Shown here: positions 1 to 64,000 of the stretch, piece after piece
How the letters are laid out: every line of letters starts with the position of its first letter
How positions within the stretch are numbered: the first letter of the stretch is position 1
DNA from: Terriglobia bacterium
Lineage (GTDB): Bacteria > Acidobacteriota > Terriglobia > JAIQFV01
Assembly (NCBI GenBank): GCA_020072965.1
Contig: JAIQFY010000011.1
Coordinates: 14,925-78,924 of the forward strand
Direction: 5' to 3'
DNA length: 64,000 nt
Program-made: the position numbers and the translations under genes
Notes under the pieces: model-generated
Seen by the model: the letters and a program-made list of their open reading frames with translations, nothing else
What the model was told of the DNA's origin: nothing
Databases searched by the model: none

Positions 1-20
1 ATTTGAGGGTTGCAGAGAGG

Positions 21-404
21 ATGACGGTCATGAAGTGGGGCAAGCGGGCAGGAGTTCTCTTAATCAGTTTCGTATGGATGTTAGGGTTAGGTTGTGCATC
101 CAATGCCCAATGGTACAGTGAAAAGCAGATCAAGAAACTGCGCAAAAGCTCGCGTGCGGTAGTCACCCTGGCACAGGCTTCTGTGAGACTGGATGTCCAT
201 CCGAAGGGCGCGCTTGTTTATGTGGATGGCAATCTGGCCGGCACGGTACAGGATTTCAACGGCAGTAACGAACGACTTTTTCTTTTTCCCGGACGGCACA
301 CCCTTGAACTGCGCGATCCCGACTATGAGACCTTCTCGACGGATGTGAAGGTTCTCCCCGAACAGGATTTCCGTCTGAAGGTCCGCATGCACAAGCGGGA
401 GTAG
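21..404 (+). CDS. PEGA-domain lipoprotein, probable
   Basis: Signal peptide with lipobox-like LGLGC. VYVDGNLAGT is PEGA-like. The ORF frame opens at 3 with TTG, and the first ATGs are at 21 and 30. Confidence 0.5.
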   Translation: MTVMKWGKRAGVLLISFVWMLGLGCASNAQWYSEKQIKKLRKSSRAVVTLAQASVRLDVHPKGALVYVDGNLAGTVQDFNGSNERLFLFPGRHTLELRDPDYETFSTDVKVLPEQDFRLKVRMHKRE

Positions 405-583
405 GGTCCCCCACCTTTGCGGCCGCCACACCTTTCTGGGGTACGGGGTGCAGCCCGGCGAATCGCTTTGGTCGCCCGGGTCCGACAAGGCCAACGCCGA
501 GGCCAACCAACCTACGAAAATCCGGAACTCTTGTTTATAAAACAAGACCCGCTCAGGTCAGAAATACGAAGAGAAGAGCGCCG

Positions 584-1153
584 CTAGGCGGTCGAACCTC
601 GACCCGCGGCCAGCGGGGTTGTGAGTTTTGCTACAATGGCCTCGCCAAAGGCCCTTGCTGCATCGGGGTTTTCACCCGTCACCAGATTTCCATCCACCGT
701 GACCGGCTCTCCTGTATAAACGGCTCCCCCTTTTTCAAATTCACTCATGGAGTCTGCCGTCTTATAGACTGTGGCGCGGTGACCCGCGAGGACACCGGCC
801 CGCGCCAGAACGGCCCCCGAGAGGCAGATGGCCGCGGTTGTCTTACCGGAAGTCTTGGCTTCACCGAGCAGGGCATGCAACCTTCGATCTCCCCAAAGGT
901 ACTCGGGGGACCCCATGCCGCCGACCACCACGATGGCATCGAAGTCCGCCATTTTCACTTCCGAGATCAGCAGGTCTGGCTTCACTTTCGCGCCTAACAT
1001 TCCCGTGCACTCCATCTTGGAGCGGCTGGCCACTTTCACCGTGGCGCCGGCCGCTTCAAGGATCTGCCGCGGAACAAGCAGTTCTTCATCCCGAAATTGA
1101 TCGGGGGCAATCACCATGACCACCTTCTTGTCGGAGAGTTTCTTTGTGACCAT
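584..1153 (-). CDS. DJ-1/PfpI family protein (ThiJ-like glutamine amidotransferase-like fold)
   Basis: KVVMVIAPDQFRDEE...AAICLSGAVLARAGVL is a typical DJ-1/PfpI nucleophile-elbow region. Length is 189 aa. Confidence 0.85.
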   Translation of the reverse strand: MVTKKLSDKKVVMVIAPDQFRDEELLVPRQILEAAGATVKVASRSKMECTGMLGAKVKPDLLISEVKMADFDAIVVVGGMGSPEYLWGDRRLHALLGEAKTSGKTTAAICLSGAVLARAGVLAGHRATVYKTADSMSEFEKGGAVYTGEPVTVDGNLVTGENPDAARAFGEAIVAKLTTPLAAGRGSTA

Positions 1154-1282
1154 GACACCTCCTTCTTGAGCGTAACGGCATCAAGGGTTTTCATTGAACG
1201 TCAGGAGCAATGAAATTATAATCCCGGTCGCACCCCAGGACTCAACGGAAAGTCTGAACGGAGCATCGCCCTGATTCCCATC

Positions 1283-2524
1283 GTGCTGACAACCTTCTAT
1301 GTGCTCGCGATCCTGGTGGTAATCCAGGGTATCGTCTCGGTACTGGAGGGCGTGCACTACCATCGTTACATTTTGTCCACCTCGCGCCAAACCAGGGTCG
1401 ATGGGCCCCCGCCGCGGATTACAGTGGTCGTGCCTTGTAAGGGCGATGACCACGAACTGGCAGAAAATCTAAGAGCCGTCCTCCACCAGGATTCTCCGGC
1501 CTTCGAAACCATCTTCGTCACGGCTAGCGTGGATGATCCCGCCCAAACGATCTTTGAGAGACTGCGCGTCGAGTTTCCCCTGCAAATCATCAAAAGTGTG
1601 GTTGCCGGCACGAGTGACCAGCGTGGAGAGAAAGTAAATAACCTTTTGAAGGCGCTCGACCAGGCCGATCCCTCCTCAGAAGTTTTTGCCTTCGCCGATT
1701 CTGACGCCCGGCCTCCCTCCTTTTGGCTCCGTGAACTGGTCGCCCCTCTCCATGCCCCGGGAGCGGTCCCCGGCGCGGTCACGGGATATCGATGGTACCT
1801 TCCTGAACGTCGAAACCTGCCGAGTGTGCTGCGGAGTGCCTGGAACGCCGGAATTGTGACCCTGCTGGGGGCACATGACAAGAATTTCTGCTGGGGCGGC
1901 TCCACGGCTATCCGGAGACTAACTTTTGAGCGCGCTCGGGTCAGGGACTACTGGCAGCATTCCATCAGCGACGATTATTCATTGACGCAAGCCCTCCGGG
2001 AGGCCCAACTGGCTATCCGCTTTGTGCCGCAATGCCTGCTCCCCTCGAGCGGGCGTACCACCTGGCGCGAAGTCATGGAGTGGAGCACTCGCCAACTCAT
2101 CCTTACACGGATCTATTCGAATAGACTCTGGAAACTGGCCGCCGTCTCACAAACAGGCTTTACGCTTGTTGTTCTCTTGGCCATCGCGCTGTTGCCACGC
2201 GAATGGCGATTATTTTCCCCTACAAGCAGTTCTGGTCCGACCTTCTTCAACTGGATTGTCCGCCTTCCCGTGACGAGTATATTATTCATGATTTTTGTCC
2301 TTGGGTCTATTCGCGGTCTCTTCCGATGGCTTTCGGTGAGAGTCATTCTTTCGGACCATATGAAAAACCTCGACTACTTCGCCTGGGCATATATCCTGCT
2401 GCCGCCGGCAATCTCCCTCTTCAGCACATTCATTCTCTGGCGCTCGGCCATGACTCGTGTAGTGGCGTGGCGGGGCAAGGTCTACGAATTGGTCTCGTCG
2501 CGGGAAGTGAAAGTCCTGCAATGA
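1283..2524 (+). CDS. Membrane glycosyltransferase, GT2/GT21 (ceramide glucosyltransferase-like) family
   Basis: N-terminal TM helix, then ITVVVPCKGDD and D-x-D-like FADSD. C-terminal multi-TM region. Confidence 0.6.
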   Translation: MLTTFYVLAILVVIQGIVSVLEGVHYHRYILSTSRQTRVDGPPPRITVVVPCKGDDHELAENLRAVLHQDSPAFETIFVTASVDDPAQTIFERLRVEFPLQIIKSVVAGTSDQRGEKVNNLLKALDQADPSSEVFAFADSDARPPSFWLRELVAPLHAPGAVPGAVTGYRWYLPERRNLPSVLRSAWNAGIVTLLGAHDKNFCWGGSTAIRRLTFERARVRDYWQHSISDDYSLTQALREAQLAIRFVPQCLLPSSGRTTWREVMEWSTRQLILTRIYSNRLWKLAAVSQTGFTLVVLLAIALLPREWRLFSPTSSSGPTFFNWIVRLPVTSILFMIFVLGSIRGLFRWLSVRVILSDHMKNLDYFAWAYILLPPAISLFSTFILWRSAMTRVVAWRGKVYELVSSREVKVLQ

Positions 2525-2665
2525 GCACACCTCGACTCTCCGAAAGCTAACAGGGATGAGTGAGCAAATGCAGGAGGACTCGAATTTTCATTTTCCAGGT
2601 CCTCGGGTGCCTTTCTACCGGCGCTCTTCCTTGGCTTACCCTTACCGCAAGTTGAACAACGGTGG

Positions 2666-3295
2666 CTACAGCTTCCGGCACACCGCGACGCCGTCACGGA
2701 TCGGAAGAATTGTGGTGAAGAGCCTGGTTGAGGAGTAAATCAGGCGATTGAACTCCTGGATTTTTCGGGTCGATAGGTCCGGCCGAGAGCGGGCGACACG
2801 GCCACTCCAGAGGACGTTGTCGGTAATAAATAACCCTCCCTTGCGGACTCGTGGAACCGCCACTTTGAAGACATCCGGATACCAGTACTTGTCGACATCA
2901 TTGAAGATGATGTCGAAATCACCCCTCACCTGCTGGAGGAGATCCAGGGCGTTGCCGACCATCACATGGATTCTTTTTGAAACGCCGGCGCGCTTGAAAT
3001 ACCCTTCGGCTTCCTTCGCGTTCTTCGGGTTTCCGTCGGTGTAAAACACCTCGCCCCGCTCTCCCACTGCCCTCGCCAGCCACAGGGTCGAATAGCCAAT
3101 CGCGGAACCCATTTCAAAGACTCGCTTCGCGCCGGTCGCGGTCGCCAGAAGGTAGAGGACCCGAGCCACAGCCGGTCCAATAATTGGAATGGCGCGTTTC
3201 GCCGCTTCAGCTTCCATCTTCCTCAACACGACGTCCCGAGGCGGAAGCAAATCGTAGATGTAGCGTTCCACTTCGCGATTCGTAATCTCGTTCAT
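2666..3295 (-). CDS. Class I SAM-dependent O-methyltransferase (family 3, caffeoyl-CoA OMT-like)
   Basis: VFEMGSAIGYSTLWLA SAM motif I and DIIFNDVDKYWYP, typical of OMT family 3. Confidence 0.8.
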   Translation of the reverse strand: MNEITNREVERYIYDLLPPRDVVLRKMEAEAAKRAIPIIGPAVARVLYLLATATGAKRVFEMGSAIGYSTLWLARAVGERGEVFYTDGNPKNAKEAEGYFKRAGVSKRIHVMVGNALDLLQQVRGDFDIIFNDVDKYWYPDVFKVAVPRVRKGGLFITDNVLWSGRVARSRPDLSTRKIQEFNRLIYSSTRLFTTILPIRDGVAVCRKL

Positions 3296-3447
3296 CTCAG
3301 CTCCTGGTTCATGCAGGAATTTTAGAAAACCACCGCCGCAATCGCCAAACCAAAACCCGGAACGGATGACGTCAAAGGCCTTTATCCTTGAAAACTCGGG
3401 GGGGGTTCAGCGAAGGCTCTAGGTCGTTTGCGGGGGTTAACTTCCCA

Positions 3448-3951
3448 TCAATTGATCTTCCGTTTCAGCTGGTCCAGTGCCTGACGCGCCAATGCGTAAT
3501 CCGGAGCGATCTCGAGCGAGCGCTCCAGGCAGGCGCGGGCGCGTGTGTACATTTCTTTGGCAATATAGATTCGCCCGAGGTTATAGTGAGGATAATGATA
3601 GGCATCGTAGCGCTTCGCCTCGATGGCTTTTTCAAGCCACGGGACCGCCTCATCGGGACGGCCCAGATCAATCAGGTAGACGCCGATATCGTTGTAGGGA
3701 TTCCCAAAATCCGGGTCCACCCGGATGGCCTGTTTGCATTCTTCGATCGCTTCCTCGATCCGGCCCTGAAAGCTGTATGTCCAGCCCAGGAAGGTATGCG
3801 CCTCCGCCGTGGGAAAGACTTCGATGGATTCCCGGTACAGATCAACGGCTTCTTCTAAATCGCCGCTCATCTGCTTTTCATAGGCCTGTCGAAATAGCTC
3901 GACGGCCCGGACCACCTCTTCAGGATCAATTGACATAGGAGAATTCATCAT
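3448..3951 (-). CDS. TPR-repeat protein
   Basis: Repeated A..Y..A/LG..Y TPR-like helices. Probable start at the internal MMNSPMS rather than the ORF-track start. Confidence 0.65.
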   Translation of the reverse strand: MMNSPMSIDPEEVVRAVELFRQAYEKQMSGDLEEAVDLYRESIEVFPTAEAHTFLGWTYSFQGRIEEAIEECKQAIRVDPDFGNPYNDIGVYLIDLGRPDEAVPWLEKAIEAKRYDAYHYPHYNLGRIYIAKEMYTRARACLERSLEIAPDYALARQALDQLKRKIN

Positions 3952-4166
3952 ACCTGACCCCTGGCGAAAGTGGAAGAGCCCAATTCCTTGCGGACGGGTG
4001 AAGGAGATCCACCCACAGAACCCGGACTCGAGATTGAATAATTCACCAAAAGTAGTTAGAATCTGCACTCCCTTCTGGAGTGTGTGATCTGGGTTTTATC
4101 CCACAGTCCGGTCATTTCAGGAGGGGCATCTTGTTGGGTAACAAATAGAAAGGGATCCGGGAAATT

Positions 4167-4739
4167 ATGAAGCATCCATCGAGGACGGCCAGAGTTTTTC
4201 TGATGAGAATTATTCTTCTGTATGCACTCCTTCTCATGTCATTTTCCAGCGCCCGGTTGAATGCAGAGGAACCGGGTCAATCCCCCGGTGCAAAGGATGC
4301 GAAACCCGAAGCCAAACCCCTTGAGGTTTCAATCATCAATGCCCGCAAATTCAGTGAAACCCTGAAGAAACTCAAAGGTAAGATTGTTGTGATCAACATG
4401 TGGGCCACCTGGTGCGTGCCCTGCCGAAAAGAGTTCCCGATTCTCGTTCAACTGTACCAGCAATACAAATCCAGGGGGATGGAACTTCTGGCCATTTCGA
4501 ATGACGACTTCCAGAATCTTGAAGACGTTAAGGATTTTGTCAGAGAGCAGCATGCTCAATTTCCCGCGTTCATCGTCGATCCTGATGGCGCGAACGACTT
4601 GCGGGAAGCCATTTATCCGGAATGGACCGGGGGGCTGCCCTCGACGTTTTTCTTCGATCGTCACGGCGATCTGAAGGGAAAAATTTTGGGAATGCTCGAC
4701 CGCGAGGAGTTTGAGGACAGGATTAAACCCTTGCTCTGA
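4167..4739 (+). CDS. TlpA/ResA-like thiol:disulfide oxidoreductase (thioredoxin fold), secreted
   Basis: Signal peptide and WATWCVPCRKEFP (WCxPC redox motif). Confidence 0.8.
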   Translation: MKHPSRTARVFLMRIILLYALLLMSFSSARLNAEEPGQSPGAKDAKPEAKPLEVSIINARKFSETLKKLKGKIVVINMWATWCVPCRKEFPILVQLYQQYKSRGMELLAISNDDFQNLEDVKDFVREQHAQFPAFIVDPDGANDLREAIYPEWTGGLPSTFFFDRHGDLKGKILGMLDREEFEDRIKPLL

Positions 4740-4799
4740 TCGGATCAATTTGTTGCGACCTCATCCTACTCAAGAGTTTCGGAAAAAGTGCGGGGGACC

Positions 4800-5459
4800 A
4801 TGGACAGCAAAGAATTCGTGAAGGAACTTCAATCATCCAATAACAAAATCCTTGAACGGCTGCGCTCCCCTGTCGATATTCTGTCCGGGCCGGAAGCGGC
4901 GATGTCCATTCCAAGTCTTTTGAAGATCGCCCTCAAGAACGAAGTCGAGGCCACGGAGCTGGCGGCCGTCTGGATGCCGACAACTGCCAATGTGGAGGTG
5001 AAGATGGCGTTCGCGCGCCAGGTGGGCGACGAAGCCAAACATTACCGGCTCATTGAGGAGCGGCTTCATCAACTGGGAGAATCACTGGAGGGTTTTAATC
5101 CTCTCGGTCACGGATATTCGCCCCTGTTCAAGTTTTTGAGCGTGCTCCGGGACATGGTGGACCGGGTGGCAGCTGCCCAGTTCACTCGCGAGGCCATCGC
5201 CGTGGTCAAGAACGAACAGTTCATTGCCTTATGCGAGGCCAAGGGCGATCACGAAACCGCACGCCTCTATCGGGACATCATTCAGCCGGACGAAGAATTC
5301 CACCACGAGCTGGGTCGAAGGCTCCTGGAAAAGTATGCCACCACTGAAGAGCTGCAGTCGAACGCCCGTCTCAGCGCCCGTCAGACGCTGGAGTTGGCGG
5401 ATGAGCTTCAGGGACTCGCTTTCAAGCAACTCGGAATCCACCATGCGCCCGGCTGTTGA
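4800..5459 (+). CDS. Ferritin-like diiron-carboxylate protein
   Basis: Four-helix ligand pattern E..E, DEAKH (ExxH), E, DEEFHHE (ExxH). No Cys. Start chosen at MDSKEF. Confidence 0.55.
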   Translation: MDSKEFVKELQSSNNKILERLRSPVDILSGPEAAMSIPSLLKIALKNEVEATELAAVWMPTTANVEVKMAFARQVGDEAKHYRLIEERLHQLGESLEGFNPLGHGYSPLFKFLSVLRDMVDRVAAAQFTREAIAVVKNEQFIALCEAKGDHETARLYRDIIQPDEEFHHELGRRLLEKYATTEELQSNARLSARQTLELADELQGLAFKQLGIHHAPGC

Positions 5460-5486
5460 GCTGCACCCTTCTTTTATTGAACTGCC

Positions 5487-5753
5487 ATGCCTGATTTCTT
5501 TCCGGTCATTGACCAGCTTCTGAGCCAGCTGATTGAGCAGCAGCGCTGCAAAGTGATGCGCTTGGCTCACTCACTTAATTCTTCATTGACCTTTGAGGAT
5601 CTTTTGAATCCTCAGACATTCCCCGAGCTGGCTGCCAATCCCTCCTTCAACTACGAGGATGGAATCCTGGCGGGACTATTGAGTGCACAGATGGCAATGC
5701 GCGCGGAAGGCCGGCAACTGGCCTCGTCACAGGAATCCCGGAACGCAGGCTGA
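5487..5753 (+). CDS. Hypothetical small protein
   Basis: Co-directional ORF between the ferritin-like and GlcG genes. No recognisable motifs. Confidence 0.3.
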   Translation: MPDFFPVIDQLLSQLIEQQRCKVMRLAHSLNSSLTFEDLLNPQTFPELAANPSFNYEDGILAGLLSAQMAMRAEGRQLASSQESRNAG

Positions 5754-5817
5754 ATGAACTCAGCGCCCGCGGTGTGGCCTTCGCGGGGAGTCTCGAAACC
5801 TCTTTGGAAGCCTTCCC

Positions 5818-6252
5818 ATGATTACTGTTCCTAAGCTGACGCTCGATGACGTAAAGAAAATAATGGAGGCGACGGAATCGAAGGCCCGCTCGATCGGCGT
5901 GGACCTGGACATTGCCATCGTGGACGATGGTGGTCATCTACTCATGTTTGAGCGGATGGACAGCGCCAAGATCACCTCCATCCAGGTTTCCATTGACAAG
6001 GCCTTCACGGCGGCTGGAGCGCGCCGGCCCACGCATGAGTATGCCGCAGTGGCGGGCGCCGGTGGGCCCGCCTTCGGAATCCATGTCAGTCACCAGGGTC
6101 GTTTCTCCATTGTCGGGGGCGGAGTTCCCATTTTCGTGGAGGGTCGCATCGTCGGTGCCGTCGGCTGCAGTTCGGGCACGGCAGAACAGGATCGCGAGGT
6201 GGCCGAGGCAGGTATTCAGGCGTTCATGAGGGGCCTATCCCAAATGGGTTAG
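5818..6252 (+). CDS. GlcG/HbpS-like (DUF336) heme-binding protein
   Basis: LDIAIVDDGGHLLMFERMD...FTAAG...GGGVPI..GRIVGAVGCSSGT is typical of DUF336. Confidence 0.7.
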   Translation: MITVPKLTLDDVKKIMEATESKARSIGVDLDIAIVDDGGHLLMFERMDSAKITSIQVSIDKAFTAAGARRPTHEYAAVAGAGGPAFGIHVSHQGRFSIVGGGVPIFVEGRIVGAVGCSSGTAEQDREVAEAGIQAFMRGLSQMG

Positions 6253-6403
6253 TTTCGGCACCGACAATCCGAACCCAACGCAGCACTCGCGACTGCAGCT
6301 GCTGTCTTCTGTACCCCTTGGCTCATTCAAATTTCCCCCCCAGTCAAAAAATAATTCCGCTATAATGACCTTCTTTTACAAACTGTAGAGACGATCATCC
6401 TTC

Positions 6404-7612
6404 ATGACGAAGAGAACTGCTCTTCACGGGATTGAAAAAACACTGGGCGCGGCTTTTGGAATCCGCTCCACGCCAGGACCGGAGGGCCCCGAAGGGGCCT
6501 GGGAAATCGCATCCGTCTACTCGACGGTCGACGATGAATATGCCGCGGTCCGGGAGGGGATTGGATTCTTCGACTTCTCCCACCGAGGAAAAATCCGGGT
6601 GAAGGGCCCCGACAGCCTCAAGTACCTGCACGGGCAGGTTACCAACGAGATCAAGAAACTGCCCCTTCATGCCGGTTGTTATGCCTTGGCATTGACCCAC
6701 AAAGGGGCCGTGATCGGAGACTTGAATATCTACCGGACAGGCGTCGAAGAACTCCTGATCGATACTTCTGAGTATTGTACTCACCAGGTGTTTGATCAAC
6801 TGCTGCGGTTCGCGATCTCCGATGACGTGGAGATAGAAAACGTCGGTGAGAGCATCTGCCACCTCGCCATCCATGGACCGGGCACAATCCGTTTTTTCCT
6901 CGAACAGTTGCACCCTCCGGAGGCCGAGAGGGTATCGCCGTCGAACTCCATTCAAGAGTCCACCCTGGACTCCAGCCACCTCCTCGTCGTTCGGCAAGGC
7001 TATGACAAGGGGGTGGGATGGACCGGAGAGATTGGCTTCGATCTCTTCCTGGAGGGACAAGACCCCGGGAAACTGTGGAATGCAATCCTCCAAAAAGGAA
7101 AACCGTATGGCATGAAATGCGTCGGTATGAAAGCCTTCAACACCTTGCGCCTGGAAGCCGGAGTCCCGCTTTACGGATTGGATATGAGTGAGGACAATCT
7201 CCCCCAGGAGGTGCTTGCTTCCGAGGACGACTTTCGGCGGGCCATTTCCACCGACAAGGGGTGTTATATCGGTCAGGAAGTCGTCGCACGCCTTGTTTCA
7301 CGCGGACATGTAAATCGTGTTCTGGCTGGACTGATATTGAATGACACCAACGAACCACGGAGGCGTTCCCCCCTTTTTGACGGTGGTAAAGCGGTGGGTG
7401 AGTTAACCAGCACTGCCTGGTCTCCTTCTCTGAAGAAAATAGTGGCCCTCGGGTATGTTCCTTTCCTCCGGGAGGAACCGGACTATGAATTCTCAGTCGG
7501 CGAGCCAAATTCGACGGTTCAGGCAAGGGTGGTCCCCCTTCCCTTTTATACGACAAGACACCTAGACGGAGAGGAGCTTCCCAGATTGAATTGGACGACC
7601 GAGGCGCATTGA
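6404..7612 (+). CDS. Aminomethyltransferase (GcvT/YgfZ) family folate-binding protein
   Basis: N-terminal GIGFFDFSHRGKIRVKGPDSLKYLHG resembles the GcvT family. Length 402 aa. Confidence 0.75.
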   Translation: MTKRTALHGIEKTLGAAFGIRSTPGPEGPEGAWEIASVYSTVDDEYAAVREGIGFFDFSHRGKIRVKGPDSLKYLHGQVTNEIKKLPLHAGCYALALTHKGAVIGDLNIYRTGVEELLIDTSEYCTHQVFDQLLRFAISDDVEIENVGESICHLAIHGPGTIRFFLEQLHPPEAERVSPSNSIQESTLDSSHLLVVRQGYDKGVGWTGEIGFDLFLEGQDPGKLWNAILQKGKPYGMKCVGMKAFNTLRLEAGVPLYGLDMSEDNLPQEVLASEDDFRRAISTDKGCYIGQEVVARLVSRGHVNRVLAGLILNDTNEPRRRSPLFDGGKAVGELTSTAWSPSLKKIVALGYVPFLREEPDYEFSVGEPNSTVQARVVPLPFYTTRHLDGEELPRLNWTTEAH

Positions 7613-7695
7613 GACTCGCTCGGATTCCCGGAGGCTTTGACGATCACAATCTCATCCGCGTTCACCCGGGTTTGCCCTTGCTCACAAACTGACTC

Positions 7696-8886
7696 ATGAG
7701 ACAAAAATCTTCCCTGTTCACGATCTTTCTCATCGTTTTTATTGACCTGCTTGGCTTCGGCATTGTGGTCCCCTATCTCCCTTCATATGCGGTCGAGAAA
7801 TTTAAGGCGACAAATTTTGAAGTTGGCTTGCTCATGGCAAGTTTTTCGTTCATGCAGTTCATTTTTGCTCCGATCTGGGGCGGTCTGTCGGATCGCAAAG
7901 GGCGTCGTCCCATTTTGATCATGAGCCTGGCGGGCGCCAGCCTCTCCTATTGGATTCTGGGTATTGCAAACACTTTGCCCCTCCTTTTTTTCTCCCGCCT
8001 CCTCTCCGGAACGGCTGCAGCCAACATTTCAACGGCACAAGCCTATGTGAGTGACATCACAACCCCGGAGAATCGCGCCAAAGGGATGGGAATGATCGGC
8101 GCCGCGTTCGGGCTTGGGTTTATTTTCGGTCCGGCCATTGGCGGAGGGCTCAGCCATGTGAACTACGCGCTTCCGGCCTACTTCGGATGCGGGCTTTCAG
8201 CACTCGCCATGGTGATGGCTGTGTTTCTGCTCCCCGAATCGCTCCAGCCTTCCCGCGAAAGGGTCACTAGGGGACGCCAGATTGGTCCCCGCGCCATCTT
8301 GAAAGCATTCACTCATCCCCACCTGAGCCTCCTCTTTGTTATTTTCTTTATATTCACGTTCTCCTTTTCTTGTTACGAAACGACCTTCCCACTGGTGGGT
8401 CTCAAGAAATTTGGCTTTCACCCGGCACAGATTGGACTCTGGTTCGCTTATGTGGGCGTGGTGACCGCAGGAATTCAGGGTGGCCTCATTGGCCGGCTGG
8501 CAAAGAGATATGGCGAGCGCAAGCTGATTATCCTGGGTGTTGTGCTGACCATCATCGGGATTGTTTTTATTCCCTATTCCCCGTCGATGATGATCCTGGG
8601 AGCGGTTCTTCTCTCACTCGGCATCGGAGCAGGCATCACCAATCCCTCTCTCTCCAGCTTTATTTCGCTCTCGACCGAAGCCACGGAACAGGGCAGTGTC
8701 CTGGGGATGTCGCAATCTCTGTCGAGCCTCGCGAGAATCCTGGGGCCGATCTGGGGTGGCTTCGGTATGCAACACTGGGGATTTGGATTCCCTTATCTTA
8801 CTTGTGGCGGGTTGCTGGCTCTGGCGTTGCTTTCGGGACTGCGGCTCCTCAATGCACGCGTTGTCGTTGATCAGCCGATCGCATAG
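7696..8886 (+). CDS. MFS transporter (drug:H+ antiporter-like)
   Basis: 12-TM profile and GGLSDRKGRRPILI (MFS motif A). Confidence 0.85.
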   Translation: MRQKSSLFTIFLIVFIDLLGFGIVVPYLPSYAVEKFKATNFEVGLLMASFSFMQFIFAPIWGGLSDRKGRRPILIMSLAGASLSYWILGIANTLPLLFFSRLLSGTAAANISTAQAYVSDITTPENRAKGMGMIGAAFGLGFIFGPAIGGGLSHVNYALPAYFGCGLSALAMVMAVFLLPESLQPSRERVTRGRQIGPRAILKAFTHPHLSLLFVIFFIFTFSFSCYETTFPLVGLKKFGFHPAQIGLWFAYVGVVTAGIQGGLIGRLAKRYGERKLIILGVVLTIIGIVFIPYSPSMMILGAVLLSLGIGAGITNPSLSSFISLSTEATEQGSVLGMSQSLSSLARILGPIWGGFGMQHWGFGFPYLTCGGLLALALLSGLRLLNARVVVDQPIA

Positions 8887-8981
8887 CCCAGTTTGACGAT
8901 ACCCCGAATCTTTCTCAGGACCATTCCGATGAGGATGAGCTCGCACCTCATACTTAATCGATTGGCTCATGGAGTTAACTG

Positions 8982-9914
8982 ATGCCTCTACCGGTTATCC
9001 TTGATTGCGACCCCGGACACGATGATGCCGTAGCCATTTTGCTGGCCTGCGCATCCCCCGAACTGGACGTGCTGGGTATTTCGACTGTGGCCGGGAATGT
9101 TCCCCTTGAAAAAACCTCAAAGAACGCCCTCAAGATCTGTGAGCTCGCCAAGCTTGATCATGTCAGGGTATATGCCGGCATGTCGCGCCCCCTGGTGAAG
9201 GAATTGCTGACCGCCGAGGAGGTACACGGAAAGAGCGGGCTCGATGGACCGGACTTGCCGGTCCCGAAGCGCCGCTTGGAGCCGAAACACAGCGTCGACT
9301 TCATCACCGAAGAATTATTGAGTCACAAGGAGCCTATCACCCTGATTCCCACAGGACCCTTAACCAATATTGCGATGGCGCTGGTCAGAGAACCCCGCAT
9401 CCGAAACCACATTCGGGAGATTGTCTTGATGGGGGGAGCGATCGCCGAAGGGAACACCACCCCCGCGGCGGAGTTCAACATCTACGTCGACCCTCACGCG
9501 GCAGATATCGTATTCCGCAGTGGTGTTCCTGTGACGATGATCGGGCTGGATGTGACCCATCAAGCGCTTGTGCTTCCCGACCGGTTGCAGCGGATCCGCG
9601 ATCTGGGATCCCACACCGCCCTCGTGGTGGCCGGGTTGATTGAGTTCTTCCAGGAGCACCATCGTGTCAAGTATGGCATGGCTGGGCCGCCGCTCCATGA
9701 TCCCTGTGCCGTGGCTGCGGTCGTGGATCGGACCCTTTTTCAGTTCAAGAAAATGCATGTGGCGATCGAATTGGAGGGGAGATTGACCCAGGGCCGGACC
9801 GTCTGTGACTTGTGGAACGTTACCGGAAATCCCGTAAATTCAGAGGTCGCGCTCTCGATCGACGCACCCCGGTTTTTCGATCTGCTGATTTCCCGCCTGG
9901 CGAAGTATCCCTAG
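8982..9914 (+). CDS. Inosine-uridine preferring nucleoside hydrolase family protein
   Basis: N-terminal DCDPGHDD (DXDXXXDD) Ca-binding signature. Length 310 aa. Confidence 0.9.
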   Translation: MPLPVILDCDPGHDDAVAILLACASPELDVLGISTVAGNVPLEKTSKNALKICELAKLDHVRVYAGMSRPLVKELLTAEEVHGKSGLDGPDLPVPKRRLEPKHSVDFITEELLSHKEPITLIPTGPLTNIAMALVREPRIRNHIREIVLMGGAIAEGNTTPAAEFNIYVDPHAADIVFRSGVPVTMIGLDVTHQALVLPDRLQRIRDLGSHTALVVAGLIEFFQEHHRVKYGMAGPPLHDPCAVAAVVDRTLFQFKKMHVAIELEGRLTQGRTVCDLWNVTGNPVNSEVALSIDAPRFFDLLISRLAKYP

Positions 9915-10075
9915 ACCCTGAAAATACACCTGCCGAAGGCACAGCCGATGCCAACATTCCCTCTGAATGACATCCCATGACTTCCAAACTACCCTTGCCC
10001 TCGGAGCTGCTCCGCGAGGTTTCCGAATCTTTGCGGATCATGCTATAATCCGCCTCTTTTCTGTAGCTTTCTGCC

Positions 10076-10360
10076 ATGAGTGATCACGACCAGAACAACA
10101 AGGAATCGCAGCCCGGGAACCGACGCGAATTCCTGAGGCGGTTTCTGAAGAAGGGCGCTCCCCTTATCGTAGGGGCGGTGACAAAACCGCTCACGAATCT
10201 CCCGGGAGTTACCCCGCCTAAATTCGCCCCTGATGCGGAGAGTCCGGCTGTCCGCGCAGCGGTTGAAGCGGAGCATATTTCTGAAGAACTGAAAAAAGAA
10301 TTCGAACGTACGCATGAAGAGTTCATCCAAAACAATCCGGACTTCCTTGAGAAGCCGTGA
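10076..10360 (+). CDS. Hypothetical small protein with Tat-like RREFLRR motif
   Basis: RREFLRRFLKKGAPLIVGAV resembles a twin-arginine leader. No other homology recognised. Confidence 0.3.
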   Translation: MSDHDQNNKESQPGNRREFLRRFLKKGAPLIVGAVTKPLTNLPGVTPPKFAPDAESPAVRAAVEAEHISEELKKEFERTHEEFIQNNPDFLEKP

Positions 10361-10418
10361 TCATGATCAGGGATGAAGATCGCTTGAATTTGAAGCAAAA
10401 CAGTCAGGACAAGAAGGC

Positions 10419-10470
10419 AAACGACTAAAGTCGTTACTACAGCCTGGTAAACGACTGAAGACGTTACGAC
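10419..10470. repeat. Two tandem copies of a 21-nt palindromic motif AACGACTrAAGwCGTTACkAC (arms AACGACT/AGTCGTT)
   Basis: Copies at 10419-10440 and 10449-10470, about 40 bp upstream of the DHH gene start. A third copy lies downstream at 11489-11509. Confidence 0.7.
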
Positions 10471-10510
10471 AGGCTGATGGACGAATAAAGGCGGGCTCTA
10501 CGACCGGCAT

Positions 10511-11467
10511 ATGAAACTGAGAATCCTGCATCACGACAACTGTTTTGATGGTGCCTCCTCGGCGGCGTTGTTCAGTCGTTTTTACCGCGAGATGGTCAAT
10601 CCTCAGGCGGAGATTTGTTACACGGGGTTGACTCATAAATCGGAAAAACAGTTCAACGAATGCCTGTTTGACGGCGATGAAAATGTCATTGTGGATTTCA
10701 AATACTCTCCCTCGCCCCGCCTCACCTGGTGGTTCGACCACCACAAGAGCGCCTTTCTCACCAAGGAGGATGAGGACCATTTCCGCCAGGATCAAAGCGG
10801 GAAGAAATTTGTCAATCCCGAATTTAAGTCATGCACCAAGTTCATCGCGACGACGCTGGCAGAAAGGTTCAATTTCAAGGTCAACGGGCTTTCGGAGTTG
10901 ATTTACTGGGCCGATATCATTGATGGGGCCCAGTATCCGGATGCTCGATCAGCCGTGGAGATGAAGGAGTCGGCGATGAGGTTGACGCTGCTGATTGAAT
11001 CCAACCGCGAACCGGGACTCCTGCAGCAGATCATCCGTGAACTTGCGGTCCGGCCCCTGGCCGATCTGGCGTCGGAGTATTGCACCGGCGAGCGGTTCAA
11101 AAAGCTTTGGGCGCAGCATGAGCGGGCGATTCGATTGATCAACGAGCGGGCCATCACTGACCGGGGTGTCGTGTTCTTCGATCTCAGCGACGTGGACGTG
11201 GAAGGATATAACAAGTTCATCCCCTACTTTCTCCATCCGGAGTGCGTGTATACCGTCAGTGTGCTCTCGACTCCCATGCGGGCCAAGGTTTCGGTCGGCT
11301 CGAACCCGTGGAACCAGTCGAGGCGCACCCATAATCTCGCCGAAATCTGTGAACGCTATGGCGGCGGTGGTCATGCGCAGGTTGCTGCCATTTCCTTCCC
11401 TACCTGTGATCTCGAGAGCGCCAAGAAAGCCGCACGACAAATTGTTGAAGAACTTCAAGACGCGTAG
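10511..11467 (+). CDS. DHH/DHHA1 family phosphoesterase (NrnA/RecJ-like domain)
   Basis: HHDNCFDGASSA (motif I), WFDHH (DHH motif) and GGGGHAQVAA (DHHA1 GGGH). Confidence 0.75.
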   Translation: MKLRILHHDNCFDGASSAALFSRFYREMVNPQAEICYTGLTHKSEKQFNECLFDGDENVIVDFKYSPSPRLTWWFDHHKSAFLTKEDEDHFRQDQSGKKFVNPEFKSCTKFIATTLAERFNFKVNGLSELIYWADIIDGAQYPDARSAVEMKESAMRLTLLIESNREPGLLQQIIRELAVRPLADLASEYCTGERFKKLWAQHERAIRLINERAITDRGVVFFDLSDVDVEGYNKFIPYFLHPECVYTVSVLSTPMRAKVSVGSNPWNQSRRTHNLAEICERYGGGGHAQVAAISFPTCDLESAKKAARQIVEELQDA

Positions 11468-11488
11468 TTTCTCCCAGCTTTCCATCTT

Positions 11489-11509
11489 AACGACTGAAGT
11501 CGTTACTAC
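11489..11509. repeat. Third copy of the 21-nt palindromic motif (AACGACTGAAGTCGTTACTAC)
   Basis: Differs by 1 nt from copy 1 (10419-10440). Lies 22 bp downstream of the DHH gene stop. Confidence 0.7.
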
Positions 11510-11599
11510 GGCAATCAAGGGAAAAATCATGTCGGCTGTGTCCTGATGTGATATTGTTTCATCTTCAAAAAGGACGTTCGAGAAGGGAATCCATCGCCG

Positions 11600-12052
11600 A
11601 TGAGCGTTCAGCGCAGGCAACCCGGACGGCGGTTTCATTTTCATACTTCACTGCAGGTCCGGTTTCGGGATGTCGATGTCAAGGGCCATGTCAACCATGC
11701 CGTATATTTTTCTTATTTTGAAATGGCCCGATGTGAATACTGGATGTCGTTATTTTCATTGGCGCACTTGAGCGACATTGACTTTATCGTGGTGCATGCC
11801 GAATGCAATTATCTCCAGCCGGCCCAATATGCCGAATGGCTGGAAGTTTATGTGGCCGTCACCGGAATCCGGAACTCGAGCTTTGTGATGGAGTATGAGG
11901 CGAGGTCGCGTCGGCCCCGCCGGGTCGTGGCAACGGGCTCGACCATCCAGGTGATTTATGATTACTCCGGGGATCAAACGAAAAGGGTTCCATTGTCGGT
12001 GCGCCGAAAAATCGAGAGGTTTGAGAAGCGCCCGTTGTCGACGGCTCTATAG
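11600..12052 (+). CDS. Acyl-CoA thioesterase, 4HBT/hotdog fold (YbgC-like)
   Basis: VRFRDVDVKGHVNHAVYFSYFEMAR matches the hotdog thioesterase N-terminal catalytic region. Confidence 0.7.
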   Translation: MSVQRRQPGRRFHFHTSLQVRFRDVDVKGHVNHAVYFSYFEMARCEYWMSLFSLAHLSDIDFIVVHAECNYLQPAQYAEWLEVYVAVTGIRNSSFVMEYEARSRRPRRVVATGSTIQVIYDYSGDQTKRVPLSVRRKIERFEKRPLSTAL

Positions 12053-12073
12053 GCTTCGCGGCGTTAATTCCAG

Positions 12074-13345
12074 ATGGGAGTTCCTGTGGTCAGACGTGTC
12101 GTCATTACCGGGATTGGGGCGGTGAGCCCCAATGGGATGGGCCGCGAAACCTTTTGGGACAATACCCGGAAGGGCGTCAGCGGAGTGGATACGATTTCGC
12201 TTTTTGATTCGTCTCACCTCTCAGCGCGTATTGCCGGGGAAGTGAAGAATCTTGACGGGGACGGCTTCGTCAAATACAAGGACCGCCCTCATGTGTCGCG
12301 CGTGGTACCCATGGCATTGGCTGCGTCCGACGAGGCGCTCCGCGATGCGGATTTAAATGTCGATTCCATGGCCAAGGAGGAGAAGCAGCAGATCGGTGTC
12401 ATGCTCGGGACAGGCGGAGGGTCGGTTGAATTTACAGAGGAGATGTACCGGCTCTATTATACCGGCCAATCCAAAAGGGTCTCTGTGTATACAATTCCCT
12501 CTTCCACTATCGGCACCCTGGCCAGTGAGATATCCATGCGCTTCGGCCTCCGGGGTCTGAGCCACGTCGTCTCGACAGGATGCACCTCCTCCACCGATGC
12601 CCTTGGGCATGCCGCACTCATGATTCGCTCCGGAATGATTGACCGGTTTCTCGTCGGCGGCGCCGATGCGCCTATTGCCCCCCTGATTATGGGGGCCTTC
12701 TGCCTCATGCGGATTCTTACCTCCTCCTGGAACCACGACCCCAAGCGCGCTTCGCGTCCATTTTCACAAAGCCGCGACGGGTTTGTGCTGGGTGAAGGGG
12801 CGTGGATGTTCGTTCTCGAGGAACTTCAACTGGCACGTGCACGCGGCGCCCGGATTTATGGCGAAGTGGCCGGATACGGCTCCACCTGCGACGCCTACCA
12901 TCGCGTCCGTATGGATGAGAGCGGCGAAGAGCCTGCCCGCGCTATGAGTCTCGCGCTGAAGGAAGCCCACTTGACAACCCGGGAGGTCGATTACATTAAC
13001 CTCCATGGAACCTCCACGCTGCTCAATGACCGCATTGAAACCCGGGCGGTCAAACTGTGCTTCGGCGACAGAGCGTCGACGTTGCCCGGATCTTCGCTGA
13101 AATCCATGATTGGGCACCCCCAGGGTGCCTGTGGGGCGGCCGGCGTAGCTGCTTCTCTGCTGGCCATGCGCGACGATGTCCTGCCTCCCACGATTAACCT
13201 GGATGACCCCGATTCAGAATGCGATCTCGACTATATTCCTGACGTCGGACGGCGAAAGGAGATCAATGTGGCGCTCTGTAATTGCATCGCATTCGGATCC
13301 AAGAATTCAGCGCTCGTTCTGAAGCGAGTGAATGGGAAAAATTAG
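12074..13345 (+). CDS. Beta-ketoacyl-ACP synthase (KAS I/II, FabF-like)
   Basis: ITGIGAVSPNG; active-site Cys in GCTSS; His in NLHGTST; KSMIGHPQGACGAAG. Confidence 0.85.
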   Translation: MGVPVVRRVVITGIGAVSPNGMGRETFWDNTRKGVSGVDTISLFDSSHLSARIAGEVKNLDGDGFVKYKDRPHVSRVVPMALAASDEALRDADLNVDSMAKEEKQQIGVMLGTGGGSVEFTEEMYRLYYTGQSKRVSVYTIPSSTIGTLASEISMRFGLRGLSHVVSTGCTSSTDALGHAALMIRSGMIDRFLVGGADAPIAPLIMGAFCLMRILTSSWNHDPKRASRPFSQSRDGFVLGEGAWMFVLEELQLARARGARIYGEVAGYGSTCDAYHRVRMDESGEEPARAMSLALKEAHLTTREVDYINLHGTSTLLNDRIETRAVKLCFGDRASTLPGSSLKSMIGHPQGACGAAGVAASLLAMRDDVLPPTINLDDPDSECDLDYIPDVGRRKEINVALCNCIAFGSKNSALVLKRVNGKN

Positions 13346-13399
13346 AACATTTGGGGCAAACACCTTACCCTTATAAATTTCGAACAGGTTAAGAGTACG

Positions 13400-14149
13400 G
13401 TGTCGGTCCCTTCATTGATTAGATTCCCCAAAGGCTCACTTATGTCACTCCGGCGACCCGACCGAATCCGCCAGGAGGAGCTCCTTGATTCCGGTGCGGG
13501 CTCCCCCGAGGAGATTGCCGCCAGCCTTCGCGATCTCCGCCGGATTAATCGATACCTGGGCGGTCACCGCGTCAGCCTGATTCCGATACGGGAACTGGTG
13601 CGGAGCCTCTCCCTCAAGCAGTTTTCGCTTCTGGATGTCGCCACAGGAGGCGCCGACCTTCCCGTGGCAGCCGCCCGGTGGGCACAACGCATTGCCTTGC
13701 CTTGTCGCGTGGTGGGCCTGGATATCAGCTCACGACACCTGGCTTTTGCCCGCGAGAGCATTCAGCAATTTCCGGGAATCCGGTTGGTTCGAGGCGACAT
13801 CGATCACCTGCCGTTTGCCCCCTCCAGTTTTGATTTTGTGAATACCTCGTTGTTCTTGCATCACGTCGCGGACGCTGAGGTCGCGCCATTTCTAAAGACC
13901 CTGACCTCACTGGCCAGAGTGGCCGTCATCATCAACGATCTTCAACGCCACTGGGTCCCATATTTTTTCCTGAAACTGACCCAGCCTGTTTTCGCTCGAA
14001 GCCGCATCACGCAGTTTGATGGCTTTGCTTCGCTGCGCCAGGGCTTTACGCCCGGTGAAATGAGAGCCCTGGCCGAGAACACGGGGATCGCGAACATTTC
14101 GGTGACCCGTCGTTTCCCTTACCGCTTGGCGATGGTGATACCCAAATGA
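13400..14149 (+). CDS. Class I SAM-dependent methyltransferase
   Basis: LLDVATGGADL (motif I), VVGLDIS, SFDFVNTSLFLHH. Confidence 0.75.
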   Translation: MSVPSLIRFPKGSLMSLRRPDRIRQEELLDSGAGSPEEIAASLRDLRRINRYLGGHRVSLIPIRELVRSLSLKQFSLLDVATGGADLPVAAARWAQRIALPCRVVGLDISSRHLAFARESIQQFPGIRLVRGDIDHLPFAPSSFDFVNTSLFLHHVADAEVAPFLKTLTSLARVAVIINDLQRHWVPYFFLKLTQPVFARSRITQFDGFASLRQGFTPGEMRALAENTGIANISVTRRFPYRLAMVIPK

Positions 14150-14191
14150 TGGACCCCGCAGCAAGGAAGGGGGACCCGTTCTCCCGTCCCA

Positions 14192-15418
14192 ATGAGCTTG
14201 TTTCTGAACAACACCGGCAGCCAAGGAACCCTGAGGATGAACACTCCATTTGATGTCATCATTGTGGGCGCGGGTCCGGCGGGTAGTTCTGCGGCGATTG
14301 CTCTTGCCTCTCGGGGCTGGCATGTAGCCTTAATGGAAAAGCAGACCTTCCCCCGCGACAAGCTCTGCGGCGAGTTTATTTCCCCCGAGGGGATCAGTGA
14401 CTTTGCAAGACTCGGGGTCCTCCCTGCCCTATTGAAGAAGGAACCTGCCCCCGTCCACAGGGTGAGGGTAACCCTCTCTGCCGATCATCAAGTTCGGATC
14501 GAACTGCCGGAATTCGGATGGGGACTCAGCCGCTATGCCCTGGATCAGGTCCTTTTTGAGCATGCAAGGGCTCTGGGAGTGGAATGCCATGAGAATTCTC
14601 CCGTCCACACGATCAAGGGAGATCTCGAACGAGGATTTCGCGTAGAGGTCGGCCCTCAGAGTAGCTCACGAGTAGTTCTCAAGGCGAAAACGGTGATCGC
14701 AGCAACAGGCCGATGGTCCAATGTTCCTCGCGACCCGCTCCATGCTGTGCATGGACGGAAGCGGTTGAAGCGGTTTGTAGGGATCAAGGCCCATTTTCAG
14801 GGTGAGCCCAATCTGGATGATGCCGTCGAACTACACTTTTTCCAGGCGGGATATTGCGGCTTAAATCGTATTGAGGGCGGCGAGATCAATCTGTGCGCCC
14901 TGGTTGAGGAGGAATTTGCAACCCGATTTGCCAGAAGCTGGGAGGCCTTGATTGAGGCGGCCGCGGGACAGAATCCTCATCTCGATAATCGTATTCGAGC
15001 CATGAGACGGTCTTCAGAATTTCTCGTGACAAGCCCGGTCATCTTTCAAAAACGGGAGAGAATTCTCCGCGACATCTTCATGGTAGGTGATGCCGCAGGC
15101 TTCCTCGACCCGTTCAGCGGCGACGGGATTTCGACGGCTGTTCGATCCGCTACTCTGGCCTCCCGGTGCATCGACGACGTGATGCGGGGAAACGTCTCCA
15201 ATGAACGAACAATGAAAAATTACGACCGGGCTTACCAGTCAGAATTCGGACGAAGATTCTTATTTTCCCGGATCATCCGCAACGCGCTGTCCTTAGGCGG
15301 CATCCCGCCGGCTTTTTCTCGCCTTCAGGCGAGGATTCCGGCCCTGGGCAAATGGGTGGTAAGACAAACCAGGGGAGAGGTGTCGGGTGCCGGGTGTCAG
15401 GTGTCGAGAGAAAGATAG
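14192..15418 (+). CDS. FAD-dependent oxidoreductase, geranylgeranyl-reductase/halogenase-like family
   Basis: FDVIIVGAGPAGSSAA Rossmann FAD motif and GDAAGFLDPFSGDGI. Alternative start at 14237. Confidence 0.75.
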   Translation: MSLFLNNTGSQGTLRMNTPFDVIIVGAGPAGSSAAIALASRGWHVALMEKQTFPRDKLCGEFISPEGISDFARLGVLPALLKKEPAPVHRVRVTLSADHQVRIELPEFGWGLSRYALDQVLFEHARALGVECHENSPVHTIKGDLERGFRVEVGPQSSSRVVLKAKTVIAATGRWSNVPRDPLHAVHGRKRLKRFVGIKAHFQGEPNLDDAVELHFFQAGYCGLNRIEGGEINLCALVEEEFATRFARSWEALIEAAAGQNPHLDNRIRAMRRSSEFLVTSPVIFQKRERILRDIFMVGDAAGFLDPFSGDGISTAVRSATLASRCIDDVMRGNVSNERTMKNYDRAYQSEFGRRFLFSRIIRNALSLGGIPPAFSRLQARIPALGKWVVRQTRGEVSGAGCQVSRER

Positions 15419-15455
15419 TTCTCAGTTGTCAGTTCTCAGTTGTCAGTGATCGGAA
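15418..15455. repeat. Short tandem repeat (TTCTCAGTTGTCAG x2) after a GT-rich GTGTCGGGTGCCGGGTGTCAGGTGTCG run
   Basis: Read directly from the sequence at the 3' end of the FAD oxidoreductase gene. Confidence 0.5.
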
Positions 15456-15573
15456 ACGAGAAGTGAGATTTAGAAGCACATAATCCGCCGGCATTGACGC
15501 CTTCCTTTAATCTCCAAGGTTTCAGTTCGGAACGGAGTCAAAACCCCGGATTATTGAATCCAAAGGGTTGGCC

Positions 15574-15831
15574 TCAGGATTCCGTCAGGTTGTTTTCCGG
15601 TTCGTAGAGTCGGAGGCTGCCATCGGCGGTATCAAAGGCGGCATGCGTGGTGTGTCCCTCGGCGCACCGGTAAATCGCGTAACTCGAAGTCCCGAGGATA
15701 ATCTTCCCCGCCGGATCAACCGAGGCTCCCTCGCCGAACTGTTCGGTGAGCTTCGCCGTCGACATGCAGACTCGACAGCCAATTTTCTCCGGAATCCGGG
15801 GACGATCGTCATCCAGTTCAGGATTTGACAT
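15574..15831 (-). CDS. Hypothetical small zinc-ribbon-like protein
   Basis: CRVC...C..GH pattern. Intergenic placement. Weak. Confidence 0.3.
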   Translation of the reverse strand: MSNPELDDDRPRIPEKIGCRVCMSTAKLTEQFGEGASVDPAGKIILGTSSYAIYRCAEGHTTHAAFDTADGSLRLYEPENNLTES

Positions 15832-16012
15832 GAATCGCTTGATGCCTCCTTGAAAATCGCTCTTTGTTCACCTGCCATCGGCCCCCTACCCGGGATAGCG
15901 GCACACCGAAATCATTATGCTGTTCTGCGGGACCTGCCCGCCTGGGGAATCGTTGCCGTCCGAACAATTTTACGCTATAGTCTCGGCGCTCCAAACAAGT
16001 GTCTAGAGGGCG

Positions 16013-16468
16013 ATGTCGGCTTTGACGCCGATGGACAGGCAAAATGACGCTGACCAAGAGATTCTAAAAGCATCGACGGAGTTGTTCATGGACAAGAAGG
16101 TGGAGCAACAGTTGGAGAAGCTGATTGCGGGGTTTTGCGATTATGAAATGATCTTCTACCCCCGGTCGGCGCTCGATGGTCAAAGAGCCATTTTGGAGTT
16201 CCACTTTGAGGGAATTACCGAGCAGACGCAAAAAATGGAACGCCTGATCATCGTGCGCAAGGGCAAGGCAATGGAGATCGAAATCGCCAAGAGTTCAGAA
16301 ATGAAATATGAATACGGCGATTTCCGCCACCAGGTTGAAGAGGGCGAGCCTATCCGGAACCGTTTGCGGGGGGATGAAGAAGTGATCCTCATCGTGCGCT
16401 CAGAGTTTTCGACCAAGCCCAAGGGTCCGCATATTTCAACAAAGGTCATTGAAGTCTACGAACATTGA
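16013..16468 (+). CDS. Hypothetical protein
   Basis: 151-aa ORF with no recognisable motifs. Divergent from the zinc-ribbon ORF. Confidence 0.35.
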   Translation: MSALTPMDRQNDADQEILKASTELFMDKKVEQQLEKLIAGFCDYEMIFYPRSALDGQRAILEFHFEGITEQTQKMERLIIVRKGKAMEIEIAKSSEMKYEYGDFRHQVEEGEPIRNRLRGDEEVILIVRSEFSTKPKGPHISTKVIEVYEH

Positions 16469-16631
16469 TTAAAAAAGAAGTGAACATTAAAAAGTGGCCA
16501 CTGAATCGTCAGAGACCGCCTTGGCAGAGCTCCCTGTCTATCTCGCAACTTGTCACTGTTTACTCTTTGCGGCTCTTCGGTTCACTGGGCCCTCCCCGCT
16601 TGTAACTCCCACTTCAACTCCCCTCGCCGGT

Positions 16632-19600
16632 TCATGAGAATGGAACTATCACGATGTTCCCGTTCGGGCCAAAGAAGGTAATACCCACCGTTTCTCCGCT
16701 ATTCGATGTGTTGATCAGAATAATTTGAGTTGTGAAGCCGCCACCGTCGACCACCTGGGGGATAAAGAGCGGGCCAATCGGCGGATTATTGAGATCAGCC
16801 ACAGGCAAAGTCGAGTAGATTTCTTCACCGCGCTCATTATGCGTCAGGCGCAACGTTATCAAAGCGAGCGGCTGGTTGCTTTGAATGGTCAGTACTCCTT
16901 TAAATTCTGATGGAATCGAGACCGATGAGAAAAGTTGTTCAATGAACGCCGCGAGGTGGATGTTCGGATCAACATTTATGCTTGTCGTCCGGTCAAACGA
17001 GCCGTCCAGGCTAACGAGGTGGAGGGTTACGCTGGCCGATGAAGCATTTCGATTGACCAGCGCAATTCCGGTATTGCGGTCCAGTGGCACAGAAGACCGT
17101 TCGATGTAAACGCGGGCGTTGGTCGTCGGAATTGCATTTAAGACTCCAGCCTGTGAGGATTGGCCGGTAGCGCCCTTTCCTGCAAAGATCACTGCCCCCG
17201 CAGGAAGCTGCCCGGATGTAGGCGTCACCACGGCATAGGCTACCTTCAGCCCTCCCTGCCCTGTCGTCGAAAACTTCTGCATGCCATTGGCGCTTATTGA
17301 ATAGAATAAGGAACTGACCGGTCCGCTGCCAAAATCCAGCAAGATAGGAGTTCCGGCATCCCTGAAAAGCGATATAGTTCCGGCAATGGTTGATCCGGAG
17401 GTGTTCATCAGCAAGATCTGAGTTGGATTCCCGTTTCCATCCAGGATTTGAGAGAAGATCAGGTTTGAGCCAACAGGAGTGACCGTGGGATCGACCACAG
17501 GCAAGGCACTGAAAATCGATTCAGGGGGATGGTCATTGGGGGCGGAGCGTAAGTTGACCGCAGCAAAAGGAGCTGATGCAGTAAAGGTCAGGGTCCCCAG
17601 AAATGAACTGCCCAAAGCTGAACAACCGAACTGACTGGCAAATTGAGCAACCTTTCCCAAGGGTGGAACTGTTACAGCCGGACATGAACTGGACACGCCA
17701 TTTTGATCTCTCAGCGTCAAATTGACTGTCAATGCAGTATTGCCCGGGTTCACCAGTGCAACGCCGCTATCGCGGCCGTTCGCCGCATCGAAGTCCACGA
17801 ACACCCTCGATGAGGTCGCGGGGGCAACCGCCGGCACGCCGGCTTCAGTAATGAGGGCTCCGCTTTGTCTCTGTGCAAAAATCGCCAAACCGACGGGTGG
17901 AGGACCTGCCGGGTTCGTCACCTGACCGTAAGTGACCGAGGCGAACTGTCCCTGCCCGGAGGAGATTTTCGAAACGCCACCACTCGCCGGGAGTTGGGCG
18001 CTGAAAACAGAAGAAACCAGGGTGGTGTCGACACTGCCCCGTCCGTTGGTTGCAGTTGAAAAAAATGACTGCCAGGCCTGGCGTATCGTATCAATCTTGG
18101 CAAGGTCCGCCGCGGAAGGCGTCGTGTTCCTTTGCACCAGCAAGATCCATGCTTGCCGAAATGCTTTTTGCGACGTAGCCGGGGTGGGCGTTCGAACGCC
18201 ATTCGGCCTGGTACCGCCACCAGGAAGCGGGACGCTCGCCGTAATGATGTCGTTAACGGTAACAGTGTGTTTAGTCCCACCGAAAGTAATACGAATGGCG
18301 GGCGGGGACCCGTTGGCTCGACCTCCGGCCCCTGTAGGATTAAACACGGCAAATGTGGGGGAGATTTCCGACTGGTCTTTAAGACCCATCAGATATTGAT
18401 CGAGATCGCTGTATTTCGAAGTGGCATCGTCTTTTGTTGTGAAGGTCCCGTTACCATTGTCCTGAATGTCGTTCCCTTCCATAACCGATCCGTCCGAATT
18501 GAAAAAGAAACTCCAGTGAGCGCAATCGCGCCCCAGGATTGTGTTTACAAAAGTCTGCGGACTCGTCGTCGGATCGCAGATTGCCCCCGGGATGTCAACG
18601 AAAGACATCCAGCGGTGCCCAAATTCCTGCCCGATCACCTCCACGGTGCTGTTCGTCCCCAGGAAAATCTGGTTGGGATCATTGGGATATTGACTGAGCG
18701 GCCCCAGGGTAAGAAAGCTCCGGAGACGTCCTTTCGTCCCCCAAGCCGGGTCGGGCTGGAACACGGGGAGGACCCCCAAGCCGGTAGCGTCATTGCTGAC
18801 ATTTTCTTCAAAGGCGAACGCGCCGGATCCTAAATTGAAATTAAAATTTGTCAGGAATGTAATGAAATCGTAATCGTCACCATGGCTCTGAAAAAATTTC
18901 TGGGCGAGAGCCGTCCTTGAAATCTGCGTAGAGGTCGAGAAGAATTCGAAGACGACACCGAATTCAGGAGTGGATGTAGTCAACGTCGTGTAATCCACAA
19001 CGGAAGGCGGGCTTCCCAGATTGTTTCCCGGCGCGATCCCCACAACGCCTTCCGATGTTCCCATTCCGTTATAGGAGAACTCTATGGATCCATTCGCAAA
19101 CAAAACGACTTCGAAGGTATTGTGGTTCCGATTGACGTTGGAGCAGAAATCACTGAAATTCGGGATGTCATTCCAAATGGCGATGAACCGATCGCTTCGT
19201 TGGAGCGTCCTGATATCCCCCGTCCCACAACCCGGTTCGAGGTCGGCAAAAAGGGGGCCAATGCGAGGCTGACGGCCCATGAAACGGACGACGTCACGTT
19301 CATCGCTGGTGGAATCGCCGGAACCAAATGTCAAATGGCCATCCGAACCGACAAACACACTCGTGTAAGTTTGGCCAAAGAAAGTAAAAGTGAACCCACC
19401 CGAGAACGAAACCTGCGTGGCGTCGTCATCCGAAAGGTTGGGTCCGGGGGGCTGTCCAGGGGCAGGTGCGGCGGTGCCCGGCACGAGGACCGAACCTGCC
19501 GCCGGATCAAAATTTTGTGCGATTTTATTCACCAAATAGCCCGAGCCGTTTGGCGTGAACCGGATATTGCTGCTATCCAGATCGAAGAGATTCGCGGGAA

Positions 19601-19889
19601 AAACGACGGTTCCATCATCCTCGATGACCGCAATATTTCCTTGATCCGCATTCAGGGTATTCTGTTTCAATGAAAACTTAGGACCCTGTTGGCGATATTT
19701 GAAGTTCTGTGAGTTGCGGGCGGTGTCATTCCAATTCCCCGGATAGGTCCCGTCGACGAATCCGCCTTCCCGCAATCGCTCGGGTGAAACCTGTGGCCGA
19801 TTGGATCGGGCCAAAAGCGAAGTGGGCAGACCCAGAATCGCAAAATAAATTAAGAAGGAAAACACCATTCTTTTGAGTGAAAGCTTCAT
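16632..19889 (-). CDS. Large secreted protein (1085 aa) with an N-terminal beta-sandwich-like domain and C-terminal approx. 95-aa internal repeats
   Basis: Signal peptide MKLSLKRMVFSFLIYFAILGLPTSLLA. Repeated modules ending ..TQILLMNTSGSTIAGTISLF / ..TQIILINTSNSGETVGITFF / ALVNPGNTALTVNLTL / ALVNRNASSASVTLHL. GQEFGHRW is a possible metal site. Confidence 0.7.
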   Translation of the reverse strand: MKLSLKRMVFSFLIYFAILGLPTSLLARSNRPQVSPERLREGGFVDGTYPGNWNDTARNSQNFKYRQQGPKFSLKQNTLNADQGNIAVIEDDGTVVFPANLFDLDSSNIRFTPNGSGYLVNKIAQNFDPAAGSVLVPGTAAPAPGQPPGPNLSDDDATQVSFSGGFTFTFFGQTYTSVFVGSDGHLTFGSGDSTSDERDVVRFMGRQPRIGPLFADLEPGCGTGDIRTLQRSDRFIAIWNDIPNFSDFCSNVNRNHNTFEVVLFANGSIEFSYNGMGTSEGVVGIAPGNNLGSPPSVVDYTTLTTSTPEFGVVFEFFSTSTQISRTALAQKFFQSHGDDYDFITFLTNFNFNLGSGAFAFEENVSNDATGLGVLPVFQPDPAWGTKGRLRSFLTLGPLSQYPNDPNQIFLGTNSTVEVIGQEFGHRWMSFVDIPGAICDPTTSPQTFVNTILGRDCAHWSFFFNSDGSVMEGNDIQDNGNGTFTTKDDATSKYSDLDQYLMGLKDQSEISPTFAVFNPTGAGGRANGSPPAIRITFGGTKHTVTVNDIITASVPLPGGGTRPNGVRTPTPATSQKAFRQAWILLVQRNTTPSAADLAKIDTIRQAWQSFFSTATNGRGSVDTTLVSSVFSAQLPASGGVSKISSGQGQFASVTYGQVTNPAGPPPVGLAIFAQRQSGALITEAGVPAVAPATSSRVFVDFDAANGRDSGVALVNPGNTALTVNLTLRDQNGVSSSCPAVTVPPLGKVAQFASQFGCSALGSSFLGTLTFTASAPFAAVNLRSAPNDHPPESIFSALPVVDPTVTPVGSNLIFSQILDGNGNPTQILLMNTSGSTIAGTISLFRDAGTPILLDFGSGPVSSLFYSISANGMQKFSTTGQGGLKVAYAVVTPTSGQLPAGAVIFAGKGATGQSSQAGVLNAIPTTNARVYIERSSVPLDRNTGIALVNRNASSASVTLHLVSLDGSFDRTTSINVDPNIHLAAFIEQLFSSVSIPSEFKGVLTIQSNQPLALITLRLTHNERGEEIYSTLPVADLNNPPIGPLFIPQVVDGGGFTTQIILINTSNSGETVGITFFGPNGNIVIVPFS

Positions 19890-20085
19890 AACTCTCCTTG
19901 ATTTTCTTTGGTTTACGAAAGGGTTACGGAACTCAACTGATCCCGGATGATAAGAAGTCCTTTAGATGCCACCAACCGGCGATTGGTTTAATCTCGCTCC
20001 CCTCATTGCCGCGGTTATTCGTTGAAGTCCAATTTCGATTCCCGTCTTGTGAATTCACTTTGGCTTTCCAGAAGGTGCTCTTGTT

Positions 20086-20223
20086 GGGACGTACGGCCGT
20101 ACACCTATAAGCTTCCATTTCCTTAAGGTGCCCTCGTAGGGGCGCACAGCCGTGCGCCCAGAGAGGGGTTACACGGGGCATTCGGTTTCCATACCATGTT
20201 AGGGCGCACGGCTGTGCACCCCT
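20086..20223. repeat. Cluster of three REP-like GC-rich hairpins (GGGaCGTACGGCCGTACaCC; GGGGCGCACAGCCGTGCGCCC; GGGCGCACGGCTGTGCACCCC)
   Basis: Imperfect palindromes with 8-bp stems. Copies 2 and 3 are reverse complements of each other. They lie between the ROK gene 3' end and the large secreted gene 5' end. Confidence 0.55.
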
Positions 20224-20229
20224 ACACAG

Positions 20230-21204
20230 CTATCGTCCAAGCCGCTGCCACACCATATGTGCTGCGCCGAGCAAACCCGCCCTGTCGATGAGACGCGACC
20301 GGACGATCGGCATTTTTTCGGCCCGATAAACGTATGACCGGGCAAAAACCTCTCTCATCATGAAGGGCGCAAATGCCCCCCAGGCTTTCGCCACCCCGCC
20401 CCCGATAATGTATTTTTCGAGATCAAGAACGTTCGTCAGATTGGCGATGACGATTCCGAGTGCCCAACCGACGAGTTGGTATATTCCCCGGGACGCCGGG
20501 TCACCCGTCCTGGCCAACCGGAAAATATCCGCGGCGGTGGCCTTGTCATTCTCCCTGAAGAGTTTCTTAAGAAACGCGGACTCTCCGCGATCCGCTGCCG
20601 CGCGGGCGCGCCGGACCACCCAGGGAGCGGAGGCATATGTTTCCGCACAACCGTAGGAGCCACAATTGCAGAGTTCGCCATTTGGATCCACGATCATGTG
20701 CCCGGTCTCAGCCGCAGTGCCCCGGGTCCCGCTCCAAATCTTTCCTTCCAGGACGATGCCACAACCAACCCCTGTACCCAGCGTCAATAGACTCGCATTC
20801 CTGAAACCTCGGGCTGCTCCCTTCCACACTTCGCCCAGCGCAGCGACATTGGCATCATTGTCCACGATGACTTCCACTGGCAGAATCTTCTCCATTTTGG
20901 CTTTGACCGGGAAATATCCTTTGCCGGGAAAATTGGGAGACTCATGCAACTCCCGATGATAGTAAACCAGCCCGGGGACGCCCACGCCGACACCCGCCAG
21001 GCGTCGTTTTTTCTTCCGGAGATCGGAGCTGAGATCCAGGATCAAATCGCACATCCGCTCGATGACGTCATCGCGGCCGCGCTCCACCTGCGTCGGAATG
21101 CGCCTCTCGTCGAGGATCGTTCCCCCGTCATCCACCGCCGCCACACGCAGGTTCGTCCCACCCAAATCCACGCTGGCTACAAAATCGTTCATGGAAATCT
21201 TCAT
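20230..21204 (-). CDS. ROK family sugar kinase / glucokinase
   Basis: VDLGGTNLRVAAVD N-terminal ATP motif and ROK Cys-rich CNCGSYGCAETYAS zinc motif. Confidence 0.85.
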   Translation of the reverse strand: MKISMNDFVASVDLGGTNLRVAAVDDGGTILDERRIPTQVERGRDDVIERMCDLILDLSSDLRKKKRRLAGVGVGVPGLVYYHRELHESPNFPGKGYFPVKAKMEKILPVEVIVDNDANVAALGEVWKGAARGFRNASLLTLGTGVGCGIVLEGKIWSGTRGTAAETGHMIVDPNGELCNCGSYGCAETYASAPWVVRRARAAADRGESAFLKKLFRENDKATAADIFRLARTGDPASRGIYQLVGWALGIVIANLTNVLDLEKYIIGGGVAKAWGAFAPFMMREVFARSYVYRAEKMPIVRSRLIDRAGLLGAAHMVWQRLGR

Positions 21205-21270
21205 GATGACATCTCAACGGCACTGCCGAGGCGCCATGCCGGCCAGACCATCGCCTCAATTGAACTCCCT

Positions 21271-21738
21271 TTAGAAAATCTTTCCATTCCGATAGACAGC
21301 AGGGACATAATCATTAAGAACCGATCCCTCCACAACCTCCCCCATGATCACGAAGTGTGATCCCACTTTTTTGTGCGATATCACCCGGCAATCCAGATAC
21401 GCAATCGAATCGCAGAGGATGGGTGAACCGGTGACTGCAGTCCTCGTGGGTATCCCGATCAATTTGTCGGTTTCACTTGATGTAGCCCTCCCCAGGGCGT
21501 AAGCCAACTCCTGCTGTTCCCTTGCAAGGACATTGATCGCAAAGATCCTGCTTTCCAACATCATCCGGGTTGTACAACTTTCGGGTGTCAACCCCACCAC
21601 GACCTGCATGGGTTCCTTGGAGACTTGAGCGACCCAGACCGCGGTCATGGCGCTTACTTCTTCCCCTCGTTTCGTTGTAATCACATAGACGCCGTATGTC
21701 AGGGAGTAGATGGCCTTTTTCGTGTCTTCAAGGTTCAC
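21271..21738 (-). CDS. Flavin reductase-like FMN-binding domain protein
   Basis: YGVYVITTKRGEEVSAMTAVWVAQVS matches the flavin reductase split-barrel fold. Confidence 0.8.
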   Translation of the reverse strand: MNLEDTKKAIYSLTYGVYVITTKRGEEVSAMTAVWVAQVSKEPMQVVVGLTPESCTTRMMLESRIFAINVLAREQQELAYALGRATSSETDKLIGIPTRTAVTGSPILCDSIAYLDCRVISHKKVGSHFVIMGEVVEGSVLNDYVPAVYRNGKIF

Positions 21739-21819
21739 GGGAATGAACTCGTCTCCATTTGAATTTCAACGGTATTTTGTAACACCGCTGAGGCGCAGAG
21801 TCCGCCGAGGGGGACACCC

Positions 21820-23847
21820 CTACTTCAGATACTCATCAAACCATCCCACAACGCGAGTGAGCAAATCCAGCTGGTGGGCCCGCTCTCCAAAAATGTGAGC
21901 CTCCCGGGGATAAACCACTATTTCGGTTTTAACACCCAACTGCTTCAACCCATGATAAAACTCCTGACCTTGTCCCAGGGGAACCCGCTGATCGCCCCCT
22001 CCATGGACGACAAGGGTCGGCGTTTTCACGTTCTTTACAAATGACATCGCAGAGTGCTTTTCATATGCATCCCGACGATTGAAAGGCAGATCAAGAAAAT
22101 AAGACTTCAGGAATGAGGGCGTGATGTCAGTGGTTCCATTAAAGCTGAAGAGATTGGTCACGCCCGCACCCACGATGGCGGCTTTGAAGCGATCCGTTTG
22201 AGTAACGGCCCACGAGGACATGAAACCGCCGTAACTCCAGCCCCCGATTCCCAGGCGGTTCGGGTCAGCGATCTTCTTTTCAACCAACTCATCGACCCCG
22301 CTCATGATATCCACAAAATCTCCGCCGCCCCAATCGTCTCGATTTGCCTCAACGAAAGCCGTCCCCTGCCCATCGCTTCCTCGAGGATTGGGCAACAAGA
22401 CGACGTAGCCGTGCGAGGCCAGTAGTTGTCCCCACCCATGCCAGCTTCCATGCCAACCCATCCACCAAGCCCACTCGGGGCCGCCATGAATCTCAGCGAT
22501 GGTGGGATACAACTTGCCGGGATCATAGTCCGGGGGTTTGATCAGGACCCCATAAATCGTCTTGTCGTCCTTCTTGCTCTTCCAGGAAATCTCTTCGATG
22601 CTCCCGAGGCGCCACTGCTCCACCTGTGGATTCACGCGGGTCAGTTGCTGTTGCTTCTGATTCTGCTCGTCAATGATCCATACGTCGGTGGGCGCGTCCC
22701 CTTTCTGATGAAGAAACGTGATGGCGCTCGCATCTTGATTCATCGAAAAGCCGTGGTCCCGGCCGGCCTCAATTTGAACGTCAAACATCTTCTTGGTGCG
22801 GCCGTTGGTGGTATCGAGCCCCGAGATCATGGCATGGGCGCCCTCAATCGATTCCACAATTAAATACTTGGAGTCCGGCGCCCAGCGTGCCCAAAAAATA
22901 GTACCCTTGTAATCGCCGTCGAGGCGCTTCACGTCGCCCCCGGAGGCGGGGACAATCGAAAGGGAGGCGGTGATCCCAGTGGGAGTGCGTTCTTGAAAGG
23001 CGACCCACTTTCCGTCGGGAGAATATCCCCATTCACCCACCCCCGCGCGCTCGCTGAGTGTCCGAACAATTTCGCCCTGCCGGTTTATGGTCACCAGTTT
23101 GGAGTGCCAATACATTTCGTCGAGATCCGGCGTTGAGGAAATGAGGAGGGCAAGTTCCCGGCCATCAAACGACCACTCCGCATCAATCACATGTAGGTCT
23201 TGTTTGGTAACCAGCCTTGTCTCGTGCAACACAGGATCACAAAGATAAAGGCGTACGAATTTCCACTCGTGATCTATATACTTTCGATCATCGTGCTTCT
23301 TCTTGCGCGCCTCGTCCTCCGGCGTCGGCCCATCTTTTGCGAGAAGCGCAATCGTCTTTCCATCCTTCGACCATGAGTAAGTAGAGACGCCGCCCTTCAG
23401 CTCTGTGATCTGCCGTCCCTCGCCTCCATCCGTTGGCATGATCCAGAGCTGCGTCTTCGGAGGTTCCGCATCCTTATCTTCATCTTCGGCTTTGCCCTTT
23501 ACTTCGCTTCGGTCGGAAAGAAATGCGAGCCACTTGCCATCGGGAGACCATCGCGGCGAGGTCTCGCTCTTTTCGCTGAAGGCATATTTGTGCGGGGGAG
23601 TCTTCCCGTCGGTCGCAACCATCCAGACGTCTGAATTGCGTGGCCTGTCCGGATGCTCCGGATCAGCAGGCTCGGTCACGACGAAAGCGATCTGCTTCCC
23701 GTCGGGTGAGATTTGAGGATCGCTGACCTCACGCAGATCAACGATTTCAGCGGGGGTTGGAAAGTGTCTGGATTCAGCGTGCAACAACCCTTCGGCTGAA
23801 ACCACCAAGGCTGCGAAGATAAACGGCAGACACCTGGACTTCTTCAT
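21820..23847 (-). CDS. S9 family serine peptidase (prolyl oligopeptidase/acylaminoacyl peptidase) with N-terminal beta-propeller
   Basis: Signal peptide. Repeated SPDGK propeller blades. GWSYGGFMS (GxSxG), and C-terminal catalytic Asp/His region. Confidence 0.85.
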   Translation of the reverse strand: MKKSRCLPFIFAALVVSAEGLLHAESRHFPTPAEIVDLREVSDPQISPDGKQIAFVVTEPADPEHPDRPRNSDVWMVATDGKTPPHKYAFSEKSETSPRWSPDGKWLAFLSDRSEVKGKAEDEDKDAEPPKTQLWIMPTDGGEGRQITELKGGVSTYSWSKDGKTIALLAKDGPTPEDEARKKKHDDRKYIDHEWKFVRLYLCDPVLHETRLVTKQDLHVIDAEWSFDGRELALLISSTPDLDEMYWHSKLVTINRQGEIVRTLSERAGVGEWGYSPDGKWVAFQERTPTGITASLSIVPASGGDVKRLDGDYKGTIFWARWAPDSKYLIVESIEGAHAMISGLDTTNGRTKKMFDVQIEAGRDHGFSMNQDASAITFLHQKGDAPTDVWIIDEQNQKQQQLTRVNPQVEQWRLGSIEEISWKSKKDDKTIYGVLIKPPDYDPGKLYPTIAEIHGGPEWAWWMGWHGSWHGWGQLLASHGYVVLLPNPRGSDGQGTAFVEANRDDWGGGDFVDIMSGVDELVEKKIADPNRLGIGGWSYGGFMSSWAVTQTDRFKAAIVGAGVTNLFSFNGTTDITPSFLKSYFLDLPFNRRDAYEKHSAMSFVKNVKTPTLVVHGGGDQRVPLGQGQEFYHGLKQLGVKTEIVVYPREAHIFGERAHQLDLLTRVVGWFDEYLK

Positions 23848-24265
23848 CAGATCCTCCAGATTGAAACGGCAAATCATAGTTCAAGGCTTGTCCCGCAACA
23901 CCTGCTGAGGTAGATCTCCTCTGCCTCGGGCCAGAAAAACTGTCATTCTAACGCAGACCCGGAGATTTTATTTTAATTTTTGCGGAAAACGGTCTGCCCC
24001 AATCGAGCCCAGGTGGTCACAAAGAAAAGATCGAATAGAAACATCCCCTCAAGGAGCCCCTATCGCACAACCAAAACTCCAAATCTAAGGGAGCCTCTAG
24101 CAGTCTCGTACGTTGCACTCTGAAGCACTTTCTCGCCCGGGGCTTTTGTCAACCGCCTTTAAAAATCCCCCTCCAGGATCCCGAACCGGGGGTGCCAGGG
24201 CATTTCTCCGGGTTGCGGCGTCAACCCGTCCTGTGCCTGTTGCGTCTTCTTGGGCTGATACGGGA

Positions 24266-25225
24266 CTAAAACAAGGCGGGGCCCGAGATGATGTAGTTTT
24301 CCATCTTCCCGAATTCTCTCGAACTCATAAAGATGGCGTGGGAATCAATTCGGAATCCAGCGCGGATTAGCTCGCGAATCGATTCCACATTCGGACTGGG
24401 GATTTGGATGGTGAGTCCGGGATGCAGTCGTGCCGCCGACTCGATCGCCTGATGGAGGACGGGCAGCATGGCACGGGTGTCCTTCACCGCCAACGGGCCA
24501 ACTTGACCCTTGGGCGAAATGTAGAAATATCCGATGGTTCGATCGCTCTTCTTTGCAAGCCAGCAGCGGTTCCCGCTGCGTTTGATGAAAAGCTCGTGGT
24601 CTTCGTTCCGTCCACTTCCACGCGCCACTTTGTCAATGGAGCTCATCTCATGAACAGCCTCCCGAATTCCTCCTTGTGATCCCGTGGGATCCAGCTCACA
24701 AATTTTGATTTCGCGTTCCGCAGCCCACGTCGGCTTAAGATCCTTAGAGCGACAGACAAGTGTATAGATCGGAAATTGCGGTGTCATGCCGAGCATGATG
24801 TAGCTTCGCATGGCGGGAGGATAAAGAGAACTGTAGGTCGATGTAATCCGGTAGGGCCTGTCGCTTTGAAGTGACCGTTTCAGCAATTGCCTCCCGATAC
24901 CCCGGTTTTGAAACTCGGGGACAATCCAGAAGTCGCACAGGAACCAGATTGAGCCACGAACAATGGAGCACACAAATCCAATGACCTTCGTGTTCGACTC
25001 GGCCACCCAGAAGCCCTGTGCATCCGTCGCGAGAACATGACGAAGGTAAGGCGGAACCCTCCGCATGCCCCGGAGGGATTGCCGGGTGCCGTAAACCCTT
25101 CGAATCATATCTTGGAAAGAGCTCAAGAATGTCTCCCAGACGGCGCGAAGATCTTCGGGCCGACAGGGACGAATTAGAATTTGAGAAGTCATATGAACCG
25201 GCTTATCGGGGATTGTGCCTTCCAT
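24266..25225 (-). CDS. GNAT family N-acetyltransferase (tandem GNAT-like)
   Basis: FLCDFWIVPEFQNRGIGRQLL matches the acetyl-CoA binding motif A. Confidence 0.6.
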   Translation of the reverse strand: MEGTIPDKPVHMTSQILIRPCRPEDLRAVWETFLSSFQDMIRRVYGTRQSLRGMRRVPPYLRHVLATDAQGFWVAESNTKVIGFVCSIVRGSIWFLCDFWIVPEFQNRGIGRQLLKRSLQSDRPYRITSTYSSLYPPAMRSYIMLGMTPQFPIYTLVCRSKDLKPTWAAEREIKICELDPTGSQGGIREAVHEMSSIDKVARGSGRNEDHELFIKRSGNRCWLAKKSDRTIGYFYISPKGQVGPLAVKDTRAMLPVLHQAIESAARLHPGLTIQIPSPNVESIRELIRAGFRIDSHAIFMSSREFGKMENYIISGPALF

Positions 25226-25450
25226 TCAGGACAGGATAAGCAGGAGGGGTTCCTTCACCTAGGGGCCCTGCAGGGCCGGGGTGTCGGCGGCCCATGGGGC
25301 GCCCGGCCGCTTCCTACCATCGCATCGGGTCAACAGAGTCCTCTCAAATTGGACACCATGAAATTCGTACCTACGAGGCTGGCCTGTGCACACTGTCTCT
25401 ATGGCGGCCATTCCATATCTGATGACCGGCGCCCGATCCAGAGACTGGCT

Positions 25451-25762
25451 CTAGTCAGCAAGAAAAAAACGCGAGGGGATTGCCGCGGCATTTCGTGCCC
25501 GGTGGGGGTCGCCTTCCGAGACGTGGAATGCCTCACCCGTCTTCACCAGGATTTTCTGATCGGGCATTTCAAACTCGATGACCCCTTCCAGAACATACCC
25601 GAGGTGGCCCCGCGCACACCATTCTTCATGTTTTGCATCCACGGCATATTCGACCAGGCGGAACCGATGTCCTCCGGATTCAAATCCCTTTTGACGAATG
25701 CCCGGCGATGTTTCGACCCACTCCTGCTTCTCAAAACTGAAAGTCTCGATCATGCTGTCCAT
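25451..25762 (-). CDS. Cupin domain protein
   Basis: GHLGYVLEGVIEFEM...GEAFHVSEGDPH matches two-motif cupin His ligands. Confidence 0.7.
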   Translation of the reverse strand: MDSMIETFSFEKQEWVETSPGIRQKGFESGGHRFRLVEYAVDAKHEEWCARGHLGYVLEGVIEFEMPDQKILVKTGEAFHVSEGDPHRARNAAAIPSRFFLAD

Positions 25763-26241
25763 TCCTCCCGAGGGCTCTTCCAGGATTGATCTTACCTAGC
25801 GACGACATAAGTGTATCGGTATGATGAATGCAAACACCCGGTTGGGTCGAACTCATCGCCTCGTCAATTCAATTGGCCTAGGAATCGTGGAGTAATTAGC
25901 GGGTTGCGCATCCCTCTACGGGATTCCCAGCCTCCCCACCTCCGAGCTTGCCGTCCAAAGACCTCCAACAATCTCCTTCGTTCAACACCCAGTCATGGCG
26001 GACGAATCATACTATTAAGGACATCAAAAGTGCTACCGTCGAATACAATTTTTTTCGGCTCATGAGGATTAATTTACACGCCTCGACTCGCCTGATATCA
26101 GCGCCCCTCGGCCCACCTGGTTCATGGTTTCTATTCTTGCTCGAATCGGCCCTCGATTTGCCGGACCCCCCAGGGAATTCGGAGGAGCGCTCCTCCAGGC
26201 GATTCTGGCCTCGGTCCGTGCGAACGTTTATAGGAAGACGT

Positions 26242-28398
26242 CTAATTCTTCGGGAACTGAATCACCTTTACCGTCTCTAAGGCTCTCAGATACTCCTGGA
26301 CCCATTCAAGAGGGATGGGTCCAAATTCAGCGGAGACAAAATCACGGATGGCCTGGACCGAACGTTTTCCATCCACCAGGTTAAGAATCTCGTAAGAGTA
26401 ATCCGCAGAAGATGCCCGGCGAACAGGGCTGGTCGGTTCCGGCAGTCCATCGAGATTGGCGAAAATCTTCAGCTTTGTCGTATTTTCAGTCCCGTAATGA
26501 TCCGCCAAATAATCGTAACCGAACAACGACATGGCCCCCTTGATGTCAAGGCGGGACGGAACTTCGCCCGTTTCTTCCTTGGGCTCAAGCTCACCAAGAA
26601 AACCCTCCACCTCATCGCCTCGCACTCCCGACCAGCCGACCAGGTCGCGGGTAAACCCTATCAGGTCAAACCTCGCAACTTGCTCTTCTCCAATAAAACC
26701 CTTTAAGGAAATGAAGTTTGCTCTTTCCCGCCGCACTAAGTGCCGCAAAAAATTATCCATTTCCCGCAGGGGATCCCGCGGGGTCGAACGGGCGGCGAGG
26801 CGCGCCTGTTCGCTGAAGCGTACCTGTGAATCCGCCATTCGCCGCTTCGCGTGGACAATCACTTCCGAGGTGATCTCCGCGGAGTTGGTCGAGTCCAGGT
26901 TCGCCAGGAAGTACCCGCTGGCGGCCCCCACAATGGCCGCGCGTTTGAGCTTGGTTGAGTCGATCTTATCGATGGAATCTTCATTGGTGTGGATATACCG
27001 ATCCGGCCAGTCATTGAGGTAAATCGCGGGTATCCGGAATGAGCCCTCATCATAGACCTGGTGATCACTCCCCTCGGTGTACTCGGAGATTTCCAGATGC
27101 AGTGCATCCTTCGACCCATCCGATGCATGGACACCAAACTGGGGTTCCCCGGTCGCCGCAAATTGATCGCTGAGATCGCGCACATATTCACCAAAGACCT
27201 GGGCCACGTCGTTCACAAAGGAGGGGATGGAATCGGGGGTGCGAGTGACGTGGAAAATAGCCTTCGTTTTCTCCTGGGAGCCGCCGACCATATCCATGTG
27301 AATCGCCGCCTTCATTTTCGTAACCAATTCCGGATGCGAGGAGAGGAAGATCTGAGTTCCCTCAATTTCGGGGGCCCACACAAACCGCAGGGTGCGCTTG
27401 AGGGGAGGGATGCTTTTCTCCCCGGTCAGCCGATGAATCGTCCGCGCAACTTCAAGGATGGCCGAACAGCCGCTGGCGTTGTCGTTGGCTCCGGGCATTT
27501 GATGATCAAGGTGACAACTGAAAACTATTTCCTCATTCTTGAGGCGCTCATCGGATCCAGGCAAGGTCCCGGTAACGACCTCATAAAACCCGTCATGCCG
27601 CCCTGCCTTCACCCGGGCCCGCAGCCAGACTTTTTCTCCATGTGCCAGCCGGTTCCGGAAATCCCGCGCTTGCCGGAGCGATACCTGAAATGCAAAGGTC
27701 CTGGTGGAGGAATATGAATCGAGATGTCCCCAGCGGACCAGGGAGTCATCCTCGCCCTGCCAGCCCTGCGATTGATTGAGGGCATAGCTGACCATCCCCA
27801 CAGCCCCGAAGCGATCCACAGCCAGTTTCTGCGCGGCGCTTCCCTGGGACGAAATAAGGACTATCTTCCCCTTGACCTCCTTATTCTCATAGTCCTTTTC
27901 ATTGGTCCCACTGCCGACATCAATCAACTCTGCCGTCACGTCGGCCGATTCAGAATCCTCAGCCAAGCAGACACGCATATCCTCCCAGGAACAGATCCGG
28001 CGGAGGAGGGAAAACGCCGAAGGGGCAGTGTGCGGGCCTCGGGGCCTCGAGTTTTTCTCCGGGAGAACCTCCCACAAATCGGCCGAATCGGCATCCCATG
28101 CCTGGCGGGCCTTGAGGGCACCATAGAGCCGCCTTCCGTCGGCGGGGAATCTTTCGATGCGAGCATCCGTGAGGCCATTCTCCCGGGCACGTGCGAGAAC
28201 AAACTCCGCGGCGTCATGGAAGTCGCGCGAACCGCGGACCCGGTTGAAGGTGGTGATGGCCTGGAGGTTCCGTTTCGCCGAGCCGCCACTGACCTCTTCC
28301 ATGATGTGGTGCATCGTCGATTCAGGCAAAAGCGATTGAGATTGCGCACCGCAGAGATGAGGGATCAAGAGTAAAAAGATCGCAGCGCCCTTGCGCAT
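26242..28398 (-). CDS. M28 family metallopeptidase with PA domain and C-terminal extension, secreted
   Basis: Signal peptide MRKGAAIFLLLIPHLCGAQS. HMDMVGG and TNEDSIDKID are Zn-ligand motifs. RBS AGGAGG upstream of the 28398 start. Confidence 0.75.
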   Translation of the reverse strand: MRKGAAIFLLLIPHLCGAQSQSLLPESTMHHIMEEVSGGSAKRNLQAITTFNRVRGSRDFHDAAEFVLARARENGLTDARIERFPADGRRLYGALKARQAWDADSADLWEVLPEKNSRPRGPHTAPSAFSLLRRICSWEDMRVCLAEDSESADVTAELIDVGSGTNEKDYENKEVKGKIVLISSQGSAAQKLAVDRFGAVGMVSYALNQSQGWQGEDDSLVRWGHLDSYSSTRTFAFQVSLRQARDFRNRLAHGEKVWLRARVKAGRHDGFYEVVTGTLPGSDERLKNEEIVFSCHLDHQMPGANDNASGCSAILEVARTIHRLTGEKSIPPLKRTLRFVWAPEIEGTQIFLSSHPELVTKMKAAIHMDMVGGSQEKTKAIFHVTRTPDSIPSFVNDVAQVFGEYVRDLSDQFAATGEPQFGVHASDGSKDALHLEISEYTEGSDHQVYDEGSFRIPAIYLNDWPDRYIHTNEDSIDKIDSTKLKRAAIVGAASGYFLANLDSTNSAEITSEVIVHAKRRMADSQVRFSEQARLAARSTPRDPLREMDNFLRHLVRRERANFISLKGFIGEEQVARFDLIGFTRDLVGWSGVRGDEVEGFLGELEPKEETGEVPSRLDIKGAMSLFGYDYLADHYGTENTTKLKIFANLDGLPEPTSPVRRASSADYSYEILNLVDGKRSVQAIRDFVSAEFGPIPLEWVQEYLRALETVKVIQFPKN

Positions 28399-28513
28399 GA
28401 GTCCTCCTCTTCGAATCAGGTTGATGGATTTCTTTTCTACATTCAGGGGGCCCGTTCCACGCCGCGGGGTCTCACCGGTCACCCCTCCGAAACAAAAGAC
28501 CGGGCGCAAGCCG

Positions 28514-29629
28514 TCAAATTGCGTTTACAAAGTGTTTAAACCTCTCGCCGGACAGGACCCTTTGCGCCTGCTCTCTCCCACGCGTGAATGTTCGCATGGT
28601 TCTGGAATTGTTAGTACTCAGAAAACCGGCTTCGACCGGATGGTCGGGGAAGAGAATGTAGAGCCGTTCTTCCTCCAGGGCGCGGCGCACCCCCTCCCAC
28701 GAATTCAGAGAAGCCAAGCGCATGGAGGTCTCCCACAGGCGTCCCTGCGGATCACAGCAGAACACGATAGTCTTTTCGCATCGAACCGATTCCGAGAGTT
28801 TATTGAAGCGCCCGTCCTCCTCGAAAACTCGAAACGGCATCTTGAGCGAAAAGCCCCCGTCCAAAAAAGCGGCTCCCACATCATCCGCAAACTGATAAGG
28901 CGAAACCATCTCTTCCCAGGCGGCATCGCCGGAACAGGCGTTCGGATGTAGCGGATCCAATCCCCTCCAGACGGGCAGGAGCTCTTCCGCCCGCATGGGC
29001 TCGCCCATCGCAAAGGGCACCAGACAGGAAGCTTCAATGGCATTGTGGTAGTTGACCCGGGTCAGAGGCCGGACCAATTCATTGCACATGGATGAAGGCA
29101 GATGCGACCCGAAGATCACGGGGTCTTCAATGTAGTCTTCGGGAAGATACTTCCATGCCCGCGGGAGTTTGCGCGTTGATGACTTGAAAAAATAATGGAG
29201 TGAATCCCTGCGGCTAAAGGGCCTGCCATCCCGGCGTCTCACCCGGGTGGTAAACACCAGCAGGCGAGTTCGAGTCTCGGGAGGGGTATCGAATACCGCC
29301 GTGAGCTCCCGTGCACTCATGACATACCGGATGGAATGATAGAGAAATGAACGGAATCGCGACAAACCGCCCAGCGACCGGAATTCCGGCAGTTCATGGG
29401 TACGCGGAGGAATCCCTTCCAGGCCCCAGTGGCTCCATCCCTTCATCACAGTTTCATGAGTGCCGGTGGCCACATCAGCAGCGGCATAACCGCCCGCGGA
29501 GGCCCCCATGACAATGCGGGGATAGCAGCCCTTGGCGCGCGCCCATTGCATCAGCTCATATAGCACGCCCCCTTGCCACGCCCCCCGGCCCGCCCCGCCT
29601 GAATCCAGCACCCAACAGAAAGCTGTCAT
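28514..29629 (-). CDS. Patatin-like phospholipase family protein
   Basis: GGAGRG oxyanion motif, GASAGG (GxSxG) and later DGG. Confidence 0.6.
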   Translation of the reverse strand: MTAFCWVLDSGGAGRGAWQGGVLYELMQWARAKGCYPRIVMGASAGGYAAADVATGTHETVMKGWSHWGLEGIPPRTHELPEFRSLGGLSRFRSFLYHSIRYVMSARELTAVFDTPPETRTRLLVFTTRVRRRDGRPFSRRDSLHYFFKSSTRKLPRAWKYLPEDYIEDPVIFGSHLPSSMCNELVRPLTRVNYHNAIEASCLVPFAMGEPMRAEELLPVWRGLDPLHPNACSGDAAWEEMVSPYQFADDVGAAFLDGGFSLKMPFRVFEEDGRFNKLSESVRCEKTIVFCCDPQGRLWETSMRLASLNSWEGVRRALEEERLYILFPDHPVEAGFLSTNNSRTMRTFTRGREQAQRVLSGERFKHFVNAI

Positions 29630-29748
29630 GAGAATTCGAACAATTGTGACGATGAAATCCAATCAAGATTCAACGCCGACCGCGCGGGTCCGCCCCGCAG
29701 TCGAATGCGGCGAAAAATAAAGATCCGGCTCTTCAGAGGTCAAAACGC

Positions 29749-30528
29749 CTACCGGGCGCAGGTGAGATGTCGCCCTCCGTCGACCGCAAGTGTTTCCCCG
29801 GTGATCCATCCGGATCGGGCGCTGGCCAGGAAGAGGATGGCCTCTGCGACATCCTCGGTGCGGCCGACGCGGCCCAGCGGGTGGGTGGTCTTGCTGTGCT
29901 CCAAAAATTTTGCATAAGCCTCATCCGACATCCCCCCTGCCCGGTGAAGATTCGTCACCACCACCCCCGGGTTTACGGCGTTGACCCGGACCCCTTTGGG
30001 CGCCAGGTCGAGGGCTGCACATTGCGTCATGGCGTTGACGGCGGCCTTGCTGGCCACGTACGCGAAGACGTTCGGAAAGGCGCGTGTCCCAGCGACCGAG
30101 GAAATATTGACGATGCATCCCTTGCGCTCCACCAGGGACGGGAGAACGGCCTTCATCATCAGGAAAATCGAACGCACATTCACGTCCATCATCCGATCAA
30201 ACAGTTCATTTGATGTTGCGTCGAGGGGGGCGGTTGCGATGATCCCGGCGGCATTGACCAGGACATCGATCCCACCCCATCGGGTTACCGTGGTTTGTAC
30301 GGCGCGCTGAATAAAGGTCTCGTCGGTCACATCACCCACAAACTTTTCCGCGTCGCCTCCGAGGGCGATAATCTCTCGCAGGAGGCCATCGAGTTCTTTT
30401 TCCCGTCGCGCCACGATCGCCACCCGGGCCCCGCTCCTGACAAAGGTCAGTGCTGTGGCACGGCCAATTCCACTGGATGCGCCAGTGACGAGGGCAACCT
30501 TGTTTTCAAACTCTCTGGAATTAACCAT
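29749..30528 (-). CDS. SDR family oxidoreductase (short-chain dehydrogenase)
   Basis: VALVTGASSGIGRATA (TGxxxGxG), NAAG, and the S...YxxxK catalytic pattern (YVASKAAV). Confidence 0.9.
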   Translation of the reverse strand: MVNSREFENKVALVTGASSGIGRATALTFVRSGARVAIVARREKELDGLLREIIALGGDAEKFVGDVTDETFIQRAVQTTVTRWGGIDVLVNAAGIIATAPLDATSNELFDRMMDVNVRSIFLMMKAVLPSLVERKGCIVNISSVAGTRAFPNVFAYVASKAAVNAMTQCAALDLAPKGVRVNAVNPGVVVTNLHRAGGMSDEAYAKFLEHSKTTHPLGRVGRTEDVAEAILFLASARSGWITGETLAVDGGRHLTCAR

Positions 30529-30625
30529 GAGAAATGAACGCTCCTTCTGGAGTTCTGGTCTCAATGGGCGGACTGAATAGGATGGGCCGGGAAGAGACTC
30601 GCACTCCGCATAGACACCGCCTGCT

Positions 30626-31951
30626 TCAGGACGCCTGCCTTGTCAGATCACGGGCCAGGGCCAGCGTAGCATCGATTTCCGCTTCGTTGTTATAAATATG
30701 GGTGGACTGACGAACCCCGTTGTCGTTGCCCATGGATCTCACTCGAATCTTTCGTGCGTTCCAGAATCTGTCCATCATTTCCGGGCCCGTGACCCCATCC
30801 ATTTTCCAGGTCGTGATGCCCGCACTCATCTCGGGATGGATCGAAGAAAGAATGGTCGCCCCACTCAATTTTTGAATCTCCGAACGCAAATAATCACCCA
30901 GGTGTTTGATGCGGCTGATCACCCGTTCATGGCCGAGGCTGTTGTGAAAATCAAGTGCAGCCTCGTAACCCTTCAGGAGGGAGAGGTTCCCGGTACCGTA
31001 CTGCATGAACCGATAGGCACCCTTATCGTAACTCGCCCATTCGGCCGAGGCCAGCGTGGTCCAGATTTCAGATTGGCGGGATTTCCTCACGTACAGCAAG
31101 CCGGAACCGGAGGGAGCCAGAAGCCATTTGTGAGGAGACGAGTAGTAGGCGTCACAATCGATCTCACGCACGTCAACGTGGATGTGGCCAACCGCCTGGG
31201 CCCCGTCAATGGCCACGAAGATATTCTTCGCCCCTTGCTCGCGGGCTAATGCCGCCAGGCGCTTGACCGGCAAGATCAGGCCCAGCATCGAGGTCATATG
31301 CGGGATTGCCAGCACCCGGGTCTTCGAGTTGATCGCGGATGCAAACCGCCGAGTGATTTCGTCGGGATCATTGGGCGGTCTGGGAATGGGAACGGTTTTC
31401 CATACCGCGCCATGACGCTTCGCGCGCACCAGCCATCCACAGGACCCTCCCGGGTGTTCCTGGTCGGTCTGGACGATCTCCTCGCCCTCTTTCAGGTCAA
31501 TCCCCTGTGCTAGAAAATTCATGCCGAAGGTCGCATTTTGCGTGGTGCACACCTCATCGGGGTCACAGTGAATCAGCCTTGCGATCTTCTCCATGAGGGG
31601 AGGGAAATTGCGGTATCCGGAAAACCAGTCAGGATGTTCGCGACGATAGTCCCAGTGCGTCACGGTGGCATTAAGCTCCGCCATATTCGTGGTCACCGCT
31701 TCCAAAACCGGGCGCGGCATCGAGCCCAGGGTCGCCGTATTGAAGAAGGCTTCCTCGCGAGGGATCAGGAACTGGTCCCGAACATTTTTCCAGTAGGCGA
31801 CTTCATCCGCGCTGTGGTTTCCCACATTCGAAGATGCTGCCTCCAGCCTCGACGAAAAACCAGGGGTTGAATCACCATGGTGCAAATCGACGATCGGCAA
31901 AAGGGCCGGTGAAACCATCAGCGTGTGAATGAATTTACGGCGTGAGATCAT
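30626..31951 (-). CDS. Class V aminotransferase-fold PLP-dependent enzyme with Tat signal peptide
   Basis: N-terminal SRRKFIHTLMVSPALL twin-arginine motif. SPHKWLLAPSGSG is the PLP-lysine region typical of class V enzymes. Confidence 0.75.
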   Translation of the reverse strand: MISRRKFIHTLMVSPALLPIVDLHHGDSTPGFSSRLEAASSNVGNHSADEVAYWKNVRDQFLIPREEAFFNTATLGSMPRPVLEAVTTNMAELNATVTHWDYRREHPDWFSGYRNFPPLMEKIARLIHCDPDEVCTTQNATFGMNFLAQGIDLKEGEEIVQTDQEHPGGSCGWLVRAKRHGAVWKTVPIPRPPNDPDEITRRFASAINSKTRVLAIPHMTSMLGLILPVKRLAALAREQGAKNIFVAIDGAQAVGHIHVDVREIDCDAYYSSPHKWLLAPSGSGLLYVRKSRQSEIWTTLASAEWASYDKGAYRFMQYGTGNLSLLKGYEAALDFHNSLGHERVISRIKHLGDYLRSEIQKLSGATILSSIHPEMSAGITTWKMDGVTGPEMMDRFWNARKIRVRSMGNDNGVRQSTHIYNNEAEIDATLALARDLTRQAS

Positions 31952-32134
31952 GGATGTCTACCTTCCAGGGCCAATCGAACCGCAGGTCCCTGTTCTGTGT
32001 GCTTGGTTGAGGGGCATCTGTTCCAGCTTTGACTCAGAACCGCTGTGTCGTGATCATCCCGTTGAAATCAAGCGGTCTGGGGGCGAGGGATTGTCCCATT
32101 CCAACGGGAGGAGGTGGGAGATCGGAGTTGGCAT

Positions 32135-32428
32135 CTACGATCTTCCAAAGAACAAGTGCGCTTCACACTGGCACTCACGTTCATGCGGCGTGGGACAAAG
32201 CTTGATGCGATCCCTCAATTCTCCATACCGCAAATCATGAAGGCGCAACACTTCTGCGTCATCGAGCGACCAGGAATCGGCTTTCCCCGAAGTCATCTGA
32301 TACTTGGCATCGCAATCGAGACACTGAAAGATCCCCAGTGTACGAGGCTCCCCTGCAAACACCACATCAATTGTGGCCCCCTCGAGACGCGACCCTTCAC
32401 AATCCGGACATTCTACAACGTCTTTCAT
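32135..32428 (-). CDS. Hypothetical zinc-ribbon protein
   Basis: CPDCEG....CLDCDAKY paired CxxC. Co-directional with its neighbours. Start chosen at MKDVVE. Confidence 0.35.
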   Translation of the reverse strand: MKDVVECPDCEGSRLEGATIDVVFAGEPRTLGIFQCLDCDAKYQMTSGKADSWSLDDAEVLRLHDLRYGELRDRIKLCPTPHERECQCEAHLFFGRS

Positions 32429-32621
32429 CCCCCCTCCTTCAGTCGGATCCTTCGGATGAAGGTTGCCTGTGAATCCAATATAGAAACCCGTTCTCACGCA
32501 GGGAGCCGGAATTATAGGAGAAATCAAAAAACGGGAACAGAAAATATTTCCGTTTGACGGGAAGGGCTACATTGCCGTCAATGGTGAAAGTTCGCTGGAG
32601 CTTGAAGAGCATTGCGATAGC

Positions 32622-33353
32622 TCATCTCCTGGTCGAAGGGAGGGGGAAGTTCGCCCCGTCTCGATCGTCCGCAAAGAGCGCCTCCAGGTCGGACAATTGC
32701 AGGCTCCCAATCGATCGCGTCCGGAAATCGGCATGTTCGAGTTCACGCAGAGGATAGGAGTGCGCCACGGCCACGCACCTCATCCCAGCATGATGCGCGG
32801 CCTTGATCCCATGAAGGGAGTCCTCGATGATGAGGCATTCGCTCACAAGAATCTTGCTTTCCCCCCGTGGTCGCCGCCGGTTCAGCGCCTTCCAAGCCCT
32901 CAGGAATGTCTCCGGGTGCGGTTTGCCGTGGACCACATCGTCCGCACTGACGACAGCTGCAAAGTATCGTCGCAGTCTGAATTTCACCAAGATCGATTCA
33001 ATTTCTGAACTCAGTGCGCCGGAAGCTATGGCCAGGGGGTAGCACGCTGCACATTCCCGGATGAACTCAATCGCTCCCGGAAAGAGACGAATCCTCGTCT
33101 TCAAAAGGGCGCGATAGGCGCGCTCTTTTGCACCTCGCAGGCGCCTCACCGCAGCAGTGGATGACTCCCTGTGGTGGTCCAAAAGAACTTCGCGGATGCA
33201 ACTCCGATCGTCATAAGCTAAATAGCGGGCCATGTAATCCCGCTTGGTGAGACGAATTCCCTCTTTCTCGAAGATGGTACGGAAGGCGAGGAAGTGAAGC
33301 GGCTCGTCGTCGATGATCACTCCATTAAAATCGAAAAGGATGGCTCGAAGCAT
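32622..33353 (-). CDS. HAD-IA family hydrolase (beta-phosphoglucomutase/phosphatase-like)
   Basis: ILFDFNGVIID (DxD motif I), downstream S/T motif II and K...D motif III. Start chosen at MLRAILF. Confidence 0.8.
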   Translation of the reverse strand: MLRAILFDFNGVIIDDEPLHFLAFRTIFEKEGIRLTKRDYMARYLAYDDRSCIREVLLDHHRESSTAAVRRLRGAKERAYRALLKTRIRLFPGAIEFIRECAACYPLAIASGALSSEIESILVKFRLRRYFAAVVSADDVVHGKPHPETFLRAWKALNRRRPRGESKILVSECLIIEDSLHGIKAAHHAGMRCVAVAHSYPLRELEHADFRTRSIGSLQLSDLEALFADDRDGANFPLPSTRR

Positions 33354-33820
33354 TGTGAGAGAACCCAGCCCGTTGGATTTTGGCCTCAAAAACACTTGAT
33401 CAGTTCAGCCGTAATCATCACGGGTCTGACAGCCCAGTTTGCCGAAAGATCCTCCCCCTCGGGAGATCGATTCTGGCTCGATTCACACGAGGCCTCTTCC
33501 CCGCTCCACTTATTGCAGCGTATCCGGGACGATAGTAGTACACTTTTCAATTTGAGCCTTCATTTTTTAATTGCGCAACTGCAACTTGCCCAACCGATGG
33601 CCTTCCTTTAGTTTAGTGGTGGAGTCCAAGCACCCGGATTGTTGTATTCGCAACCCTTGACCTCTCCGTTTCCCCTTCCCTGATAGGTCATAAATTCGGA
33701 CGAAACACAAGGCGGCACAGACCAAAGAAGACTTAAATTTCTGACCTTTACGCTCCATTTCCAATTTCCCAAAGCGACCACTCCGGCAACATTTTATCAG
33801 CAACGCAACCGTTGCATGCA

Positions 33821-33832
33821 ACACGGGCCGAA
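33821..33832. promoter_or_regulatory. Perfect 12-bp palindrome GTTGCATGCAAC (candidate enhancer/operator site)
   Basis: Intergenic. The same core recurs at 51935-51946, and a 17-nt variant CTGTTGCACTGCAACAG at 45481-45497. Each is followed by a sigma54-like element. Confidence 0.4.
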
Positions 33833-33929
33833 GGGCCGGGCAAGGCGATGAAGGCTTCATTTTCAAAGGAATGCCCAACAAAACCAATATCTTGTGAAGT
33901 TTTTCACTCGATAAAGGTTTCTGCGTTCT

Positions 33930-33945
33930 TGGCATCCTTCATGCA
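33930..33945 (+). promoter_or_regulatory. Candidate sigma54 (-24/-12) promoter TGGCATCCTTCATGCA
   Basis: GG and GC dinucleotides spaced exactly 12 nt. Lies about 100 bp upstream of the GNAT/por operon and 109 bp downstream of the palindrome. Confidence 0.4.
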
Positions 33946-34042
33946 GTAATTCATTCGGAATGAAGGGCAAAAGCATGTTGTGTGAAACCTCTCTTACTGC
34001 CAACAGGGACGCCTGGTCCAGGGGAAAGTGTGAGACAGGTGG

Positions 34043-34651
34043 GTGGAAAGTGGCAGGGGAAGGAGGGCTGCAATGCCGACCCTGACTCATGATGCACCCC
34101 CAATCGCATTTCGTGACCCGAAAAGGGCTGCTGAACATGAACCAACGAATTGGTCACGAGCGTTCATTGACAAGAAAGGAGCGCGAGCGACAGCAAGGTC
34201 GTTCCGCCCCCAGGACTTAAAGGCATTGCAGGAGATGTACTTTCAGTTCGAACCCAAACAAATCGCGCAACGGATTCCTCCCCGCACTGAAGAGCAAATC
34301 AGTCGCTGGTTACGCTGTCTGACCCATGACGGCGAGAATATTGTGGCGTTGATCGGACGCCGGCTGGTGGGGCACGCGGTGTTATGCGATTTGCAGGATG
34401 GTCGGGCTGAGCTTGCCATCTTTGTTCACCAGGATTTTCGAAATCGCGAAATTGGCACTCAATTGATCCAGTTGGCCAAGCGGGCAGCCATGGCGGCCGC
34501 CTACCGCCAGATCTGGATTTCCGTGGAGTCGTCCAATCTGCAAGCAATTCACGTCTTCCAGAAGAACAGTTTTCAATTCCTCGGAAGTTTCGATACCGAA
34601 AGTGAAATGGTCCTCGATCTCAGCCCTACGGGAAGGCAAATCGATAAATGA
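34043..34651 (+). CDS. GNAT family N-acetyltransferase
   Basis: HQDFRNREIGTQLIQLA acetyl-CoA motif. Stop overlaps the porGD start (ATGA). Confidence 0.7.
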   Translation: MESGRGRRAAMPTLTHDAPPIAFRDPKRAAEHEPTNWSRAFIDKKGARATARSFRPQDLKALQEMYFQFEPKQIAQRIPPRTEEQISRWLRCLTHDGENIVALIGRRLVGHAVLCDLQDGRAELAIFVHQDFRNREIGTQLIQLAKRAAMAAAYRQIWISVESSNLQAIHVFQKNSFQFLGSFDTESEMVLDLSPTGRQIDK

Positions 34652-35601
34652 CCACATTCAATACGAACGTTCAACTCCCATTTCAAGATGATCTGGGATT
34701 CTGCAATGTCCTGATGTCAGCGATTGGCGGGGACGGCGCCAACATGGCAGCCAAGCTGCTTTTCAAGGTGTGTGTGACGTATCTGGATCTCGACGGCGCC
34801 TATGATGCGAAATACGGCAGCGAGAAAAAGGGAACGCCCACGGATGTTTCTCTTCGGTTCTGCAAATTCGGAACCTCTGTCCGGGAGAGCGGTCCGACCA
34901 ATCGTCCGCACATTCTCTGTATTTTTCGCGATGCCCTGATCCGGCCTCTGGCACTCAACCGCGGCCTGCAGAAGAATGCATTGGTGATTGCCAACACCCG
35001 GCGCTCACCGGAGGAGATCCGAGATGACTTACGGCTCCACAGCGGGACCATCTGCTGTCTGGATGCCACACGGATCGCCTTGGAAACCAATTCGCGATTG
35101 AATATACCCATCCTGGTGCTGCTCGCAAAATTCCTGCAGATCCCGATGGAAACGCTGCGCAAGGTGGTGGGAGAGACCTGGCCCCGGGCGTCCACAGCAA
35201 ATCTCCAAGCCTTCGATCGTGCCCTGGGGTCCTTTGCGCAAAAGCGGTTTGAGGCTGACGGGAAGTACCCGCTCGTCCCCCCGGCTGAGCCTCGGGGGCG
35301 TATCGGCTACATGAACATGAACGAGGGAGGAGCCATCAATGCCACGACGCACCTAAATCTTTCGTCATCCATGCCCAGCGCCAGCATCAATCCCCTCCCG
35401 GATTTTCATGCTGAGATCTGCACTCATTGTGGGCTTTGCATGTTGGCCTGCTCTGACCCGGGAGCGATCGTCTGGGATGACAAGAAGATGATTGCCATCG
35501 ACGCCGTGTACTGCAAAGGGTGCATGCGCTGTGTTGAAGCATGTCCAGACACGAAGAAAGGGAAGGCCCTGACCGCCCCGGCCGAACTGGCCGTTGCCTG
35601 A
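34648..35601 (+). CDS. porGD: 2-oxoacid:ferredoxin oxidoreductase gamma-delta fusion (PorG + 2x[4Fe-4S] ferredoxin PorD)
   Basis: SAIGGDGANMAAKLL is a gamma-subunit GGQG-like motif. C-terminal CTHCGLCMLAC and CKGCMRCVEACP ferredoxin motifs. Confidence 0.8.
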   Translation: MTTFNTNVQLPFQDDLGFCNVLMSAIGGDGANMAAKLLFKVCVTYLDLDGAYDAKYGSEKKGTPTDVSLRFCKFGTSVRESGPTNRPHILCIFRDALIRPLALNRGLQKNALVIANTRRSPEEIRDDLRLHSGTICCLDATRIALETNSRLNIPILVLLAKFLQIPMETLRKVVGETWPRASTANLQAFDRALGSFAQKRFEADGKYPLVPPAEPRGRIGYMNMNEGGAINATTHLNLSSSMPSASINPLPDFHAEICTHCGLCMLACSDPGAIVWDDKKMIAIDAVYCKGCMRCVEACPDTKKGKALTAPAELAVA

Positions 35602-35704
35602 AGCTGGAGTTCCCGCGAGGACGCTTTGCAGCCCCTCAGCATAAAATGAGGCTTGCAAACACTGAGAAAGAAACGAAATCATCCGCACTCCCTAGGAACC
35701 GATC

Positions 35705-37957
35705 ATGCCCTTGGATACCTTGATTGAAAAGACTGAACTGAAGAAAGCCGTTGCGGCAGCAACCCAGGTCACATTTATCGGAAGTGGTAACGAGGTTGCC
35801 GCGAAGGCCATCCTCGACATCGGGTACGACGGAGAAGGTTACTATCCGATCACTCCCTCGTGCGAAGTGGGAGAGATGGTCAGCCGGGCCATTGCCAATG
35901 GAGAGGCCGACATGTCGTTCGTGGTGGGGACGAGCGAGCTTGCCGCTATTTCAGTCGTTACGGGAATGGCGATTGCGGGCGGGCGCGCCGTCGACGTCAC
36001 CTCGTCGCAAGGGCTGATGCTGAAGGCTGAAGAGATGCCGGCTATCAGCGGTCTCGGTCTGCCGGTGGTCTTGAACCTGGCTACCCGCGACATCAATGCC
36101 CCGCTCAACATCAAAAATGGACACAGTGATCTGATGGCTACGCTCGGCTGGGGGTGGCTCACCTTTTGCGCTCCCACTGTCCAGGCGGTTTATGATCTGA
36201 ACGTCATCGCCATCAAGGTGGCCGAAACCGTCAACCTGCCTGCTATCGTGGCCTACGACGGTTTCCACACCAGCCATGCCAATCGCCGCATTCTCGTGTT
36301 TGCCCGGCGGGAGGATGTGCGTCGATTTGTTGGGCCTACACCTCCCCGCCTCAACCTTCTCGACCTCGAGCATCCCCATACCTTCGGCCCGTACATGAAT
36401 GATGATTTGATCAACACAAAGGTGCAACTTGACGAGAAATTCAAAAGGGCTTACGACCTCATTCCTGAGGTCTTCGAGGCGTTTTTTCAGCTCACTGGCC
36501 GCCGCTACAATTTTGTCGAAGTCTATGGAGATCCGGATGCCGAAGCAGGCCTTTTCATTTTGAATTCAGCCGGCGAGGCCTCGAAGGCGTCGGTTGACAG
36601 AATGCGCGCAGAAAATAAGCGGGTTAAAGCGATTATTCCGACTGTCCTGCGCCCCTGGCCCGAGGATGAAATGCGCGAAGCGATCGGCGACACACCGCGC
36701 CTCGTCGTGGCGGAGAGGGCCTCTCAGTATGGCGCCGGGAACTATCTAGCCAATGAACTGGGGGCGACTTTACAACGTGCGGGGAAAACGAATCTGCTCA
36801 TCAGTCGAACCTACGGAATCGGGGGGCTTAACTTCCGTCCCGAGGATGGGGTCGAACTGCTGAACCTTGCCTGGCATTATCCCAGTATCACTGAAGATGA
36901 GCGGAAACTGCGGGGCTATTATGGAGCTTGGCCGGGTGAGCCCGGTTACGATCCGCCGGAGATCTTTACTCCCCTCACCGCCGCAGAAACTACCCTGAAT
37001 GCGAACCAAGCCAAGATTGACTTCAAACACCTTTCCCAAATGCCCTCCCGGATTGCCAAGCATTCCGCTTGTCCGGGATGCGGGATGTTTGCCAACCTGA
37101 ATCTGTTCATGCGTGGCATTGACGGAAATGTGGTTTTCCTGTTCAACACCGGCTGCGGTATGGTCGTGACCACCGGATTCCCCAACACCAGCTTCAAGAC
37201 CCCGTATTTCCATAACCTTTTTCACAATGGGGCATCGACCGCCACCGGTGTAGTCGAAATGTATCGCCGCTTCCGTGCCCAGGGAAGAATCAAAGACGAA
37301 ATCACCTTCATTGTCGTCTCGGGCGATGGCGGCGACGACATTGGAATGGACCAGGTGATCGGATCAGCTCTACGCAATGACCCGTTTATCATGCTGGAAT
37401 ATGACAACAAAGGTTACATGAATACGGGGGGACAACTCTGTTACACTGGTTTCAAGGGCGAGAGGTTCACGAACGCGCCGCTGGGAAAAATGGGCCAGGG
37501 TAAGCAGCAGCACAGCAAAGACATTATCGAAATCCTGCGAGGCACTAATTCCCCTTACCTGTTCACCGCGGCCGAATCCAATCCCCGCGATATGATTGCA
37601 AAGGCCCGCAAGGCCCAGGCCATGGTTCGCGCCGGGAACTTTGCCTTTGGGAAGGTATTTTCCGTGTGCCCTCTCAATTGGGGCGCGGAAGACTCGAAGG
37701 GCAATGAGATTGTTGATCGAGCAGTCAAGAGTTGTTTGTTTCCTCTCTACGAGATCGAGAACGGTATCACGCATCTGAATTACGATCCTCAGGCCTCGGG
37801 ACGCAAGATCTCCGTTCAAGCCGCCTTTGAATTGATGGGAACGGCATTTTCTCATTTGACCAAGGAACAATTCGCCGGCTTGACGCGGGAGATCCAAGAC
37901 GAAACGGACAGGCGTTGGGACCGTCTGAAAGAACTCGCCACCAATCCCAAATTGTGA
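35705..37957 (+). CDS. porAB: 2-oxoacid (pyruvate-type):ferredoxin oxidoreductase alpha-beta fusion, TPP-binding
   Basis: Alpha domain followed by a beta domain with CPGCG and the GDGGDDIGMDQ TPP-Mg motif. Length 750 aa. Confidence 0.85.
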   Translation: MPLDTLIEKTELKKAVAAATQVTFIGSGNEVAAKAILDIGYDGEGYYPITPSCEVGEMVSRAIANGEADMSFVVGTSELAAISVVTGMAIAGGRAVDVTSSQGLMLKAEEMPAISGLGLPVVLNLATRDINAPLNIKNGHSDLMATLGWGWLTFCAPTVQAVYDLNVIAIKVAETVNLPAIVAYDGFHTSHANRRILVFARREDVRRFVGPTPPRLNLLDLEHPHTFGPYMNDDLINTKVQLDEKFKRAYDLIPEVFEAFFQLTGRRYNFVEVYGDPDAEAGLFILNSAGEASKASVDRMRAENKRVKAIIPTVLRPWPEDEMREAIGDTPRLVVAERASQYGAGNYLANELGATLQRAGKTNLLISRTYGIGGLNFRPEDGVELLNLAWHYPSITEDERKLRGYYGAWPGEPGYDPPEIFTPLTAAETTLNANQAKIDFKHLSQMPSRIAKHSACPGCGMFANLNLFMRGIDGNVVFLFNTGCGMVVTTGFPNTSFKTPYFHNLFHNGASTATGVVEMYRRFRAQGRIKDEITFIVVSGDGGDDIGMDQVIGSALRNDPFIMLEYDNKGYMNTGGQLCYTGFKGERFTNAPLGKMGQGKQQHSKDIIEILRGTNSPYLFTAAESNPRDMIAKARKAQAMVRAGNFAFGKVFSVCPLNWGAEDSKGNEIVDRAVKSCLFPLYEIENGITHLNYDPQASGRKISVQAAFELMGTAFSHLTKEQFAGLTREIQDETDRRWDRLKELATNPKL

Positions 37958-38224
37958 TCCATTTGAATGGCAAATCAATGGACCGGCGATGTCGAAGCAT
38001 GGCCCTCGAAGCCGCATGCACCCTCCGGGGATCCCTGGAGGATCTGGCTGCGAGGGACAAGAGGTTTAAGATCTCGGGGATAGGGGCGGGGTAAGCAGCA
38101 GGATGCAGGATGAAACGGGTGTTTCGGCCGAATCGTGGATATCGACCCACGACCGGCTTAACTGGGTCGCCACTTCCCTCTGCGCGCTCAAATGCAGAAG
38201 GATTCTAAGAAAGAGGGTTCAACA

Positions 38225-38686
38225 ATGGAGGATTCTCTCACTATGAAACTCACCGTAGATCTCGCAGGGGATAACGGGTTCCGGATCAAGTCCGCCAACC
38301 ATGTATTTGTGTGTGACCATGCGGCTGAAACACCGGGTCCTCACGCCACTCTCACCCCGGTCCAGTTGTTGATCGCTTCTCTGGGAGCGAGCATCTCCAA
38401 CTCAGCTGTGGAGTTCTGCAAGGAGCATTCCCTGCCGGTGGCGGGACTGAAGACGATCCTGGAATGGGATTTTGCGGGGGACCGAAACCGCATTGGCAGG
38501 ATCGACGTCTCGGTGCACTTGCCCAATGCCGTCCCTGGCAGTCTTGCGGACGACTTCATGAGCGCCATCCACCAGTGCACGGTCTATCAGACCTTGCAGC
38601 TCAAACCGGAAATGCATTTTCACACCACCCTCGATGTGGAAAAGCCGGAAGGCGAAACACTGATTCATTTCGCAGGGGCGGAGTAA
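38225..38686 (+). CDS. OsmC/Ohr family peroxiredoxin-like protein
   Basis: PGPHATLTPVQLLIASLGASIS and the second conserved Cys region (HQCTVYQT) match the OsmC fold. Confidence 0.75.
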   Translation: MEDSLTMKLTVDLAGDNGFRIKSANHVFVCDHAAETPGPHATLTPVQLLIASLGASISNSAVEFCKEHSLPVAGLKTILEWDFAGDRNRIGRIDVSVHLPNAVPGSLADDFMSAIHQCTVYQTLQLKPEMHFHTTLDVEKPEGETLIHFAGAE

Positions 38687-38726
38687 GCGGAATCTCAGAT
38701 CGCTGCTCAAGAGGAGTTTTTTACTC

Positions 38727-39578
38727 ATGCATGTTATCGTTGGCAGAAAACAACTGGCGCCCGACGTGGTGCAGACCGAAGTCGAGGCTCCCCTGGTCGC
38801 CCGAAAGCGCAAGGCGGGGCAATTCGTCATGATCCGCATTAGCGAGGAGGGAGAACGCATTCCTTTGACGATTGCAGACTCCGATCCCGTTCGGGGAACG
38901 ATCACCCTTATTGTGCAGGCGGTCGGAAAGTCCACCAAGCAACTGAACCAGTTGCAACCGGGCGATACCCTCGTGGACGTGGTGGGGCCGCTCGGGAAGC
39001 CGACCCACATCGAACCCAATGCTAATGTTGTGTGTATTGGCGGCGGAATCGGCGCGGCGGTGGTCTATCCCATCCTCAAAGCCTATAAGGATTCTTCCAG
39101 CCATGTGACTTCGATCATTGGTGCACGGACCAAGGATTTGTTGATCCTGGAGCAGGAAATTCGTGCCCGGTCCGAACAGACTATCGTCACCACCGATGAT
39201 GGCAGCTACGGGATGCATGGATTTGTAACGGATGCATTGAAGAAGCTCATGAACAATGGAAAACCCATTGATCTCGTCATCGCGATCGGGCCGGTCCCGA
39301 TGATGCGCGCGGTGTGCCGGGTAACCCAAGAGGCCAAGATCAAGACAATCGTCAGCCTCAACCCGATTATGGTGGATGGAACAGGGATGTGCGGGGGATG
39401 CCGGGTGATGGTGGGCGGAAAGATGCAGTTCGTTTGTGTCGACGGTCCCGAATTCGAGGGGCATGAAGTAGATTTTGATGAGCTGACCGCACGGCTCAAG
39501 AGTTACGTGGAGTTTGAAAAGGAAGCTCAGGCAAGGTATGAAAATATCTGTGGCGTCCATTGCGGCTTGGAGTCGTGA
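38727..39578 (+). CDS. nfnA: NfnA/SudB-like FAD + [2Fe-2S] subunit (ferredoxin-NADP reductase PyrK-like)
   Basis: FVMIRISEEGERIPLTIA FAD-binding barrel, GGGIGAAVVYP, and C-terminal CGGCRV cluster motif. Confidence 0.8.
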   Translation: MHVIVGRKQLAPDVVQTEVEAPLVARKRKAGQFVMIRISEEGERIPLTIADSDPVRGTITLIVQAVGKSTKQLNQLQPGDTLVDVVGPLGKPTHIEPNANVVCIGGGIGAAVVYPILKAYKDSSSHVTSIIGARTKDLLILEQEIRARSEQTIVTTDDGSYGMHGFVTDALKKLMNNGKPIDLVIAIGPVPMMRAVCRVTQEAKIKTIVSLNPIMVDGTGMCGGCRVMVGGKMQFVCVDGPEFEGHEVDFDELTARLKSYVEFEKEAQARYENICGVHCGLES

Positions 39579-39637
39579 AAGCCGTGCTGTTCGCCACGGA
39601 TTCGAATCAAAAATTCTTCTGAGTTCAGTAAAGAATA

Positions 39638-41094
39638 TGGCAAAGAAAATTGGCGCGAAGACAAAAACCCCGATGATGTGTCAGGATCCCCAGGTGCGGG
39701 CTCACAATTTCAATGAGGTGGCGCTGGGCTACAGGGAGGAAGAGGCGGTATTTGAGGCCAATCGGTGCATTGAGTGCAAGAACATGCCCTGCATCGCGGG
39801 TTGTCCGGTCGAAATTGATATCCCCTCCTTCGTCAAGGCGATCGCCGAACGACGGTTCGAAGACGCCACCCGCATCTTGAAGTCAAGGAACTCGCTGCCC
39901 GCCATCTGCGGACGTGTCTGCCCGCAGGAAGAGCAGTGCGAGCTGAAGTGCACCCTGGGTGCCCGTTTCGAGCCGGTCGCGATCGGCCGACTTGAGCGCT
40001 TCGTCGCCGACTGGGCGAGGGCTCACATGGCGGAAGAGATCCCGACTAAGCGACCTTCCAATGGAAAGAAGGTCGCTGTGGTGGGTTCAGGACCCGCCGG
40101 GCTGACCTTGGCGGGAGATTTGGTGCAACTGGGCTACCAGGTCACCATTTTCGAGGCGCTGCACAAGGCGGGAGGAGTTCTCGTTTACGGAATCCCGGAA
40201 TTTCGTCTTCCCAAGAACATCGTGCAACAGGAGATCGACTACCTCATCAAGATGGGCGTGGAGCTGAAGACCAGCGTCGTCATTGGAAAATCCCTGACGT
40301 TGACAGAGTTGATGACCGAATTAGGATTCGATGCCGTGTTCATTGGGACAGGTGCGGGCCTGCCTTCCTTCATGAAGATTCCGGGCATCAATTTGATTGG
40401 CGTGTACTCTGCCAATGAGTATCTCACGCGTTCCAATTTGATGAAAGCCTATCGATTCCCTGAATATGACACTCCCGTCATCCGGGGCCGCAATGTGGCA
40501 GTGGTGGGAGGTGGCAATACCGCGATGGACTCCATCCGGACCGCCTTGCGCCTGGGCGCAGAAAACGCCTATCTGGTGTATCGCCGCTCCCGGGCTGAAA
40601 TGCCTGCCCGCAAAGAGGAGGTGGAGCACGCGGAAGAGGAGGGCGTCCAATTCCACATGCTCACCAATCCGGTCGAGATCCTGGGCAATGAGAAGGTTCG
40701 CGTCCGGAGCATGCGGGTGCAGAAGATGGAGCTCGGCGATCCCGATGAATCCGGGCGCCGCAAGCCGATCCCCATCCCCGGCTCTGAATTCGAATTGAAC
40801 GTCGATACCGTCGTTATGGCGGTGGGCCAGGGGGCGAATCCCGTCCTCACTTCCACTGCGCCGGATTTGAAAACAAATAAGTGGGGAAACATCGTTGCCG
40901 ATCCCGAGACCGGGGCAACGAACATCCCCGGTGTGTTTGCGGGAGGAGACATCGTCAGTGGCGGCGCGACCGTCATTCTGGCGATGGGAGCGGGGCGGAA
41001 AGCGGCTCGGGCCATTGACCAATACCTCCGGGAACTGAACCTGAATGCTACGCCGCAGCCGCAGGAGGCGGAAGAAAGTACAGTTCCAAACTGA
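39638..41094 (+). CDS. nfnB: NfnB / GltD-like NADPH-dependent oxidoreductase (glutamate synthase small-chain family)
   Basis: CIECKNMPCIAGCP and CGRVCPQEEQC Fe-S motifs. VAVVGSGPAGL and VAVVGGGNTAMD are dinucleotide-binding motifs. Confidence 0.8.
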
Positions 41095-41262
41095 GGTACC
41101 CATATCGTGCGGTTGAGTTCGAAAGGCCGCGATCCAACGAGGCAGGAATACTTGAATGCAACCCACACATGAATTGGCCCGTCCTTATGAACCTGATCGC
41201 GGGGAACTCAGACGTGGACTGGACTCAGTGGGCATTCAGCGGAGCAGGGAGGCTGGAAGAAA

Positions 41263-41652
41263 ATGTCAGTGATTGTGAATCATCGCGAAAAATACTCCTT
41301 CGAGGCCCACACCCGGAATCATCTGATCCTGAGTGATCAGCCGACTTCCTCTGGAGGCGGAGACTCGGCCATGACTCCGAATGAGCTATTCGTCTCCTCC
41401 TTGGGATTGAGCATGGCAGTCTATATCCAGCACTTCTTCCGGGCACGGAACCTGCCCGGCGATCGCTTTTCGCTCCACCTCGATTGGGAGCAGGAAGAGA
41501 ATCCAACCCGGATTTCCAAGGTGAGTGCCTGCATTCACCTCCCCCCGGAAGTGCCCGAACGTTATCGAGAAGGCCTGCGTCACGCCGCGGAATCCTGTCC
41601 CCTCGAACATACCTTGCGGGCTGCGCTCAAGATTGAGGTCCAAATCGGATAG
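41263..41652 (+). CDS. OsmC-like family protein
   Basis: MTPNELFVSSLGLSMAVYI and a C-terminal Cys (AESCPLEHT). Second OsmC paralog in the locus. Confidence 0.6.
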   Translation: MSVIVNHREKYSFEAHTRNHLILSDQPTSSGGGDSAMTPNELFVSSLGLSMAVYIQHFFRARNLPGDRFSLHLDWEQEENPTRISKVSACIHLPPEVPERYREGLRHAAESCPLEHTLRAALKIEVQIG

Positions 41653-42010
41653 GGGAATTCAATGAACAGATACTCAAAGGAGGTGATCGATTGAAGCGGC
41701 CAACCGGGGTTATCATCCTCCGGGTTCGGCCCTCGAAAGTACTTTCTTTCGGATCAGATTCCGCATCTGTGAACCCGAAGGAAATTCAATTCAAGCCAGT
41801 CCTCATAACGTAGTTTCATTCAAATGCCTGGGGCTTGAGGCGGTTTTTCAACCATGGCGGGGTGAATGTCCAAGGGGAATTCATCCAAGAACGATCAGGC
41901 ATCAATGAGATGCTCGATGTTGATCATCGGAATCTATCAATCTGGTTCTTTCGTAATAGGATTTTCCAAAGTCAAACACGAACGGCAAACCTCTTCAGAA
42001 AGGAAACATC

Positions 42011-43285
42011 ATGACACCTACTATGACTCAAGGGTTAACTGAAACCTTGAATGCCTTCGAGATAGCTCAGAAGCAGTTCGCGGACGCGGCCGACATTTTA
42101 GGGCTGGACGAAGGAGTTCGCAAGAAACTCAGAACCCCCGAACGATGTCTCACCGTCGCCATCCCCACCCGGATGGACGACGGCCGGCTTGAGGTTTTCA
42201 TCGGGCATCGAGTACAACACAACACCACGCGCGGCCCCTCCAAGGGCGGCATCCGTTTTCATCCCAACGTCACCCTGGATGAAGTTAAAGCTCTGGCCAG
42301 CTGGATGACTTGGAAATGCGCGACGGTAGGAATCCCTTACGGCGGCGCCAAAGGCGGCATTACCTGCAACCCGAAGGAGATGTCCCAGGGTGAACTGGAA
42401 CGAATGACCCGCCGCTATGCCTCCGAGATTTCGCTCATTATCGGACCAGAGAAAGACATCCCCGCTCCGGATGTGTACACCAATGCCCAGACCATGGCCT
42501 GGATTATGGATACCTACTCCATGAACAAAGGCTATGCAGTGCCGGGCGTCGTTACCGGAAAGCCCCTCGCACTGGGTGGATCGCTCGGTCGGAATGAAGC
42601 CACAGCGCAGGGTTGCGTTTACATCATTGAAGAAGCTGCCAAGAAACTGGGAATCGATCTGAAGACCGCCACTGCCGTGATTCAAGGGTATGGGAACGCC
42701 GGATCCATCGCGGCCTATCTCCTCCATGACCTCGGAGTAAAAATCATTGCGGTCAGTGACTCCCGGGGAGGCATCTTGAACACCCAGGGATTCGATCCGA
42801 GAAAGGTGCTGGAGTTCAAAAATCAGACCGGCTCAGTGGTGGGTTTCCCGGGCACCGAATCGATCTCCAATGAAGAGATCCTCAATCTCAAGTGCGACGT
42901 CCTGGTCCCCGCTGCACTCGAAAACTGCATTACTCTGAAGAACGCTGTAAAGATCAATGCGAAAATCGTGGCCGAGGCGGCAAACGGGCCGACTACCCCG
43001 GGCGCCGACGAGATCCTCTTCGATCGCAAAATCGTTGTTCTTCCCGACATTCTCGCCAATGCGGGTGGAGTCACGGTCAGCTATTTCGAGTGGGTGCAAA
43101 ACGTTCAGGAATTGTACTGGGACATCGAGGACGTGAACTCCCGCTTGAAGAAGATCATGACCCGCAGCTTCAACGACGTCTATGCCATCCACAAGGACAA
43201 GAGGATCAACATGCGGAAGGCGGCGTACGTGCTTGCAGTCGGTCGCGTGGCAGAGGCCTTCAAGCTGCGTGGCCTGTTTCCATGA
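42011..43285 (+). CDS. gdhA: Glutamate dehydrogenase (NAD(P)+)
   Basis: KGGIRFHP, GGAKGG and the GYGNAGS dinucleotide fold. Length 424 aa. Confidence 0.9.
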   Translation: MTPTMTQGLTETLNAFEIAQKQFADAADILGLDEGVRKKLRTPERCLTVAIPTRMDDGRLEVFIGHRVQHNTTRGPSKGGIRFHPNVTLDEVKALASWMTWKCATVGIPYGGAKGGITCNPKEMSQGELERMTRRYASEISLIIGPEKDIPAPDVYTNAQTMAWIMDTYSMNKGYAVPGVVTGKPLALGGSLGRNEATAQGCVYIIEEAAKKLGIDLKTATAVIQGYGNAGSIAAYLLHDLGVKIIAVSDSRGGILNTQGFDPRKVLEFKNQTGSVVGFPGTESISNEEILNLKCDVLVPAALENCITLKNAVKINAKIVAEAANGPTTPGADEILFDRKIVVLPDILANAGGVTVSYFEWVQNVQELYWDIEDVNSRLKKIMTRSFNDVYAIHKDKRINMRKAAYVLAVGRVAEAFKLRGLFP

Positions 43286-43537
43286 TCGGGTGTAGGACTC
43301 CTTTGAAATTGCGTGTTGCCTCAGCAGAAGGCTCGATACCAAACGTGGCGTTTGTTTGAGTGCGTAGGATATTCCCGAAAGGACGGCCTCAGGATGCCAG
43401 ACCTTTGCCGCCCTTTCGGGACCTCTTCCCTGTGTTCGGCCCGGCCCCGCACAGCCCCAAGCAAGAGATAATTTATATCCCCTGATAAGGAGAATAAAGA
43501 GGACCGTAGGGGTAGCGACCAACGATCTTTTTCCAAT

Positions 43538-44839
43538 ATGCGCCTAGACGTCACACTTAACAATTTCCGCAACCAGCGGGTCATCATCCATGCCAAGCAT
43601 GATTCCATCTCTATTTGTCTGAATCATTTCAACAACAGCCTCAACTTCGACCGTGAAGGGCGGATCATCTCCGTTTTTCTGAATGGCCATACATTCCAAC
43701 GCAGCGAAGACAATCGGTACCTGGTCAAATGGAAGACCGACAAGTTGGGTTCCCCCCTCACGATGCGCAGGTCACTCGAACCGAAGGAAATCCAGGAGTT
43801 TTTCACCAACGCGCGAGAGACAGTTCGTGAGGTCCTCGAGGCATTACAACTGCAGAAAATGAAAGCTCTTATCGAGCAGCATATCCCGGTCAGTGAGGCT
43901 AAAGCGGTACAGGAGTGGATGCAGCGGATCCTCACTTACACCCTGGATCGGTACGCCGAGCGAGCCAGGGAATTTCTTCAAATCTATAAACCCATCAGTA
44001 TCCTGCCGCCAGACCAGTACCGCTCACTGGTGGTCCAGGGGACCGAAGGATGCCACTATAACCAGTGCAGCTTTTGCACTTTCTACAAGGACCGCGAGTT
44101 CCGAATTAAAACGCCAGCGGAGTTCCGAAAACATCTCAAGGACATTCGGAAGTATTACGGCGAATCCCTCCGCCTGCGCCGAACTATCTTTCTCGGTGAC
44201 GCCAACGCCATCGTGACGCCCCAGAAAACCCTCCTGAAGTTTCTCGACGCCATCAATGAGGAGTTCGATATCACCCCGCCCGGGATGGAGAAAGAAGATC
44301 GCACCCTTTGGAAGAAGGCTCATCCCATCCACTTCAACGGGATCGTGTCCTTCATGGATTGCTTCACCTCCAAGCAAAAAACCGTTGATGAGTTCAAGGA
44401 GATGGCAGCTCGAAATCTCAAACGAGTTTATATAGGCGTTGAGACGGGAAGTGATCCGCTCCTGGCCTTCCTTAACAAACCCGGCCGGAGTGAAGAGATT
44501 TGCGAAGCCGTGGACCATGTCAAGAAAGCTGATCTGTCCGTGGGCCTGATTATCATGGTGGGGATTGGAGGAATGAAATTCAATGCGGAGCATATCGAAA
44601 AAACGGTCAAGCTGTTGCGCTCGCTCCCGCTTAGCGAGCACGACCTGATTTACTTTTCGGAGTTTGTCCAGCTCCCGGAAATGCCCTATACGCATAAAGC
44701 CCTGGAAGAGCGAATCCGCCCCCTTTCACCCACACAGATCAAAACCCAAATGACCTTAATGCGCCAACAACTCCGAGCCACCTATCCCGTCCCTCCTGCG
44801 AAGCTCTCGGTCTACGACGTCAGGGATTTCATGTACTGA
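43538..44839 (+). CDS. Radical SAM-like protein with non-canonical CX4CX2C cluster motif
   Basis: GCHYNQCSFCTF; downstream VYIGVETGSDPLL...VGLIIMVGIGG resembles the radical-SAM TIM-barrel. N-terminal approx. 160 aa unassigned. Confidence 0.55.
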   Translation: MRLDVTLNNFRNQRVIIHAKHDSISICLNHFNNSLNFDREGRIISVFLNGHTFQRSEDNRYLVKWKTDKLGSPLTMRRSLEPKEIQEFFTNARETVREVLEALQLQKMKALIEQHIPVSEAKAVQEWMQRILTYTLDRYAERAREFLQIYKPISILPPDQYRSLVVQGTEGCHYNQCSFCTFYKDREFRIKTPAEFRKHLKDIRKYYGESLRLRRTIFLGDANAIVTPQKTLLKFLDAINEEFDITPPGMEKEDRTLWKKAHPIHFNGIVSFMDCFTSKQKTVDEFKEMAARNLKRVYIGVETGSDPLLAFLNKPGRSEEICEAVDHVKKADLSVGLIIMVGIGGMKFNAEHIEKTVKLLRSLPLSEHDLIYFSEFVQLPEMPYTHKALEERIRPLSPTQIKTQMTLMRQQLRATYPVPPAKLSVYDVRDFMY

Positions 44840-45480
44840 TCCGGCCCCCTCTCTCGGTTCCCTCGCGGCTTCAGGTCGTAGATCCAGTCTTTTCTCTCCT
44901 CATGCCTTGTCCCCCTTGCAGGGATTTATTCTTACCCTCGAATTAGTTCCGAGAGAAGGGATTGGCCCCTTTTTGACATGAAGTCTCCGTCTTCTGATTC
45001 AACTTACTGAGAGTTTGCTGAAAATTCCATTTAATTCGACTTTCCAGGAGGAGTCCTCTCTCGACTCATAGGATATGTCCGTCTAGATAGCCAGATCACA
45101 GACAACCTGGCCCATACTCCCCTCCCCCGAGACGCCCGAAGCCCGGTATCCGCATGCTCTCAATGTCTGGGGGATTGAGTTACTCTCACCAATTCCACAG
45201 GTCGCTGTCCGGCTACGAGTAGAAGACGGTGCCTTCCACGGACTCTGCTGCCCCTGGTGCTGCAGCCAGGATCGAGACCTCCAAGAGCAAACCCGGACTC
45301 TTCCTTCCTTTGATTGCCCTTTTGGAACCATCGTGAACTAAATGATCTGAAATAAAAAGTCCGATATTTCCCTGCTAGAGGGCCAAAAAGTCCTTTAAAT
45401 CTCCTCAGCTGGATCGATATCCTGACGTCCCACACAGCCAATTTTCCATCCTCCTTTTGCAACCCTCCGATGAAACATTC

Positions 45481-45497
45481 TGTTGCACTGCAACAGT
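45481..45497. promoter_or_regulatory. 17-nt palindrome CTGTTGCACTGCAACAG (candidate enhancer-binding site)
   Basis: In the 1-kb AT-rich leader upstream of the cytochrome operon, 190 bp upstream of a sigma54-like element. Confidence 0.4.
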
Positions 45498-45670
45498 GGC
45501 ATTCCTCAGCGCCTGGAACAAGAGTTTTAAATTTCATCTAATCTGCTGATTCTAAATACTATGCTAATACAGCCTTTTCTTTGAACTCCAGACTTCATTG
45601 GCGTACGAATTGCTAATCCTATATGTGAATTTTTGCACTAAGATTCACCATTGCCAGCAGTTCGGCGCAA

Positions 45671-45686
45671 TGGCACCCGGAATGCT
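45671..45686 (+). promoter_or_regulatory. Candidate sigma54 (-24/-12) promoter TGGCACCCGGAATGCT
   Basis: Strong -24 TGGCAC. GC of the -12 box lies 12 nt after GG. About 185 bp upstream of the decaheme cytochrome start. Confidence 0.45.
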
Positions 45687-45871
45687 GATGAATCAAACAT
45701 TGAATCTGGGATGTAGCCGCAAATGATTAATGACAACTCCGGTCTAAATTGGATAGAATCTGCCCTTGCTTCCTGCTCGCCTCTTTTAAGGTCAATCACT
45801 CTCGTTGCCATTCCTGGAAACAATTTGCTTCTTTGAGCACACCACCTAGTATGAACTACAAGGAGATTACT

Positions 45872-46873
45872 ATGACCTCATTCACGGGCCCGCTGAAGGC
45901 GATCAAGATGACGCTCATCAGCGGCTTAGTGCTTGTGGGACTTGTGGGCGCCTTTTCCCTTTCCTTCTCGAAGTCGGCCAAGCCCGACAAGGGAAAGACT
46001 CCGCAAGCCACGTCGGCGAATTACAAGGCGGAGGACTATGTTGGGGCTGACACCTGCAAGACCTGCCACGAAGAGATTTACAACAATTTCCAAAAGACGG
46101 GCCACTTCAAACTGACGCGATATGGCAACTGGACGGCCGACAACAAAGGCTGCGAAGCCTGTCACGGACCGGGCAAGGCCCACGTGGATGGAGGCGGTGA
46201 TAAGACCAAGATTCATACGTTCGAGGATCAATCAGCCAAACAGATATCTGAAACGTGTCTCCGTTGCCATGCCGGAAAAGAGGAACACAACAATTTCCGA
46301 CGGGGTGAACACTGGCGGAACGATGTGAGCTGTATCAACTGTCATGCGCCCCATTCGCCAACGGCCACAGATCTTAAAATGTTGGTCCAGAAGGAACCGA
46401 TGCTCTGCATCTCCTGCCACAGCGAGATCAAAGCGCAGTTCAATATGCCTTTCCGTCACAAGGTGATGGAAAACACCACGAAGGGCAACGTGCTGGAAGG
46501 CACCATGAAGTGTACTGATTGCCATAATCCTCATGGCGGGTTTGAACAGAAGCAGGTGAGGCTGGCAACGGGAGGAGATGCCCCCTGCATGAAGTGTCAC
46601 GCCGACAAACAGGGACCCTTTGTATTCGAGCATGCGCCGTTGAGGGAGGAGGGTTGCACGATTTGCCATATCCCGCACGGGTCGAATAATCCAAAACTGC
46701 TGAAGCGCAATGAAGTCCGGATACTCTGCCTGGAATGCCACAGCAATGCGGGCACCGTGGGAGCGCCTGATACTCCGTCGTTCCATAACCAGGCAACAGC
46801 GCGATTCCAGAACTGCACGACCTGCCATGTCAAGATTCACGGCTCGAATCTCGATCGATTCTACTTCCGTTGA
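45872..46873 (+). CDS. Decaheme c-type cytochrome, MtrA/PioA/MtoA-like periplasmic conduit cytochrome
   Basis: 10 CXXCH motifs (CKTCH, CEACH, CLRCH, CINCH, CISCH, CTDCH, CMKCH, CTICH, CLECH, CTTCH). 333 aa. Signal/TM at N-terminus. RBS AAGGAG 7 nt upstream. Confidence 0.8.
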   Translation: MTSFTGPLKAIKMTLISGLVLVGLVGAFSLSFSKSAKPDKGKTPQATSANYKAEDYVGADTCKTCHEEIYNNFQKTGHFKLTRYGNWTADNKGCEACHGPGKAHVDGGGDKTKIHTFEDQSAKQISETCLRCHAGKEEHNNFRRGEHWRNDVSCINCHAPHSPTATDLKMLVQKEPMLCISCHSEIKAQFNMPFRHKVMENTTKGNVLEGTMKCTDCHNPHGGFEQKQVRLATGGDAPCMKCHADKQGPFVFEHAPLREEGCTICHIPHGSNNPKLLKRNEVRILCLECHSNAGTVGAPDTPSFHNQATARFQNCTTCHVKIHGSNLDRFYFR

Positions 46874-46922
46874 CGTGTGAGGGGCCTACACCGCTAACGA
46901 TATTTTTGGAGAAACGCACATC

Positions 46923-48932
46923 ATGAAAAATAAAATCGGATTCACGCTTTTGATCGTGCTGGGGATCGCGATGGGGGCATTGGTGGTCCGTGCACAGTCC
47001 ACTCCCCCCTCCAGCGATACGGTCCTGGGGGGTTATACCGTGACCCAGGATGCCGAGTTGGGGGTGCGGTTTTTGGGCCGAGACGGGAATGAGAATAAAT
47101 ACCGCAGCGATCTGAATTACGGCCGGGGCTTCCGGCTCTTCAACTATGATTTCCTGGCGCGATCGAAGGACGGCCACGGAGGCTTTTTTGATCTATTCCG
47201 TGTGACGGCGCTCGGCTGGGGTGGGGATCCCAACGAGTTTCTGCGCGTGGATGTCGAGAAGAACAAGTGGTACCGTTTTGATGCCACTTTCCGCCAGTTT
47301 GATTATTTCAACAACCTCACCAATCTGGCGCTGAACCAGCACCTCGCCGATAACAGTCGCAAATTCGACGATTTCAATTTGGCGCTCTTCCCTGACAATC
47401 AGCACTTCAAGTTTTACGTCGGTTACACGTTTGACAAGAGCAGTGGGAATGCGACCACGACGTACGATTACCAGCGCGATGAGTTCCCCATCCAGTCTAA
47501 AGTCCGGTCCGTGGCCAATGACTGGCGGGTCGGCTTTGATGCCAAGGTGTGGGTGTTTGACCTTTCCTTTCTCCAGGGATACCGCATTTTTAAGGACGAT
47601 ACTACTTACGTGGTTCCCTCTCTTAATGTGGGAAATAACCCGACGAATACCAGCGTCATTAATTTCTTAACGCGGGATGTGCCGTCGCGCACCCACATGC
47701 CCTTTACCCGTTTCAGTGCCCACACGCTGATCAAGAAGAAGCTGGACTTTACCGGTCGGTTCATTTACTCAACTGGGACCACCACCTATAATTTCGCAGA
47801 GGCCGTGAAGGGGGTCGATGCCTCCAACAACAACATTCTCCTGGATCTTTTCAATGGACCCGGGAGCGCCCGGCGGCCTAACGGCATTGGTGATTTGGGG
47901 GCGAGTTTCTTTGCCACCGACCGTTTGACCATCTCGGAGACCTTCCGAGTAAACACTTTCCGCATTTCGGGCGGGTCGAACGTCTTCGAATCGTTGTTCC
48001 GCACTCGCACGACGGCATTTGGAACAACTACGCTTCCTCCGACTTTCATTTCCTCCCTGATCTTCGAACTGGTCGGATATCGTTTGTTCTCCAATTACAT
48101 TGAGGGGGACTACAAGTTCAGTCCAAAATTCTCCGGACATGTCGGTTATCGATATACGTCGCGGCGGGTGGAGTTGGGTACCTCGATTCAACCGCCTTTG
48201 GGAACGGCGCTCGATACCGACACCCAGTTCAACCACACCAACTCGGTGGTGGTGGGGTTCAAAGCACGCCCCGCTTCCATCTGGACCGTCTATTTTGACT
48301 TTGAGCGTGGCACGGCGGACAACGTGTTCACGCGGCTCTCCAATTACAACTACACCAACTTCCGCGTGCGCACCAGTGTCAAGCCGACAAAGACCCTGAC
48401 ATTTAACGCTTCCCTGGTGACCCGCGACAACAACAACCCCGCCCTCACCCAGGGGGGTCAGAACTTCGGTGTTGATGCCAAGGGGCGGATCTTTAGCGCG
48501 TCAGCGGATTTCAGCCCCAACTCGAAATTTACTTTCACAAGCGGCTATACCTATAACCGCCTTACCTCCGATTCCTCTATCATCTTTTTCCTCGGGGGCA
48601 TCCAGACCACAGGAACCAGCTTGTATTTCCTGAGGGACCATTACTTCTTTTTCAATTCCCACGTCCAGCTCCATCCTCGAGTGGGCCTTTTCTTCGGCTA
48701 TCGCATCGAGAAGGACACCGGCCAGGGAGACCAGGTTGCGAGTTCGCCGAGCCAGTTGATTTCGTCCTATCCGTTGCAGTTCCACTCACCCGAGGTTCGG
48801 TTGACTTTCAAACTGCTTGAGCATCTGGATTGGAATGCCGGGTTCCAGCGGTATGATTACAAGGAGAAATTCCTGAACAACCAAAACTACCGAGCGAATT
48901 TGCCTTACACTTCGCTTCGGCTCTACTTCTGA
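46923..48932 (+). CDS. Outer-membrane beta-barrel protein, MtrB/PioB-like porin partner
   Basis: Signal peptide. 669 aa, rich in alternating aromatic/Gly/Thr/Asn. C-terminal ...SLRLYF. Translationally adjacent to the decaheme gene. Confidence 0.65.
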   Translation: MKNKIGFTLLIVLGIAMGALVVRAQSTPPSSDTVLGGYTVTQDAELGVRFLGRDGNENKYRSDLNYGRGFRLFNYDFLARSKDGHGGFFDLFRVTALGWGGDPNEFLRVDVEKNKWYRFDATFRQFDYFNNLTNLALNQHLADNSRKFDDFNLALFPDNQHFKFYVGYTFDKSSGNATTTYDYQRDEFPIQSKVRSVANDWRVGFDAKVWVFDLSFLQGYRIFKDDTTYVVPSLNVGNNPTNTSVINFLTRDVPSRTHMPFTRFSAHTLIKKKLDFTGRFIYSTGTTTYNFAEAVKGVDASNNNILLDLFNGPGSARRPNGIGDLGASFFATDRLTISETFRVNTFRISGGSNVFESLFRTRTTAFGTTTLPPTFISSLIFELVGYRLFSNYIEGDYKFSPKFSGHVGYRYTSRRVELGTSIQPPLGTALDTDTQFNHTNSVVVGFKARPASIWTVYFDFERGTADNVFTRLSNYNYTNFRVRTSVKPTKTLTFNASLVTRDNNNPALTQGGQNFGVDAKGRIFSASADFSPNSKFTFTSGYTYNRLTSDSSIIFFLGGIQTTGTSLYFLRDHYFFFNSHVQLHPRVGLFFGYRIEKDTGQGDQVASSPSQLISSYPLQFHSPEVRLTFKLLEHLDWNAGFQRYDYKEKFLNNQNYRANLPYTSLRLYF

Positions 48933-49234
48933 GCGATGCCAATTACGCTCGAGGTAAAACCATTGGACCAAGAAGGATTATTCTTATCGATAAACTCTAG
49001 ATGTCGCGCCTGCAACGATCCGTGATACGGACGCGGACACATCGACTTCGGAAGCTGATCGTCCGATATTTTAAACAGCCACTCCTGCAGGGGGCTGCAC
49101 CTTAAGTCAAGGAGGTAGAAAACCATGGCCATGGCAGATTATGACAATGACCCCTAACCTATAGGTTGCCGATTTTTTTCGTCTACATTTGTGAAAGCAT
49201 TCACATGACGTTAACGTCAGAAAGGATCATTTTT

Positions 49235-50194
49235 ATGGTAAAGAAGCTCATATTAGCATTTACGTTCTTACTTGTTCTTGCAAGCCTATCTTTGGCCGCC
49301 AATCCCACTCCGGCACCGCTCAATGTCCCGACCTACAACTATTCGGAGTCGAATGGCTGTCCGAGTTGTCACTTCTCGTCGGGAACGGCAGGCGATCACA
49401 TGATGGAAGCGGTCGGCATGAGTATCGACAAGGGCAACACTGCTTTCACGCTCTCTGGCAGTGGCTGGCGTGCATCCCGGCATGCTCAATCCAACCATGG
49501 GTCCACGCAAAATACCTTCTGTGCAAAATGCCACTCTCCTCTTCAAGCCACACCTCAAGCGACCTTTAACAATGGGTTCCTGGAGAACACGGCGTTGATC
49601 GCTGATGGCCAAATGGAAGGTGTCACCTGTGCGGGGTGCCATCCGCCCCACGCCACCGTTCCTCGCCTTGGGATTTACCATTTCGGTCAGGACAAGACCA
49701 AGGCATCATCGTACACATTGATTCAGGAAGATGAGCAGGACCTGCTTTGCCTCAACTGCCACGTCAACCGACACAACGAGACCAACACTGCCTTTAAGCG
49801 GATGTACGACGCCGGCGTGCAGTGCACGGATTGCCACATGGCTCGCTATGGATTGACCAACAATGGTCAGGGTACAGTCCAAAAGCGCTTCCATGATTTC
49901 AAGGTGGCAGAGAATCTACCGTATTCCTGCGGTGTCGACGGGGCGGTTTCTGGATTCCGGTGCCATCCCGGCTTCAGCACAGAAGCAACTCTCGCCTTCC
50001 TGCCCTTCCTGAAGGAGCAGCACAGCGATTGGTGGCCTCTGACTCAGAGTGCCGGCAAGAGAGGCAATGCGACGGCTACTAGGACCCTGGCAACACCGGC
50101 CGATTATATGGACCTCTGGAAAGAGATCCAGAACGGGACTACCCGGGTGCAGAGCGAAGCGAAACGAGTGGATCGAACTCAAGCTGCCCAGTAA
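49235..50194 (+). CDS. Secreted pentaheme c-type cytochrome
   Basis: Sec signal MVKKLILAFTFLLVLASLSLA. 5 CXXCH motifs (CPSCH, CAKCH, CAGCH, CLNCH, CTDCH). RBS AAAGGA. Confidence 0.8.
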   Translation: MVKKLILAFTFLLVLASLSLAANPTPAPLNVPTYNYSESNGCPSCHFSSGTAGDHMMEAVGMSIDKGNTAFTLSGSGWRASRHAQSNHGSTQNTFCAKCHSPLQATPQATFNNGFLENTALIADGQMEGVTCAGCHPPHATVPRLGIYHFGQDKTKASSYTLIQEDEQDLLCLNCHVNRHNETNTAFKRMYDAGVQCTDCHMARYGLTNNGQGTVQKRFHDFKVAENLPYSCGVDGAVSGFRCHPGFSTEATLAFLPFLKEQHSDWWPLTQSAGKRGNATATRTLATPADYMDLWKEIQNGTTRVQSEAKRVDRTQAAQ

Positions 50195-50238
50195 ACTTTT
50201 GATTCGCTTGACGGTAGCATTCTGAATTCTATTTGTCT

Positions 50239-50299
50239 GGGCCGCGTGGAAATTGAGGGAAGGCGACCCTTCATCATTTCTTTTGCGGCCCTTTTTTAT
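50239..50299 (+). terminator. Rho-independent terminator-like hairpin GGGCCGC...GCGGCCC followed by TTTTTT
   Basis: Outer 7-bp stem plus inner GAAGG-CGAC-CCTTC stem, then a T-run. 45 bp after the pentaheme gene stop. Confidence 0.5.
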
Positions 50300-50372
50300 T
50301 GCAAAAATGTGAATTTATTCACAAGTAAGTCGTGCCATTGATTTCAAACTCAATCATAGGAGGTAGTACTAA

Positions 50373-51161
50373 ATGGACTCATCAAATAGAAGACGTTTTG
50401 TTAAGAACGTGGGTGGAATCGCGATCGGTGCAGTCGCTGGGTCCGGGGTTACCCGGCTCCTTTCTTCGGACGAAGCGCCACTTGCGATTCCGGCTTTGCC
50501 TTGGCCTTATGTGGATTTGGATCCGATTGCAGTAGCCGAGAGAGCGTACCTGGGTTATTCCAACGGTGGGTGCATGTACGGGGCATTCGAGGGAATTATC
50601 GGGGAGTTACGTACCAAGCTGGGAGCACCATTCGATACCTTTCCTACCACCATGATGAAATACGGTGGCGGGGGGGTCGCCGGTTGGGGCAGTCTCTGTG
50701 GAGCGTTGAATGGCGTCGCGGCAGCCATTTATCTTTTGAAGGATTCAAAAACCGGAAATGATCTGATCAGTGAAATCTTTAACTGGTACGGAGTAGAAAA
50801 GCTCCCAAATTACCGACCAAAAACCCCGAAGTTTGAAATTGCAACCACTATTTCGGAGTCCCAGTTGTGTCATGTGTCTGTCACCAAGTGGGCTAATCAC
50901 ACGGGTTTCAAAACGGGCTCTCCCGAGCGCGCTGAAAGATGTGCGTGGCTCACTGCTTCTGTCGCCAAGTACACCACAGAATTGCTGAACAAGCAGCTCG
51001 CCGGGACTTACCAGCGGGCGCACCAAACCCCCGCGAAGGTTACTCTGTGTTTGCAGTGCCATGGACCCAGCGGCACGGTAGCCAATGTCCATATTACCGG
51101 GGGTCAAAGTAACTGCACCTCGTGTCATCATCGACACTGGGCTGGAGGAGTCGAGTTCTGA
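50373..51161 (+). CDS. C_GCAxxG_C_C family redox protein with C-terminal diheme c domain (split-Soret cytochrome-like), Tat signal
   Basis: SNRRRFVKNVG twin-arginine leader. Cys pattern C...CGALNG...C...C. CLQCH and CTSCH at the C-terminus. RBS AGGAGG. Confidence 0.65.
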   Translation: MDSSNRRRFVKNVGGIAIGAVAGSGVTRLLSSDEAPLAIPALPWPYVDLDPIAVAERAYLGYSNGGCMYGAFEGIIGELRTKLGAPFDTFPTTMMKYGGGGVAGWGSLCGALNGVAAAIYLLKDSKTGNDLISEIFNWYGVEKLPNYRPKTPKFEIATTISESQLCHVSVTKWANHTGFKTGSPERAERCAWLTASVAKYTTELLNKQLAGTYQRAHQTPAKVTLCLQCHGPSGTVANVHITGGQSNCTSCHHRHWAGGVEF

Positions 51162-51287
51162 TTCTTCACATGGGTCAGGAAGGATTAAAGAAGGGCGAAG
51201 GATCCCGAACACACTCATAGCAGTAGGGCGGATCCCCTACCTTCTCCCCGATCCTGGCCCGAAACCTCCGGCTTGATCTTCAGGGAT

Positions 51288-51348
51288 GGGCCGCGTTCGA
51301 ATTTGATGGAAGTTACATTCTATCGATTCGATCCGGCCCCTTTTTTCT
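51288..51348 (+). terminator. Terminator-like hairpin GGGCCGC...CGGCCCC followed by TTTTTT
   Basis: Same GGGCCGC/GCGGCCC-Tn architecture as at 50239 and 51831. Confidence 0.45.
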
Positions 51349-51409
51349 CTTCGAATGGTTCTGAATATCGCGCCATGTCAATTGAGGGGTCGCCAACGTA
51401 GTGCCTCTG

Positions 51410-51786
51410 TTGAATCCGTCGATTGCCACATGGCTCCGTATGGACTGACCAACAACGGCCAGGGAACGGTGCGGAAGCGCTTCCATGATTTCAAGGTGGC
51501 CCAGAATCTTCCCTATTCGTGCGGGGTGGATGGGTCTGTGAATGGATTTGTTTGCCACGCGGGATTCAACACAGAATCGGCTCTCGCCTTCCTTCCCTAC
51601 ATGAAGGAGCAGCACAGCGACTGGTGACCGGTAAACTCAAGCACCGGCAAGAGGGCCGCGAGCACAGCCGTGGGTGCGCTGCAGACTCCAGAAGATTACA
51701 TGGCACTCTGGAAGCGAATCCAAGATCGAGGCGGACAACTCCCGCTTAAGCACAAGCAAGTTGACCGGAAAGCGATTCATCTCTAG
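51410..51786 (+). pseudogene. Degenerate 3' fragment of a paralog of the pentaheme cytochrome gene (in-frame TGG TGA stop, first heme Cys lost)
   Basis: SVDCHMAPYGLTNNGQGTVRKRFHDFKVAQNLPYSCGVDGSVNGFVCHAGF...KEQHSDW* aligns with 49835-50194 of the intact gene at about 80% nt identity. TGGTGG has become TGGTGA. Homology continues after the stop and through the terminator. Confidence 0.7.
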
Positions 51787-51830
51787 CAATCATACATAAT
51801 CTACGCACGACATTGGATTTAACCACTTTA

Positions 51831-51888
51831 GGGCCGCATCGGGATGGTAGGCAGGCAAACTGCCGACATCCCCTTGCGGCCCTTTTAC
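51831..51888 (+). terminator. Terminator-like hairpin GGGCCGC..(GGCAG-GCAAA-CTGCC)..GCGGCCC followed by TTTT
   Basis: Duplicated together with the gene fragment. Paralogous to the 50239 terminator. Confidence 0.45.
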
Positions 51889-51934
51889 ATTCAGTCTTAC
51901 CCTCAATCTGCAACGCGCCGCATGTAACAAATCC

Positions 51935-51946
51935 GTTGCATGCAAC
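51935..51946. promoter_or_regulatory. Perfect palindrome GTTGCATGCAAC (second copy)
   Basis: The 14-mer CCGTTGCATGCAAC is identical to the one at 33819-33832. Lies 118 bp upstream of a sigma54-like element. Confidence 0.4.
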
Positions 51947-52052
51947 CGATCATTAAAACTCTAAGAGTACCCAAAATGGGACGAATTGTCCTGATCTTAT
52001 ACAGTCAATGGGACTTAAATTCCAGGTGGACAAATGAATCTTTTCACATGAA

Positions 52053-52068
52053 TGGCAGGGGAAGTGCC
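52053..52068 (+). promoter_or_regulatory. Candidate sigma54 (-24/-12) promoter TGGCAGGGGAAGTGCC
   Basis: GG to GC spacing is 12 nt. About 175 bp upstream of resB. Confidence 0.35.
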
Positions 52069-52228
52069 CTATCCGATTATGGAGAAAGATGCTTAGAAAG
52101 GATTCATGAGGGTGCGACTTTGGTACAAATGGACAGTTCGCGGTTTAGGTGCATTGTCAGCCAGGTTTCTATTCCGAACATGACAGGGAAAAGGACATTC
52201 ACGCTTCACGCGCATTGATCTCTGGCAT

Positions 52229-53887
52229 TTGTCCCAGGGCATGATTGAATTCTCTATGAAATCAAACGGAAAGACACGGATGTCCAACGAAAGTTCGTGG
52301 ATTGAAGGAACAACAACTCAAGCTCCCCAGAAACTCAGTCCTACTGCCGAAAGAGGCGAGGAAAAAGCCGGGCCCGCAAATGGAGGATTTCTTGATGCTT
52401 CCATCCGTTTTCTGAGCACCGTTCGCCTGGGACTCTACCTGTTGATTATCCTCGTTGTCATCTCGTTTATTGGAACGATCATCCCCCAAAAACCGAACAC
52501 CTCTCCTGAAAACCTGCAAAGAATGTTTGCCCCCGCCAACCTCGTGCTGCTGGACCGGATTGGCATCCTCGATATTTTTCACGCCTGGTGGTTCAAGGCG
52601 TTACTGACGCTGCTCGGCCTGAACATCGTCTTCGCATCACTGGACCGCTTCTCACACGCATGGAGATACATCAGGCGCCCGGCGCGATGGCTCACCGAAA
52701 CGGTAATTCGAGCCCAGCACCAGCATGCCGAAATCCACTTCCAGACTTCCCTCGAGGAAACCGAGCGAGCGGTCAAAGGGCGGTTGAGGAAGTGCCTGGG
52801 GCATCCTGAGGAGACCGAAAGGGAGGGACGGAAGGTCATCTTTGCGCAACGGCATGTTTATTCGCGCCTGGCCGCCTATGCAATTCATCTCAGCCTCCTG
52901 GTCATCTTCGCCGGGGGATTGATCGGATTGGAATTGGGCTACAAGGCGCGGGTATCTTTGAGGGAAGGAGAATCCACTTCAAAGGTCATCCTTTTCGATA
53001 CCACGCGGAGTGTCGTGGAGGCCGCAGGGGAACCGAGGTTCCTTGAGAAGGAAATTCCCTTCACGCTTCAACTGGACAAGGCCGAAGTCGTTTTTAACAA
53101 CCCCAAAGACTCCAGCCTTCTCCACCGCGATGACATCCAGAGTCCCGGTGTGGTGAAGAACTGGTACTGCACGATGTCTGTTTGGGAAAATGGGGTCAAG
53201 CAAAGCACCCAGGTGGTGGCGGTGAACCAACCGCTTTCGCACCGGGGATTCCGGTTCTTTCAAAGTGGTTTTGATTTCGGGAACGGACTGAAGGAATTTA
53301 CATTTCAGGTTCGTTTGAAGGGGGCGGGCGGACAATCCTCTGAAGCCGTTTACAAGGTTCGAAAGGGGGACTCCTTCGAGATCAAAGACGCCCACCTGGT
53401 CGCCACGCCGGTGCGGTCGGGAATCATGCCGCAAGCCGATCTGCCCTTTGTATTTCTCAGCCTCCAAAGCAGCGATGGGAAGCCCCCTCTCCAGCTGCCG
53501 GTCTTCGACGAGCCCACGACCCAAAAAATGCGCCAGGGGGCGAACGATGCATCGCCGCTTCCTAAACCTCCTGATGGGATGGAGATTTTTCTGATCGACG
53601 CCACCCCGGAGTTCTCGACGACCCTTCAGGTCTCGCGTGATCCCGGAGTTAACACGGTGTGGGCGGGATGCATTCTCCTGATGTTGGGATTGATGGTGGC
53701 CTTTTACTTTTCGCATCAACGGGTGTGGGCCCTGTTGATTCCCGTTGAGGACGGCACGACGGTCGTCCTTGGCGGTGATTCCAGCAAGAACCGATCTGCT
53801 TTCGCAAGAAAATTTCAGCATCTTGTCGACTTGATGGGGCCACAGGAAGAAGCCTCCCCCGTGAGGCAGGATTTCAAGGAGAAGTAA
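52229..53887 (+). CDS. resB: Cytochrome c biogenesis protein ResB/CcsB (system II)
   Basis: N-terminal TM after FLDASIRFLSTVRLGLYLLIIL. Large periplasmic domain. C-terminal TM. Immediately followed by ccsA. Confidence 0.85.
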   Translation: MSQGMIEFSMKSNGKTRMSNESSWIEGTTTQAPQKLSPTAERGEEKAGPANGGFLDASIRFLSTVRLGLYLLIILVVISFIGTIIPQKPNTSPENLQRMFAPANLVLLDRIGILDIFHAWWFKALLTLLGLNIVFASLDRFSHAWRYIRRPARWLTETVIRAQHQHAEIHFQTSLEETERAVKGRLRKCLGHPEETEREGRKVIFAQRHVYSRLAAYAIHLSLLVIFAGGLIGLELGYKARVSLREGESTSKVILFDTTRSVVEAAGEPRFLEKEIPFTLQLDKAEVVFNNPKDSSLLHRDDIQSPGVVKNWYCTMSVWENGVKQSTQVVAVNQPLSHRGFRFFQSGFDFGNGLKEFTFQVRLKGAGGQSSEAVYKVRKGDSFEIKDAHLVATPVRSGIMPQADLPFVFLSLQSSDGKPPLQLPVFDEPTTQKMRQGANDASPLPKPPDGMEIFLIDATPEFSTTLQVSRDPGVNTVWAGCILLMLGLMVAFYFSHQRVWALLIPVEDGTTVVLGGDSSKNRSAFARKFQHLVDLMGPQEEASPVRQDFKEK

Positions 53888-53890
53888 ATC

Positions 53891-55375
53891 ATGAGTCGTG
53901 TTCATACCGGACCATTGACCGAAGGTGACGGGGCAGCACAGAAGAAGATACTTTGGCCGATGCTCTCCAGTGTTCTTGGGATGGTGCTGCTGGCGTTATT
54001 TGTGATCCCGAACATTCTCAAGAGCGGGGCCGGATTGATGAGTCCGGGAGCCCTGCTCAGTCTGGCCATCATTTTTTACGTCGGCTCCTCGGCCTTGCTG
54101 ATCAGCTATCTGCTGCGGCGCGTGGAGCGTCTCCTCCAGGTGGCCAAAGGGTTGATACTGGTGGGCTTCATCTTTCACACCGGTGCCATCGTCGCCCACT
54201 GGATGGTCGCAGGACGTCCGCCCATTTCAAACATCTTTGAAATGCTGATCAGTTTTGCCTGGGCCCTCATTGCCCTGGATTATGTTTTCCAGCGAATCTA
54301 TAAGCTCAAGATCCTCAGTTCGTTCAGTGTCCCCATCGCCACCCTGGCAGTATTGCTTTCGACTATCCTGCCTGCGGACCCGGAGCGAACACTGCCCCCG
54401 GCACTCCAAAGTGTGTGGCTATACATCCATGTCACCTTTGCGATTTTCAGTTATGTCGCCTGTGCCATTGCGTTTGTGGCTTCAATCCTCTACCTCGTCA
54501 AAGACCGCGTGAAGCTCGAGACTTTCGGAATGATCACACAGGCCCTCACGGTCACGACCATCGCGGGGATTGACTGGCTGGGAAATGCGGACACGGCCCA
54601 CCGGCACTTCAACATCCTGCTGCGGGGTGAGTTCTTCCTCAGCCTCCTCTACAAAGGACGTGAGATTGCCATTCCAGGGATGGAAAAGACTTACCTGGTC
54701 GCGGGACTGCCCTTTGCCGGCAACGCCTTGCGGGTCTCCCTTCTGGTAGCCGTCATCGGACTGGTCCTGTACCTGGCAAAAGCCTCTTCGAAAACTCTGC
54801 TCCGGGTGACCCAGTTGGGATTTCTCGCACAGCTGGCATCAGTGGCCGTCATTCTGGCCGCGACACTCAGTAACTCGACGCAGCAGATGATCGACAGGAT
54901 TCCCGGACAAGTTCTGGGCCAGTTTGACGCGGCGGCCCTGGCGAAGGCGGCCACGGTCAGCATCAAATCCATTCCATTCATCTTTGCGGGACTCCTCGTG
55001 GCGCTGGTCACCACACTGTTATTTCTTATCTTGCACTCCCGGCATGAGGCCATTGTATCTTCGCTCCCCGATGGCAAGCTGCTGGACGAGGTCAATTACA
55101 AGGTCGTCACCATCGCGTTTCCATTACTCACCTTGATGATTGCCACGGGAGCCTTCTGGGCCAATCGCACCTGGGGTTCTTACTGGAACTGGGACCCCAA
55201 GGAAGTGGGGGCTCTGATTACCTGGCTGGTTTATGCAGCCTACCTGCATATGCGCATCGTTCGCGGCTGGGCCGGCCGGCGAGCCGCCTATTTCGCTATC
55301 ATCGGTTTTGTGTTTGTCCTCTTTACGTTCATTGGGATTAGTTATCTGCTCCCGGGCCTCCATGCGTACGCTTGA
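53891..55375 (+). CDS. ccsA: Cytochrome c-type biogenesis protein CcsA/ResC (system II heme lyase), long form (494 aa)
   Basis: Multi-[28 protein letters not shown] is the Trp-rich WWD heme-handling motif. Confidence 0.85.
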
Positions 55376-55488
55376 TCGAGACATCGCACGGTGGAATTCA
55401 CCCCGGGCCTGAGAGCGCATCAAGCTTCATCCTCTTGCAGGATGAGGGTCGTCCGGTTCTTCAAATTACTCATCAAGGAGATGTCCGG

Positions 55489-55594
55489 CATGAAACTCAT
55501 GAAAATGCTGATCTTCATCTTCGCCACCGTAATGCTTTCAATCACCCTGCTGTATGACAAGGCGATACACAAAGAAAGAGGGGAAGCCTTCTAG
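55489..55594 (+). CDS. Possible small hydrophobic peptide (34 aa)
   Basis: MKLMKMLIFIFATVMLSITLLYDKAIHKERGEAF is a single predicted TM helix between ccsA and the CDF gene. Speculative. Confidence 0.2.
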
Positions 55595-55830
55595 CCACTG
55601 CCATCTGAAATACAACAAGACATTGAATGACGTGGGCACGTGTTATGCAAAGAATCACAATCTCTCCGACTGCAAGGCGCCGGAGGCAAAGTAGGCGAAG
55701 GGCATTGGACTGTCGGGCTGCATTGGAAGGCAAGGGCTTGAACGCGATTCGCGCTGGATGGAGCCCGGCGCAACGTGTTCGGGCGGAAATGTTTTTGGGG
55801 AAGGAAATGATCTCCCTGGAGTGAGACAGG

Positions 55831-56718
55831 ATGGACGGGACCAGAGAAAAAAAAGTCGTTGCTCTGACCTCTCTGGTGGCTGCCGTTTTGCTCACCCTGT
55901 TCAAAGCCATCGTGGGAGTGGCGACTGGAAGCCTCGGAATTTTGTCTGAAGCGGCGCACTCCGGACTCGATTCTGCCGCAGCGCTGATGACCTATTTCGC
56001 GGTTTCGATTTCAGCCAAACCTGCCGACGACTCCCACCACTATGGACATGGAAAATTCGAAAGTTTCTCAGCGCTCTTTGAAGTGGTCCTGCTGCTGCTC
56101 ACCTGCTGCTGGATTATCTACAGGGCCGCCTATCGCCTGGCCGGCCACCGCGTGGAGGTGGAAGTCAATGTCTGGAGTTTCGCGGTGATGGGCATTGCCA
56201 TCGTGGTGGACATCACTCGCTCGCAGGCCCTGATGCGGGTGGCCCGGCGTTACGGAAGTCAAGCCCTGGAAGCCGATGCGTTACATTTTCAAAGTGATAT
56301 CTACAGCTCGCTCGTCGTCATCTTCGGACTCATTTTCACCAAGGCGGGCTTCCCGGTCGGCGATCCATTGGCCGCCCTGGGTGTTTCTATCCTCGTCATG
56401 ATCGCCTCTGTCAGGTTGGCGATGCGATCCAGCCAGGTGTTGTTGGATCGTGCCCCCTCGGGGGTCGAGGATCATATTCGCAAGATTCTCACTTCGTTGC
56501 CCCGGGTCCTGGAAGTTCGAAAAATACGGGTGCGCGATGCGGGAACGCAGATGTTTGTCGACGTCACGATTGCGGTCGATGGCCATATGTCACTGGACGA
56601 ATCACACGCGGTGGCAGATGAATCAGAACGCCAGATCGCCGCGGTGATCTCCAATGTGGATGTGACGATCCACGTCGAGCCGGCGACTCAGGCCTTGTTT
56701 CTGAATGAACGACCTTGA
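55831..56718 (+). CDS. Cation diffusion facilitator (CDF) family metal efflux transporter
   Basis: GSLGILSEAAHSGLDSAA, HYGHGKFE and a C-terminal cytoplasmic domain. Length 295 aa. Confidence 0.85.
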   Translation: MDGTREKKVVALTSLVAAVLLTLFKAIVGVATGSLGILSEAAHSGLDSAAALMTYFAVSISAKPADDSHHYGHGKFESFSALFEVVLLLLTCCWIIYRAAYRLAGHRVEVEVNVWSFAVMGIAIVVDITRSQALMRVARRYGSQALEADALHFQSDIYSSLVVIFGLIFTKAGFPVGDPLAALGVSILVMIASVRLAMRSSQVLLDRAPSGVEDHIRKILTSLPRVLEVRKIRVRDAGTQMFVDVTIAVDGHMSLDESHAVADESERQIAAVISNVDVTIHVEPATQALFLNERP

Positions 56719-56815
56719 AATGGTATGGCTGAAGGAGGCTTTCACCCGGTGGCCACTCTTCCGGGTTTATCCCCGCTCAGGAAATCCGGCTACTCTTAGC
56801 CCATTGGATCTGACC

Positions 56816-58840
56816 ATGAAAATTCGTCCCTTACAATTACCGGGTCTGCGATCTGTCCGGTTCATCTTTCCTTTGTTTCTCTTTCTCTTAATGATCTCCT
56901 GTTCCGCGGCCTGGGGAGCAGTCAAGAGCTCTGAATGTCTGAGCTGCCACGCCATGGAGGGGTTCCAGTCTCCCGGTGGAATGAATCTGTATGTCGACCA
57001 AAAGCGATTTGAGAAGAGCGTCCACTCCTTCTTGAATTGCACGGATTGCCACTCTGACGTTTCAAAGACACCGCATGCTTCCCAATTGGCCAAAGTGAAC
57101 TGCGGTACCTGCCACGAGGAACAACAGAAAAAATTCGCGTTGTCGATTCATGCGGGAAAAGTGATTCACAATCCTTCCGACGGGGGAAACGGAAAGAAGG
57201 CGTTCACGTGCGCGGACTGCCATAGCCCTCATACGATTCTGCCGAAGAGCGATCCGGCCGCTGCCACCCATCACACCAACGTGCCCGCCCTTTGCGGCAC
57301 CTGCCATCAGAACCTGCAGTTTGTTATTGAATCGCCCATGGCAGAAACCTCCAAGCCTTTTTTCGCCTACCGGGAAAGCGTCCATGGAAAATCAGTGGCG
57401 GCGGGATCGGAGCGGGCCGCGGTCTGTTCCGACTGCCATAACGCTCACGACATCTTGCCGCCCAACAACCCGAAATCCACGATCTTCAAAACCAACACTC
57501 CCGAAACATGCAGAAGGTGCCACGAAAACATTTACGCCGAGTACAGCGATTCCGTGCATGGAAAAGCGGTGAAGCGGGGGCTTTTCAACGCCCCGGTCTG
57601 CGTGGACTGCCACGGAATCCATTCCATTAAGTCACACATTGATCCGAGGTCGAACGTGGCGGCCCAGGTCATTTCGCGATCCACATGTGGGCAGTGCCAT
57701 TCAGGAGAGAAACTCTCTGCCGAGTACGGCGTCCCCGAGAATCGAGTCTCCTCTTATTTTGCAAGCTATCACGGCCTGGAGAGCCGGGTGGGATCGGTTG
57801 AAACGGCCAATTGCGCCAGTTGTCACGGGGTGCATCACATCCTTCCGTCGGGCGACCCACGGTCCACGGTGAACAAAGCCAACCTCGCACAAACCTGCGG
57901 GCAGTGCCATCCCGGGGCCAGCGAAAATTTTGCCAAGGGTCGCATCCATCTGCTGAAAGGACAAGGGGATGCTATCGGCGGACGGATCATAACGGCTGTC
58001 ACCCAGTTTTACGTTTGGCTGATATTCCTGGTGGTGGGGGGAATGATTATTCACAACGCGATTGATTACTTCGCCCGGGCCCGCCTGCGATTGCGTGAGG
58101 ATTTGCTGCATGGGAAGGCCACCATCGAGCGAATTCACTTGAGCGGCCGTATCCAACACGGAATTATGTTGTCGAGCTTCATCCTGCTGGTCATAACCGG
58201 ATTTGCGCTGAAGTTTCCCGACGCTCAGTGGGTGCATGCCCTGTTCCTCGGAAATGCCGCTGTCCGCGGCGTGGTCCACCGCATCGCCGCTGTAATTTTC
58301 ATCGGCCTCGCCTTCTTCCATCTCTATTTCATCCTCTTCACGAAAAAGGGCCGGCAGGAATTGAAGGCCTGGCTTCCCCGGCTTCAGGATGTCCGGGACA
58401 TGCCCCTGATGATCAGCTATAACCTGGGACTTACAAATGAACACCCCCGATTCGATCGCTTCGGCTATGTGGAGAAGATGGAGTATTGGGCGCTGGTGTG
58501 GGGCACCCTCATCATGGTGGCCACCGGACTGGCGCTGTGGGCGAAAACCTTCGTCCTGTTTTACATCCCAAAATGGGGTCTGGATGTCTTTGAAGTGATT
58601 CACTACTACGAGGCCTGGCTTGCCACGCTTGCCATCATCGTTTGGCATCTCTATATGGTCCTGATGCGACCGGGTTCGTACTCGTCGAGCTGGATGTGGC
58701 TGACCGGAAAGATTACCCGCGAAGAAATGATTGAGGAGCATCCCCTGGAATGGGAACGGATGGAACGCGAATCAAGGTCAGCCGAGAATGCCGAAAAAGA
58801 GGAGGCACAAGAGATCCCTCAACCTGCCCGTTCGACATAA
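56816..58840 (+). CDS. CbcL-like fusion of an 11-heme c-type cytochrome and a dihaem cytochrome b (FdnI/HydC-like) membrane domain
   Basis: Signal/TM, then 11 CXXCH arranged in paired repeats. C-terminal 5-TM region with conserved His (HNAIDYF, HGIMLSS, HRIAAVIF, WHLYMVL). Confidence 0.75.
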   Translation: MKIRPLQLPGLRSVRFIFPLFLFLLMISCSAAWGAVKSSECLSCHAMEGFQSPGGMNLYVDQKRFEKSVHSFLNCTDCHSDVSKTPHASQLAKVNCGTCHEEQQKKFALSIHAGKVIHNPSDGGNGKKAFTCADCHSPHTILPKSDPAAATHHTNVPALCGTCHQNLQFVIESPMAETSKPFFAYRESVHGKSVAAGSERAAVCSDCHNAHDILPPNNPKSTIFKTNTPETCRRCHENIYAEYSDSVHGKAVKRGLFNAPVCVDCHGIHSIKSHIDPRSNVAAQVISRSTCGQCHSGEKLSAEYGVPENRVSSYFASYHGLESRVGSVETANCASCHGVHHILPSGDPRSTVNKANLAQTCGQCHPGASENFAKGRIHLLKGQGDAIGGRIITAVTQFYVWLIFLVVGGMIIHNAIDYFARARLRLREDLLHGKATIERIHLSGRIQHGIMLSSFILLVITGFALKFPDAQWVHALFLGNAAVRGVVHRIAAVIFIGLAFFHLYFILFTKKGRQELKAWLPRLQDVRDMPLMISYNLGLTNEHPRFDRFGYVEKMEYWALVWGTLIMVATGLALWAKTFVLFYIPKWGLDVFEVIHYYEAWLATLAIIVWHLYMVLMRPGSYSSSWMWLTGKITREEMIEEHPLEWERMERESRSAENAEKEEAQEIPQPARST

Positions 58841-58909
58841 CCCCGACGGATGGGGGCGGCGGGCCTCTGTGTTTTTTCGGCCCGGAGCTACGAGCCTTCA
58901 AGAAAAACT

Positions 58910-60700
58910 ATGCAATCCCGGAAGCGACAACGACAAAGCATGCTGGTGCTGGTGATCTTTCTGCTCGCAGTCTTTCTCGTCGTGTCTTATCGATTCTACA
59001 AGGAAACCGAAATCAAGGTGGTGGCACAGTCCGGCGTTCAACAATGGTTGATTGCAGAAACGGCCGCGGCGGGAGTGGAAGGGTACTTTGACACCATTTA
59101 CAAGCGCCTGGAAAAGGAATCCACGACCCTCGCCGCCCGCCCTGCGAACCAGCCCATTGCAGACCATTCACTCGACGCACTCTATCTCGATTTGTCGTAC
59201 CGGATTGCAGGGGTCTACCTGCTGAACGACAAATTTCAGATCGAGGTCTTTCGATCCAACGATCCCCAACTACGTAGTTATCTGCCGCAGATCACGGGAC
59301 CCTTGATGACCGCCCTTCTGCGCGGAGAACATGTGGTAGGCTCTCCGGTCGCCATCAGTAACTATGAATACATCTTCGAGATCCTCGAACCGGTGCTCGA
59401 TTCGGGGGGGCACTTGAAGATGGCCCTCGGCGCCGCGGTTCCCCTCCGGAATTTGAGCTCTCTCTATCTCGACCCGTTGAATTCCACCAAGACCCATTAC
59501 GCGTGGATGCTGGATCAGAAAGGGATGCTTCTCTACAATCCACGTCACGCCGAGATGCTGGGACACCAGATTCTCCAAAACCGCCAGGAGTGTTTTTCCT
59601 GCCACCTTAATTTCGAGACGGAAGAACGTATGGTGCGCGGGGATACGGGGACGGCGACCATCGAATTCAGGAACAAGGACCGGGACCTGGTCGCCTTTAC
59701 ACCCATCCGCATGGGTAATCAGCATTGGTCGCTCGCCGTTTCGATCCCCTATACCGAGGCCACCGCACTCACCCGTGACAGTTTTCGCAACACTCTCCTC
59801 CTGGTGGCCTTCTTCTTCTCGATCATTATTGGCGGGGCGGTGCTGGTCATGAACATGCACGCCCGCAGCATCAAGGCCGAAGAGGAGGCGCGGTTCACAA
59901 GACGGCAGGCGCAACTCGAGCGTCAATTGCTGCAGTCAGAACAACTGGCGGGCATCGGCCGTATGACCTCGCAGATTGCCCATCAAATCAAGACGCCGCT
60001 CTCGGCCATCTCGTTGAACATTGAGTATCTCGAAAAAGAAGTCCGAAAGCGCCTCCTTTCCAGTGGCGTCCCGATGGGTGATGCTTCGCTGGAAGACATC
60101 GAGAATGTCACGGCTTCAGTCACCAGCGAGATTCAGCGTCTGGCCGCTTTGATCGAAGACTATTTGAAATTTGCGCGCCTTCCTAAACCCGTCTTTCATC
60201 CGGGTTCACTGACCGAAATGTTGGAAAGCCAGGCGGCGTTTTTGGAAAAGGAAATGGGAGACCGTCACATTCAGTTGAAGGTAGACGCTGCGCCTGCGGG
60301 AAGCGGTGAGGCCGGCGGCCCCGATAAGATTCTGATGGATGAAAACCTGATCTGGCAGGCCGTTACCAATCTCATCCGCAACTCGGCCGAGGCAATGCCC
60401 TCAGGCGGTACGATCACACTGCGCGTAAGATGCGCCGACAATGACGTCGAATTCAAAGTCTCGGACGAAGGGACCGGAATCCCCGAAGACAAGCTCCCCC
60501 ACATCTTTGAACCCTTCTTCACGACCAAGCCTGACGGAACCGGATTGGGACTCTCTTATGTCCACCGGGTCGTCACCGAACATCACGCTTTCATCGCCTG
60601 CCAGAGCCGCATGGGCGTGGGAACATCATTCACGATTAACTTTCCCCGGTGGACAGACCAATCCCTGGAAGATGGAGCCTATGTTGATGCTAAATCGTGA
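58910..60700 (+). CDS. Sensor histidine kinase with periplasmic sensor domain containing a CXXCH heme-binding motif
   Basis: Two TM helices flank an approx. 280-aa periplasmic domain containing CFSCH. H-box IAHQIKTPLSAIS. HATPase_c N/G boxes (IRNSAEAM, DEGTGIP, GLGLSY). Confidence 0.8.
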   Translation: MQSRKRQRQSMLVLVIFLLAVFLVVSYRFYKETEIKVVAQSGVQQWLIAETAAAGVEGYFDTIYKRLEKESTTLAARPANQPIADHSLDALYLDLSYRIAGVYLLNDKFQIEVFRSNDPQLRSYLPQITGPLMTALLRGEHVVGSPVAISNYEYIFEILEPVLDSGGHLKMALGAAVPLRNLSSLYLDPLNSTKTHYAWMLDQKGMLLYNPRHAEMLGHQILQNRQECFSCHLNFETEERMVRGDTGTATIEFRNKDRDLVAFTPIRMGNQHWSLAVSIPYTEATALTRDSFRNTLLLVAFFFSIIIGGAVLVMNMHARSIKAEEEARFTRRQAQLERQLLQSEQLAGIGRMTSQIAHQIKTPLSAISLNIEYLEKEVRKRLLSSGVPMGDASLEDIENVTASVTSEIQRLAALIEDYLKFARLPKPVFHPGSLTEMLESQAAFLEKEMGDRHIQLKVDAAPAGSGEAGGPDKILMDENLIWQAVTNLIRNSAEAMPSGGTITLRVRCADNDVEFKVSDEGTGIPEDKLPHIFEPFFTTKPDGTGLGLSYVHRVVTEHHAFIACQSRMGVGTSFTINFPRWTDQSLEDGAYVDAKS

Positions 60701-61799
60701 TTCAGATCCCCTGATTCGACAGCAGCGCCGGGGTCGAACCCGGAAATTGGCCCAGGGACGATCTCTCACAAGGCGGGCCCTGCGCCTTGTTTCCACGAGT
60801 CTCGTTTTTGGGACAGGTCTCCTCGCGGCCTTGCTGGGTTTTTCGGCAGTCAACGCAGGTTCCACATTCGGGTCGCCGGATTGTACCCTCTGCCATGCGA
60901 ATTCAAAAACCCCTGTTACCCAGGACATGCTCAAAGACTCTGTCCATGCACGGCTCACGTGTATTGATTGTCATACTGGAATCCTGAATGCTCCCCATGC
61001 CGAGAAGCCCCCAGCCGTAGACTGTGGATCCTGCCATGCCGCCGAATCAATGGGATGGCACAAGAGTCCGCACGCGGTGAGGCCGGGCGCTCCTACCTGT
61101 GTCGGTTGCCATGGAACTCATTCCATGCATGCAATTCGCCCCGGGAACAACTCTGTCATCAAGCTGCAGATTGCCCAGCTCTGCGAAAAATGTCACGACA
61201 AGCAATTTGCCAGCTACAAGACCAGCGTTCATGCCCGAGCCTTGGAAAGAGGAGATGGAGAGGCGGCCACCTGCACCGATTGCCATGGCGGGCATGCCAT
61301 CCAAGGTCCCGAATCCGCCGGTTCGCCGGTGGCTCCTGCTTCCGTTTCCAGCACCTGCGGCGCCTGTCACGCCGATAAGAAGACCATGTCGATGTCCGGG
61401 CTCCCTACAGACCGGGTGTCCACATTCCGTAGCAGTTTTCACGCTGCCGCGTTGAGAATGGGGAACATGAAAGCTGCCACCTGTGCCTCATGCCATGGCG
61501 CCCATGACATCCTAGCTTCCCCCGATCCCGCCTCGCGCACCAGTCCGGCCAATTTGCCGAAGACATGCAGTCGATGCCATGCCGGTGTGAAGCAGGGGTT
61601 TGCCGGTGTCAGGATCCATGTTGATGTCAGCCCGACTGGGGCGAGAGCCGCCTGGTTTGTCCGAATCTTTTACATTGCATTCATCAGCATCCTGGTGCTG
61701 GGTTTCATCATTCACATTCTCGCCGAGCGCTTGGGGGCACTGAGAAAGAGAAGGATTGCGCACCGCGATGCTTCTTCGGAAAAGGGGGGTGTCCAATGA
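60681..61799 (+). CDS. Nonaheme c-type cytochrome with C-terminal membrane anchor
   Basis: 9 CXXCH. C-terminal TM helix WFVRIFYIAFISILVLGFIIHIL. Overlaps the histidine kinase stop by 20 nt. Confidence 0.8.
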   Translation: MLMLNRDSDPLIRQQRRGRTRKLAQGRSLTRRALRLVSTSLVFGTGLLAALLGFSAVNAGSTFGSPDCTLCHANSKTPVTQDMLKDSVHARLTCIDCHTGILNAPHAEKPPAVDCGSCHAAESMGWHKSPHAVRPGAPTCVGCHGTHSMHAIRPGNNSVIKLQIAQLCEKCHDKQFASYKTSVHARALERGDGEAATCTDCHGGHAIQGPESAGSPVAPASVSSTCGACHADKKTMSMSGLPTDRVSTFRSSFHAAALRMGNMKAATCASCHGAHDILASPDPASRTSPANLPKTCSRCHAGVKQGFAGVRIHVDVSPTGARAAWFVRIFYIAFISILVLGFIIHILAERLGALRKRRIAHRDASSEKGGVQ

Positions 61800-62524
61800 A
61801 TACCGCAGGTGGCCCCGAACAAGTAGACCGCAGGCCCTCGCGACAACCCGGCGCCACAATCAGCCGCCTCACATTATGGCAAAGGTGGGAGCACGGCCTG
61901 ATGGCACTTTCTGTCACGCTGCTCATCCTATCGGGTGTTGCTCTGACATACCATGAGCAAGCTTGGGCCCGATTCTTGATCTGGCTTATGGGCGGGTTGC
62001 AGGGCCGTCACTGGGTTCATCGAACCGCCGCCATAGGCCTCCTGGTCGCTGGTCTGCTGCATTTACTCGGCTTGATGCTATCTGAGCGGCATAAACGTGA
62101 TTTTCGTGAGGTCAAGCCAAGACCAAACGATTTCCGTGCCGCTTGGTCGGGGTTGAAATTTGCCTTTTCCGGAAAGGGGGAACCGCCCCATTACGGTTGG
62201 TTTACTCCCATGCAAAAGCTTCAATACTGGGGGGTGCTGATTGGATGTTTGTTGATGGGAGTCTCAGGGGTGCTTCTGTGGAACCCCGTCTTCACGCTGA
62301 ATTCCTTCCCCAAGTGGGTTCTGGACACCATGCTGGTCCTCCACGCCACGGAGGCCCAGTTCATCTTTGTGCTATTCATCCTCTGGCATCTATATGACGT
62401 CCACGTCGCGGAAGGAAATTTTCCGATGAACCCCGCCTGGCTTACAGGAAGGATGTCGGAGGAGCACTTCGCCCGGCAGCACCGTGCCTCCTGGGAAAAC
62501 GGTCGCTCCAAGGAGGAGGCATGA
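61796..62524 (+). CDS. Cytochrome b subunit (FdnI/HydC/PhsC-like dihaem b)
   Basis: 4-5 TM helices with conserved His (WEHGLMA, HRTAAIGLL, WHLYDVH). Start overlaps the upstream stop (ATGA). Confidence 0.75.
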   Translation: MNTAGGPEQVDRRPSRQPGATISRLTLWQRWEHGLMALSVTLLILSGVALTYHEQAWARFLIWLMGGLQGRHWVHRTAAIGLLVAGLLHLLGLMLSERHKRDFREVKPRPNDFRAAWSGLKFAFSGKGEPPHYGWFTPMQKLQYWGVLIGCLLMGVSGVLLWNPVFTLNSFPKWVLDTMLVLHATEAQFIFVLFILWHLYDVHVAEGNFPMNPAWLTGRMSEEHFARQHRASWENGRSKEEA

Positions 62525-63630
62525 CGCGCTCGCTCTTCAAGCCGCTTGCCCTCGAAGCCGCATTTGTCCTTCTCGGGATGACCTGGCTTGTAACCCCCCT
62601 CCCGGTCCGCGCTCAAGAAGACATTCGATGCCTTACTTGTCATGGCAAGCCCGGTTTCGAAAAAACGCTTCCCTCTGGCAAGAAGCTCGAATTATTTGTA
62701 GATCCGATGCGTTTGCGTCTCTCCGTCCACAAGGATCGGAAGTGCGTCGACTGCCATGCCGATGTGACCGAAGTCCCGCATCCCGAGATCCCCCAGAAAG
62801 TGAACTGTGGACGATGCCACTTCCTGGGTAACTCAGTAGGAGCCCCTCAGCTGCAAAGATACATCGAGTATGGGACGAGCGTTCATGGGAAAGCGCTGGC
62901 CGAAGGAAATCCCAAGGCTCCTGTTTGTCAGGATTGTCATGGAGACCATTTCATTCTTCCCGGCTCCGATGCCCGTTCTCAGGTGAACCACAAGAGCATT
63001 CCTCAGACCTGCGGGGGTTGTCATCTGGAAATCTACGCCCAGTACCAGGAATCAGTGCACGGACAGGCCCTGATCAAGGGAGTCAAAGATGCGCCGGTGT
63101 GCACCAACTGTCATGGAGAGCACAATATCCTCAAACCCCAGGACAAGACCTCCACCGTGAATCCCGGAACAGTAGTGAACACATGCTCCAAATGCCATTC
63201 CAAGGTCGTCATCATGGAGAAGTACGGGGTCAAGGCGGAGCAGGTGGCCACCTACCGGGAATCCTTCCATGGGATTGCCAACGAATTCGGGATGCTCAAG
63301 GCGGCCAACTGTGCCTCCTGTCATACCGCTCATCAGATTTTCCCGGAGCAGGACCCCCGTTCGACGGTCAATTCAAGAAACATCCCGCTCACCTGCGGAA
63401 AATGTCACCCCGGGGCCAATGCCAACTTTGCCCAGGGGCGAATTCATCTCAACCCCAAGGACAAATCGGCGGGAATCGTTTACTGGGTAGCATTGGGCTT
63501 CAAGGTCTTGACTCTATCAACACTCGCTGGTCTCCTGATCCATATCGCCCTCGACCTCTATCGCCGGTTCAAGAACCGGAAGCAGCCGGGTGAGAAGAAG
63601 GAAGTTGAAGTCGCGGAGAAGTCGCAATGA
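62521..63630 (+). CDS. Nonaheme c-type cytochrome with C-terminal membrane anchor (paralog of 60681-61799)
   Basis: Signal peptide, 9 CXXCH and a C-terminal TM helix. Same paired-CXXCH module organisation. Confidence 0.8.
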   Translation: MTRSLFKPLALEAAFVLLGMTWLVTPLPVRAQEDIRCLTCHGKPGFEKTLPSGKKLELFVDPMRLRLSVHKDRKCVDCHADVTEVPHPEIPQKVNCGRCHFLGNSVGAPQLQRYIEYGTSVHGKALAEGNPKAPVCQDCHGDHFILPGSDARSQVNHKSIPQTCGGCHLEIYAQYQESVHGQALIKGVKDAPVCTNCHGEHNILKPQDKTSTVNPGTVVNTCSKCHSKVVIMEKYGVKAEQVATYRESFHGIANEFGMLKAANCASCHTAHQIFPEQDPRSTVNSRNIPLTCGKCHPGANANFAQGRIHLNPKDKSAGIVYWVALGFKVLTLSTLAGLLIHIALDLYRRFKNRKQPGEKKEVEVAEKSQ

Positions 63631-64000
63631 GTGAAGAGAAGAGAACCTCGATCGAAGAAAGCCTTTGGGCTCAGAAGGACACGGCGGAGACGGCTGCCCG
63701 CTTGTCTCGGAGCATTTCTGATTCCGTGAGGAGAGAATTGCCGAAGGGTCTCCCGGAACCGCAGTTCAAGCGCTTGAAGAAGGAGCTTCTGGCTTCGCTT
63801 GAGAAGGAAATGGCCCTCGAGAGCCGGCGGGTCATCCGCCTCTTTCTGGATGAAGAAGAGGCACAACAGAAACATCTGGAGAAAAGGCGGAAGCGGAAAG
63901 TCCTTTTCGAAGAGTCCGTGGAGCGCATCAGTGTGAATCAACGTGCCCAGCACATGATCCTTCTTACCTGTACCGTGCTGCTTATCATCACCGGACTGCC
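63627..64000 (+). CDS. Cytochrome b subunit, second copy (5' partial, runs off the window)
   Basis: ATG at 63627 overlaps the upstream stop. The first TM region VNQRAQHMILLTCTVLLIITGL parallels RWEHGLMALSVTLLILSG of the 61796 gene. Confidence 0.5.
   Translation, partial: MSEEKRTSIEESLWAQKDTAETAARLSRSISDSVRRELPKGLPEPQFKRLKKELLASLEKEMALESRRVIRLFLDEEEAQQKHLEKRRKRKVLFEESVERISVNQRAQHMILLTCTVLLIITGL

Follow-up and report, generated by a model that had tools for sequence, protein, structure and literature searches.

A conserved palindrome at a fixed distance from probable sigma-54 promoters of three redox operons in an uncultured acidobacterium

Sigma-54 holoenzyme occupies the -24/-12 promoter region but cannot open the DNA alone. 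An activator of the NtrC class, bound at an enhancer, reaches the holoenzyme by DNA looping and opens the promoter with ATP. According to a bioRxiv preprint on Geobacter, BccR drives the sigma-54-dependent cbcBA operon (10.1101/2021.04.15.440034). In Desulfovibrio, enhancer-binding proteins and sigma-54 control pyruvate formate-lyase and cytochrome operons, with a typical spacing of ~100 nt (PMC4641369).

We analysed a 64,000-nt stretch of DNA (the window) from a Terriglobia bacterium (GCA_020072965.1, contig JAIQFY010000011.1, positions 14,925 to 78,924). The organism is an uncultured soil Acidobacterium; Acidobacteria are abundant in soils and peat, are mostly uncultured, and in many cases carry porin-cytochrome clusters. 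Our comparison set was about eight related Terriglobia lineages with a mean intergenic alignment identity of only 53-71%, and the three regions of interest (sites 1, 2 and 3) were aligned in six, five and four lineages, respectively. Invariant columns make up only 15-33% of these orthologous regions overall. L125, which is 100% identical to window positions 52521-64000, gives the contig sequence beyond the window end. For promoter scoring, we scanned 128 kb with an approximate sigma-54 weight matrix built for this analysis.

The window contains three copies of the palindrome GTTGCA(N0-1)TGCAAC, all of them between genes, as a sequence-only reading of this DNA had reported. GTTGCATGCAAC is present exactly at 33811-33822 (site 1) and 51935-51946 (site 3), and GTTGCAcTGCAAC lies at 45482-45494 (site 2). 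Two of the earlier coordinates needed correction: site 1 had been placed at 33821-33832, 10 nt too high, and the 17-mer CTGTTGCACTGCAACAG at site 2 begins at 45480 rather than 45481. Sites 1 and 3 do have the 14-mer CCGTTGCATGCAAC in common (33809 and 51933). Allowing up to one mismatch, the 12-nt palindrome has two matches in the window against 0.16 expected, a count reached by none of 100 shuffles. In 14 related loci it is found at the orthologous positions only, and it is absent from 115 other loci. No motif matching this dyad was found in the published literature that we searched.

Ahead of each palindrome, at about -25 and -11 relative to the dyad, are two more GNAAC half-sites that are likewise conserved, and we annotate each group as a putative UAS on the plus strand. 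UAS 1 (33785-33822) consists of the half-site GGCAAC (33785-33790), a medial GCAACGCAAC (33800-33809) and the palindrome, all 12 positions of which are invariant in six lineages, as are GGCAAC and GCAACGCA. In UAS 2 (45458-45494), TGCAAC (45458-45463) and TGAAAC (45471-45476) precede the palindrome; TGCAACC, TGAAACA and both palindrome arms are invariant in five lineages, and the central base is free (C, T, A, A or G). UAS 3 (51909-51946), with TGCAAC at 51909-51914 and TGTAAC at 51923-51928, is invariant in four lineages.

Downstream of the palindromes, the TGGCA-N7-TGC elements reported earlier at 33930, 45671 and 52053 are all present, with the GG-to-GC offset of 12 nt correctly given, and each is upstream of and co-oriented with its operon. 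This motif is not enriched in itself: the window holds five matches versus 2.75 expected, and 17 of 100 shuffles reach five. No palindrome precedes the remaining two matches, an intergenic one on the minus strand at 9939 and an intragenic one at 34745. The sigma-54 register TGGCAC-N5-TTGC, which sets GG at -24 and GC at -12, is followed by the elements at 33930, 45599, 45671 and 52053. Predicted promoter 1 (33930-33945, plus strand, TGGCATCCTTCATGCA) has a predicted start at ~33955, a leader of ~118 nt to the GNAT ATG at 34073, and the second-best matrix score in the window; TTGGCA-Y-NNN-TCATGC is invariant in six lineages. At site 2, the element that had been proposed (45671-45686, plus strand, TGGCACCCGGAATGCT) has the top matrix score in the window, 14.2, but fails as the conserved promoter: it is retained in L004 and L116 and missing in L118-L120, with one of seven core positions invariant. 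It sits in a clade-specific insertion kept only in the closest relatives, and is possibly a second, clade-specific sigma-54 promoter. The site-2 element kept in all five lineages is instead TTGGCGTACGAATTGCT at 45599, which had gone unnoticed. This predicted promoter 2 (45599-45614, plus strand, TGGCGTACGAATTGCT; predicted start ~45624) scores 13.2, fourth in the window, and retains TGG-N8-TTGC in five of five lineages. Predicted promoter 3 (52053-52068, plus strand, TGGCAGGGGAAGTGCC; predicted start ~52078, with a ~180-nt leader to the conserved resB ATG at 52258) is a weak match in this genome, with a score of only 10.4 and rank 19 in the window. Its L118 ortholog (TGGCAGGTCGCATGCT) scores 14.2, and TGGCAGG-N5-TGC is invariant in four lineages. 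The elements at 45671, 33930 and 45599 are among the four best matrix matches of the 128 kb, all of them intergenic and co-oriented with operons.

Counted from the first base of the palindrome, TGG lies 119, 117 and 118 nt downstream at sites 1, 2 (45599) and 3. This distance is 116-119 nt in 18 of 18 palindrome instances (14 unique), and the dyad centre lies 111-114.5 nt before GG in all 18. With 45599 in place of 45671 as the conserved site-2 element, the 110-190 bp spacing proposed previously becomes a uniform 117-119 nt. Measured from the dyad, the predicted start is ~137 nt downstream and the start codons are 260 to 390 nt away. At sites 1 and 3 all seven TGG(C)/TGC core positions are invariant, and at site 2 six of seven are, an alignment gap accounting for the seventh. 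Only two to four of eight positions in the spacer between the cores are invariant, so that spacers vary while cores stay. With TGG-N9-TGC at a frequency of 3.75e-4 per position in the window, the chance of finding it within 200 nt downstream of all three palindromes is ~4e-4, and that of finding it in the observed 4-position slot for all three is ~3e-9. Outside the motifs, the three regions have nothing longer than 10-12 nt in common. The spacers between enhancer and promoter have a GC content of 37-47%, against 55% for the window. IHF-like matches with one mismatch occur at 33882 and 45539, site 3 has no such match, and we consider neither of the two a convincing IHF site.

Pfam, TIGR03508 and the called genes agree with the earlier gene assignments (GNAT/POR, decaheme/porin and ResB-CcsA). 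By Pfam and called genes, the first genes of operon 1 (34073-37957, plus strand) encode a GNAT acetyltransferase (34073-34651) and the gamma-delta (34648-35601) and alpha-beta (35705-37957) parts of a 2-oxoacid:ferredoxin oxidoreductase. On the same strand follow OsmC, NfnAB-like, OsmC, glutamate dehydrogenase and radical SAM genes, and operon 1 synteny is retained in L116, L118, L119 and L121-L124. Operon 2 (45872-50194, plus strand) encodes a DmsE/MtrA-family decaheme cytochrome (45872-46873; TIGR03508, 252.5 bits versus a cut-off of 192.2), a 669-aa porin-like protein (46923-48932) of a family widespread in Acidobacteriota, and a multihaem cytochrome (49235-50194). Site 3 precedes a co-directional string of genes (string 3; 52258-64000, plus strand) that opens with resB and ccsA and runs past the window end. 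After ccsA come a small membrane ORF, a cation-efflux gene, a cytochrome b/multihaem fusion and a dCache histidine kinase (58850-60700, plus strand; dCache-HisKA with an AtoS/ZraS-like transmitter), and beyond the kinase multihaem and b-type cytochromes alternate.

Besides the palindrome, a Rex-type box (TTGTGAA-N4-TTCACAA) is conserved near the promoters and before downstream cytochrome genes. The window has three matches versus 0.20 expected, at 49189 and 50307 with one mismatch and at 33892 with two. The site-1 box (33892-33909, TTGTGAAGTTTTTCACTC) is centred ~54 nt upstream of the predicted start and is intact in four of six lineages, with changes confined to the spacer. At site 2 a weak box with three mismatches (45623-45640, ATGTGAATTTTTGCACTA) overlaps the predicted start of promoter 2; L004, L116 and L120 retain this box, and L118 and L119 do not. 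A degenerate box at site 3 (52032-52049, AAATGAATCTTTTCACAT), with four mismatches (two in L118), abuts the -24 element. Orthologous boxes precede each cytochrome paralog in L004, L116 and L118-L120. No Rex or CRP/FNR-family gene was found within the window. The boxes probably add a second input, namely redox-state repression or gating.

No activator gene is present in the 64-kb window. The sequence-only reading had suggested a search for NtrC-family activators, and we located one on the same contig and strand, 2.7 kb beyond the window end, where it closes string 3 (L125 14209-15636, equivalent to window positions 66729-68156, plus strand). This 475-aa regulator (Response_reg, Sigma54_activat, AAA_lid_14 and HTH_8) carries Walker A and GAFTGA (residue 223), so that the sigma-54-interaction and DNA-binding domains are both present, and it is the sole activator gene in ~84 kb. 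An rpoN gene is absent from the window and the ~20 kb of flanks examined; its presence in the genome is implied only indirectly, by the intact GAFTGA activator on the contig. Clear orthologs of the activator stop at 84% identity; below them, the nearest homologs share at most 59% identity and differ in the HTH recognition helix. One of these (58%) is in another context, at a locus without the palindrome, which is weakly consistent with pairing of activator and palindrome.

Based on the motifs and their arrangement, it is probable that the palindrome acts as an enhancer for sigma-54 promoters and that one shared UAS/activator system serves the three operons. Both halves of this idea had been put forward from the sequence, and all of the tests that we ran support it: the motifs are invariant, the distance is fixed at 116-119 nt, no sigma-70-like promoter was found at sites 1 and 3, and an NtrC-class activator and a kinase are encoded in the site-3 string. 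Judging from linkage, the 475-aa regulator is most likely the activator that binds the palindrome. Several features count against the model, among them the weak match of promoter 3 and the half-site spacing, which at site 2 departs by 1 nt from that of the other two sites, an unusual feature if a rigid dimer binds.

Alternatively, the promoters and the enhancer are real, and the activator is encoded elsewhere while the string-3 regulator controls something else. Lineages in which the porin is only 64-68% identical keep an identical palindrome, and the gap between 59% and 84% identity among the activator homologs, together with the altered recognition helix below it, would fit such an arrangement. 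Many NtrC-family paralogs are common in Acidobacterial genomes, and we scored 7554 matches below 1e-80. However, the string-3 gene has no competitor in the ~84 kb, is co-directional and terminal in one of the target strings, and has a kinase in the same string; autoregulated two-component activators are usually encoded with their targets, as BccR is beside cbcBA. We regard an activator encoded elsewhere as rather unlikely.

Less likely still is that the palindrome is the operator of a non-AAA+ factor acting on sigma-70 promoters, and that TGG-N9-TGC is kept for an unrelated purpose, for example as the site of a second factor. Many HTH repressors typically use a perfect, spacerless dyad of 12 bp, site 2 has a sigma-70-like promoter at 45730-45759, and the Rex-type boxes show other factors acting here. 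Yet the dyad, ~137 nt from the predicted start and hundreds of nucleotides from the start codons, is too far away for a simple operator, and we found no sigma-70-like promoter at sites 1 and 3. Moreover, TGG and TGC in the sigma-54 register around a free 8-9 nt spacer, together with the fixed distance from the dyad, fit enhancer-dependent promoters. Chance alone should yield exact 14-mer repeats in 64 kb, and TGGCA-N7-TGC is not enriched overall, but a functionless co-occurrence, through chance or through duplicated intergenic DNA of common ancestry, is highly improbable and already contradicted by the conservation data, as the motifs are invariant although flanks have diverged to 53% identity, the three regions share nothing beyond 10-12 nt outside them, and the joint chance probability is 4e-4 to 3e-9.

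In the enhancer model, each region would be an enhancer-dependent sigma-54 promoter with the dyad near -137 and TGG-N8-(T/A)TGC ~113 nt past the dyad centre, and looping would span the AT-rich spacer between them. The 475-aa activator would be phosphorylated by the dCache histidine kinase of its own string, and one external signal would then turn on three operons together: (i) ferredoxin-linked pyruvate/2-oxoacid oxidation with Nfn-type redox balancing; (ii) an MtrA-type porin-cytochrome conduit; and (iii) cytochrome c maturation and CbcBA-like cytochromes. The two-component system itself would be induced too, giving positive feedback. String 3 may be split by a 236-nt gap at 55596-55830, which makes it less than certain that the kinase and activator genes are autoregulated.

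We also entertain, more tentatively, a broader possibility, that the cluster is a self-contained switch for extracellular electron transfer in which the kinase and activator drive the three promoters and Rex-type operators, lying in the enhancer-promoter interval or over the start site, gate them by NADH/NAD+. Such a switch might couple ferredoxin-level carbon oxidation to the conduit, to cytochrome maturation and to quinol-oxidising cytochromes. To our knowledge, a two-input, Rex-gated design has not been described for sigma-54 promoters, and if true, it would give Acidobacteriota their first defined regulatory circuit for extracellular electron transfer. The enhancer motif, the three promoter positions and the candidate kinase/activator pair amount to a testable regulon that ties pyruvate oxidation to an electron conduit and to cytochrome maturation. 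Searching MAGs for the motif can define the extent of the regulon, the dCache domain suggests an external and potentially identifiable ligand, and the promoters could act as reporters for iron or humic respiration in Acidobacteriota.

How does the locus compare with known systems? Published Rex operators (TTGTGAA-W4-TTCACAA; PMC2883068) resemble the boxes at 49189, 50307 and 33892 in consensus, with one or two mismatches, and in placement before redox, fermentation and respiratory genes. In contrast to the classic Rex arrangement, the boxes at the three sites lie beside predicted sigma-54 promoters, and the TGTGA-N6-TCACA core fits CRP/FNR-family sites as well. The activator shares with the NtrC/AtoC/ZraR class (e.g., NtrC at glnAp2) the order of receiver, AAA+ domain with GAFTGA and Fis-type HTH, and the system shares a dyad enhancer with extra sites, ~110-140 nt before a -24/-12 promoter, and an AtoS/ZraS-like kinase. 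Its best NCBIfam and PDB matches are AtoC, NtrC, ZraR and NtrC1/NtrC4; all scores fall short of the equivalog cut-offs (AtoC, 471 versus 714 bits; NtrC, 449 versus 559), which means that no named regulator is its ortholog. The proposed target genes belong to redox metabolism and respiration rather than to nitrogen or acetoacetate metabolism.

The reconstructed regulons of Desulfovibrio vulgaris (Kazakov et al. 2015, PMC4641369) likewise combine conserved -24/-12 elements with palindromes ~100 nt upstream, beside a regulator gene, and their targets include pyruvate-metabolism and cytochrome (Ohc) operons; the organism, the motif and the operon set differ from those here. In Geobacter sulfurreducens, as the BccR preprint describes it, BccR (GSU0598) is a receiver/sigma-54-interaction/HTH regulator beside b-type and multihaem c-type cytochrome pairs and drives a -24/-12 promoter for extracellular-electron-transfer components, gene types that the window also has by domain composition. 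BccR belongs to a different phylum and is divergently transcribed, whereas the acidobacterial regulator is last in its string and is accompanied by a dCache kinase. Unlike BccR-cbcBA as described there, the regulon here adds pyruvate:ferredoxin oxidoreductase, an MtrA-type porin conduit and resB-ccsA. Overall, the regulon is well supported but ordinary in kind: the organism is new, and the mechanism, sigma-54 with an enhancer-binding protein, is textbook.

The window comes from an uncultured member of the Acidobacteriota, class Terriglobia; its closest public genomes are Terriglobia MAGs, and contigs identical to its DNA are present in two metagenome assemblies. Its source samples are ERZ27248265 and SRR15677233. 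Three intergenic regions precede the operons of interest: (i) site 1, followed by genes for GNAT, 2-oxoacid:ferredoxin oxidoreductase (POR), OsmC, an NfnAB-like pair, a further OsmC, glutamate dehydrogenase and a radical SAM protein; (ii) site 2, followed by a DmsE/MtrA-family decaheme cytochrome, a 669-aa porin-like protein and more multihaem cytochromes; and (iii) site 3, followed by resB-ccsA. These operon assignments, made initially from the sequence alone, were borne out by called genes or domain matches. ORFs overlapping the three sites, at 33567-33935 (minus strand), 45160-45537 (minus strand) and 51940-52218 (plus strand), were rejected as genes; each is uncalled, lacks a Pfam match and has a frame that is not conserved. 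An Rfam scan across the whole window returned no RNA families.

We gathered orthologous regions from approximately eight lineages, on contigs given here by L-numbers: L003, L004 and L116/L117/L122, in which the porin is ~87% identical; L046, L123 and L124, in which POR-gamma is 80-83% identical; and L118/L121, L119 and L120, in which the porin is 64-68% identical. Synteny of the whole region, from POR through the porin and resB to a sensor kinase gene, is kept in L116, L118 and L119. Mean column identity of the multi-species alignments was 53% for each of the first two sites and 71% for the third, and only 15-33% of columns overall were invariant.

The palindrome GTTGCA(N0-1)TGCAAC stood out from this background, with 12 of 12 arm positions invariant at each site. 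Exact copies, GTTGCATGCAAC, lie at site 1 (33811-33822) and site 3 (51935-51946), giving two matches in the window versus 0.16 expected at up to one mismatch, and the copy at site 2, GTTGCAcTGCAAC (45482-45494), has one additional central base. The sequence-only reading had reported a palindrome at all three sites, which we confirm, with coordinates that were 10 nt too high at site 1 and 1 nt too high at site 2. At site 2 the central base varies across five lineages (C, T, A, A and G), as a non-contacted spacer position would. Each palindrome is preceded by two more conserved half-sites oriented like its right arm, a distal GCAAC ~25 nt ahead of the palindrome start and a medial G(C/T/A)AAC ~11 nt ahead. 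These are GGCAAC (33785) and GCAACGCAAC (33800) at site 1, TGCAAC (45458) and TGAAAC (45471) at site 2, and TGCAAC (51909) and TGTAAC (51923) at site 3. The palindrome was found in 14 loci, solely at orthologous positions, and in none of the other 115 loci fetched. A literature search for earlier descriptions of the TGCAAC dyad as an enhancer gave irrelevant papers only. A terminator scan flagged the site-2 palindrome as a minus-strand terminator hairpin; we rejected this reading because the sequence at sites 1 and 3 can form a stem of no more than 4 bp, a T-run is missing, and the minus strand has no gene in need of a terminator here.

Downstream of each palindrome is a sigma-54-like (-24/-12) element. 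The TGGCA-N7-TGC strings first noted at 33930, 45671 and 52053 are correctly placed, and we found two more matches, one between genes at 9939 (minus strand) and one inside a gene at 34745. The total of five, against 2.75 expected, is no enrichment in itself; the association with the palindromes is what departs from chance. TGG-N9-TGC occurs in the window at 3.75e-4 per position, so that the probability of finding one no more than 200 nt downstream of all three palindromes on the same strand is ~4e-4, falling to ~3e-9 for the narrow slot actually observed. With the element at 45599 used for site 2 (see below), TGG follows the palindrome start by 119 nt at site 1, 117 nt at site 2 and 118 nt at site 3. 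Across lineages this distance is 116-119 nt in 18 of 18 instances (14 unique), despite diverged intervening sequence, which puts the dyad centre 111-114.5 nt before GG and at roughly -137 relative to the predicted start. Transcription is predicted to begin near 33955, 45624 (and possibly 45696) and 52078. Of the seven TGG(C)/TGC core positions, all were invariant at sites 1 and 3 and six at site 2, where the miss is an alignment gap; only 2-4 of the 8 spacer positions within the elements were. Enhancer-promoter spacers are AT-rich (37-47% GC versus 55% in the window), and such IHF-like matches as they contain are weak. Each of the three operons is preceded by a conserved -24/-12 element, set at a constant distance from a composite dyad that is itself conserved and common to all.

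We ranked candidates on both strands of the window with a sigma-54 weight matrix built from the published consensus with our own frequencies, which is approximate and whose scores serve for ranking only. The top matches were 45671 (14.2), 33930 (14.0), 8816 (coding), 45599 (13.2) and 55634 (12.7); the promoter 3 element at 52053 scored 10.4 and ranked 19th. At site 2 the sequence-only reading had taken 45671 as the shared promoter, and here conservation points elsewhere: the lineage-wide element is TTGGCGTACGAATTGCT at 45599-45614, present as TGG-N8-TTGC in 5 of 5 lineages. Only L004 and L116, the nearest relatives, share the 45671 element, which has just 1 of 7 core positions invariant. It sits in a ~130-200-nt stretch of the decaheme leader (45640-45840) that is missing from the 64-68% lineages, whose leader is shorter by ~130 nt. 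The single sigma-70 consensus match, ATGACA-18-TAGAAT at 45730-45759, falls inside this clade-specific stretch; the same scan was negative for sites 1 and 3. The element at 45671 may serve this clade alone as an additional promoter.

Other candidates did not hold up. We rejected 55634 (GGGCACGTGTTATGCA) as a fourth conserved promoter because it has no palindrome, neither L004 nor L116 has a counterpart on the plus strand, and only 40 nt separate the flanking genes in L118. The 12-mer TGGCAGGGGAAG is exact at 34051-34062, in the GNAT ribosome-binding region, and at 52053-52064 in promoter 3; since the site-1 copy is not conserved in relatives, the match is probably chance. A TTAAATT(T/C)C block is common to the three regions, and its site-2 copy is not conserved.

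Several further features lie near these elements. Between enhancer 3 and promoter 3, a second dyad, GGGACGAATTGTCC (51978-51991), and a block, GGGACTTAAATTCC (52010-52023), are kept in 4 of 4 aligned lineages, L118 included, and may be bound by an architectural protein or some further factor. A five-codon mini-ORF, ATGGAGAAAGATGCTTAG (52079-52096), starts at the predicted start of promoter 3; L003, L004 and L116 retain it, starting with GTG and ending at the identical stop, and L118 does not. It could be a leaderless leader peptide or merely conserved leader sequence. In the kilobase upstream of site 3 are the remains of a multihaem cytochrome paralog (51355-51627; 82% identity over 78 aa to residues 197-274 of a 327-aa protein of L116), followed by a terminator-like hairpin and T-run (51830-51883). 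At this place relatives carry cytochrome paralogs in tandem, two or three of them, and lack the C_GCAxxG gene. The block CTTAAATTTCTGACCTTTAC (33732-33751), ~80 nt upstream of enhancer 1 and kept in 5 of 6 lineages, may belong to the divergent HAD-hydrolase gene. A strong sigma-54-like match, CTCTGGCACCTTAGATGCAGGG (score 14.4), lies at position 11171 of L127, a flanking piece of this contig, ~17 nt before window position 1 and on the window's minus strand; it falls between a PEGA-domain gene and rtcB, in a direction opposing both.

No window ORF contains a sigma-54-interaction domain or encodes rpoN. We read the contig beyond the window through L125, which is 100% identical to window positions 52521-64000. 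Downstream of site 3 runs a co-directional string of resB, ccsA, a small ORF, a cation-efflux gene, a cytochrome b/multihaem fusion and a dCache-HisKA-HATPase kinase with an AtoS/ZraS-like transmitter (58850-60700, among the cytochrome genes), then four further multihaem or b-type cytochrome genes and, as the last, an activator gene (L125 14209-15636, equivalent to window 66729-68156). The third string thus encodes both the kinase and an NtrC-class activator. The small hydrophobic ORF after ccsA (55491-55595, 34 aa) has a good ribosome-binding site and is called as a gene in L125; it belongs to no family, and its position holds 68-69-aa ORFs in relatives. The activator (475 aa) has Response_reg, Sigma54_activat, AAA_lid and HTH_8 domains, with GAFTGA at residue 223, a Walker A motif and the receiver aspartate. 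It aligns end to end with the AtoC, NtrC and ZraR models, below their equivalog cut-offs, and also with the NtrC1/NtrC4 structures. No other activator gene lies in the ~84 kb of this genome that was read. Identity is 84-97% for clear orthologs and at most 59% for the next homologs, whose recognition helix differs from its SKTIHRR; one of these, P0251 (58%), was rejected as a distant-lineage ortholog, being at an unrelated locus without the palindrome. A 236-nt gap within the string (55596-55830) may separate the kinase and activator genes from transcription that starts at promoter 3.

A second motif recurs in the region, resembling the Rex consensus TTGTGAA-N4-TTCACAA (PMC2883068). Three boxes in the window have at most two mismatches, versus 0.20 expected: TTGTGAAAGCATTCACAT and ATGTGAATTTATTCACAA (49189-49206 and 50307-50324, one mismatch each) and one at 33892 (two mismatches). 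The first two sit 29-66 nt before the start codons of a cytochrome gene (49235) and the C_GCAxxG gene (50373). Weaker copies lie at 45623, overlapping the start predicted for promoter 2, at 52032, directly beside the -24 element of promoter 3, and at 55643. The last of these, TTATGCAAAGAATCACAA, upstream of the cation-efflux gene, is overlapped by GGGCACGTGTTATGCA (55634-55660 together), and L004, L116 and L118 have no equivalent of this pair. In relatives, orthologous boxes (L116 12269, 13546 and 14916; L118 12228; L119 12241; L120 12233) precede the start codon of each post-porin cytochrome paralog by ~40-66 nt, with a distance of 225 nt in L118. The site-1 box is intact in just 4 of 6 lineages, the core fits CRP/FNR-type sites too, and no gene for a cognate regulator lies within the window. 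We take the motif to mark a second input, probably one linked to redox state.

Sigma-54 holoenzyme forms a closed complex whose opening needs ATP-driven remodelling by an activator hexamer that assembles on an upstream enhancer and reaches the complex through looping of the DNA. We propose that the dCache kinase would sense an external ligand and phosphorylate the activator, which would then bind GTTGCA(N)TGCAAC and the flanking half-sites. All three promoters would fire simultaneously, and pyruvate/2-oxoacid oxidation, Nfn-type redox balancing, the porin-cytochrome conduit, cytochrome c maturation and CbcBA-like modules would therefore be co-induced, possibly together with the two-component genes themselves.

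Systems of this kind are already known. In Desulfovibrio vulgaris, comparative reconstruction placed pyruvate formate-lyase and octahaem cytochrome operons under the control of enhancer-binding proteins and sigma-54, with a typical enhancer-promoter distance of ~100 nt (PMC4641369). Experimentally, the nearest precedent comes from Geobacter sulfurreducens, where BccR, a receiver/sigma-54/HTH regulator with a domain make-up like that of the activator described here, is required for induction of cbcBA, a sigma-54-dependent operon for a b-type cytochrome and a multihaem c-type cytochrome (bioRxiv 10.1101/2021.04.15.440034). What is new here is the phylum, the enhancer sequence and the set of operons.

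Follow-up and report, generated by a model that had tools for sequence, protein, structure and literature searches.

The locus described here lies in a 64-kb stretch of DNA from a Terriglobia bacterium, the whole of which we call the window. On its plus strand an island of cytochrome genes runs from a decaheme cytochrome and a putative porin, through the genes for a pentaheme cytochrome and for a 262-aa protein that we assign to the split-Soret cytochrome c (Ssc) family, to genes for cytochrome c biogenesis and a membrane-bound multiheme fusion:

45872..46873, plus strand: decaheme MtrA/DmsE-like periplasmic cytochrome (10 CXXCH; TIGR03508, 252 bits against a cut-off of 192)
46923..48932, plus strand: putative outer-membrane porin, 669 aa (signal peptide; C-terminus ...LRLYF)
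49235..50194, plus strand: pentaheme c-type cytochrome, 319 aa, Sec-exported; third gene of the conserved triad
50358..50363, plus strand: Shine-Dalgarno sequence AGGAGG, 9 nt before the ssc ATG at 50373
50373..51161, plus strand: split-Soret (ssc) open reading frame, 262 aa; twin-arginine leader (about residues 1-26), C_GCAxxG_C_C domain, diheme tail
51391..51786, plus strand: pseudogene remnant, the C-terminal third of a pentaheme paralogue, with 74% identity to the closest relative's paralogue 3
52280..53887, plus strand: ResB (CcsB), system II cytochrome c biogenesis (PF05140, 264 bits; public 535-aa gene call)
53891..55375, plus strand: CcsA (ResC), system II heme-handling subunit (TIGR03144, 240 bits; PF01578)
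56705..58840, plus strand: 711-aa fusion of an 11-CXXCH multiheme domain and a cytochrome b561 (Ni_hydr_CYTB) membrane domain

The pentaheme cytochrome has exactly five CXXCH motifs, at residues 42, 96, 132, 172 and 197, behind a hydrophobic, Sec-type leader (MVKKLILAFTFLLVLASLSLA; mean Kyte-Doolittle value of the h-region 2.59) with no lipobox cysteine. Sequence searches found its family in Acidobacteria only, PDB sequences gave just weak NrfA-like heme-motif matches, and its AlphaFold model has a mean pLDDT of 45.5. The order decaheme-porin-pentaheme, with the porin always in the middle, is kept in about 20 related loci, and judged by this comparison the three genes are a conserved Acidobacteria triad. 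For the decaheme gene the start was taken from the public 333-aa gene call; another possible ATG lies at 45851. The triad resembles MtrCAB, PioAB and the Geobacter porin-cytochrome complexes in that a DmsE/MtrA-family decaheme is followed by a large, putative porin and one more cytochrome, but the 669-aa putative porin matched no Pfam family in a profile search, and the third cytochrome is a five-heme protein that lacks a lipobox and belongs to a family known from one phylum only. Directly downstream of the ssc slot come CcsBA and cytochrome b/multiheme fusions, and the 711-aa fusion is a candidate for the inner-membrane quinol oxidoreductase of the island, in which no gene for a small tri- or tetraheme periplasmic carrier was seen. 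A second porin-cytochrome cluster, considered on the minus strand at 20-25 kb (reading frames of 319, 685 and 324 aa), was rejected, as Pfam identifies a GNAT acetyltransferase, an S9 peptidase and a ROK kinase there.

The first-pass annotation of this DNA had paired the pentaheme cytochrome with a Tat-exported diheme protein of the C_GCAxxG_C_C or split-Soret kind. Both reading frames are real, one with a Sec leader and five CXXCH and the other with an RRRF leader, and the family identification of the second holds: by sequence it is a genuine member of the Ssc family, a kind of protein that is already known. A phmmer search of the PDB matched residues 41-253 to positions 16-234 in the chain of split-Soret cytochrome c (1H21; E = 2e-39), with about 45% identity to the Desulfovibrio desulfuricans protein across 213 residues, and 1H21_A is also the sole PDB fold match to the AlphaFold model at E <= 0.001 (Foldseek, E = 6.7e-13, TM 0.68/0.73). 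That model has a mean pLDDT of 76.7, with block means mostly above 90 in the core (blocks over residues 41-90 and 111-210) and a low-confidence loop at 99-106; its C_GCAxxG_C_C domain is all-alpha. There are exactly eight cysteines, namely C67, C109 (in LCGALNG), C166, C190 and those of two C-terminal heme motifs, CLQCH at 226 and CTSCH at 248. All eight align with 1H21, the four non-heme cysteines with their counterparts and CLQCH and CTSCH opposite CGECH and CTPCH.

Profile searches refine this assignment. Membership of the broad C_GCAxxG_C_C family, which had been proposed from the cysteine pattern, is borne out by PF09719 (36.1 bits against a threshold of 27), but the protein reaches only 22.7 of the 47.4 bits that the narrower TIGR01909 demands. 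The NCBIfam model NF047622 covers residues 5-253 (profile positions 2-262 of 275; E = 1e-56), and scores 192 bits, short of the 400 required of an equivalog; we therefore regard the protein as a family member and not as an orthologue of the Desulfovibrio cytochrome. In an alignment with 22 diverse homologues C67, C109, C166, H167, C190, both CXXCH motifs and H255 are invariant, and exactly two CXXCH motifs are present in every one of 120 homologues. Fifteen homologue loci suspected of encoding selenocysteine variants all proved to be intact, cysteine-containing genes.

Residues 4-11 of the 262-aa protein read S-N-R-R-R-F-V-K and are followed by a weakly hydrophobic, Gly/Ala-rich h-region whose mean Kyte-Doolittle value, 1.38, is far below that of the neighboring Sec-exported cytochrome. 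The TAT_signal model TIGR01409 scores the leader at 13.5 bits, under its cut-off of 16.7. A twin-arginine leader (RR-x-hydrophobic-hydrophobic) occurs in 105 of 120 database homologues, and the arginine pair is conserved in at least 90% of those aligned; on this showing the leader is a family-wide Ssc trait. A later, Sec-type start, which, like a missing family match, had been named as telling against the original reading, is excluded by the AGGAGG at -9, by the position of the next methionine at residue 68, within the conserved mature domain, and by the conservation of the leader sequence in the homologue alignment.

The host is different, an acidobacterium, but in fold, four non-heme cysteines, two C-terminal CXXCH motifs and precursor leader the protein is like the Ssc of D. 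desulfuricans ATCC 27774 (1H21). With stand-alone C_GCAxxG_C_C proteins (PF09719/TIGR01909) it has the pattern C...CGAxxG...C...C in common, to which it adds the putative Tat leader and the diheme tail. The four-cysteine center of 1H21 is reported to have been assigned as [2Fe-2S], by Abreu and colleagues in 2003 in a paper whose title speaks of 'A novel iron centre...', and its hemes are said to be stacked, bis-His ligated and of low potential, with four of them in a homodimer producing the split Soret band. To our knowledge, the structure of split-Soret cytochrome c has been solved, but its function has had no assignment since its isolation in the 1980s. In Desulfovibrio the protein is described as periplasmic (10.1101/005694; PMC5701242), and Ddes_2150 is termed 'the precursor' (PMC5701242). 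Mutants of D. alaskensis G20 had no fitness phenotype (10.1101/005694).

Adjacency of ssc and a pentaheme gene is confined to one Terriglobia subclade, in which the window and the related loci L003/L004, L146 and L147 have ssc in the same slot, between the triad and resB-ccsA; in the window, L146 and L147 it is followed directly by resB-ccsA, and in L003 resB is not adjacent. Across these loci its divergence (68-74%) matches the range for the decaheme, porin, pentaheme, ResB and CcsA genes (58-79%). No ssc was found in any of 54 related metagenome pentaheme loci, many of which break off too early downstream to tell, and the nearest relatives by synteny (L143/L144 and L089) are among those without it, from which we take it that the triad works without ssc. 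L143 and L089 possess resB-ccsA although ssc is absent.

The slot between the triad and resB-ccsA is variable and shows gene turnover. In other genomes it is empty or filled by extra pentaheme paralogues, a tandem expansion that has no counterpart in ssc. The closest relative has two further paralogues at the position that ssc occupies in the window, where ssc has taken the place of paralogue 2 and of two thirds of paralogue 3, leaving as a stub the pseudogene remnant, which begins at the fifth CXXCH and has an in-frame TGA at 51625-51627. Whereas the window gene lies inside a porin-cytochrome island, most of its homologues are orphans: in 80 species of many phyla ssc has no conserved neighbor and multiheme cytochromes are rarely near it, CcsA is nearby in almost none of these loci, and neighbor clustering across them gave merely small groups of 3-4 loci each.

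The intergenic regions of the island carry the following operator-like and terminator-like elements:

45624..45639, plus strand: weak palindrome copy with 2 mismatches, some 240 bp before the decaheme gene
49190..49205, plus strand: exact palindrome TGTGAAAGCATTCACA, of the CRP/HcpR1 type TGTGA-N6-TCACA, 45 bp before the pentaheme ATG
49206..49219, plus strand: a further perfect palindrome TGACGTTAACGTCA, adjoining the first on its downstream side and conserved only upstream of pentaheme paralogues
50238..50300, plus strand: terminator-like element behind the pentaheme gene, a GC-rich hairpin and then a T-run (-32.4 kcal/mol, z -2.7)
50308..50323, plus strand: exact palindrome TGTGAATTTATTCACA, 65 bp before the ssc ATG
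52033..52048, plus strand: weak palindrome copy with 2 mismatches, in a conserved region upstream of resB

The exact extended motif TGTGAA-N4-TTCACA occurs just twice in the 64 kb, before the pentaheme gene and before ssc, with none expected from shuffled sequences. It is conserved in relatives upstream of pentaheme paralogues, every one of which it precedes, and upstream of ssc, where L003 and L147 have copies with one mismatch at the equivalent place; in L146 no palindrome is recognizable before ssc. Since each of the two genes has its own exact copy, the pattern suggests that they are co-regulated as separate transcription units. Only about 30 nt separate the palindrome from the pentaheme ATG, and the sign of regulation is therefore not implied. 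An exact TGTGA-N6-TCACA at 8046 is attributed to chance, as it falls within a gene for an MFS transporter and does not have the extended motif. None of 30 further reading frames scanned in the window encodes a CRP/FNR-family regulator, and an Rfam scan of 44800-56800 returned no RNA motif.

The most likely role of Ssc would be that of a periplasmic low-potential electron carrier. Taken as a whole, the reading that we favor, at a probability of roughly 55%, is that the protein is a split-Soret family member with a proposed role as a soluble periplasmic carrier, accessory to the porin-cytochrome island. The iron center would be inserted in the cytoplasm, which offers a plausible explanation for Tat export, and the folded N-terminal domain would cross the membrane by that route, while the still unstructured C-terminal tail would receive its two hemes in the periplasm from CcsBA. 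H167, beside the presumed cluster ligand C166, and H255 may serve as the distal heme ligands, and dimerization could yield a stacked four-heme, low-potential carrier like the Desulfovibrio protein, which is the source of what is presumed here about the iron center, the dimer and the redox potentials. Soluble in the periplasm, Ssc might then connect the decaheme-porin conduit with quinol oxidoreductases of the cytochrome b/multiheme type in the inner membrane. A regulator in common with the pentaheme cytochromes would govern its expression, and it would be an accessory, exchangeable component and not an obligate partner of any of them.

Periplasmic carriers are encoded beside porin-cytochrome genes in other systems, including PioC (a Tat-exported HiPIP, with pioAB), MtoD (with mtoAB), PpcA and STC/CctA. 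In the carrier role proposed here, Ssc would resemble these as a small soluble redox protein encoded next to a decaheme-porin module, and it would share with PioC the status of a Tat-exported iron-sulfur protein; there is, however, no sequence kinship with any of them, and Ssc would unite an iron center and c hemes in one polypeptide. In a stronger form of our proposal, which we put forward only tentatively, the Ssc of this Terriglobia lineage would be the dedicated periplasmic iron-center/heme shuttle of a porin-cytochrome conduit, interchangeable in function with the extra pentaheme paralogues and under the same CRP/FNR-type regulator. If that were true, it would be the first physiological role for the split-Soret family and would provide a natural Tat substrate that is given covalent heme only after export.

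We considered how the same observations might arise if the protein were a true Ssc with a general periplasmic redox task unrelated to the conduit, brought into a recombination-prone slot by accident. The orphan status of ssc in the 80 species, its absence from the 54 pentaheme loci (many of them short downstream), the replacement of paralogues with a stub left behind and the hairpin that separates it from the pentaheme gene would all fit. At least four lineages, however, retain ssc in this slot, and it has diverged at the pace of the flanking island genes; both facts, and an operator-like palindrome of its own, otherwise found upstream of pentaheme paralogues, speak against such an accident, and we think it unlikely.

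The pairing proposed in the first-pass annotation, in which the pentaheme cytochrome and Ssc form a specific two-protein soluble or extracellular arm, is borne out as adjacency in one subclade but is not supported as a specific unit. The genes do adjoin, with the common palindrome, in the window, L003 and L146 (without a recognizable copy before ssc in L146). Neither family depends on the other, however: the pentaheme cytochrome belongs to the triad, ssc accompanies it in 0 of the 54 loci noted above, with the same reservation about their length, and has no conserved partner elsewhere, and the paralogue expansion of the one is not mirrored by the other. The hairpin between the genes and their separate operator-like sites point to independent transcription, and Ssc has no lipobox or other sign of surface localization, its homologues being described as periplasmic (10.1101/005694). 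A specific arm of this kind therefore seems improbable.

We hold it equally improbable that Ssc is an enzyme, its four-cysteine site being the catalytic redox center for some small substrate in the periplasm (a nitrogen oxide or a metal(loid), for example), with the hemes feeding it electrons. Pfam labels the PF09719 family 'putative redox-active protein', and a few homologues adjoin genes for ArsM-like methyltransferase, ArsR-like or CsoR-like proteins, but each in just 3-4 of the 80 loci, and the island in the window contains no substrate-related gene. The stacked, low-potential hemes attributed to 1H21 also suggest electron transfer rather than catalysis. Desulfovibrio ssc is reportedly more expressed on nitrate and repressed by NO (PMC5701242), which would suit an enzymatic role. 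That Ssc might instead help ResB-CcsA, for example as reductant for apocytochrome CXXCH thiols, is suggested by its place immediately upstream of resB-ccsA in three loci but is very improbable, given the separation of the genes in L003, the presence of resB-ccsA without ssc in L143 and L089 and the rarity of CcsA near ssc in other species.

The accessory-carrier reading overturns no current knowledge, but by placing Ssc in an apparently co-regulated slot of an extracellular-electron-transfer island of soil Acidobacteria it offers a concrete, testable hypothesis for the function of the protein, which might be a link within the periplasm when acidobacteria respire or oxidize metals. With twin-arginine leaders and C-terminal c-heme sites occurring together family-wide, Ssc should also be a convenient natural model in which Tat export is joined to periplasmic heme ligation. 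The public annotation of the gene reads only 'C-GCAxxG-C-C family protein'.

The 262-aa protein encoded at 50373-51161 is, with near certainty, a true split-Soret cytochrome c (Ssc) family member, and thus more than the "split-Soret-like" protein of the first-pass annotation. The C_GCAxxG_C_C profile search gave 36.1 bits against a threshold of 27 (Pfam PF09719), and NCBIfam NF047622, "split-Soret cytochrome c", matched nearly end to end (E 1e-56) with 192 bits, a score under the 400-bit equivalog cut-off of that model. The sole solved relative is 1H21, the Desulfovibrio desulfuricans protein (E 2e-39, residues 41-253), and the alignment pairs all four non-heme cysteines and both CXXCH motifs. 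An AlphaFold model from 22 homologues has a confident core, and 1H21_A is the one PDB fold that matches it significantly (E 6.7e-13, TM 0.68/0.73). The protein contains exactly eight cysteines, C67, C109 (in LCGALNG), C166, C190 and those of CLQCH-226 and CTSCH-248. In a 22-sequence alignment of several phyla and one archaeon, the putative cofactor-binding residues C67, C109, C166, H167, C190, both CXXCH and H255 are invariant. Membership follows from these profile and structure matches, the model fold and the invariant residues. NCBI labels the protein "C-GCAxxG-C-C family protein" only (MBZ5535946.1) and its pentaheme neighbor "hypothetical protein". The family itself is known and structurally characterized, and the protein is new as an acidobacterial member; new here also are the placement of ssc in a porin-cytochrome island, its exchange with pentaheme paralogues, and a shared putative operator.

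The N-terminus, MDSSNRRRFVKNVGGIAIGAVAGSGV, bears a twin-arginine motif and then a weakly hydrophobic h-region rich in Gly and Ala (mean Kyte-Doolittle 1.38), and the TAT HMM score falls just under threshold. Judged from the sequence, the ssc start codon is secure, since AGGAGG lies 9 nt 5' of the ATG, the leader is kept at the protein level among relatives, and the next Met, residue 68, falls inside the conserved domain; a later Sec-type start, which would have counted against the first-pass annotation, is excluded. By comparison with 1H21, whose chain starts about 25 residues ahead of the aligned region, the mature N-terminus would lie near residue 26, directly past the h-region. The twin arginine is at least 90% conserved in the 22-sequence alignment, and 105 of 120 database homologues have RR plus two hydrophobic residues, so that the leader, which had been thought unusual for a c-type cytochrome, is a family trait and no peculiarity of this gene. 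About a third of these homologues (42/120, P0001-P0120) have a lipobox-like Cys past the leader and are probably Tat lipoproteins; the protein in the window lacks it.

The neighboring 319-aa protein, described earlier as a Sec-exported pentaheme cytochrome, matches that prediction, with a strongly hydrophobic Sec-type leader (MVKKLILAFTFLLVLASLSLA.ANPTP; mean Kyte-Doolittle 2.59) that lacks a lipobox Cys, and exactly five CXXCH. Its 195 homologues occur in Acidobacteria only (Terriglobia, Blastocatellia) and conserve the five CXXCH and five further His. A decaheme MtrA/DmsE-like cytochrome (TIGR03508, 252 bits vs 192; 10 CXXCH) and a putative porin of about 670 aa, with a signal peptide and C-terminal Phe and no family match in profile searches, precede it in every related metagenome locus checked (about 20 with enough upstream sequence). 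This three-gene porin-cytochrome triad is the conserved unit. The L089 decaheme gene matched as two adjacent pieces (2964-3353 and 3356-3937, within 2964-3937), which suggests a frameshift or assembly error in that metagenome contig.

Features of the porin-cytochrome island (window positions, + strand; palindrome, TGTGAA-N4-TTCACA)
45624, weaker palindrome copy upstream of the decaheme gene
49190-49205, exact palindrome, 45 bp upstream of the pentaheme ATG
49235-50194, pentaheme cytochrome gene
50308-50323, exact palindrome, 65 bp upstream of the ssc ATG
50373-51161, ssc
about 51391-51786, pentaheme paralogue pseudogene, 3' third only, 74% identity to L143 paralogue 3 (P0124)
52033, weaker palindrome copy upstream of resB
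56705-63630, 711-aa fusion, Cache-domain histidine kinase, 9-CXXCH cytochrome, separate cytochrome b561, another 9-CXXCH cytochrome

Both open reading frames lie where first placed, and ssc does stand downstream of the porin-cytochrome genes, with resB-ccsA (system II heme ligation) directly downstream of its slot. Among relatives with synteny, L143/L144 is the closest (decaheme 88, porin 87, pentaheme 82, CcsA 86% identity) and has no split-Soret gene; its resB is preceded by a tandem array of three pentaheme paralogues (319, 344 and 327 aa; 8001-11631), each with its own palindrome. The L089 slot is empty, with no gene before resB. By blastn, window 50135-51408, with ssc inside, stands in place of L143 8901-11253, which comprises paralogue 2 plus two thirds of paralogue 3, from its 5' end. 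The pseudogene opens at the fifth CXXCH and is interrupted in frame by a TGA (51625-51627) at a position that is Trp in relatives. From these comparisons ssc occupies a variable accessory-cytochrome slot, and it might be a passenger gene in a recombination-prone site. We regard this as unlikely: within a Terriglobia subclade, Ssc divergence keeps step with that of the island genes, which fits long co-residence. Percent identities are 72 for the decaheme protein, 66 for the porin, 70 for the pentaheme protein and 68 for both Ssc and ResB in L146; 74 (Ssc), 70 (ResB) and 79 (CcsA) in L147, whose contig begins at ssc; and 69, 58, 66 and 68 in L003. In L003/L004, a MamS/MamX-family (magnetochrome-like) gene (8984-9442) lies 3' of the split-Soret gene in resB's place, and a second, divergent MtrB_PioB porin and cytochrome pair lies upstream (1-2124).

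The palindrome has two exact copies in 64 kb, against a chance expectation of 0. In L143, L089, L146 and L003 all pentaheme paralogues have it upstream, as does ssc in L003 and L147; no copy is recognizable upstream of ssc in L146. Invariant half-sites with a varying spacer favor a protein-binding site of CRP/FNR type; E. coli CRP and Desulfovibrio HcpR1 both have TGTGA-N6-TCACA as their site (PMC5701242). Rfam returned no RNA family for the region, and a scan of 30 further ORFs of the window turned up no matching regulator gene. Since a stable hairpin and T-run follow the pentaheme stop and each gene has its own palindrome copy, the pentaheme gene and ssc appear to be transcribed separately as members of one regulon. 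Another perfect palindrome, TGACGTTAACGTCA (49206-49219), abuts the first on its 3' side just ahead of the Shine-Dalgarno; it is kept upstream of pentaheme paralogues (L143, L089, L146) and absent upstream of the split-Soret gene. An orphan palindrome copy with one mismatch 3' of the L089 pentaheme gene (7337-7352) may be a relic of a lost slot gene.

The proposed pairing of the two cytochromes holds only in part, as adjacency confined to one Terriglobia subclade (seen in the window, its 95% sister, L003/L004 and L146). None of 54 metagenome pentaheme loci has ssc, many being too short downstream to be informative, and across 80 species loci no neighbor of Ssc is conserved and multiheme cytochromes seldom lie close to it. 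It is thus improbable that Ssc and the pentaheme cytochrome form a specific complex or extracellular arm, as first suggested.

Beyond the family membership, cofactor-site residues, leader, slot and shared palindrome shown above, we propose that Ssc would acquire its iron centre in the cytoplasm and that Tat would export its N-terminal domain already folded; in the periplasm, CcsBA would then supply hemes to the C-terminal tail of about 45 residues. Dimerization would then give a stacked-heme, low-potential carrier, with H167 (adjoining C166) and H255 as putative distal heme ligands. Papers on 1H21 reportedly describe the [2Fe-2S] centre, dimer, redox potentials and heme ligands of the D. desulfuricans protein. 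Ssc could shuttle periplasmic electrons between cytochrome b/multiheme proteins of the inner membrane and the decaheme-porin conduit. After resB-ccsA come a cation-efflux gene and the gene for the 711-aa protein, in which an 11-CXXCH domain is fused to cytochrome b561 in a CbcL-like architecture; no gene for a small tri- or tetraheme periplasmic carrier was seen in the island. We put the whole statement, identity together with mechanism and role, at roughly 0.55; the carrier role taken singly is a tentative proposal, short of even odds, and the island context, confined to a small clade, is circumstantial. Published work describes Ssc as periplasmic and assigns it no role, and Desulfovibrio alaskensis G20 mutants had no fitness phenotype (10.1101/005694); D. 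desulfuricans ssc expression is reported to be higher on nitrate, and NO represses it (PMC5701242). An enzyme using the invariant four-Cys site is a doubtful alternative. That Ssc helps CcsBA, as its place beside resB-ccsA might hint, is very improbable; L143/L144 and L089 have resB without ssc.

The family is widespread. Exhaustive phmmer against 1.84 billion representatives found 672 relatives at E <= 1e-3, 460 at 1e-10 and 156 at 1e-30, and a survey that took a single genome from each species placed Ssc in 218 species, including Chloroflexota, Terriglobia, Methylomirabilota, Desulfobacterota, Verrucomicrobiota, Planctomycetota, Bacillota and Bathyarchaeota. Each of 120 database homologues has exactly two CXXCH, and selenocysteine variants were not seen among the loci examined. 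ArsM-like methyltransferase, ArsR-like regulator or CsoR/RcnR-like metal repressor genes adjoin few homologues, in three groups of 3-4 loci (L039, L059, L076, L082; L029, L059, L082; L009, L015, L023), and tandem pairs of paralogous diheme split-Soret genes occur in Bacillota, including Desulfitobacterium and Desulfosporosinus (L051, L073, L080).

Follow-up and report, generated by a model that had tools for sequence, protein, structure and literature searches.

A probable deletion remnant of a second pentaheme cytochrome gene in the cytochrome cluster of an uncultured Terriglobia bacterium

In the cytochrome cluster of an uncultured Terriglobia bacterium (Acidobacteriota), represented by a metagenome-assembled genome (MAG), we identified a short gene fragment that is very probably the defunct 3' third of a formerly complete pentaheme c-type cytochrome gene, designated P3. 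The promoter and the first 202 codons of this gene would have been lost in a deletion of ~0.8 kb, leaving a unitary pseudogene remnant. The fragment (51409–51786, hereafter the relic) comprises the last 125 codons of P3 and its stop codon, and it was analyzed together with the entire surrounding stretch of 64,000 nucleotides (the window). An earlier note on the window had described the fragment as a degenerate duplicate, about 470 bp long, of the 3' end of the neighboring pentaheme gene, P1, including its terminator. As judged by comparison with related loci, the relic is instead the remnant of P3, a separate old paralog, and not a copy of the 3' end of the neighboring gene.

The setting of the fragment is as follows. 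A decaheme cytochrome gene of the DmsE/MtrA family (45872–46873; TIGR03508, 252 bits, above the cut-off) is followed by a gene for a putative barrel protein of 669 amino acids (46923–48932) that has no Pfam match and only a marginal NCBIfam match, to the GSU2204 family (E = 5e-4). In relatives, too, this barrel protein invariably accompanies the decaheme, which is what one would expect of an MtrB-like porin. The segment that separates the barrel gene from resB, here called the slot, contains the intact P1 gene (49235–50194), whose product of 319 amino acids carries five CxxCH motifs and a Sec-type signal peptide. This product, named in the source as 'MAG: hypothetical protein LAO31_08315 [Acidobacteriia bacterium]', is the paralog with which the relic had been compared in the earlier note; a sequence search of the PDB with the pentaheme yielded only a marginal match, to NrfA (E = 0.004). 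A perfect TGTGA-N6-TCACA palindrome of the CRP/FNR-family type lies 30 nt upstream of P1 (49190–49205), with an equivalent at P1 of the closest relative, and the predicted terminator of P1, T1 (50239–50297), consists of a GC-clamped hairpin (50239–50291) and a T-run. A second perfect palindrome (50308–50323) lies 50 nt upstream of SSC (50373–51161), a split-Soret cytochrome c homolog of 262 amino acids (PF09719) with a twin-arginine signal, a C_GCAxxG_C_C domain and two C-terminal CxxCH motifs. The predicted hairpin terminator of SSC, T2 (51288–51346; hairpin, 51288–51339), which is kept in the relative with an intact P3, precedes a 12-nt deletion junction, CGTAGTGCCTCT (51397–51408), the relic itself, and T3 (51831–51886; hairpin, 51831–51882), the predicted original terminator of P3. 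A highly conserved noncoding block upstream of resB (51908–52100) bounds the pseudogene on the right and lies outside it; resB and ccsB follow (52256–55375, with the resB ATG at 52256). P1, SSC, the relic, the three terminators and the noncoding block are all on the forward strand.

The closest related locus, L051 (ENA ERZ27248002), derives from the same metagenome as the contig of the window (L001). It was located by means of its SSC protein, which is 95% identical to that of the window, and over the whole cluster it is identical to L052 (GCA_020073085.1). The gene order in L051/L052 is decaheme, barrel, P1, SSC, intact P3 and resB, with the intact P3 (L051 11211–12194) encoding a protein of 327 amino acids with five CxxCH motifs between SSC and resB. 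The two loci are collinear at 84% nucleotide identity on both sides of the junction, window positions 45341–51396 corresponding to L051 5005–11024 and positions 51409–56995 to L051 11817–17403. In the base-level alignment, the 12 junction nucleotides, which align to neither flank of the missing segment, replace 792 nt of L051 (11025–11816) in which the final 186 nt of the SSC–P3 spacer are followed by the initial 606 nt (202 codons) of P3. The TGTGA-N6-TCACA site of P3, the start codon, the signal peptide and hemes 1–4 are lost with this segment. The sequences ACGA and GTTG near both L051 breakpoints were noted by eye as candidate microhomologies, the 12-nt junction being unassignable at 16% divergence. 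The suggestion of the earlier note that the cytochrome region has been rearranged is correct. P3 is truncated in the window and intact in its closest relative.

At the syntenic place, the Terriglobia MAGs L005 (GCA_041490505.1) and L006/L007 (GCA_044447805.1) carry P1 (319 amino acids), P2 (344 amino acids) and P3 (327 amino acids) in tandem, followed by resB. The arrangement in L008 is P1–P3, and among other loci L057 has P5–SSC–resB and the more distant L009 a single copy. An intact P3 of 327 amino acids between SSC (or P1/P2) and resB is present in L051–L056, L005–L007 and L008, and in L005 and L008 the 3' end of P3 and the spacer that follows it are collinear with the relic and the sequence between it and resB. 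Comparison with L005 and L008 had yielded a scenario in which the SSC gene replaced P2 and the 5' end of P3; it was superseded by the order P1–SSC–intact P3 in L051, which leads to a simple deletion. The loss of P3 was judged within the 64 kb of the window, and an intact copy elsewhere in the genome would leave the identity of the relic unchanged.

The relic is an ortholog of P3. Its nucleotide identity to the 3' end of L051 P3 is 87% without indels, slightly higher than the 84% background, and its amino acid identity to residues 197–326 of the intact L051 protein is 85% (tblastn, E = 4e-74); nucleotide identity to P3 of L005 and L008 is 75%. Outside L051, the closest match of the relic peptide was P0004, the P3 protein of L005 (74%), with 66% identity to P1 of the window. 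In a tree of full-length proteins, the P1 proteins of the window, L051, L005 and L008 formed one clade and the P3 proteins of L051, L005 and L008 another. Given that P1 and P3 fall into separate clades across four genomes, the duplication that gave rise to them predates these genomes.

The terminators T1, T2 and T3 share GGGCCG...CGGCCC clamps followed by T-runs, with z scores of –4.3, –4.6 and –6.8, respectively, relative to shuffled sequences and folding energies of –28.8 kcal/mol for T1 and –41.8 kcal/mol for T3. They are the only such hairpins in the 64-kb window, compared with 0.39 expected by chance. The hairpin 3' of the relic had been recognized earlier as a GGGCCGC...GCGGCCC-Tn paralog of the one that follows P1, a resemblance that we also found; the third hairpin of this type, 3' of the split-Soret gene, did not figure in the earlier note. 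T1 has homologs 3' of P1 in L051, L005 and L008. T3, which ends in TTTT, is conserved 3' of the intact P3 in the same three loci, with a compensatory change in the stem from C–G to T–A in L051, and is the predicted intrinsic terminator of P3 itself. More generally, each gene of the slot ends in a long (~50 nt) GC-clamped hairpin of the form GGGCCGC...GCGGCC-Tn, with equivalents in L051, L005, L008 and L057. In L008, a locus without SSC, a single hairpin follows P1, and T1 and T2 can each be aligned with it.

Of the five CxxCH motifs of the family, only the fifth is left in the relic, and it reads SVDCH. The two sequence changes that had been pointed out earlier were both verified: the first heme-binding Cys, retained as C..CH in the paralogs, is replaced by Ser (TCC, 51415–51417), and a single internal TGA (51625–51627) interrupts the frame. 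Polarized with the P3 sequences of L005 and L008 as outgroups, the underlying substitutions, TGC>TCC at 51416 and TGG>TGA at 51627, are both derived on the relic lineage, and the columns that they strike, C197 and W267, are invariant in an alignment of 22 family sequences. Over its 126 codons the relic shows no indels, only this one internal stop and mostly synonymous substitutions. We counted 12 synonymous and 10 nonsynonymous substitutions on the relic lineage versus 16 and 5 on the intact L051 lineage; this difference was not significant (Fisher p = 0.20), but its direction is the expected one and suggests relaxed constraint on the relic lineage. On the assumption of ~3:1 nonsynonymous to synonymous sites, the counts suggest, as a rough estimate with a wide error, that neutral evolution of the relic may account for about the most recent fifth of the time elapsed since its lineage and that of L051 separated. 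Pairwise dN/dS was 0.17 between the relic and L005 P3, compared with 0.15 for a pair of intact P1 orthologs. The low value for the relic would be explained by a recent deletion; continued constraint would also fit.

We next consider the expression signals. In L051, a perfect TGTGA-N6-TCACA palindrome is located 31–48 nt upstream of each of P1 (8825–8840), SSC (9938–9953) and P3 (11165–11180), the last of these lying inside the segment deleted from the window. Four matches with at most one mismatch were found in L051, three of them being these perfect sites, versus 0.57 expected by chance, which suggests that the cytochrome genes of the slot may be under a common regulator. The window retains only the palindromes of P1 (49190) and SSC (50308). 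With the P3 site in the deleted segment, the relic therefore has neither a regulatory site nor a ribosome-binding site, and its start codon and signal peptide are missing as well. Without these last two, attachment of c-type heme to a product of the relic is not possible. No sigma70-like promoter was found in 48900–52400, and Rfam gave no match at E ≤ 1 on either strand of 49000–52400. Scans of the open reading frames of the relic against Pfam and NCBIfam returned no matches, and no gene was called at the relic in any of the assemblies. The relic starts ~70 nt downstream of the strong terminator T2. Read-through fusion with the SSC gene was rejected, given that the reading frames differ and that T2 and ~250 nt intervene. 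The relic is probably not expressed.

The similarity of the fragment to P1 on which the earlier note was based is real and far above chance. BLASTN gave E = 2e-53, and pairwise alignment, the check that the note had proposed, confirmed identity above background, with 51421–51653 matching 49829–50061 at 79% over 233 nt, ungapped and at an offset of 1592 nt. The codon-by-codon correspondence also held, the relic running in one frame from 51409 to a TAG at 51784–51786 without frameshifts, and homology extends beyond the internal stop (DYMALWKRIQ). This ungapped core and the similar GGGCCGC...GCGGCCC hairpins 3' of P1 and of the relic would fit an old local duplication of ~470 bp from the 3' end of P1 and its terminator, since diverged to ~80%. 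That identity, however, applies to the 233-nt core; identity to P1 is 65.6% over all 124 codons and 45% over the last 43, whereas this tail is 84% identical to the intact L051 P3. The core itself is 78% identical to P1 versus 89% to L051 P3. P1–P3 core identity lies between 70% and 80% in every genome pair compared, within as well as between genomes, and the 78–79% observed here therefore needs neither a local duplication nor gene conversion: a value of about 80% around heme 5 reflects the normal conservation of old paralogs in this protein region. On the same ground, we ruled out that P1 and the relic owe the 79% core to gene conversion. Furthermore, four related loci contain a full-length gene whose 3' end is collinear with the relic, and the left boundary of the relic is that of the 792-nt deletion seen against the closest relative. 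Synteny and the matrices of core and tail identity thus argue strongly against a local duplication of the 3' end of P1, which we consider highly improbable. What stands of the proposal of a gene-fragment relic of an old duplication is that the fragment is nonfunctional, that it is a paralog of P1 and that the paralogy is old; it is not a ~470-bp copy of the 3' end of P1.

Given that the source is a MAG and that the L051 population with an intact P3 co-occurs in the metagenome of the window contig (ERZ27248002), a mis-join or a base error might have produced the truncation or the TGA in a genome whose second gene is actually intact. The junction and the relic are, however, 100% identical in L001 (ERZ27248002), L002 (Logan, SRR15677233) and L058 (ERZ27248265), three metagenome assemblies from two assembly pipelines, and the junction is placed in unique spacer sequence rather than in a repeat. 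Divergence from the co-occurring L051 is the same on both flanks (84.0% and 84.3% identity), and the contig is therefore not a chimera of the two populations; nor would a mis-join yield two additional disabling substitutions at invariant residues. An assembly chimera or sequencing error was rejected on these grounds, and such an origin appears scarcely credible. The possibility, raised in the earlier note, of a full-length second gene was thus borne out in relatives, by the intact P3, whereas the stop did not prove to be an error, truncation and stop being the same in all three assemblies. A retained function is likewise extremely unlikely. A small transcript or peptide, a product with the TGA recoded as selenocysteine, or a role as spacer and terminator insulating the resB control region might be proposed from the lack of indels with one stop in 126 codons, from the low pairwise dN/dS to P3 orthologs, from the intact and very stable T3, and from the strongly conserved regulatory block that begins ~20 nt 3' of T3. 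Against this, the relic lacks a start codon with signal peptide, its sole remaining heme motif is broken, the strong T2 lies upstream with no promoter-like site found, and a recent deletion accounts for the low dN/dS. The roles that had been suggested earlier, as an alternative 3' module or a small RNA, found no backing: no sigma70-like promoter and no Rfam match at E ≤ 1 were detected, the strong terminator lies directly upstream, and gene callers were silent. Selenocysteine recoding was rejected because homologs have an invariant Trp, not Cys, where the TGA arose as a derived change, and because the open reading frame has no valid 5' end. In addition, the distant relatives L057 and L009 keep the resB control block without any P3 sequence upstream, and the relic is therefore dispensable for this block.

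The reading that we favor, the remnant of a deleted P3, would imply an ancestor in which the old paralogs P1 and P3 lay between the barrel gene and resB, with the SSC gene between them and with each gene equipped with a separate TGTGA-N6-TCACA site and a separate hairpin terminator. A single deletion of ~0.8 kb in the lineage of the window, probably fairly recent, would have removed 186 nt from the end of the SSC–P3 spacer and 606 nt from the start of P3, and with them the palindromic site, presumably the promoter, and the ribosome-binding site, start codon, signal peptide and heme sites 1–4. The remaining 378 nt and T3 would thereby have been stranded behind the SSC terminator T2, and later decay would have added the Cys-to-Ser change in the last heme motif and the Trp-to-stop change. 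The fragment would have no function of its own and would simply not yet have been erased.

The fragment is a textbook truncated pseudogene, and features of this kind are already known. As in other bacterial unitary pseudogenes, the homolog is intact at the syntenic place in relatives, the relic lacks the 5' end and expression signals, additional disabling substitutions are present, and gene finders do not call it. It differs in nothing essential; it appears young, with a frame that is still free of indels and substitutions that are mostly synonymous. For the cluster as a whole, we looked to the extracellular electron transfer clusters of Shewanella, in which the tandem multiheme paralogs mtrC, omcA and mtrF adjoin mtrAB. 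The Terriglobia cluster may be likened to this Mtr family in having a DmsE/MtrA decaheme and a large putative barrel followed by one to three paralogous accessory cytochromes, with copy number varying among close relatives. The accessory cytochromes here are pentahemes of ~320 amino acids without a lipobox, whereas those of Shewanella are decaheme lipoproteins, and the barrel matches no MtrB or PioB Pfam model; the likeness is one of analogy, drawn from the genes. SSC is a homolog of the split-Soret cytochrome c of Desulfovibrio desulfuricans (PDB 1H21; E = 2e-39, residues 41–253), with which it shares the C_GCAxxG_C_C domain and the two C-terminal CxxCH motifs. It differs from the latter in scoring below the NCBIfam equivalog cut-off (NF047622, 192 versus 400 bits) and in being placed in an acidobacterial outer-membrane cytochrome cluster.

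The gene complement of the stretch from the barrel gene to resB is different in nearly every relative, with the arrangements P5, P5–SSC, P1–P3, P1–P2–P3, P1–SSC–P3 and P1–SSC–deltaP3. In Blastocatellia loci, mostly one pentaheme gene follows the decaheme–barrel pair, and the five of these loci in which resB/ccsB could be detected have them upstream of the decaheme. It might be supposed that this stretch is a cassette-like slot in which units of palindromic site, cytochrome gene and GGGCCGC-clamped hairpin are gained, swapped and lost, that the similar hairpins and palindromes promote rearrangement, and that the relic records one such event rather than a random deletion; we regard this broader proposal as unlikely. 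Among the tandem paralogs of L005, the 3' tail (~43 codons) of P2 (9272–10306) is 94–96% identical to those of L005 P1 (8001–8960) and L008 P1 (10001–10948), with the proteins ~64% identical overall, which indicates that the P2 tail probably arose by gene conversion or has a chimeric origin. On a Desulfobacterales MAG contig (L050, JALWTY010000095.1), a pentaheme homolog (33%) is directly followed by an SSC homolog (38%) at 2278–3717, and this adjacency outside Acidobacteriota hints at a functional partnership between the two cytochromes.

In six Terriglobia loci, the block at 51908–52100 (~190 nt), between T3 and resB, exceeds the neighboring coding DNA in conservation by a wide margin. Invariant within it are the inverted repeats TGCAAC...GTTGCATGCAACCGA as well as GGACGA-TTGTCC, GGGACTTAAATTCC and TGGCAG-N6-TGC. 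The last of these, at 52053–52067, has the –24/–12 spacing of sigma54 promoters, with the GG and TGC invariant and the spacer variable. The block resembles a sigma54 promoter preceded by activator sites and would serve the cytochrome biogenesis genes resB–ccsB.

For annotation, 51409–51786 should be labeled as a pseudogene fragment of the second pentaheme paralog; calling it a gene, duplication or RNA should be avoided. No open question hinges on the relic, which is an ordinary and probably fairly recent remnant that marks a variable cytochrome slot. The accessory cytochromes of this porin-cytochrome-type cluster of Terriglobia turn over quickly, being present in one to three copies with or without the split-Soret protein, and of two related populations assembled from one metagenome, one has P3 intact and the other does not. 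Such turnover could matter when electron-transfer capacity is inferred from cytochrome gene counts in MAGs.

Follow-up and report, generated by a model that had tools for sequence, protein, structure and literature searches.

A CbcL-like fused 11-haem cytochrome c/dihaem cytochrome b protein from a Terriglobia genome, a putative quinol oxidase for extracellular electron transfer

In the 64,000-nucleotide stretch of DNA analyzed here (the window), one gene appears to join a multihaem cytochrome c and a membrane-embedded cytochrome b in a single chain, and the initial annotation likened it to Geobacter CbcL. This raises the questions of whether the fusion is genuine, how closely it is related to CbcL, and in which direction and to which partners such a protein would pass electrons. 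The coordinates of all features are collected in Table 1.

The gene is real and intact and lies in a soil-type Acidobacteriota genome. Its reading frame runs without interruption from the ATG at 56816 to the stop at 58838-58840, and the same product is deposited at NCBI from a Terriglobia MAG. Split versions of the same module are encoded 2-5 kb downstream, and an assembly or frameshift artefact could have joined separate c-subunit and b-subunit genes of that type. However, we give this explanation practically no weight, as the sequence was recovered on four independently assembled contigs, all 120 homologues listed (down to 39% identity, from independent assemblies) cover both domains in one polypeptide, and CbcL-clade proteins show the fusion with an identical domain order. 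Since the homology to CbcL orthologues spans both domains, one ancient fusion and not a frame error accounts for the gene; the single 674-aa polypeptide of the initial annotation stands, and a frame error splitting it into two genes was ruled out. Translation from an in-frame ATG further upstream, at 56705 (711 aa), was discarded because the signal peptide would then become internal and the gene would overlap that of the cation efflux (CDF) transporter. The start at 56816 was preferred because it is the NCBI start, is directly followed by the signal peptide, and is used by 78%-identical relatives.

Table 1. Features of the fusion gene and its surroundings, in window coordinates.
Feature	Position	Strand	Basis or remark
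MtrA/DmsE-family decahaem cytochrome	45872..46873	+	TIGR03508, 252.5 bits vs cut-off 192.2
MtrB-like outer-membrane beta-barrel, 669 aa, annotated hypothetical	46923..48932	+	structure model
Secreted 5-haem cytochrome, third member of conduit triad	49235..50194	+	triad also in a Blastocatellia contig
ResB + CcsA, system II cytochrome c maturation	52280..55375	+	followed by CDF gene
CDF (cation efflux) transporter	55831..56718	+	PF01545, E 5e-42; directly upstream of fusion gene
Fused 11-haem c/dihaem b membrane cytochrome gene	56816..58840	+	674 aa; identical to MBZ5535951.1
N-terminal signal peptide or anchor	56816..56920	+	residues 1-35: MKIRPLQLPGLR, hydrophobic core, then AAWG/A; helix 13-28 in model
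Periplasmic multihaem c domain (predicted)	56921..57970	+	residues 36-385
Linker transmembrane helix	57971..58093	+	residues 386-426; periplasm to cytoplasm; invariant H413
FdnI/HydC-type four-helix cytochrome b domain	58130..58675	+	residues 439-620; ligands H448, H488, H596, H611
Sensor histidine kinase	58940..60700	+	periplasmic dCache domain with one CXXCH; putative haem-c redox sensor
c9A, 9-haem cytochrome, C-terminal TM anchor	60687..61799	+	split paralogue of c domain, 38% identity
bA, stand-alone FdnI-type cytochrome b	61796..62524	+	paralogue of b domain, 32% identity
c9B, second 9-haem cytochrome, C-terminal anchor	62521..63630	+	40% identity to c domain

The layout claimed from the first reading of the sequence, with an N-terminal signal or transmembrane segment, eleven CXXCH motifs, and a C-terminal five-helix domain bearing the four conserved His of FdnI/HydC-type cytochromes, was recovered in every part. 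Hydropathy indicated the N-terminal signal/anchor and five later helices (390-420, 446-468, 483-507, 553-575, and 590-616), and the K+R counts obeyed the positive-inside rule with the c domain outside, in line with its proposed periplasmic location. C29 was considered as a lipoprotein Cys and rejected, as it is not conserved in the family. Exactly 11 CXXCH motifs were counted between residues 41 and 365 (at 41, 75, 96, 132, 160, 204, 232, 262, 291, 333, and 361), accounting for 22 of the protein's 23 Cys. They are arranged as three N-terminal haem motifs followed by four di-haem repeats of the form CxxCHxxH...CxxCH...H. Across 60 homologues, the 11 motifs and 11 further His (70, 87, 112, 139, 190, 211, 248, 269, 319, 340, and 378) were invariant and no invariant Met was found in the c domain, a pattern consistent with bis-His ligation.

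The five helices after the c domain comprise the linker helix, whose counterpart in the split c subunits is their C-terminal anchor, and the four-helix b domain. Pfam Ni_hydr_CYTB (PF01292) matched residues 445-617 above its gathering score (E 3e-15), and alignment to E. coli FdnI (1kqf_C) placed H448, H488, H596, and H611 on FdnI H18, H57, H155, and H169, a quartet that was invariant in the 60 homologues. The membrane part holds six invariant His, not four: H413 and H502, the latter within the b domain and additional to the quartet, both lie in the cytoplasmic half of the membrane. An AlphaFold2 model was obtained at pLDDT 78 with low values in the linker segments, its pTM of 0.54 leaving the inter-domain geometry uncertain; the best PDB match in Foldseek was FdnI 1kqf_C (TM 0.80 on target, E 3e-6), and the Hyd-1 cytochrome b ranked next. 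Searching the PDB by sequence revealed no structure of CbcL or of the fusion protein; it returned only 28pb_A (a 278-aa 'cytochrome c', a partial match to the first haems) and the FdnI match. The JGI name, formate dehydrogenase gamma subunit, was dismissed as reflecting the domain only: the protein scored far below the FdnI equivalog cut-offs (57.6 vs 115.85 bits for TIGR01583; 41.4 vs 339 bits for NF007558), and no formate dehydrogenase genes adjoin the fusion gene. NCBIfam contains no CbcL model, and neither CbcL nor the fusion protein reaches any of its curated cut-offs.

For comparison with CbcL, a CbcL-clade set of 80 loci was fetched from genomes using P0137, one of six truncated CbcL-like fragments obtained from the protein collection; it includes two species named in the alignment of PMC9129911, and G. 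sulfurreducens is not among them. BLASTP against CbcL of Geomonas propionica and Trichlorobacter thiogenes gave 27-31% identity (E 5e-63 and 7e-67), and when a profile built from 60 family sequences was aligned by hhalign with 24 CbcL-clade sequences, the probability was 100% (E 3.7e-94, 520 columns, 31% identity). The alignment with these orthologues is collinear through c domain, linker helix, and b domain, and the only large hhalign gap, at residues ~145-226, holds haems 5 and 6, so that the label 'CbcL-like' applies in a strong sense. By homology, the fusion protein belongs to the CbcL/MtrH/MtoC superfamily of Zhong & Shi 2018, with multihaem c and FdnI/HydC-type b in one chain; published identities to CbcL in this superfamily range from 28.6 to 100%, and those to GSU0274 inside the Geobacter/Desulfuromonas cluster from 57.6 to 100%. 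Judged from its sequence, it is a distant, longer relative of CbcL and not a CbcL orthologue, because identity is ~30%, one di-haem repeat is extra, the sixth helix is missing, and an additional invariant His is present. Of 134 family members, 2 have a hydrophobic stretch within the final 70 aa, versus 23 of 24 CbcL-clade sequences; the tail of the fusion protein is hydrophilic, leaving five helices after the c domain versus six in CbcL.

Nine haem motifs were found in all full-length CbcL-clade loci, and the difference to 11 is explained by the one extra repeat. The 11 haems, which the initial annotation set against the 9 of CbcL, are not peculiar to this gene and turned out to be the norm in a very large, Acidobacteriota-dominated subfamily (123 of 135 fetched members). 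The family is abundant, with over 7,800 scored clusters at 90% identity and over 570 stretches of metagenome sequence. Haem counts of 11, 13, and 19 were seen in this subfamily and fit 3+2n. The variable haem number of CbcL homologues is already catalogued and the kind of enzyme is known, with 3-23 haem motifs across 15 phyla in the 2018 survey (PMC6295460). Our finding leaves the knowledge of this kind of enzyme unchanged.

On one strand, the gene order reads conduit triad, ResB/CcsA, CDF transporter, fusion gene, haem-c kinase, and split paralogues. The CDF transporter and the putatively haem-sensing kinase, which the initial annotation had pointed out as neighbors, were both confirmed by their domains, but as informative neighbors they did not hold up, and the Mtr-like conduit, the system II maturation genes, and the split paralogues are more telling. 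The CDF gene is kept in a 78%-identical relative and absent from 80 more distant loci, and the CXXCH of the kinase is conserved in a 75%-identical orthologue. Upstream, the decahaem cytochrome and the MtrB-like barrel stand side by side, matching the Mtr-type outer-membrane conduit of an MtrA/DmsE-family decahaem beside a 26-strand barrel. Profile searches with Pfam, NCBIfam, and PDB sequences returned no match for the barrel, which was identified by structure prediction only (pLDDT 85; best PDB match MtrB 6r2q_B, E 9e-13, TM 0.62/0.64). No MtrC-type decahaem was found in the conduit cluster, where the 5-haem protein takes that place. The decahaem-barrel-pentahaem triad recurs (51-59% identity) in a Blastocatellia contig, again beside a family member, this one 47% identical.

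Downstream, the start of bA overlaps the stop of c9A by 4 nt, and just past the window end follow bB, the partner of c9B, a 16-haem cytochrome, and a sigma-54 response regulator. This regulator and the haem-c kinase are reminiscent of the control of cbcBA by BccR. Matches to the sigma-54 promoter consensus numbered 61 in the window against 63 expected and thus lack statistical support; the individual sites that precede the mtrA-like gene (45671) and the CDF gene (55634) are no more than suggestive. Scans for sigma-70 promoters and terminators near the fusion gene were uninformative. Besides these, the window carries 2-oxoacid:ferredoxin oxidoreductase and Nfn-like genes, and no Cyc2 or carbon-fixation genes were seen in it.

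Taken together, we consider the fusion protein to be an inner-membrane quinol:cytochrome c oxidoreductase of the CbcL/MtrH/MtoC type that feeds extracellular electron transfer, with a probability of roughly 65% on the sequence evidence at hand. The signal sequence, cleaved or anchoring, places the 350-residue domain with its 11 haem c sites in the periplasm; one helix brings the chain back to the cytoplasm, followed by the four-helix FdnI-type bundle, which has the four His that bind two stacked b haems across the membrane. Menaquinol would be oxidized at a predicted site close to the b haem on the cytoplasmic side, the FdnI reaction in reverse, and electrons would cross the membrane via the two b haems and exit along the 11-haem chain. 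The 11 haems are probably all bis-His ligated and hence would be low-potential. As acceptors we propose multihaem cytochromes of the periplasm or outer membrane. In this case the MtrA/MtrB-like conduit, whose genes lie 8 kb upstream in the same orientation, is the probable partner, and the final acceptors would be extracellular, such as Fe(III) or humic matter. As protons would be set free on the cytoplasmic side, the quinol step would conserve little or no energy; by the same argument as for CbcL, it would nevertheless make quinol oxidation by weak acceptors feasible. The two extra haems are proposed to lengthen the wire and to add no new function.

The opposite direction has to be considered as well, in which the protein would act as a quinone reductase and pass electrons from Fe(II), reduced humics, or a partner cell through the Mtr-like conduit into the menaquinone pool, as proposed for MtoC in Fe(II) oxidizers. 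Its structural template FdnI naturally moves electrons inward to quinone, and the decahaem cytochrome in the window matches the MtrA/DmsE family, which includes the oxidizers MtoA and PioA. Homologues of CbcL are present in Fe(III) reducers as well as in Fe(II) oxidizers (PMC6295460). However, more distant family members usually adjoin ImcH-like genes: of 55 metagenome loci with sufficient flanking sequence, 39 have an ImcH-like quinol oxidase gene immediately downstream, and the ImcH homologues found to date all come from Fe(III) reducers (PMC6295460). The CRP/FNR-type regulators flanking many members fit anaerobic heterotrophy, as do the 2-oxoacid:ferredoxin oxidoreductase and Nfn-like genes, and the lack of Cyc2 and carbon-fixation genes in the window likewise argues against inward flow, which we regard as unlikely.

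The distant loci also bear on a third possibility, namely a general quinol dehydrogenase resembling NapC/NrfH/CymA that would serve soluble periplasmic reductases or other respiratory complexes and have no obligatory extracellular link. An MtrA-like gene was found nearby in only 11 of 80 distant loci, leaving 69 without one, and a barrel in only 6; linkage to an outer-membrane conduit is not general across the family. Small monohaem cytochromes c directly upstream (35 of the 80) and Rieske/cytochrome b complexes near some members would suit such a role. Yet no gene for a periplasmic terminal reductase (Nrf, Nap, Tor, Dms, or Psr) was seen beside the members examined, and the nearest redox partners in the window are all multihaem cytochromes and the Mtr-like module, so that we judge this role improbable here and retain outward electron transfer to extracellular acceptors.

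Acidobacteriota dominate many soils and peats, and a 2026 preprint describes conserved, transcribed outer-membrane cytochrome/porin clusters in this phylum; the words CbcL, inner membrane, and cytochrome b are absent from its text. The subfamily is the obvious candidate for the missing step from the menaquinone pool to the outer-membrane conduits of Acidobacteriota. The window represents an unusually complete example, with conduit, haem maturation, quinol-oxidase modules (one fused, two split), and a two-component/sigma-54 pair on one strand, and offers a well-defined object for heterologous tests and for the interpretation of metatranscriptomes from soil. The 3+2n haem counts suggest a periplasmic chain that grows in di-haem steps to span different distances to its partners, perhaps up to an outer-membrane conduit without soluble carriers. 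The pair H413/H502 could bind a third b haem or provide a redox-dependent alternative ligand gating quinol oxidation. As an ImcH-like oxidase is the usual operon partner, 'high-' and 'low-potential' quinol oxidases might be co-expressed, or form one complex, in soil Acidobacteriota. The combined proposal, a haem wire of tunable length on a modified FdnI-type base with a third haem or gate and ImcH co-expression or complex formation, is speculative and, as a whole, unlikely.

Compared with known systems, CbcL (GSU0274 of Geobacter sulfurreducens and its orthologues in Desulfuromonadales) shares the order of signal, multihaem c, linker helix with a conserved His, and FdnI-type b, and haem c ligation looks bis-His in both, as measured for CbcL (PMC9129911). 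In Geobacter, CbcL is needed to respire acceptors below about -0.1 V and is turned off at high potential. CbcL has 9 haems and six helices after the c domain, whereas the fusion protein, from an Acidobacteriota host, has 11 haems, five helices, and the extra invariant H502; imcH is monocistronic in Geobacter, whereas ImcH-like genes are commonly found directly downstream of subfamily members. MtrH/MtoC of Rhodoferax ferrireducens, Dechloromonas aromatica, and Gallionella ES-2 are likewise fused and clustered with an MtrA-like decahaem and an MtrB-like barrel, as described for mtrAB/mtoAB in Betaproteobacteria (PMC6295460), but differ by the published table in having 9 haem motifs, 6 helices, and ~650-675 aa. 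With E. coli FdnI (1KQF chain C) and the single TM helix of FdnH, the fusion protein shares the four-helix dihaem b fold, the positions of the His quartet, and a partner helix running from periplasm to cytoplasm, which here precedes the b domain. The partner of FdnI is a Mo/FeS enzyme, whereas here it is a multihaem cytochrome c in cis, and the proposed flow is outward. Finally, the two split c9+b pairs, set beside CbcBA of G. sulfurreducens by description, follow the same logic: a C-terminal helix with a conserved His anchors the c subunit, the dihaem b is a protein of its own, and the cluster includes a sigma-54 response regulator (BccR for cbcBA). The c9 subunits have 9 haems versus 7 in the c subunit of CbcBA. 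CbcB was reported to be without sequence homology to CbcL; in contrast, the split pairs are clear paralogues of the CbcL-like fusion.

The gene at 56816-58840 (the fusion) was found to be an uninterrupted open reading frame, as the initial annotation had claimed, and its product matches NCBI MBZ5535951.1 ('cytochrome b/b6 domain-containing protein') at 100% identity, an entry derived from the metagenome-assembled genome of a member of Terriglobia (Acidobacteriota). Four independently assembled contigs carry this gene. Both domains sit in one polypeptide in 120 of 120 homologues among the matches listed, which come from many independent assemblies and reach as low as 39% identity, and in the CbcL clade (nine-haem CbcL orthologues and their kin) the c and b domains are fused in the same order. 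A frame error splitting the gene in two is thereby excluded and, judged from these comparisons, the fusion is one gene. An in-frame ATG at 56705 was disfavoured as the start, with 56816 being the NCBI start and the signal peptide following right after; relatives of 78% identity start at the position equivalent to 56816.

Every element of the initial observation was confirmed, and its interpretation is supported with corrections. Exactly 11 CXXCH motifs, all within residues 41-365, contain 22 of the 23 cysteines, and a layout with a periplasmic c domain is supported alike by hydropathy, by the positive-inside rule and by an AlphaFold2 model (mean pLDDT 78). The suggested domain search placed Ni_hydr_CYTB (Pfam PF01292) on residues 445-617 (E 3e-15), and the claimed FdnI/HydC-type quartet was recovered by alignment, H448, H488, H596 and H611 corresponding to the haem ligands H18, H57, H155 and H169 of E. 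coli FdnI. FdnI was also the top PDB match of the model (1kqf_C, TM 0.80 on target, E 3e-6), and the cytochrome b of hydrogenase-1 came next. The c domain consists of three N-terminal haem motifs and four subsequent di-haem repeats (CxxCHxxH ... CxxCH ... H). In an alignment of 60 homologues, the periplasmic domain conserves the 11 CXXCH and precisely 11 additional His without exception and has no invariant Met, a pattern that fits bis-His ligation; such ligation was measured for the CbcL domain (Antunes et al. 2022, PMC9129911). The membrane part of these homologues holds six invariant His, two of them, H413 (linker helix) and H502 (second b helix), in addition to the FdnI quartet.

The comparison with CbcL was made with the named orthologues of Geomonas propionica and Trichlorobacter thiogenes, not GSU0274 itself; both are among the CbcL homologues of >65% pairwise identity (Antunes et al. 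2022, PMC9129911). These proteins (615-616 aa) carry 9 CXXCH, a number that also holds for essentially all full-length members of the CbcL clade (Desulfuromonadales, Ignavibacteria, Bacteroidota, Chlorobiota, Myxococcota), which was sampled with 80 genomic loci reached from a fragment of a published CbcL alignment. The fusion is collinear with both orthologues over c domain, linker helix and b domain at 27-31% identity (E 5e-63 and 7e-67). A profile-profile comparison of 60 members of its Acidobacteriota-dominated 11-haem family with 24 CbcL-clade sequences (probability 100%, E 3.7e-94, 520 aligned columns) indicates that the c-b fusion is ancestral and common to both. The one large gap in this alignment, at fusion residues ~145-226, covers haems 5 and 6; the family has two extra haems, and the fusion has four di-haem repeats compared with three in CbcL. 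Motif counts of 135 fetched relatives (11 in 123, 13 in three, 19 in three) follow 3+2n, those with 10 motifs being N-terminally truncated. The sixth, C-terminal helix of CbcL is absent from the family, with a hydrophobic segment within the last 70 residues in 2/134 family members versus 23/24 CbcL-clade sequences. The CbcL clade likewise has an invariant His at the H413 position (H307, Geomonas numbering), matching the 'five candidate ligands' of Joshi et al. in CbcL, whereas H502 is not invariant there and is retained in both split paralogues.

Features of the fusion and its surroundings (L001, identical contig extending beyond the window end; L083, L084 and L088, loci of distant family members)
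Feature	Position	Strand	Remark
MtrA/DmsE-family decahaem cytochrome	45872-46873	+	TIGR03508 252.5 bits, cut-off 192.2
669-aa 'hypothetical' protein, predicted MtrB-like barrel	46923-48932	+	structure prediction
Secreted 5-haem cytochrome	49235-50194	+	third gene of conduit triad, after barrel
Tat-signal C_GCAxxG protein, two CXXCH	50373-51161	+	fourth in island order
ResB, CcsA	between C_GCAxxG protein and CDF transporter	same	
CDF transporter	directly between CcsA and fusion	same	
Fusion	56816-58840	+	674 codons, 674 aa
N-terminal signal or anchor	start of fusion		hydropathy, AlphaFold2 model
Periplasmic part, ~350 residues	after signal/anchor		hydropathy, positive-inside rule, AlphaFold2 model
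Long linker helix, leads chain back to cytoplasm	residues 386-426		hydropathy, positive-inside rule, AlphaFold2 model
Four more helices, then hydrophilic cytoplasmic tail	after linker helix		hydropathy, positive-inside rule, AlphaFold2 model
dCache histidine kinase with CXXCH	58940-60700	+	downstream of fusion
c9A and bA, then c9B	60687-63630	+	after the kinase
bB	L001:16923-17972		just beyond window end
Membrane-anchored 16-haem cytochrome	L001:17969-20008		after bB
Sigma-54 response regulator	L001, after 16-haem cytochrome		beyond window end
ImcH-like gene	L083:12223-13758	same	directly downstream of family member
ImcH-like gene	L084:12074-13585	same	directly downstream of family member
ImcH-like gene	L088:11985-13508	same	directly downstream of family member

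The fusion belongs to a cytochrome island with all genes on one strand. The 669-aa protein, hypothetical in every annotation, has no sequence-family match in Pfam, NCBIfam or PDB sequences; its model is an all-beta barrel (pLDDT 85) with MtrB of the Shewanella Mtr complex as best PDB match (6r2q_B, E 9e-13, TM 0.62/0.64), a high-confidence prediction of a large beta-barrel. Its homologues number more than 1,000, none named and most from Acidobacteriota. The 5-haem cytochrome occupies the position of an MtrC-type decahaem. The C_GCAxxG_C_C 'putative redox-active protein' combines a twin-arginine signal (RRRFVK) with two C-terminal CXXCH, an odd pairing because attachment of haem c normally comes after Sec export. 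Both neighbours named in the initial annotation were found, the CDF transporter upstream and the kinase downstream. The latter has one CXXCH (CFSCH; CLSCH in a 75%-identical orthologue) in its periplasmic dCache domain and is likely a haem-c redox sensor partnered by the sigma-54 regulator at the cluster's far end. Sigma-54 -24/-12 consensus matches lie upstream of the mtrA-like gene (TGGCACCCGGAATGC, 45671-45685, +) and the CDF gene (GGGCACGTGTTATGC, 55634-55648, +), in a window where the count of this motif is at chance level. Upstream of the island, genes for a 2-oxoacid:ferredoxin oxidoreductase, an NfnAB/SudAB-like pair and glutamate dehydrogenase (34648-43285, +) fit an anaerobic or facultative mode of life; a 1085-aa ORF at 16632-19889 (-) has no Pfam match at E 1e-5.

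Downstream of the kinase, two pairs of a nine-haem c subunit and a separate FdnI-type cytochrome b (c9A/bA, c9B/bB) are split paralogues of the fusion (c parts 38-40%, b parts 32-36% identity), so that, counting the fusion, the island has three CbcL-type modules. Their c9 and b parts are each ~30% identical to the CbcL domains, and the c9 subunits have a C-terminal anchor helix as in the fusion linker, with the conserved His kept. The public call of bA (207 aa, start 61901) drops the haem-ligand His of helix I; read as a 242-aa ORF (61796-62524, +), bA retains it, with a 4-nt overlap of the preceding stop. The 16-haem cytochrome (679 aa, 16 CXXCH) has an N-terminal NrfH/NapC-like anchor, and an 18-haem analogue occurs in a Blastocatellia locus (L085:15006-16790). 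In a 78%-identical relative, the order ResB-CcsA-CDF-fusion-kinase-b-c9-b-16-haem-regulator is kept and c9A is absent.

Topology, haem sites, FdnI fold and CbcL homology are demonstrated by the data above. From FdnI and the argument made for CbcL, we infer as the most likely mechanism that menaquinol would be oxidized near the cytoplasmic-side b haem, with electrons passing the membrane via two b haems and then out along the 11 c haems. They would be accepted by multihaem cytochromes of the periplasm or outer membrane, in this case the Mtr-like conduit; such a route would save little energy, yet permit weak extracellular acceptors. The opposite direction, MtoC-like quinone reduction, is considered unlikely for the fusion, and to a similar degree so is a more general role as periplasmic electron distributor. 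MtrH and MtoC genes sit in mtrAB/mtoAB clusters (PMC6295460). On the Blastocatellia contig, a decahaem-barrel-pentahaem triad (L085:4263-8618; 51-59% identity to the window triad) adjoins a family member 47% identical to the fusion. Among 80 metagenome loci with family members at 43-48% identity (L089-L168), an MtrA-like gene was found at 11 and a barrel at 6. CDF, kinase and ResB adjoined the family member at 0 of these 80 loci, a small monohaem cytochrome c lay just upstream at 35, and CRP/FNR-type regulators were frequent neighbours. Directly downstream on the same strand, 39 of the 55 metagenome loci with enough downstream sequence carry an ImcH-like gene (~505 aa, three N-terminal helices, one CX3CH, six CXXCH), whereas imcH of Geobacter is a monocistronic gene not linked to cbcL.

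In their genome search, Zhong and Shi 2018 (PMC6295460) described 138 CbcL/MtrH/MtoC homologues from 15 phyla, two of them in Acidobacteria, with 3-23 CX2CH, 4-6 helices and a lowest identity of 28.6%; 11-motif proteins of Omnitrophica and probably Verrucomicrobia, and one 19-motif protein of Solibacteraceae, are listed in their table. Mtr-like porin-cytochrome clusters of Terriglobia and their transcription in peat are the subject of a 2026 preprint, in whose text the terms CbcL, inner membrane and cytochrome b are absent. In the literature searched, no description was found of how large and uniform the Acidobacteriota subfamily with 11 haems and five helices is, of the 3+2n rule for its repeats, of H502 as an additional invariant His, of fused and split CbcL-type modules in tandem, or of an ImcH-like gene as a frequent operon partner. 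The proposed CbcL-like character held with regard to collinear homology, whereas the fusion departs from CbcL proper in three defining features, having neither nine haems nor six helices nor a high identity to it. It is a member of the broad CbcL/MtrH/MtoC family and, as homologues of varied haem number have already been published, a variant of an established enzyme type.
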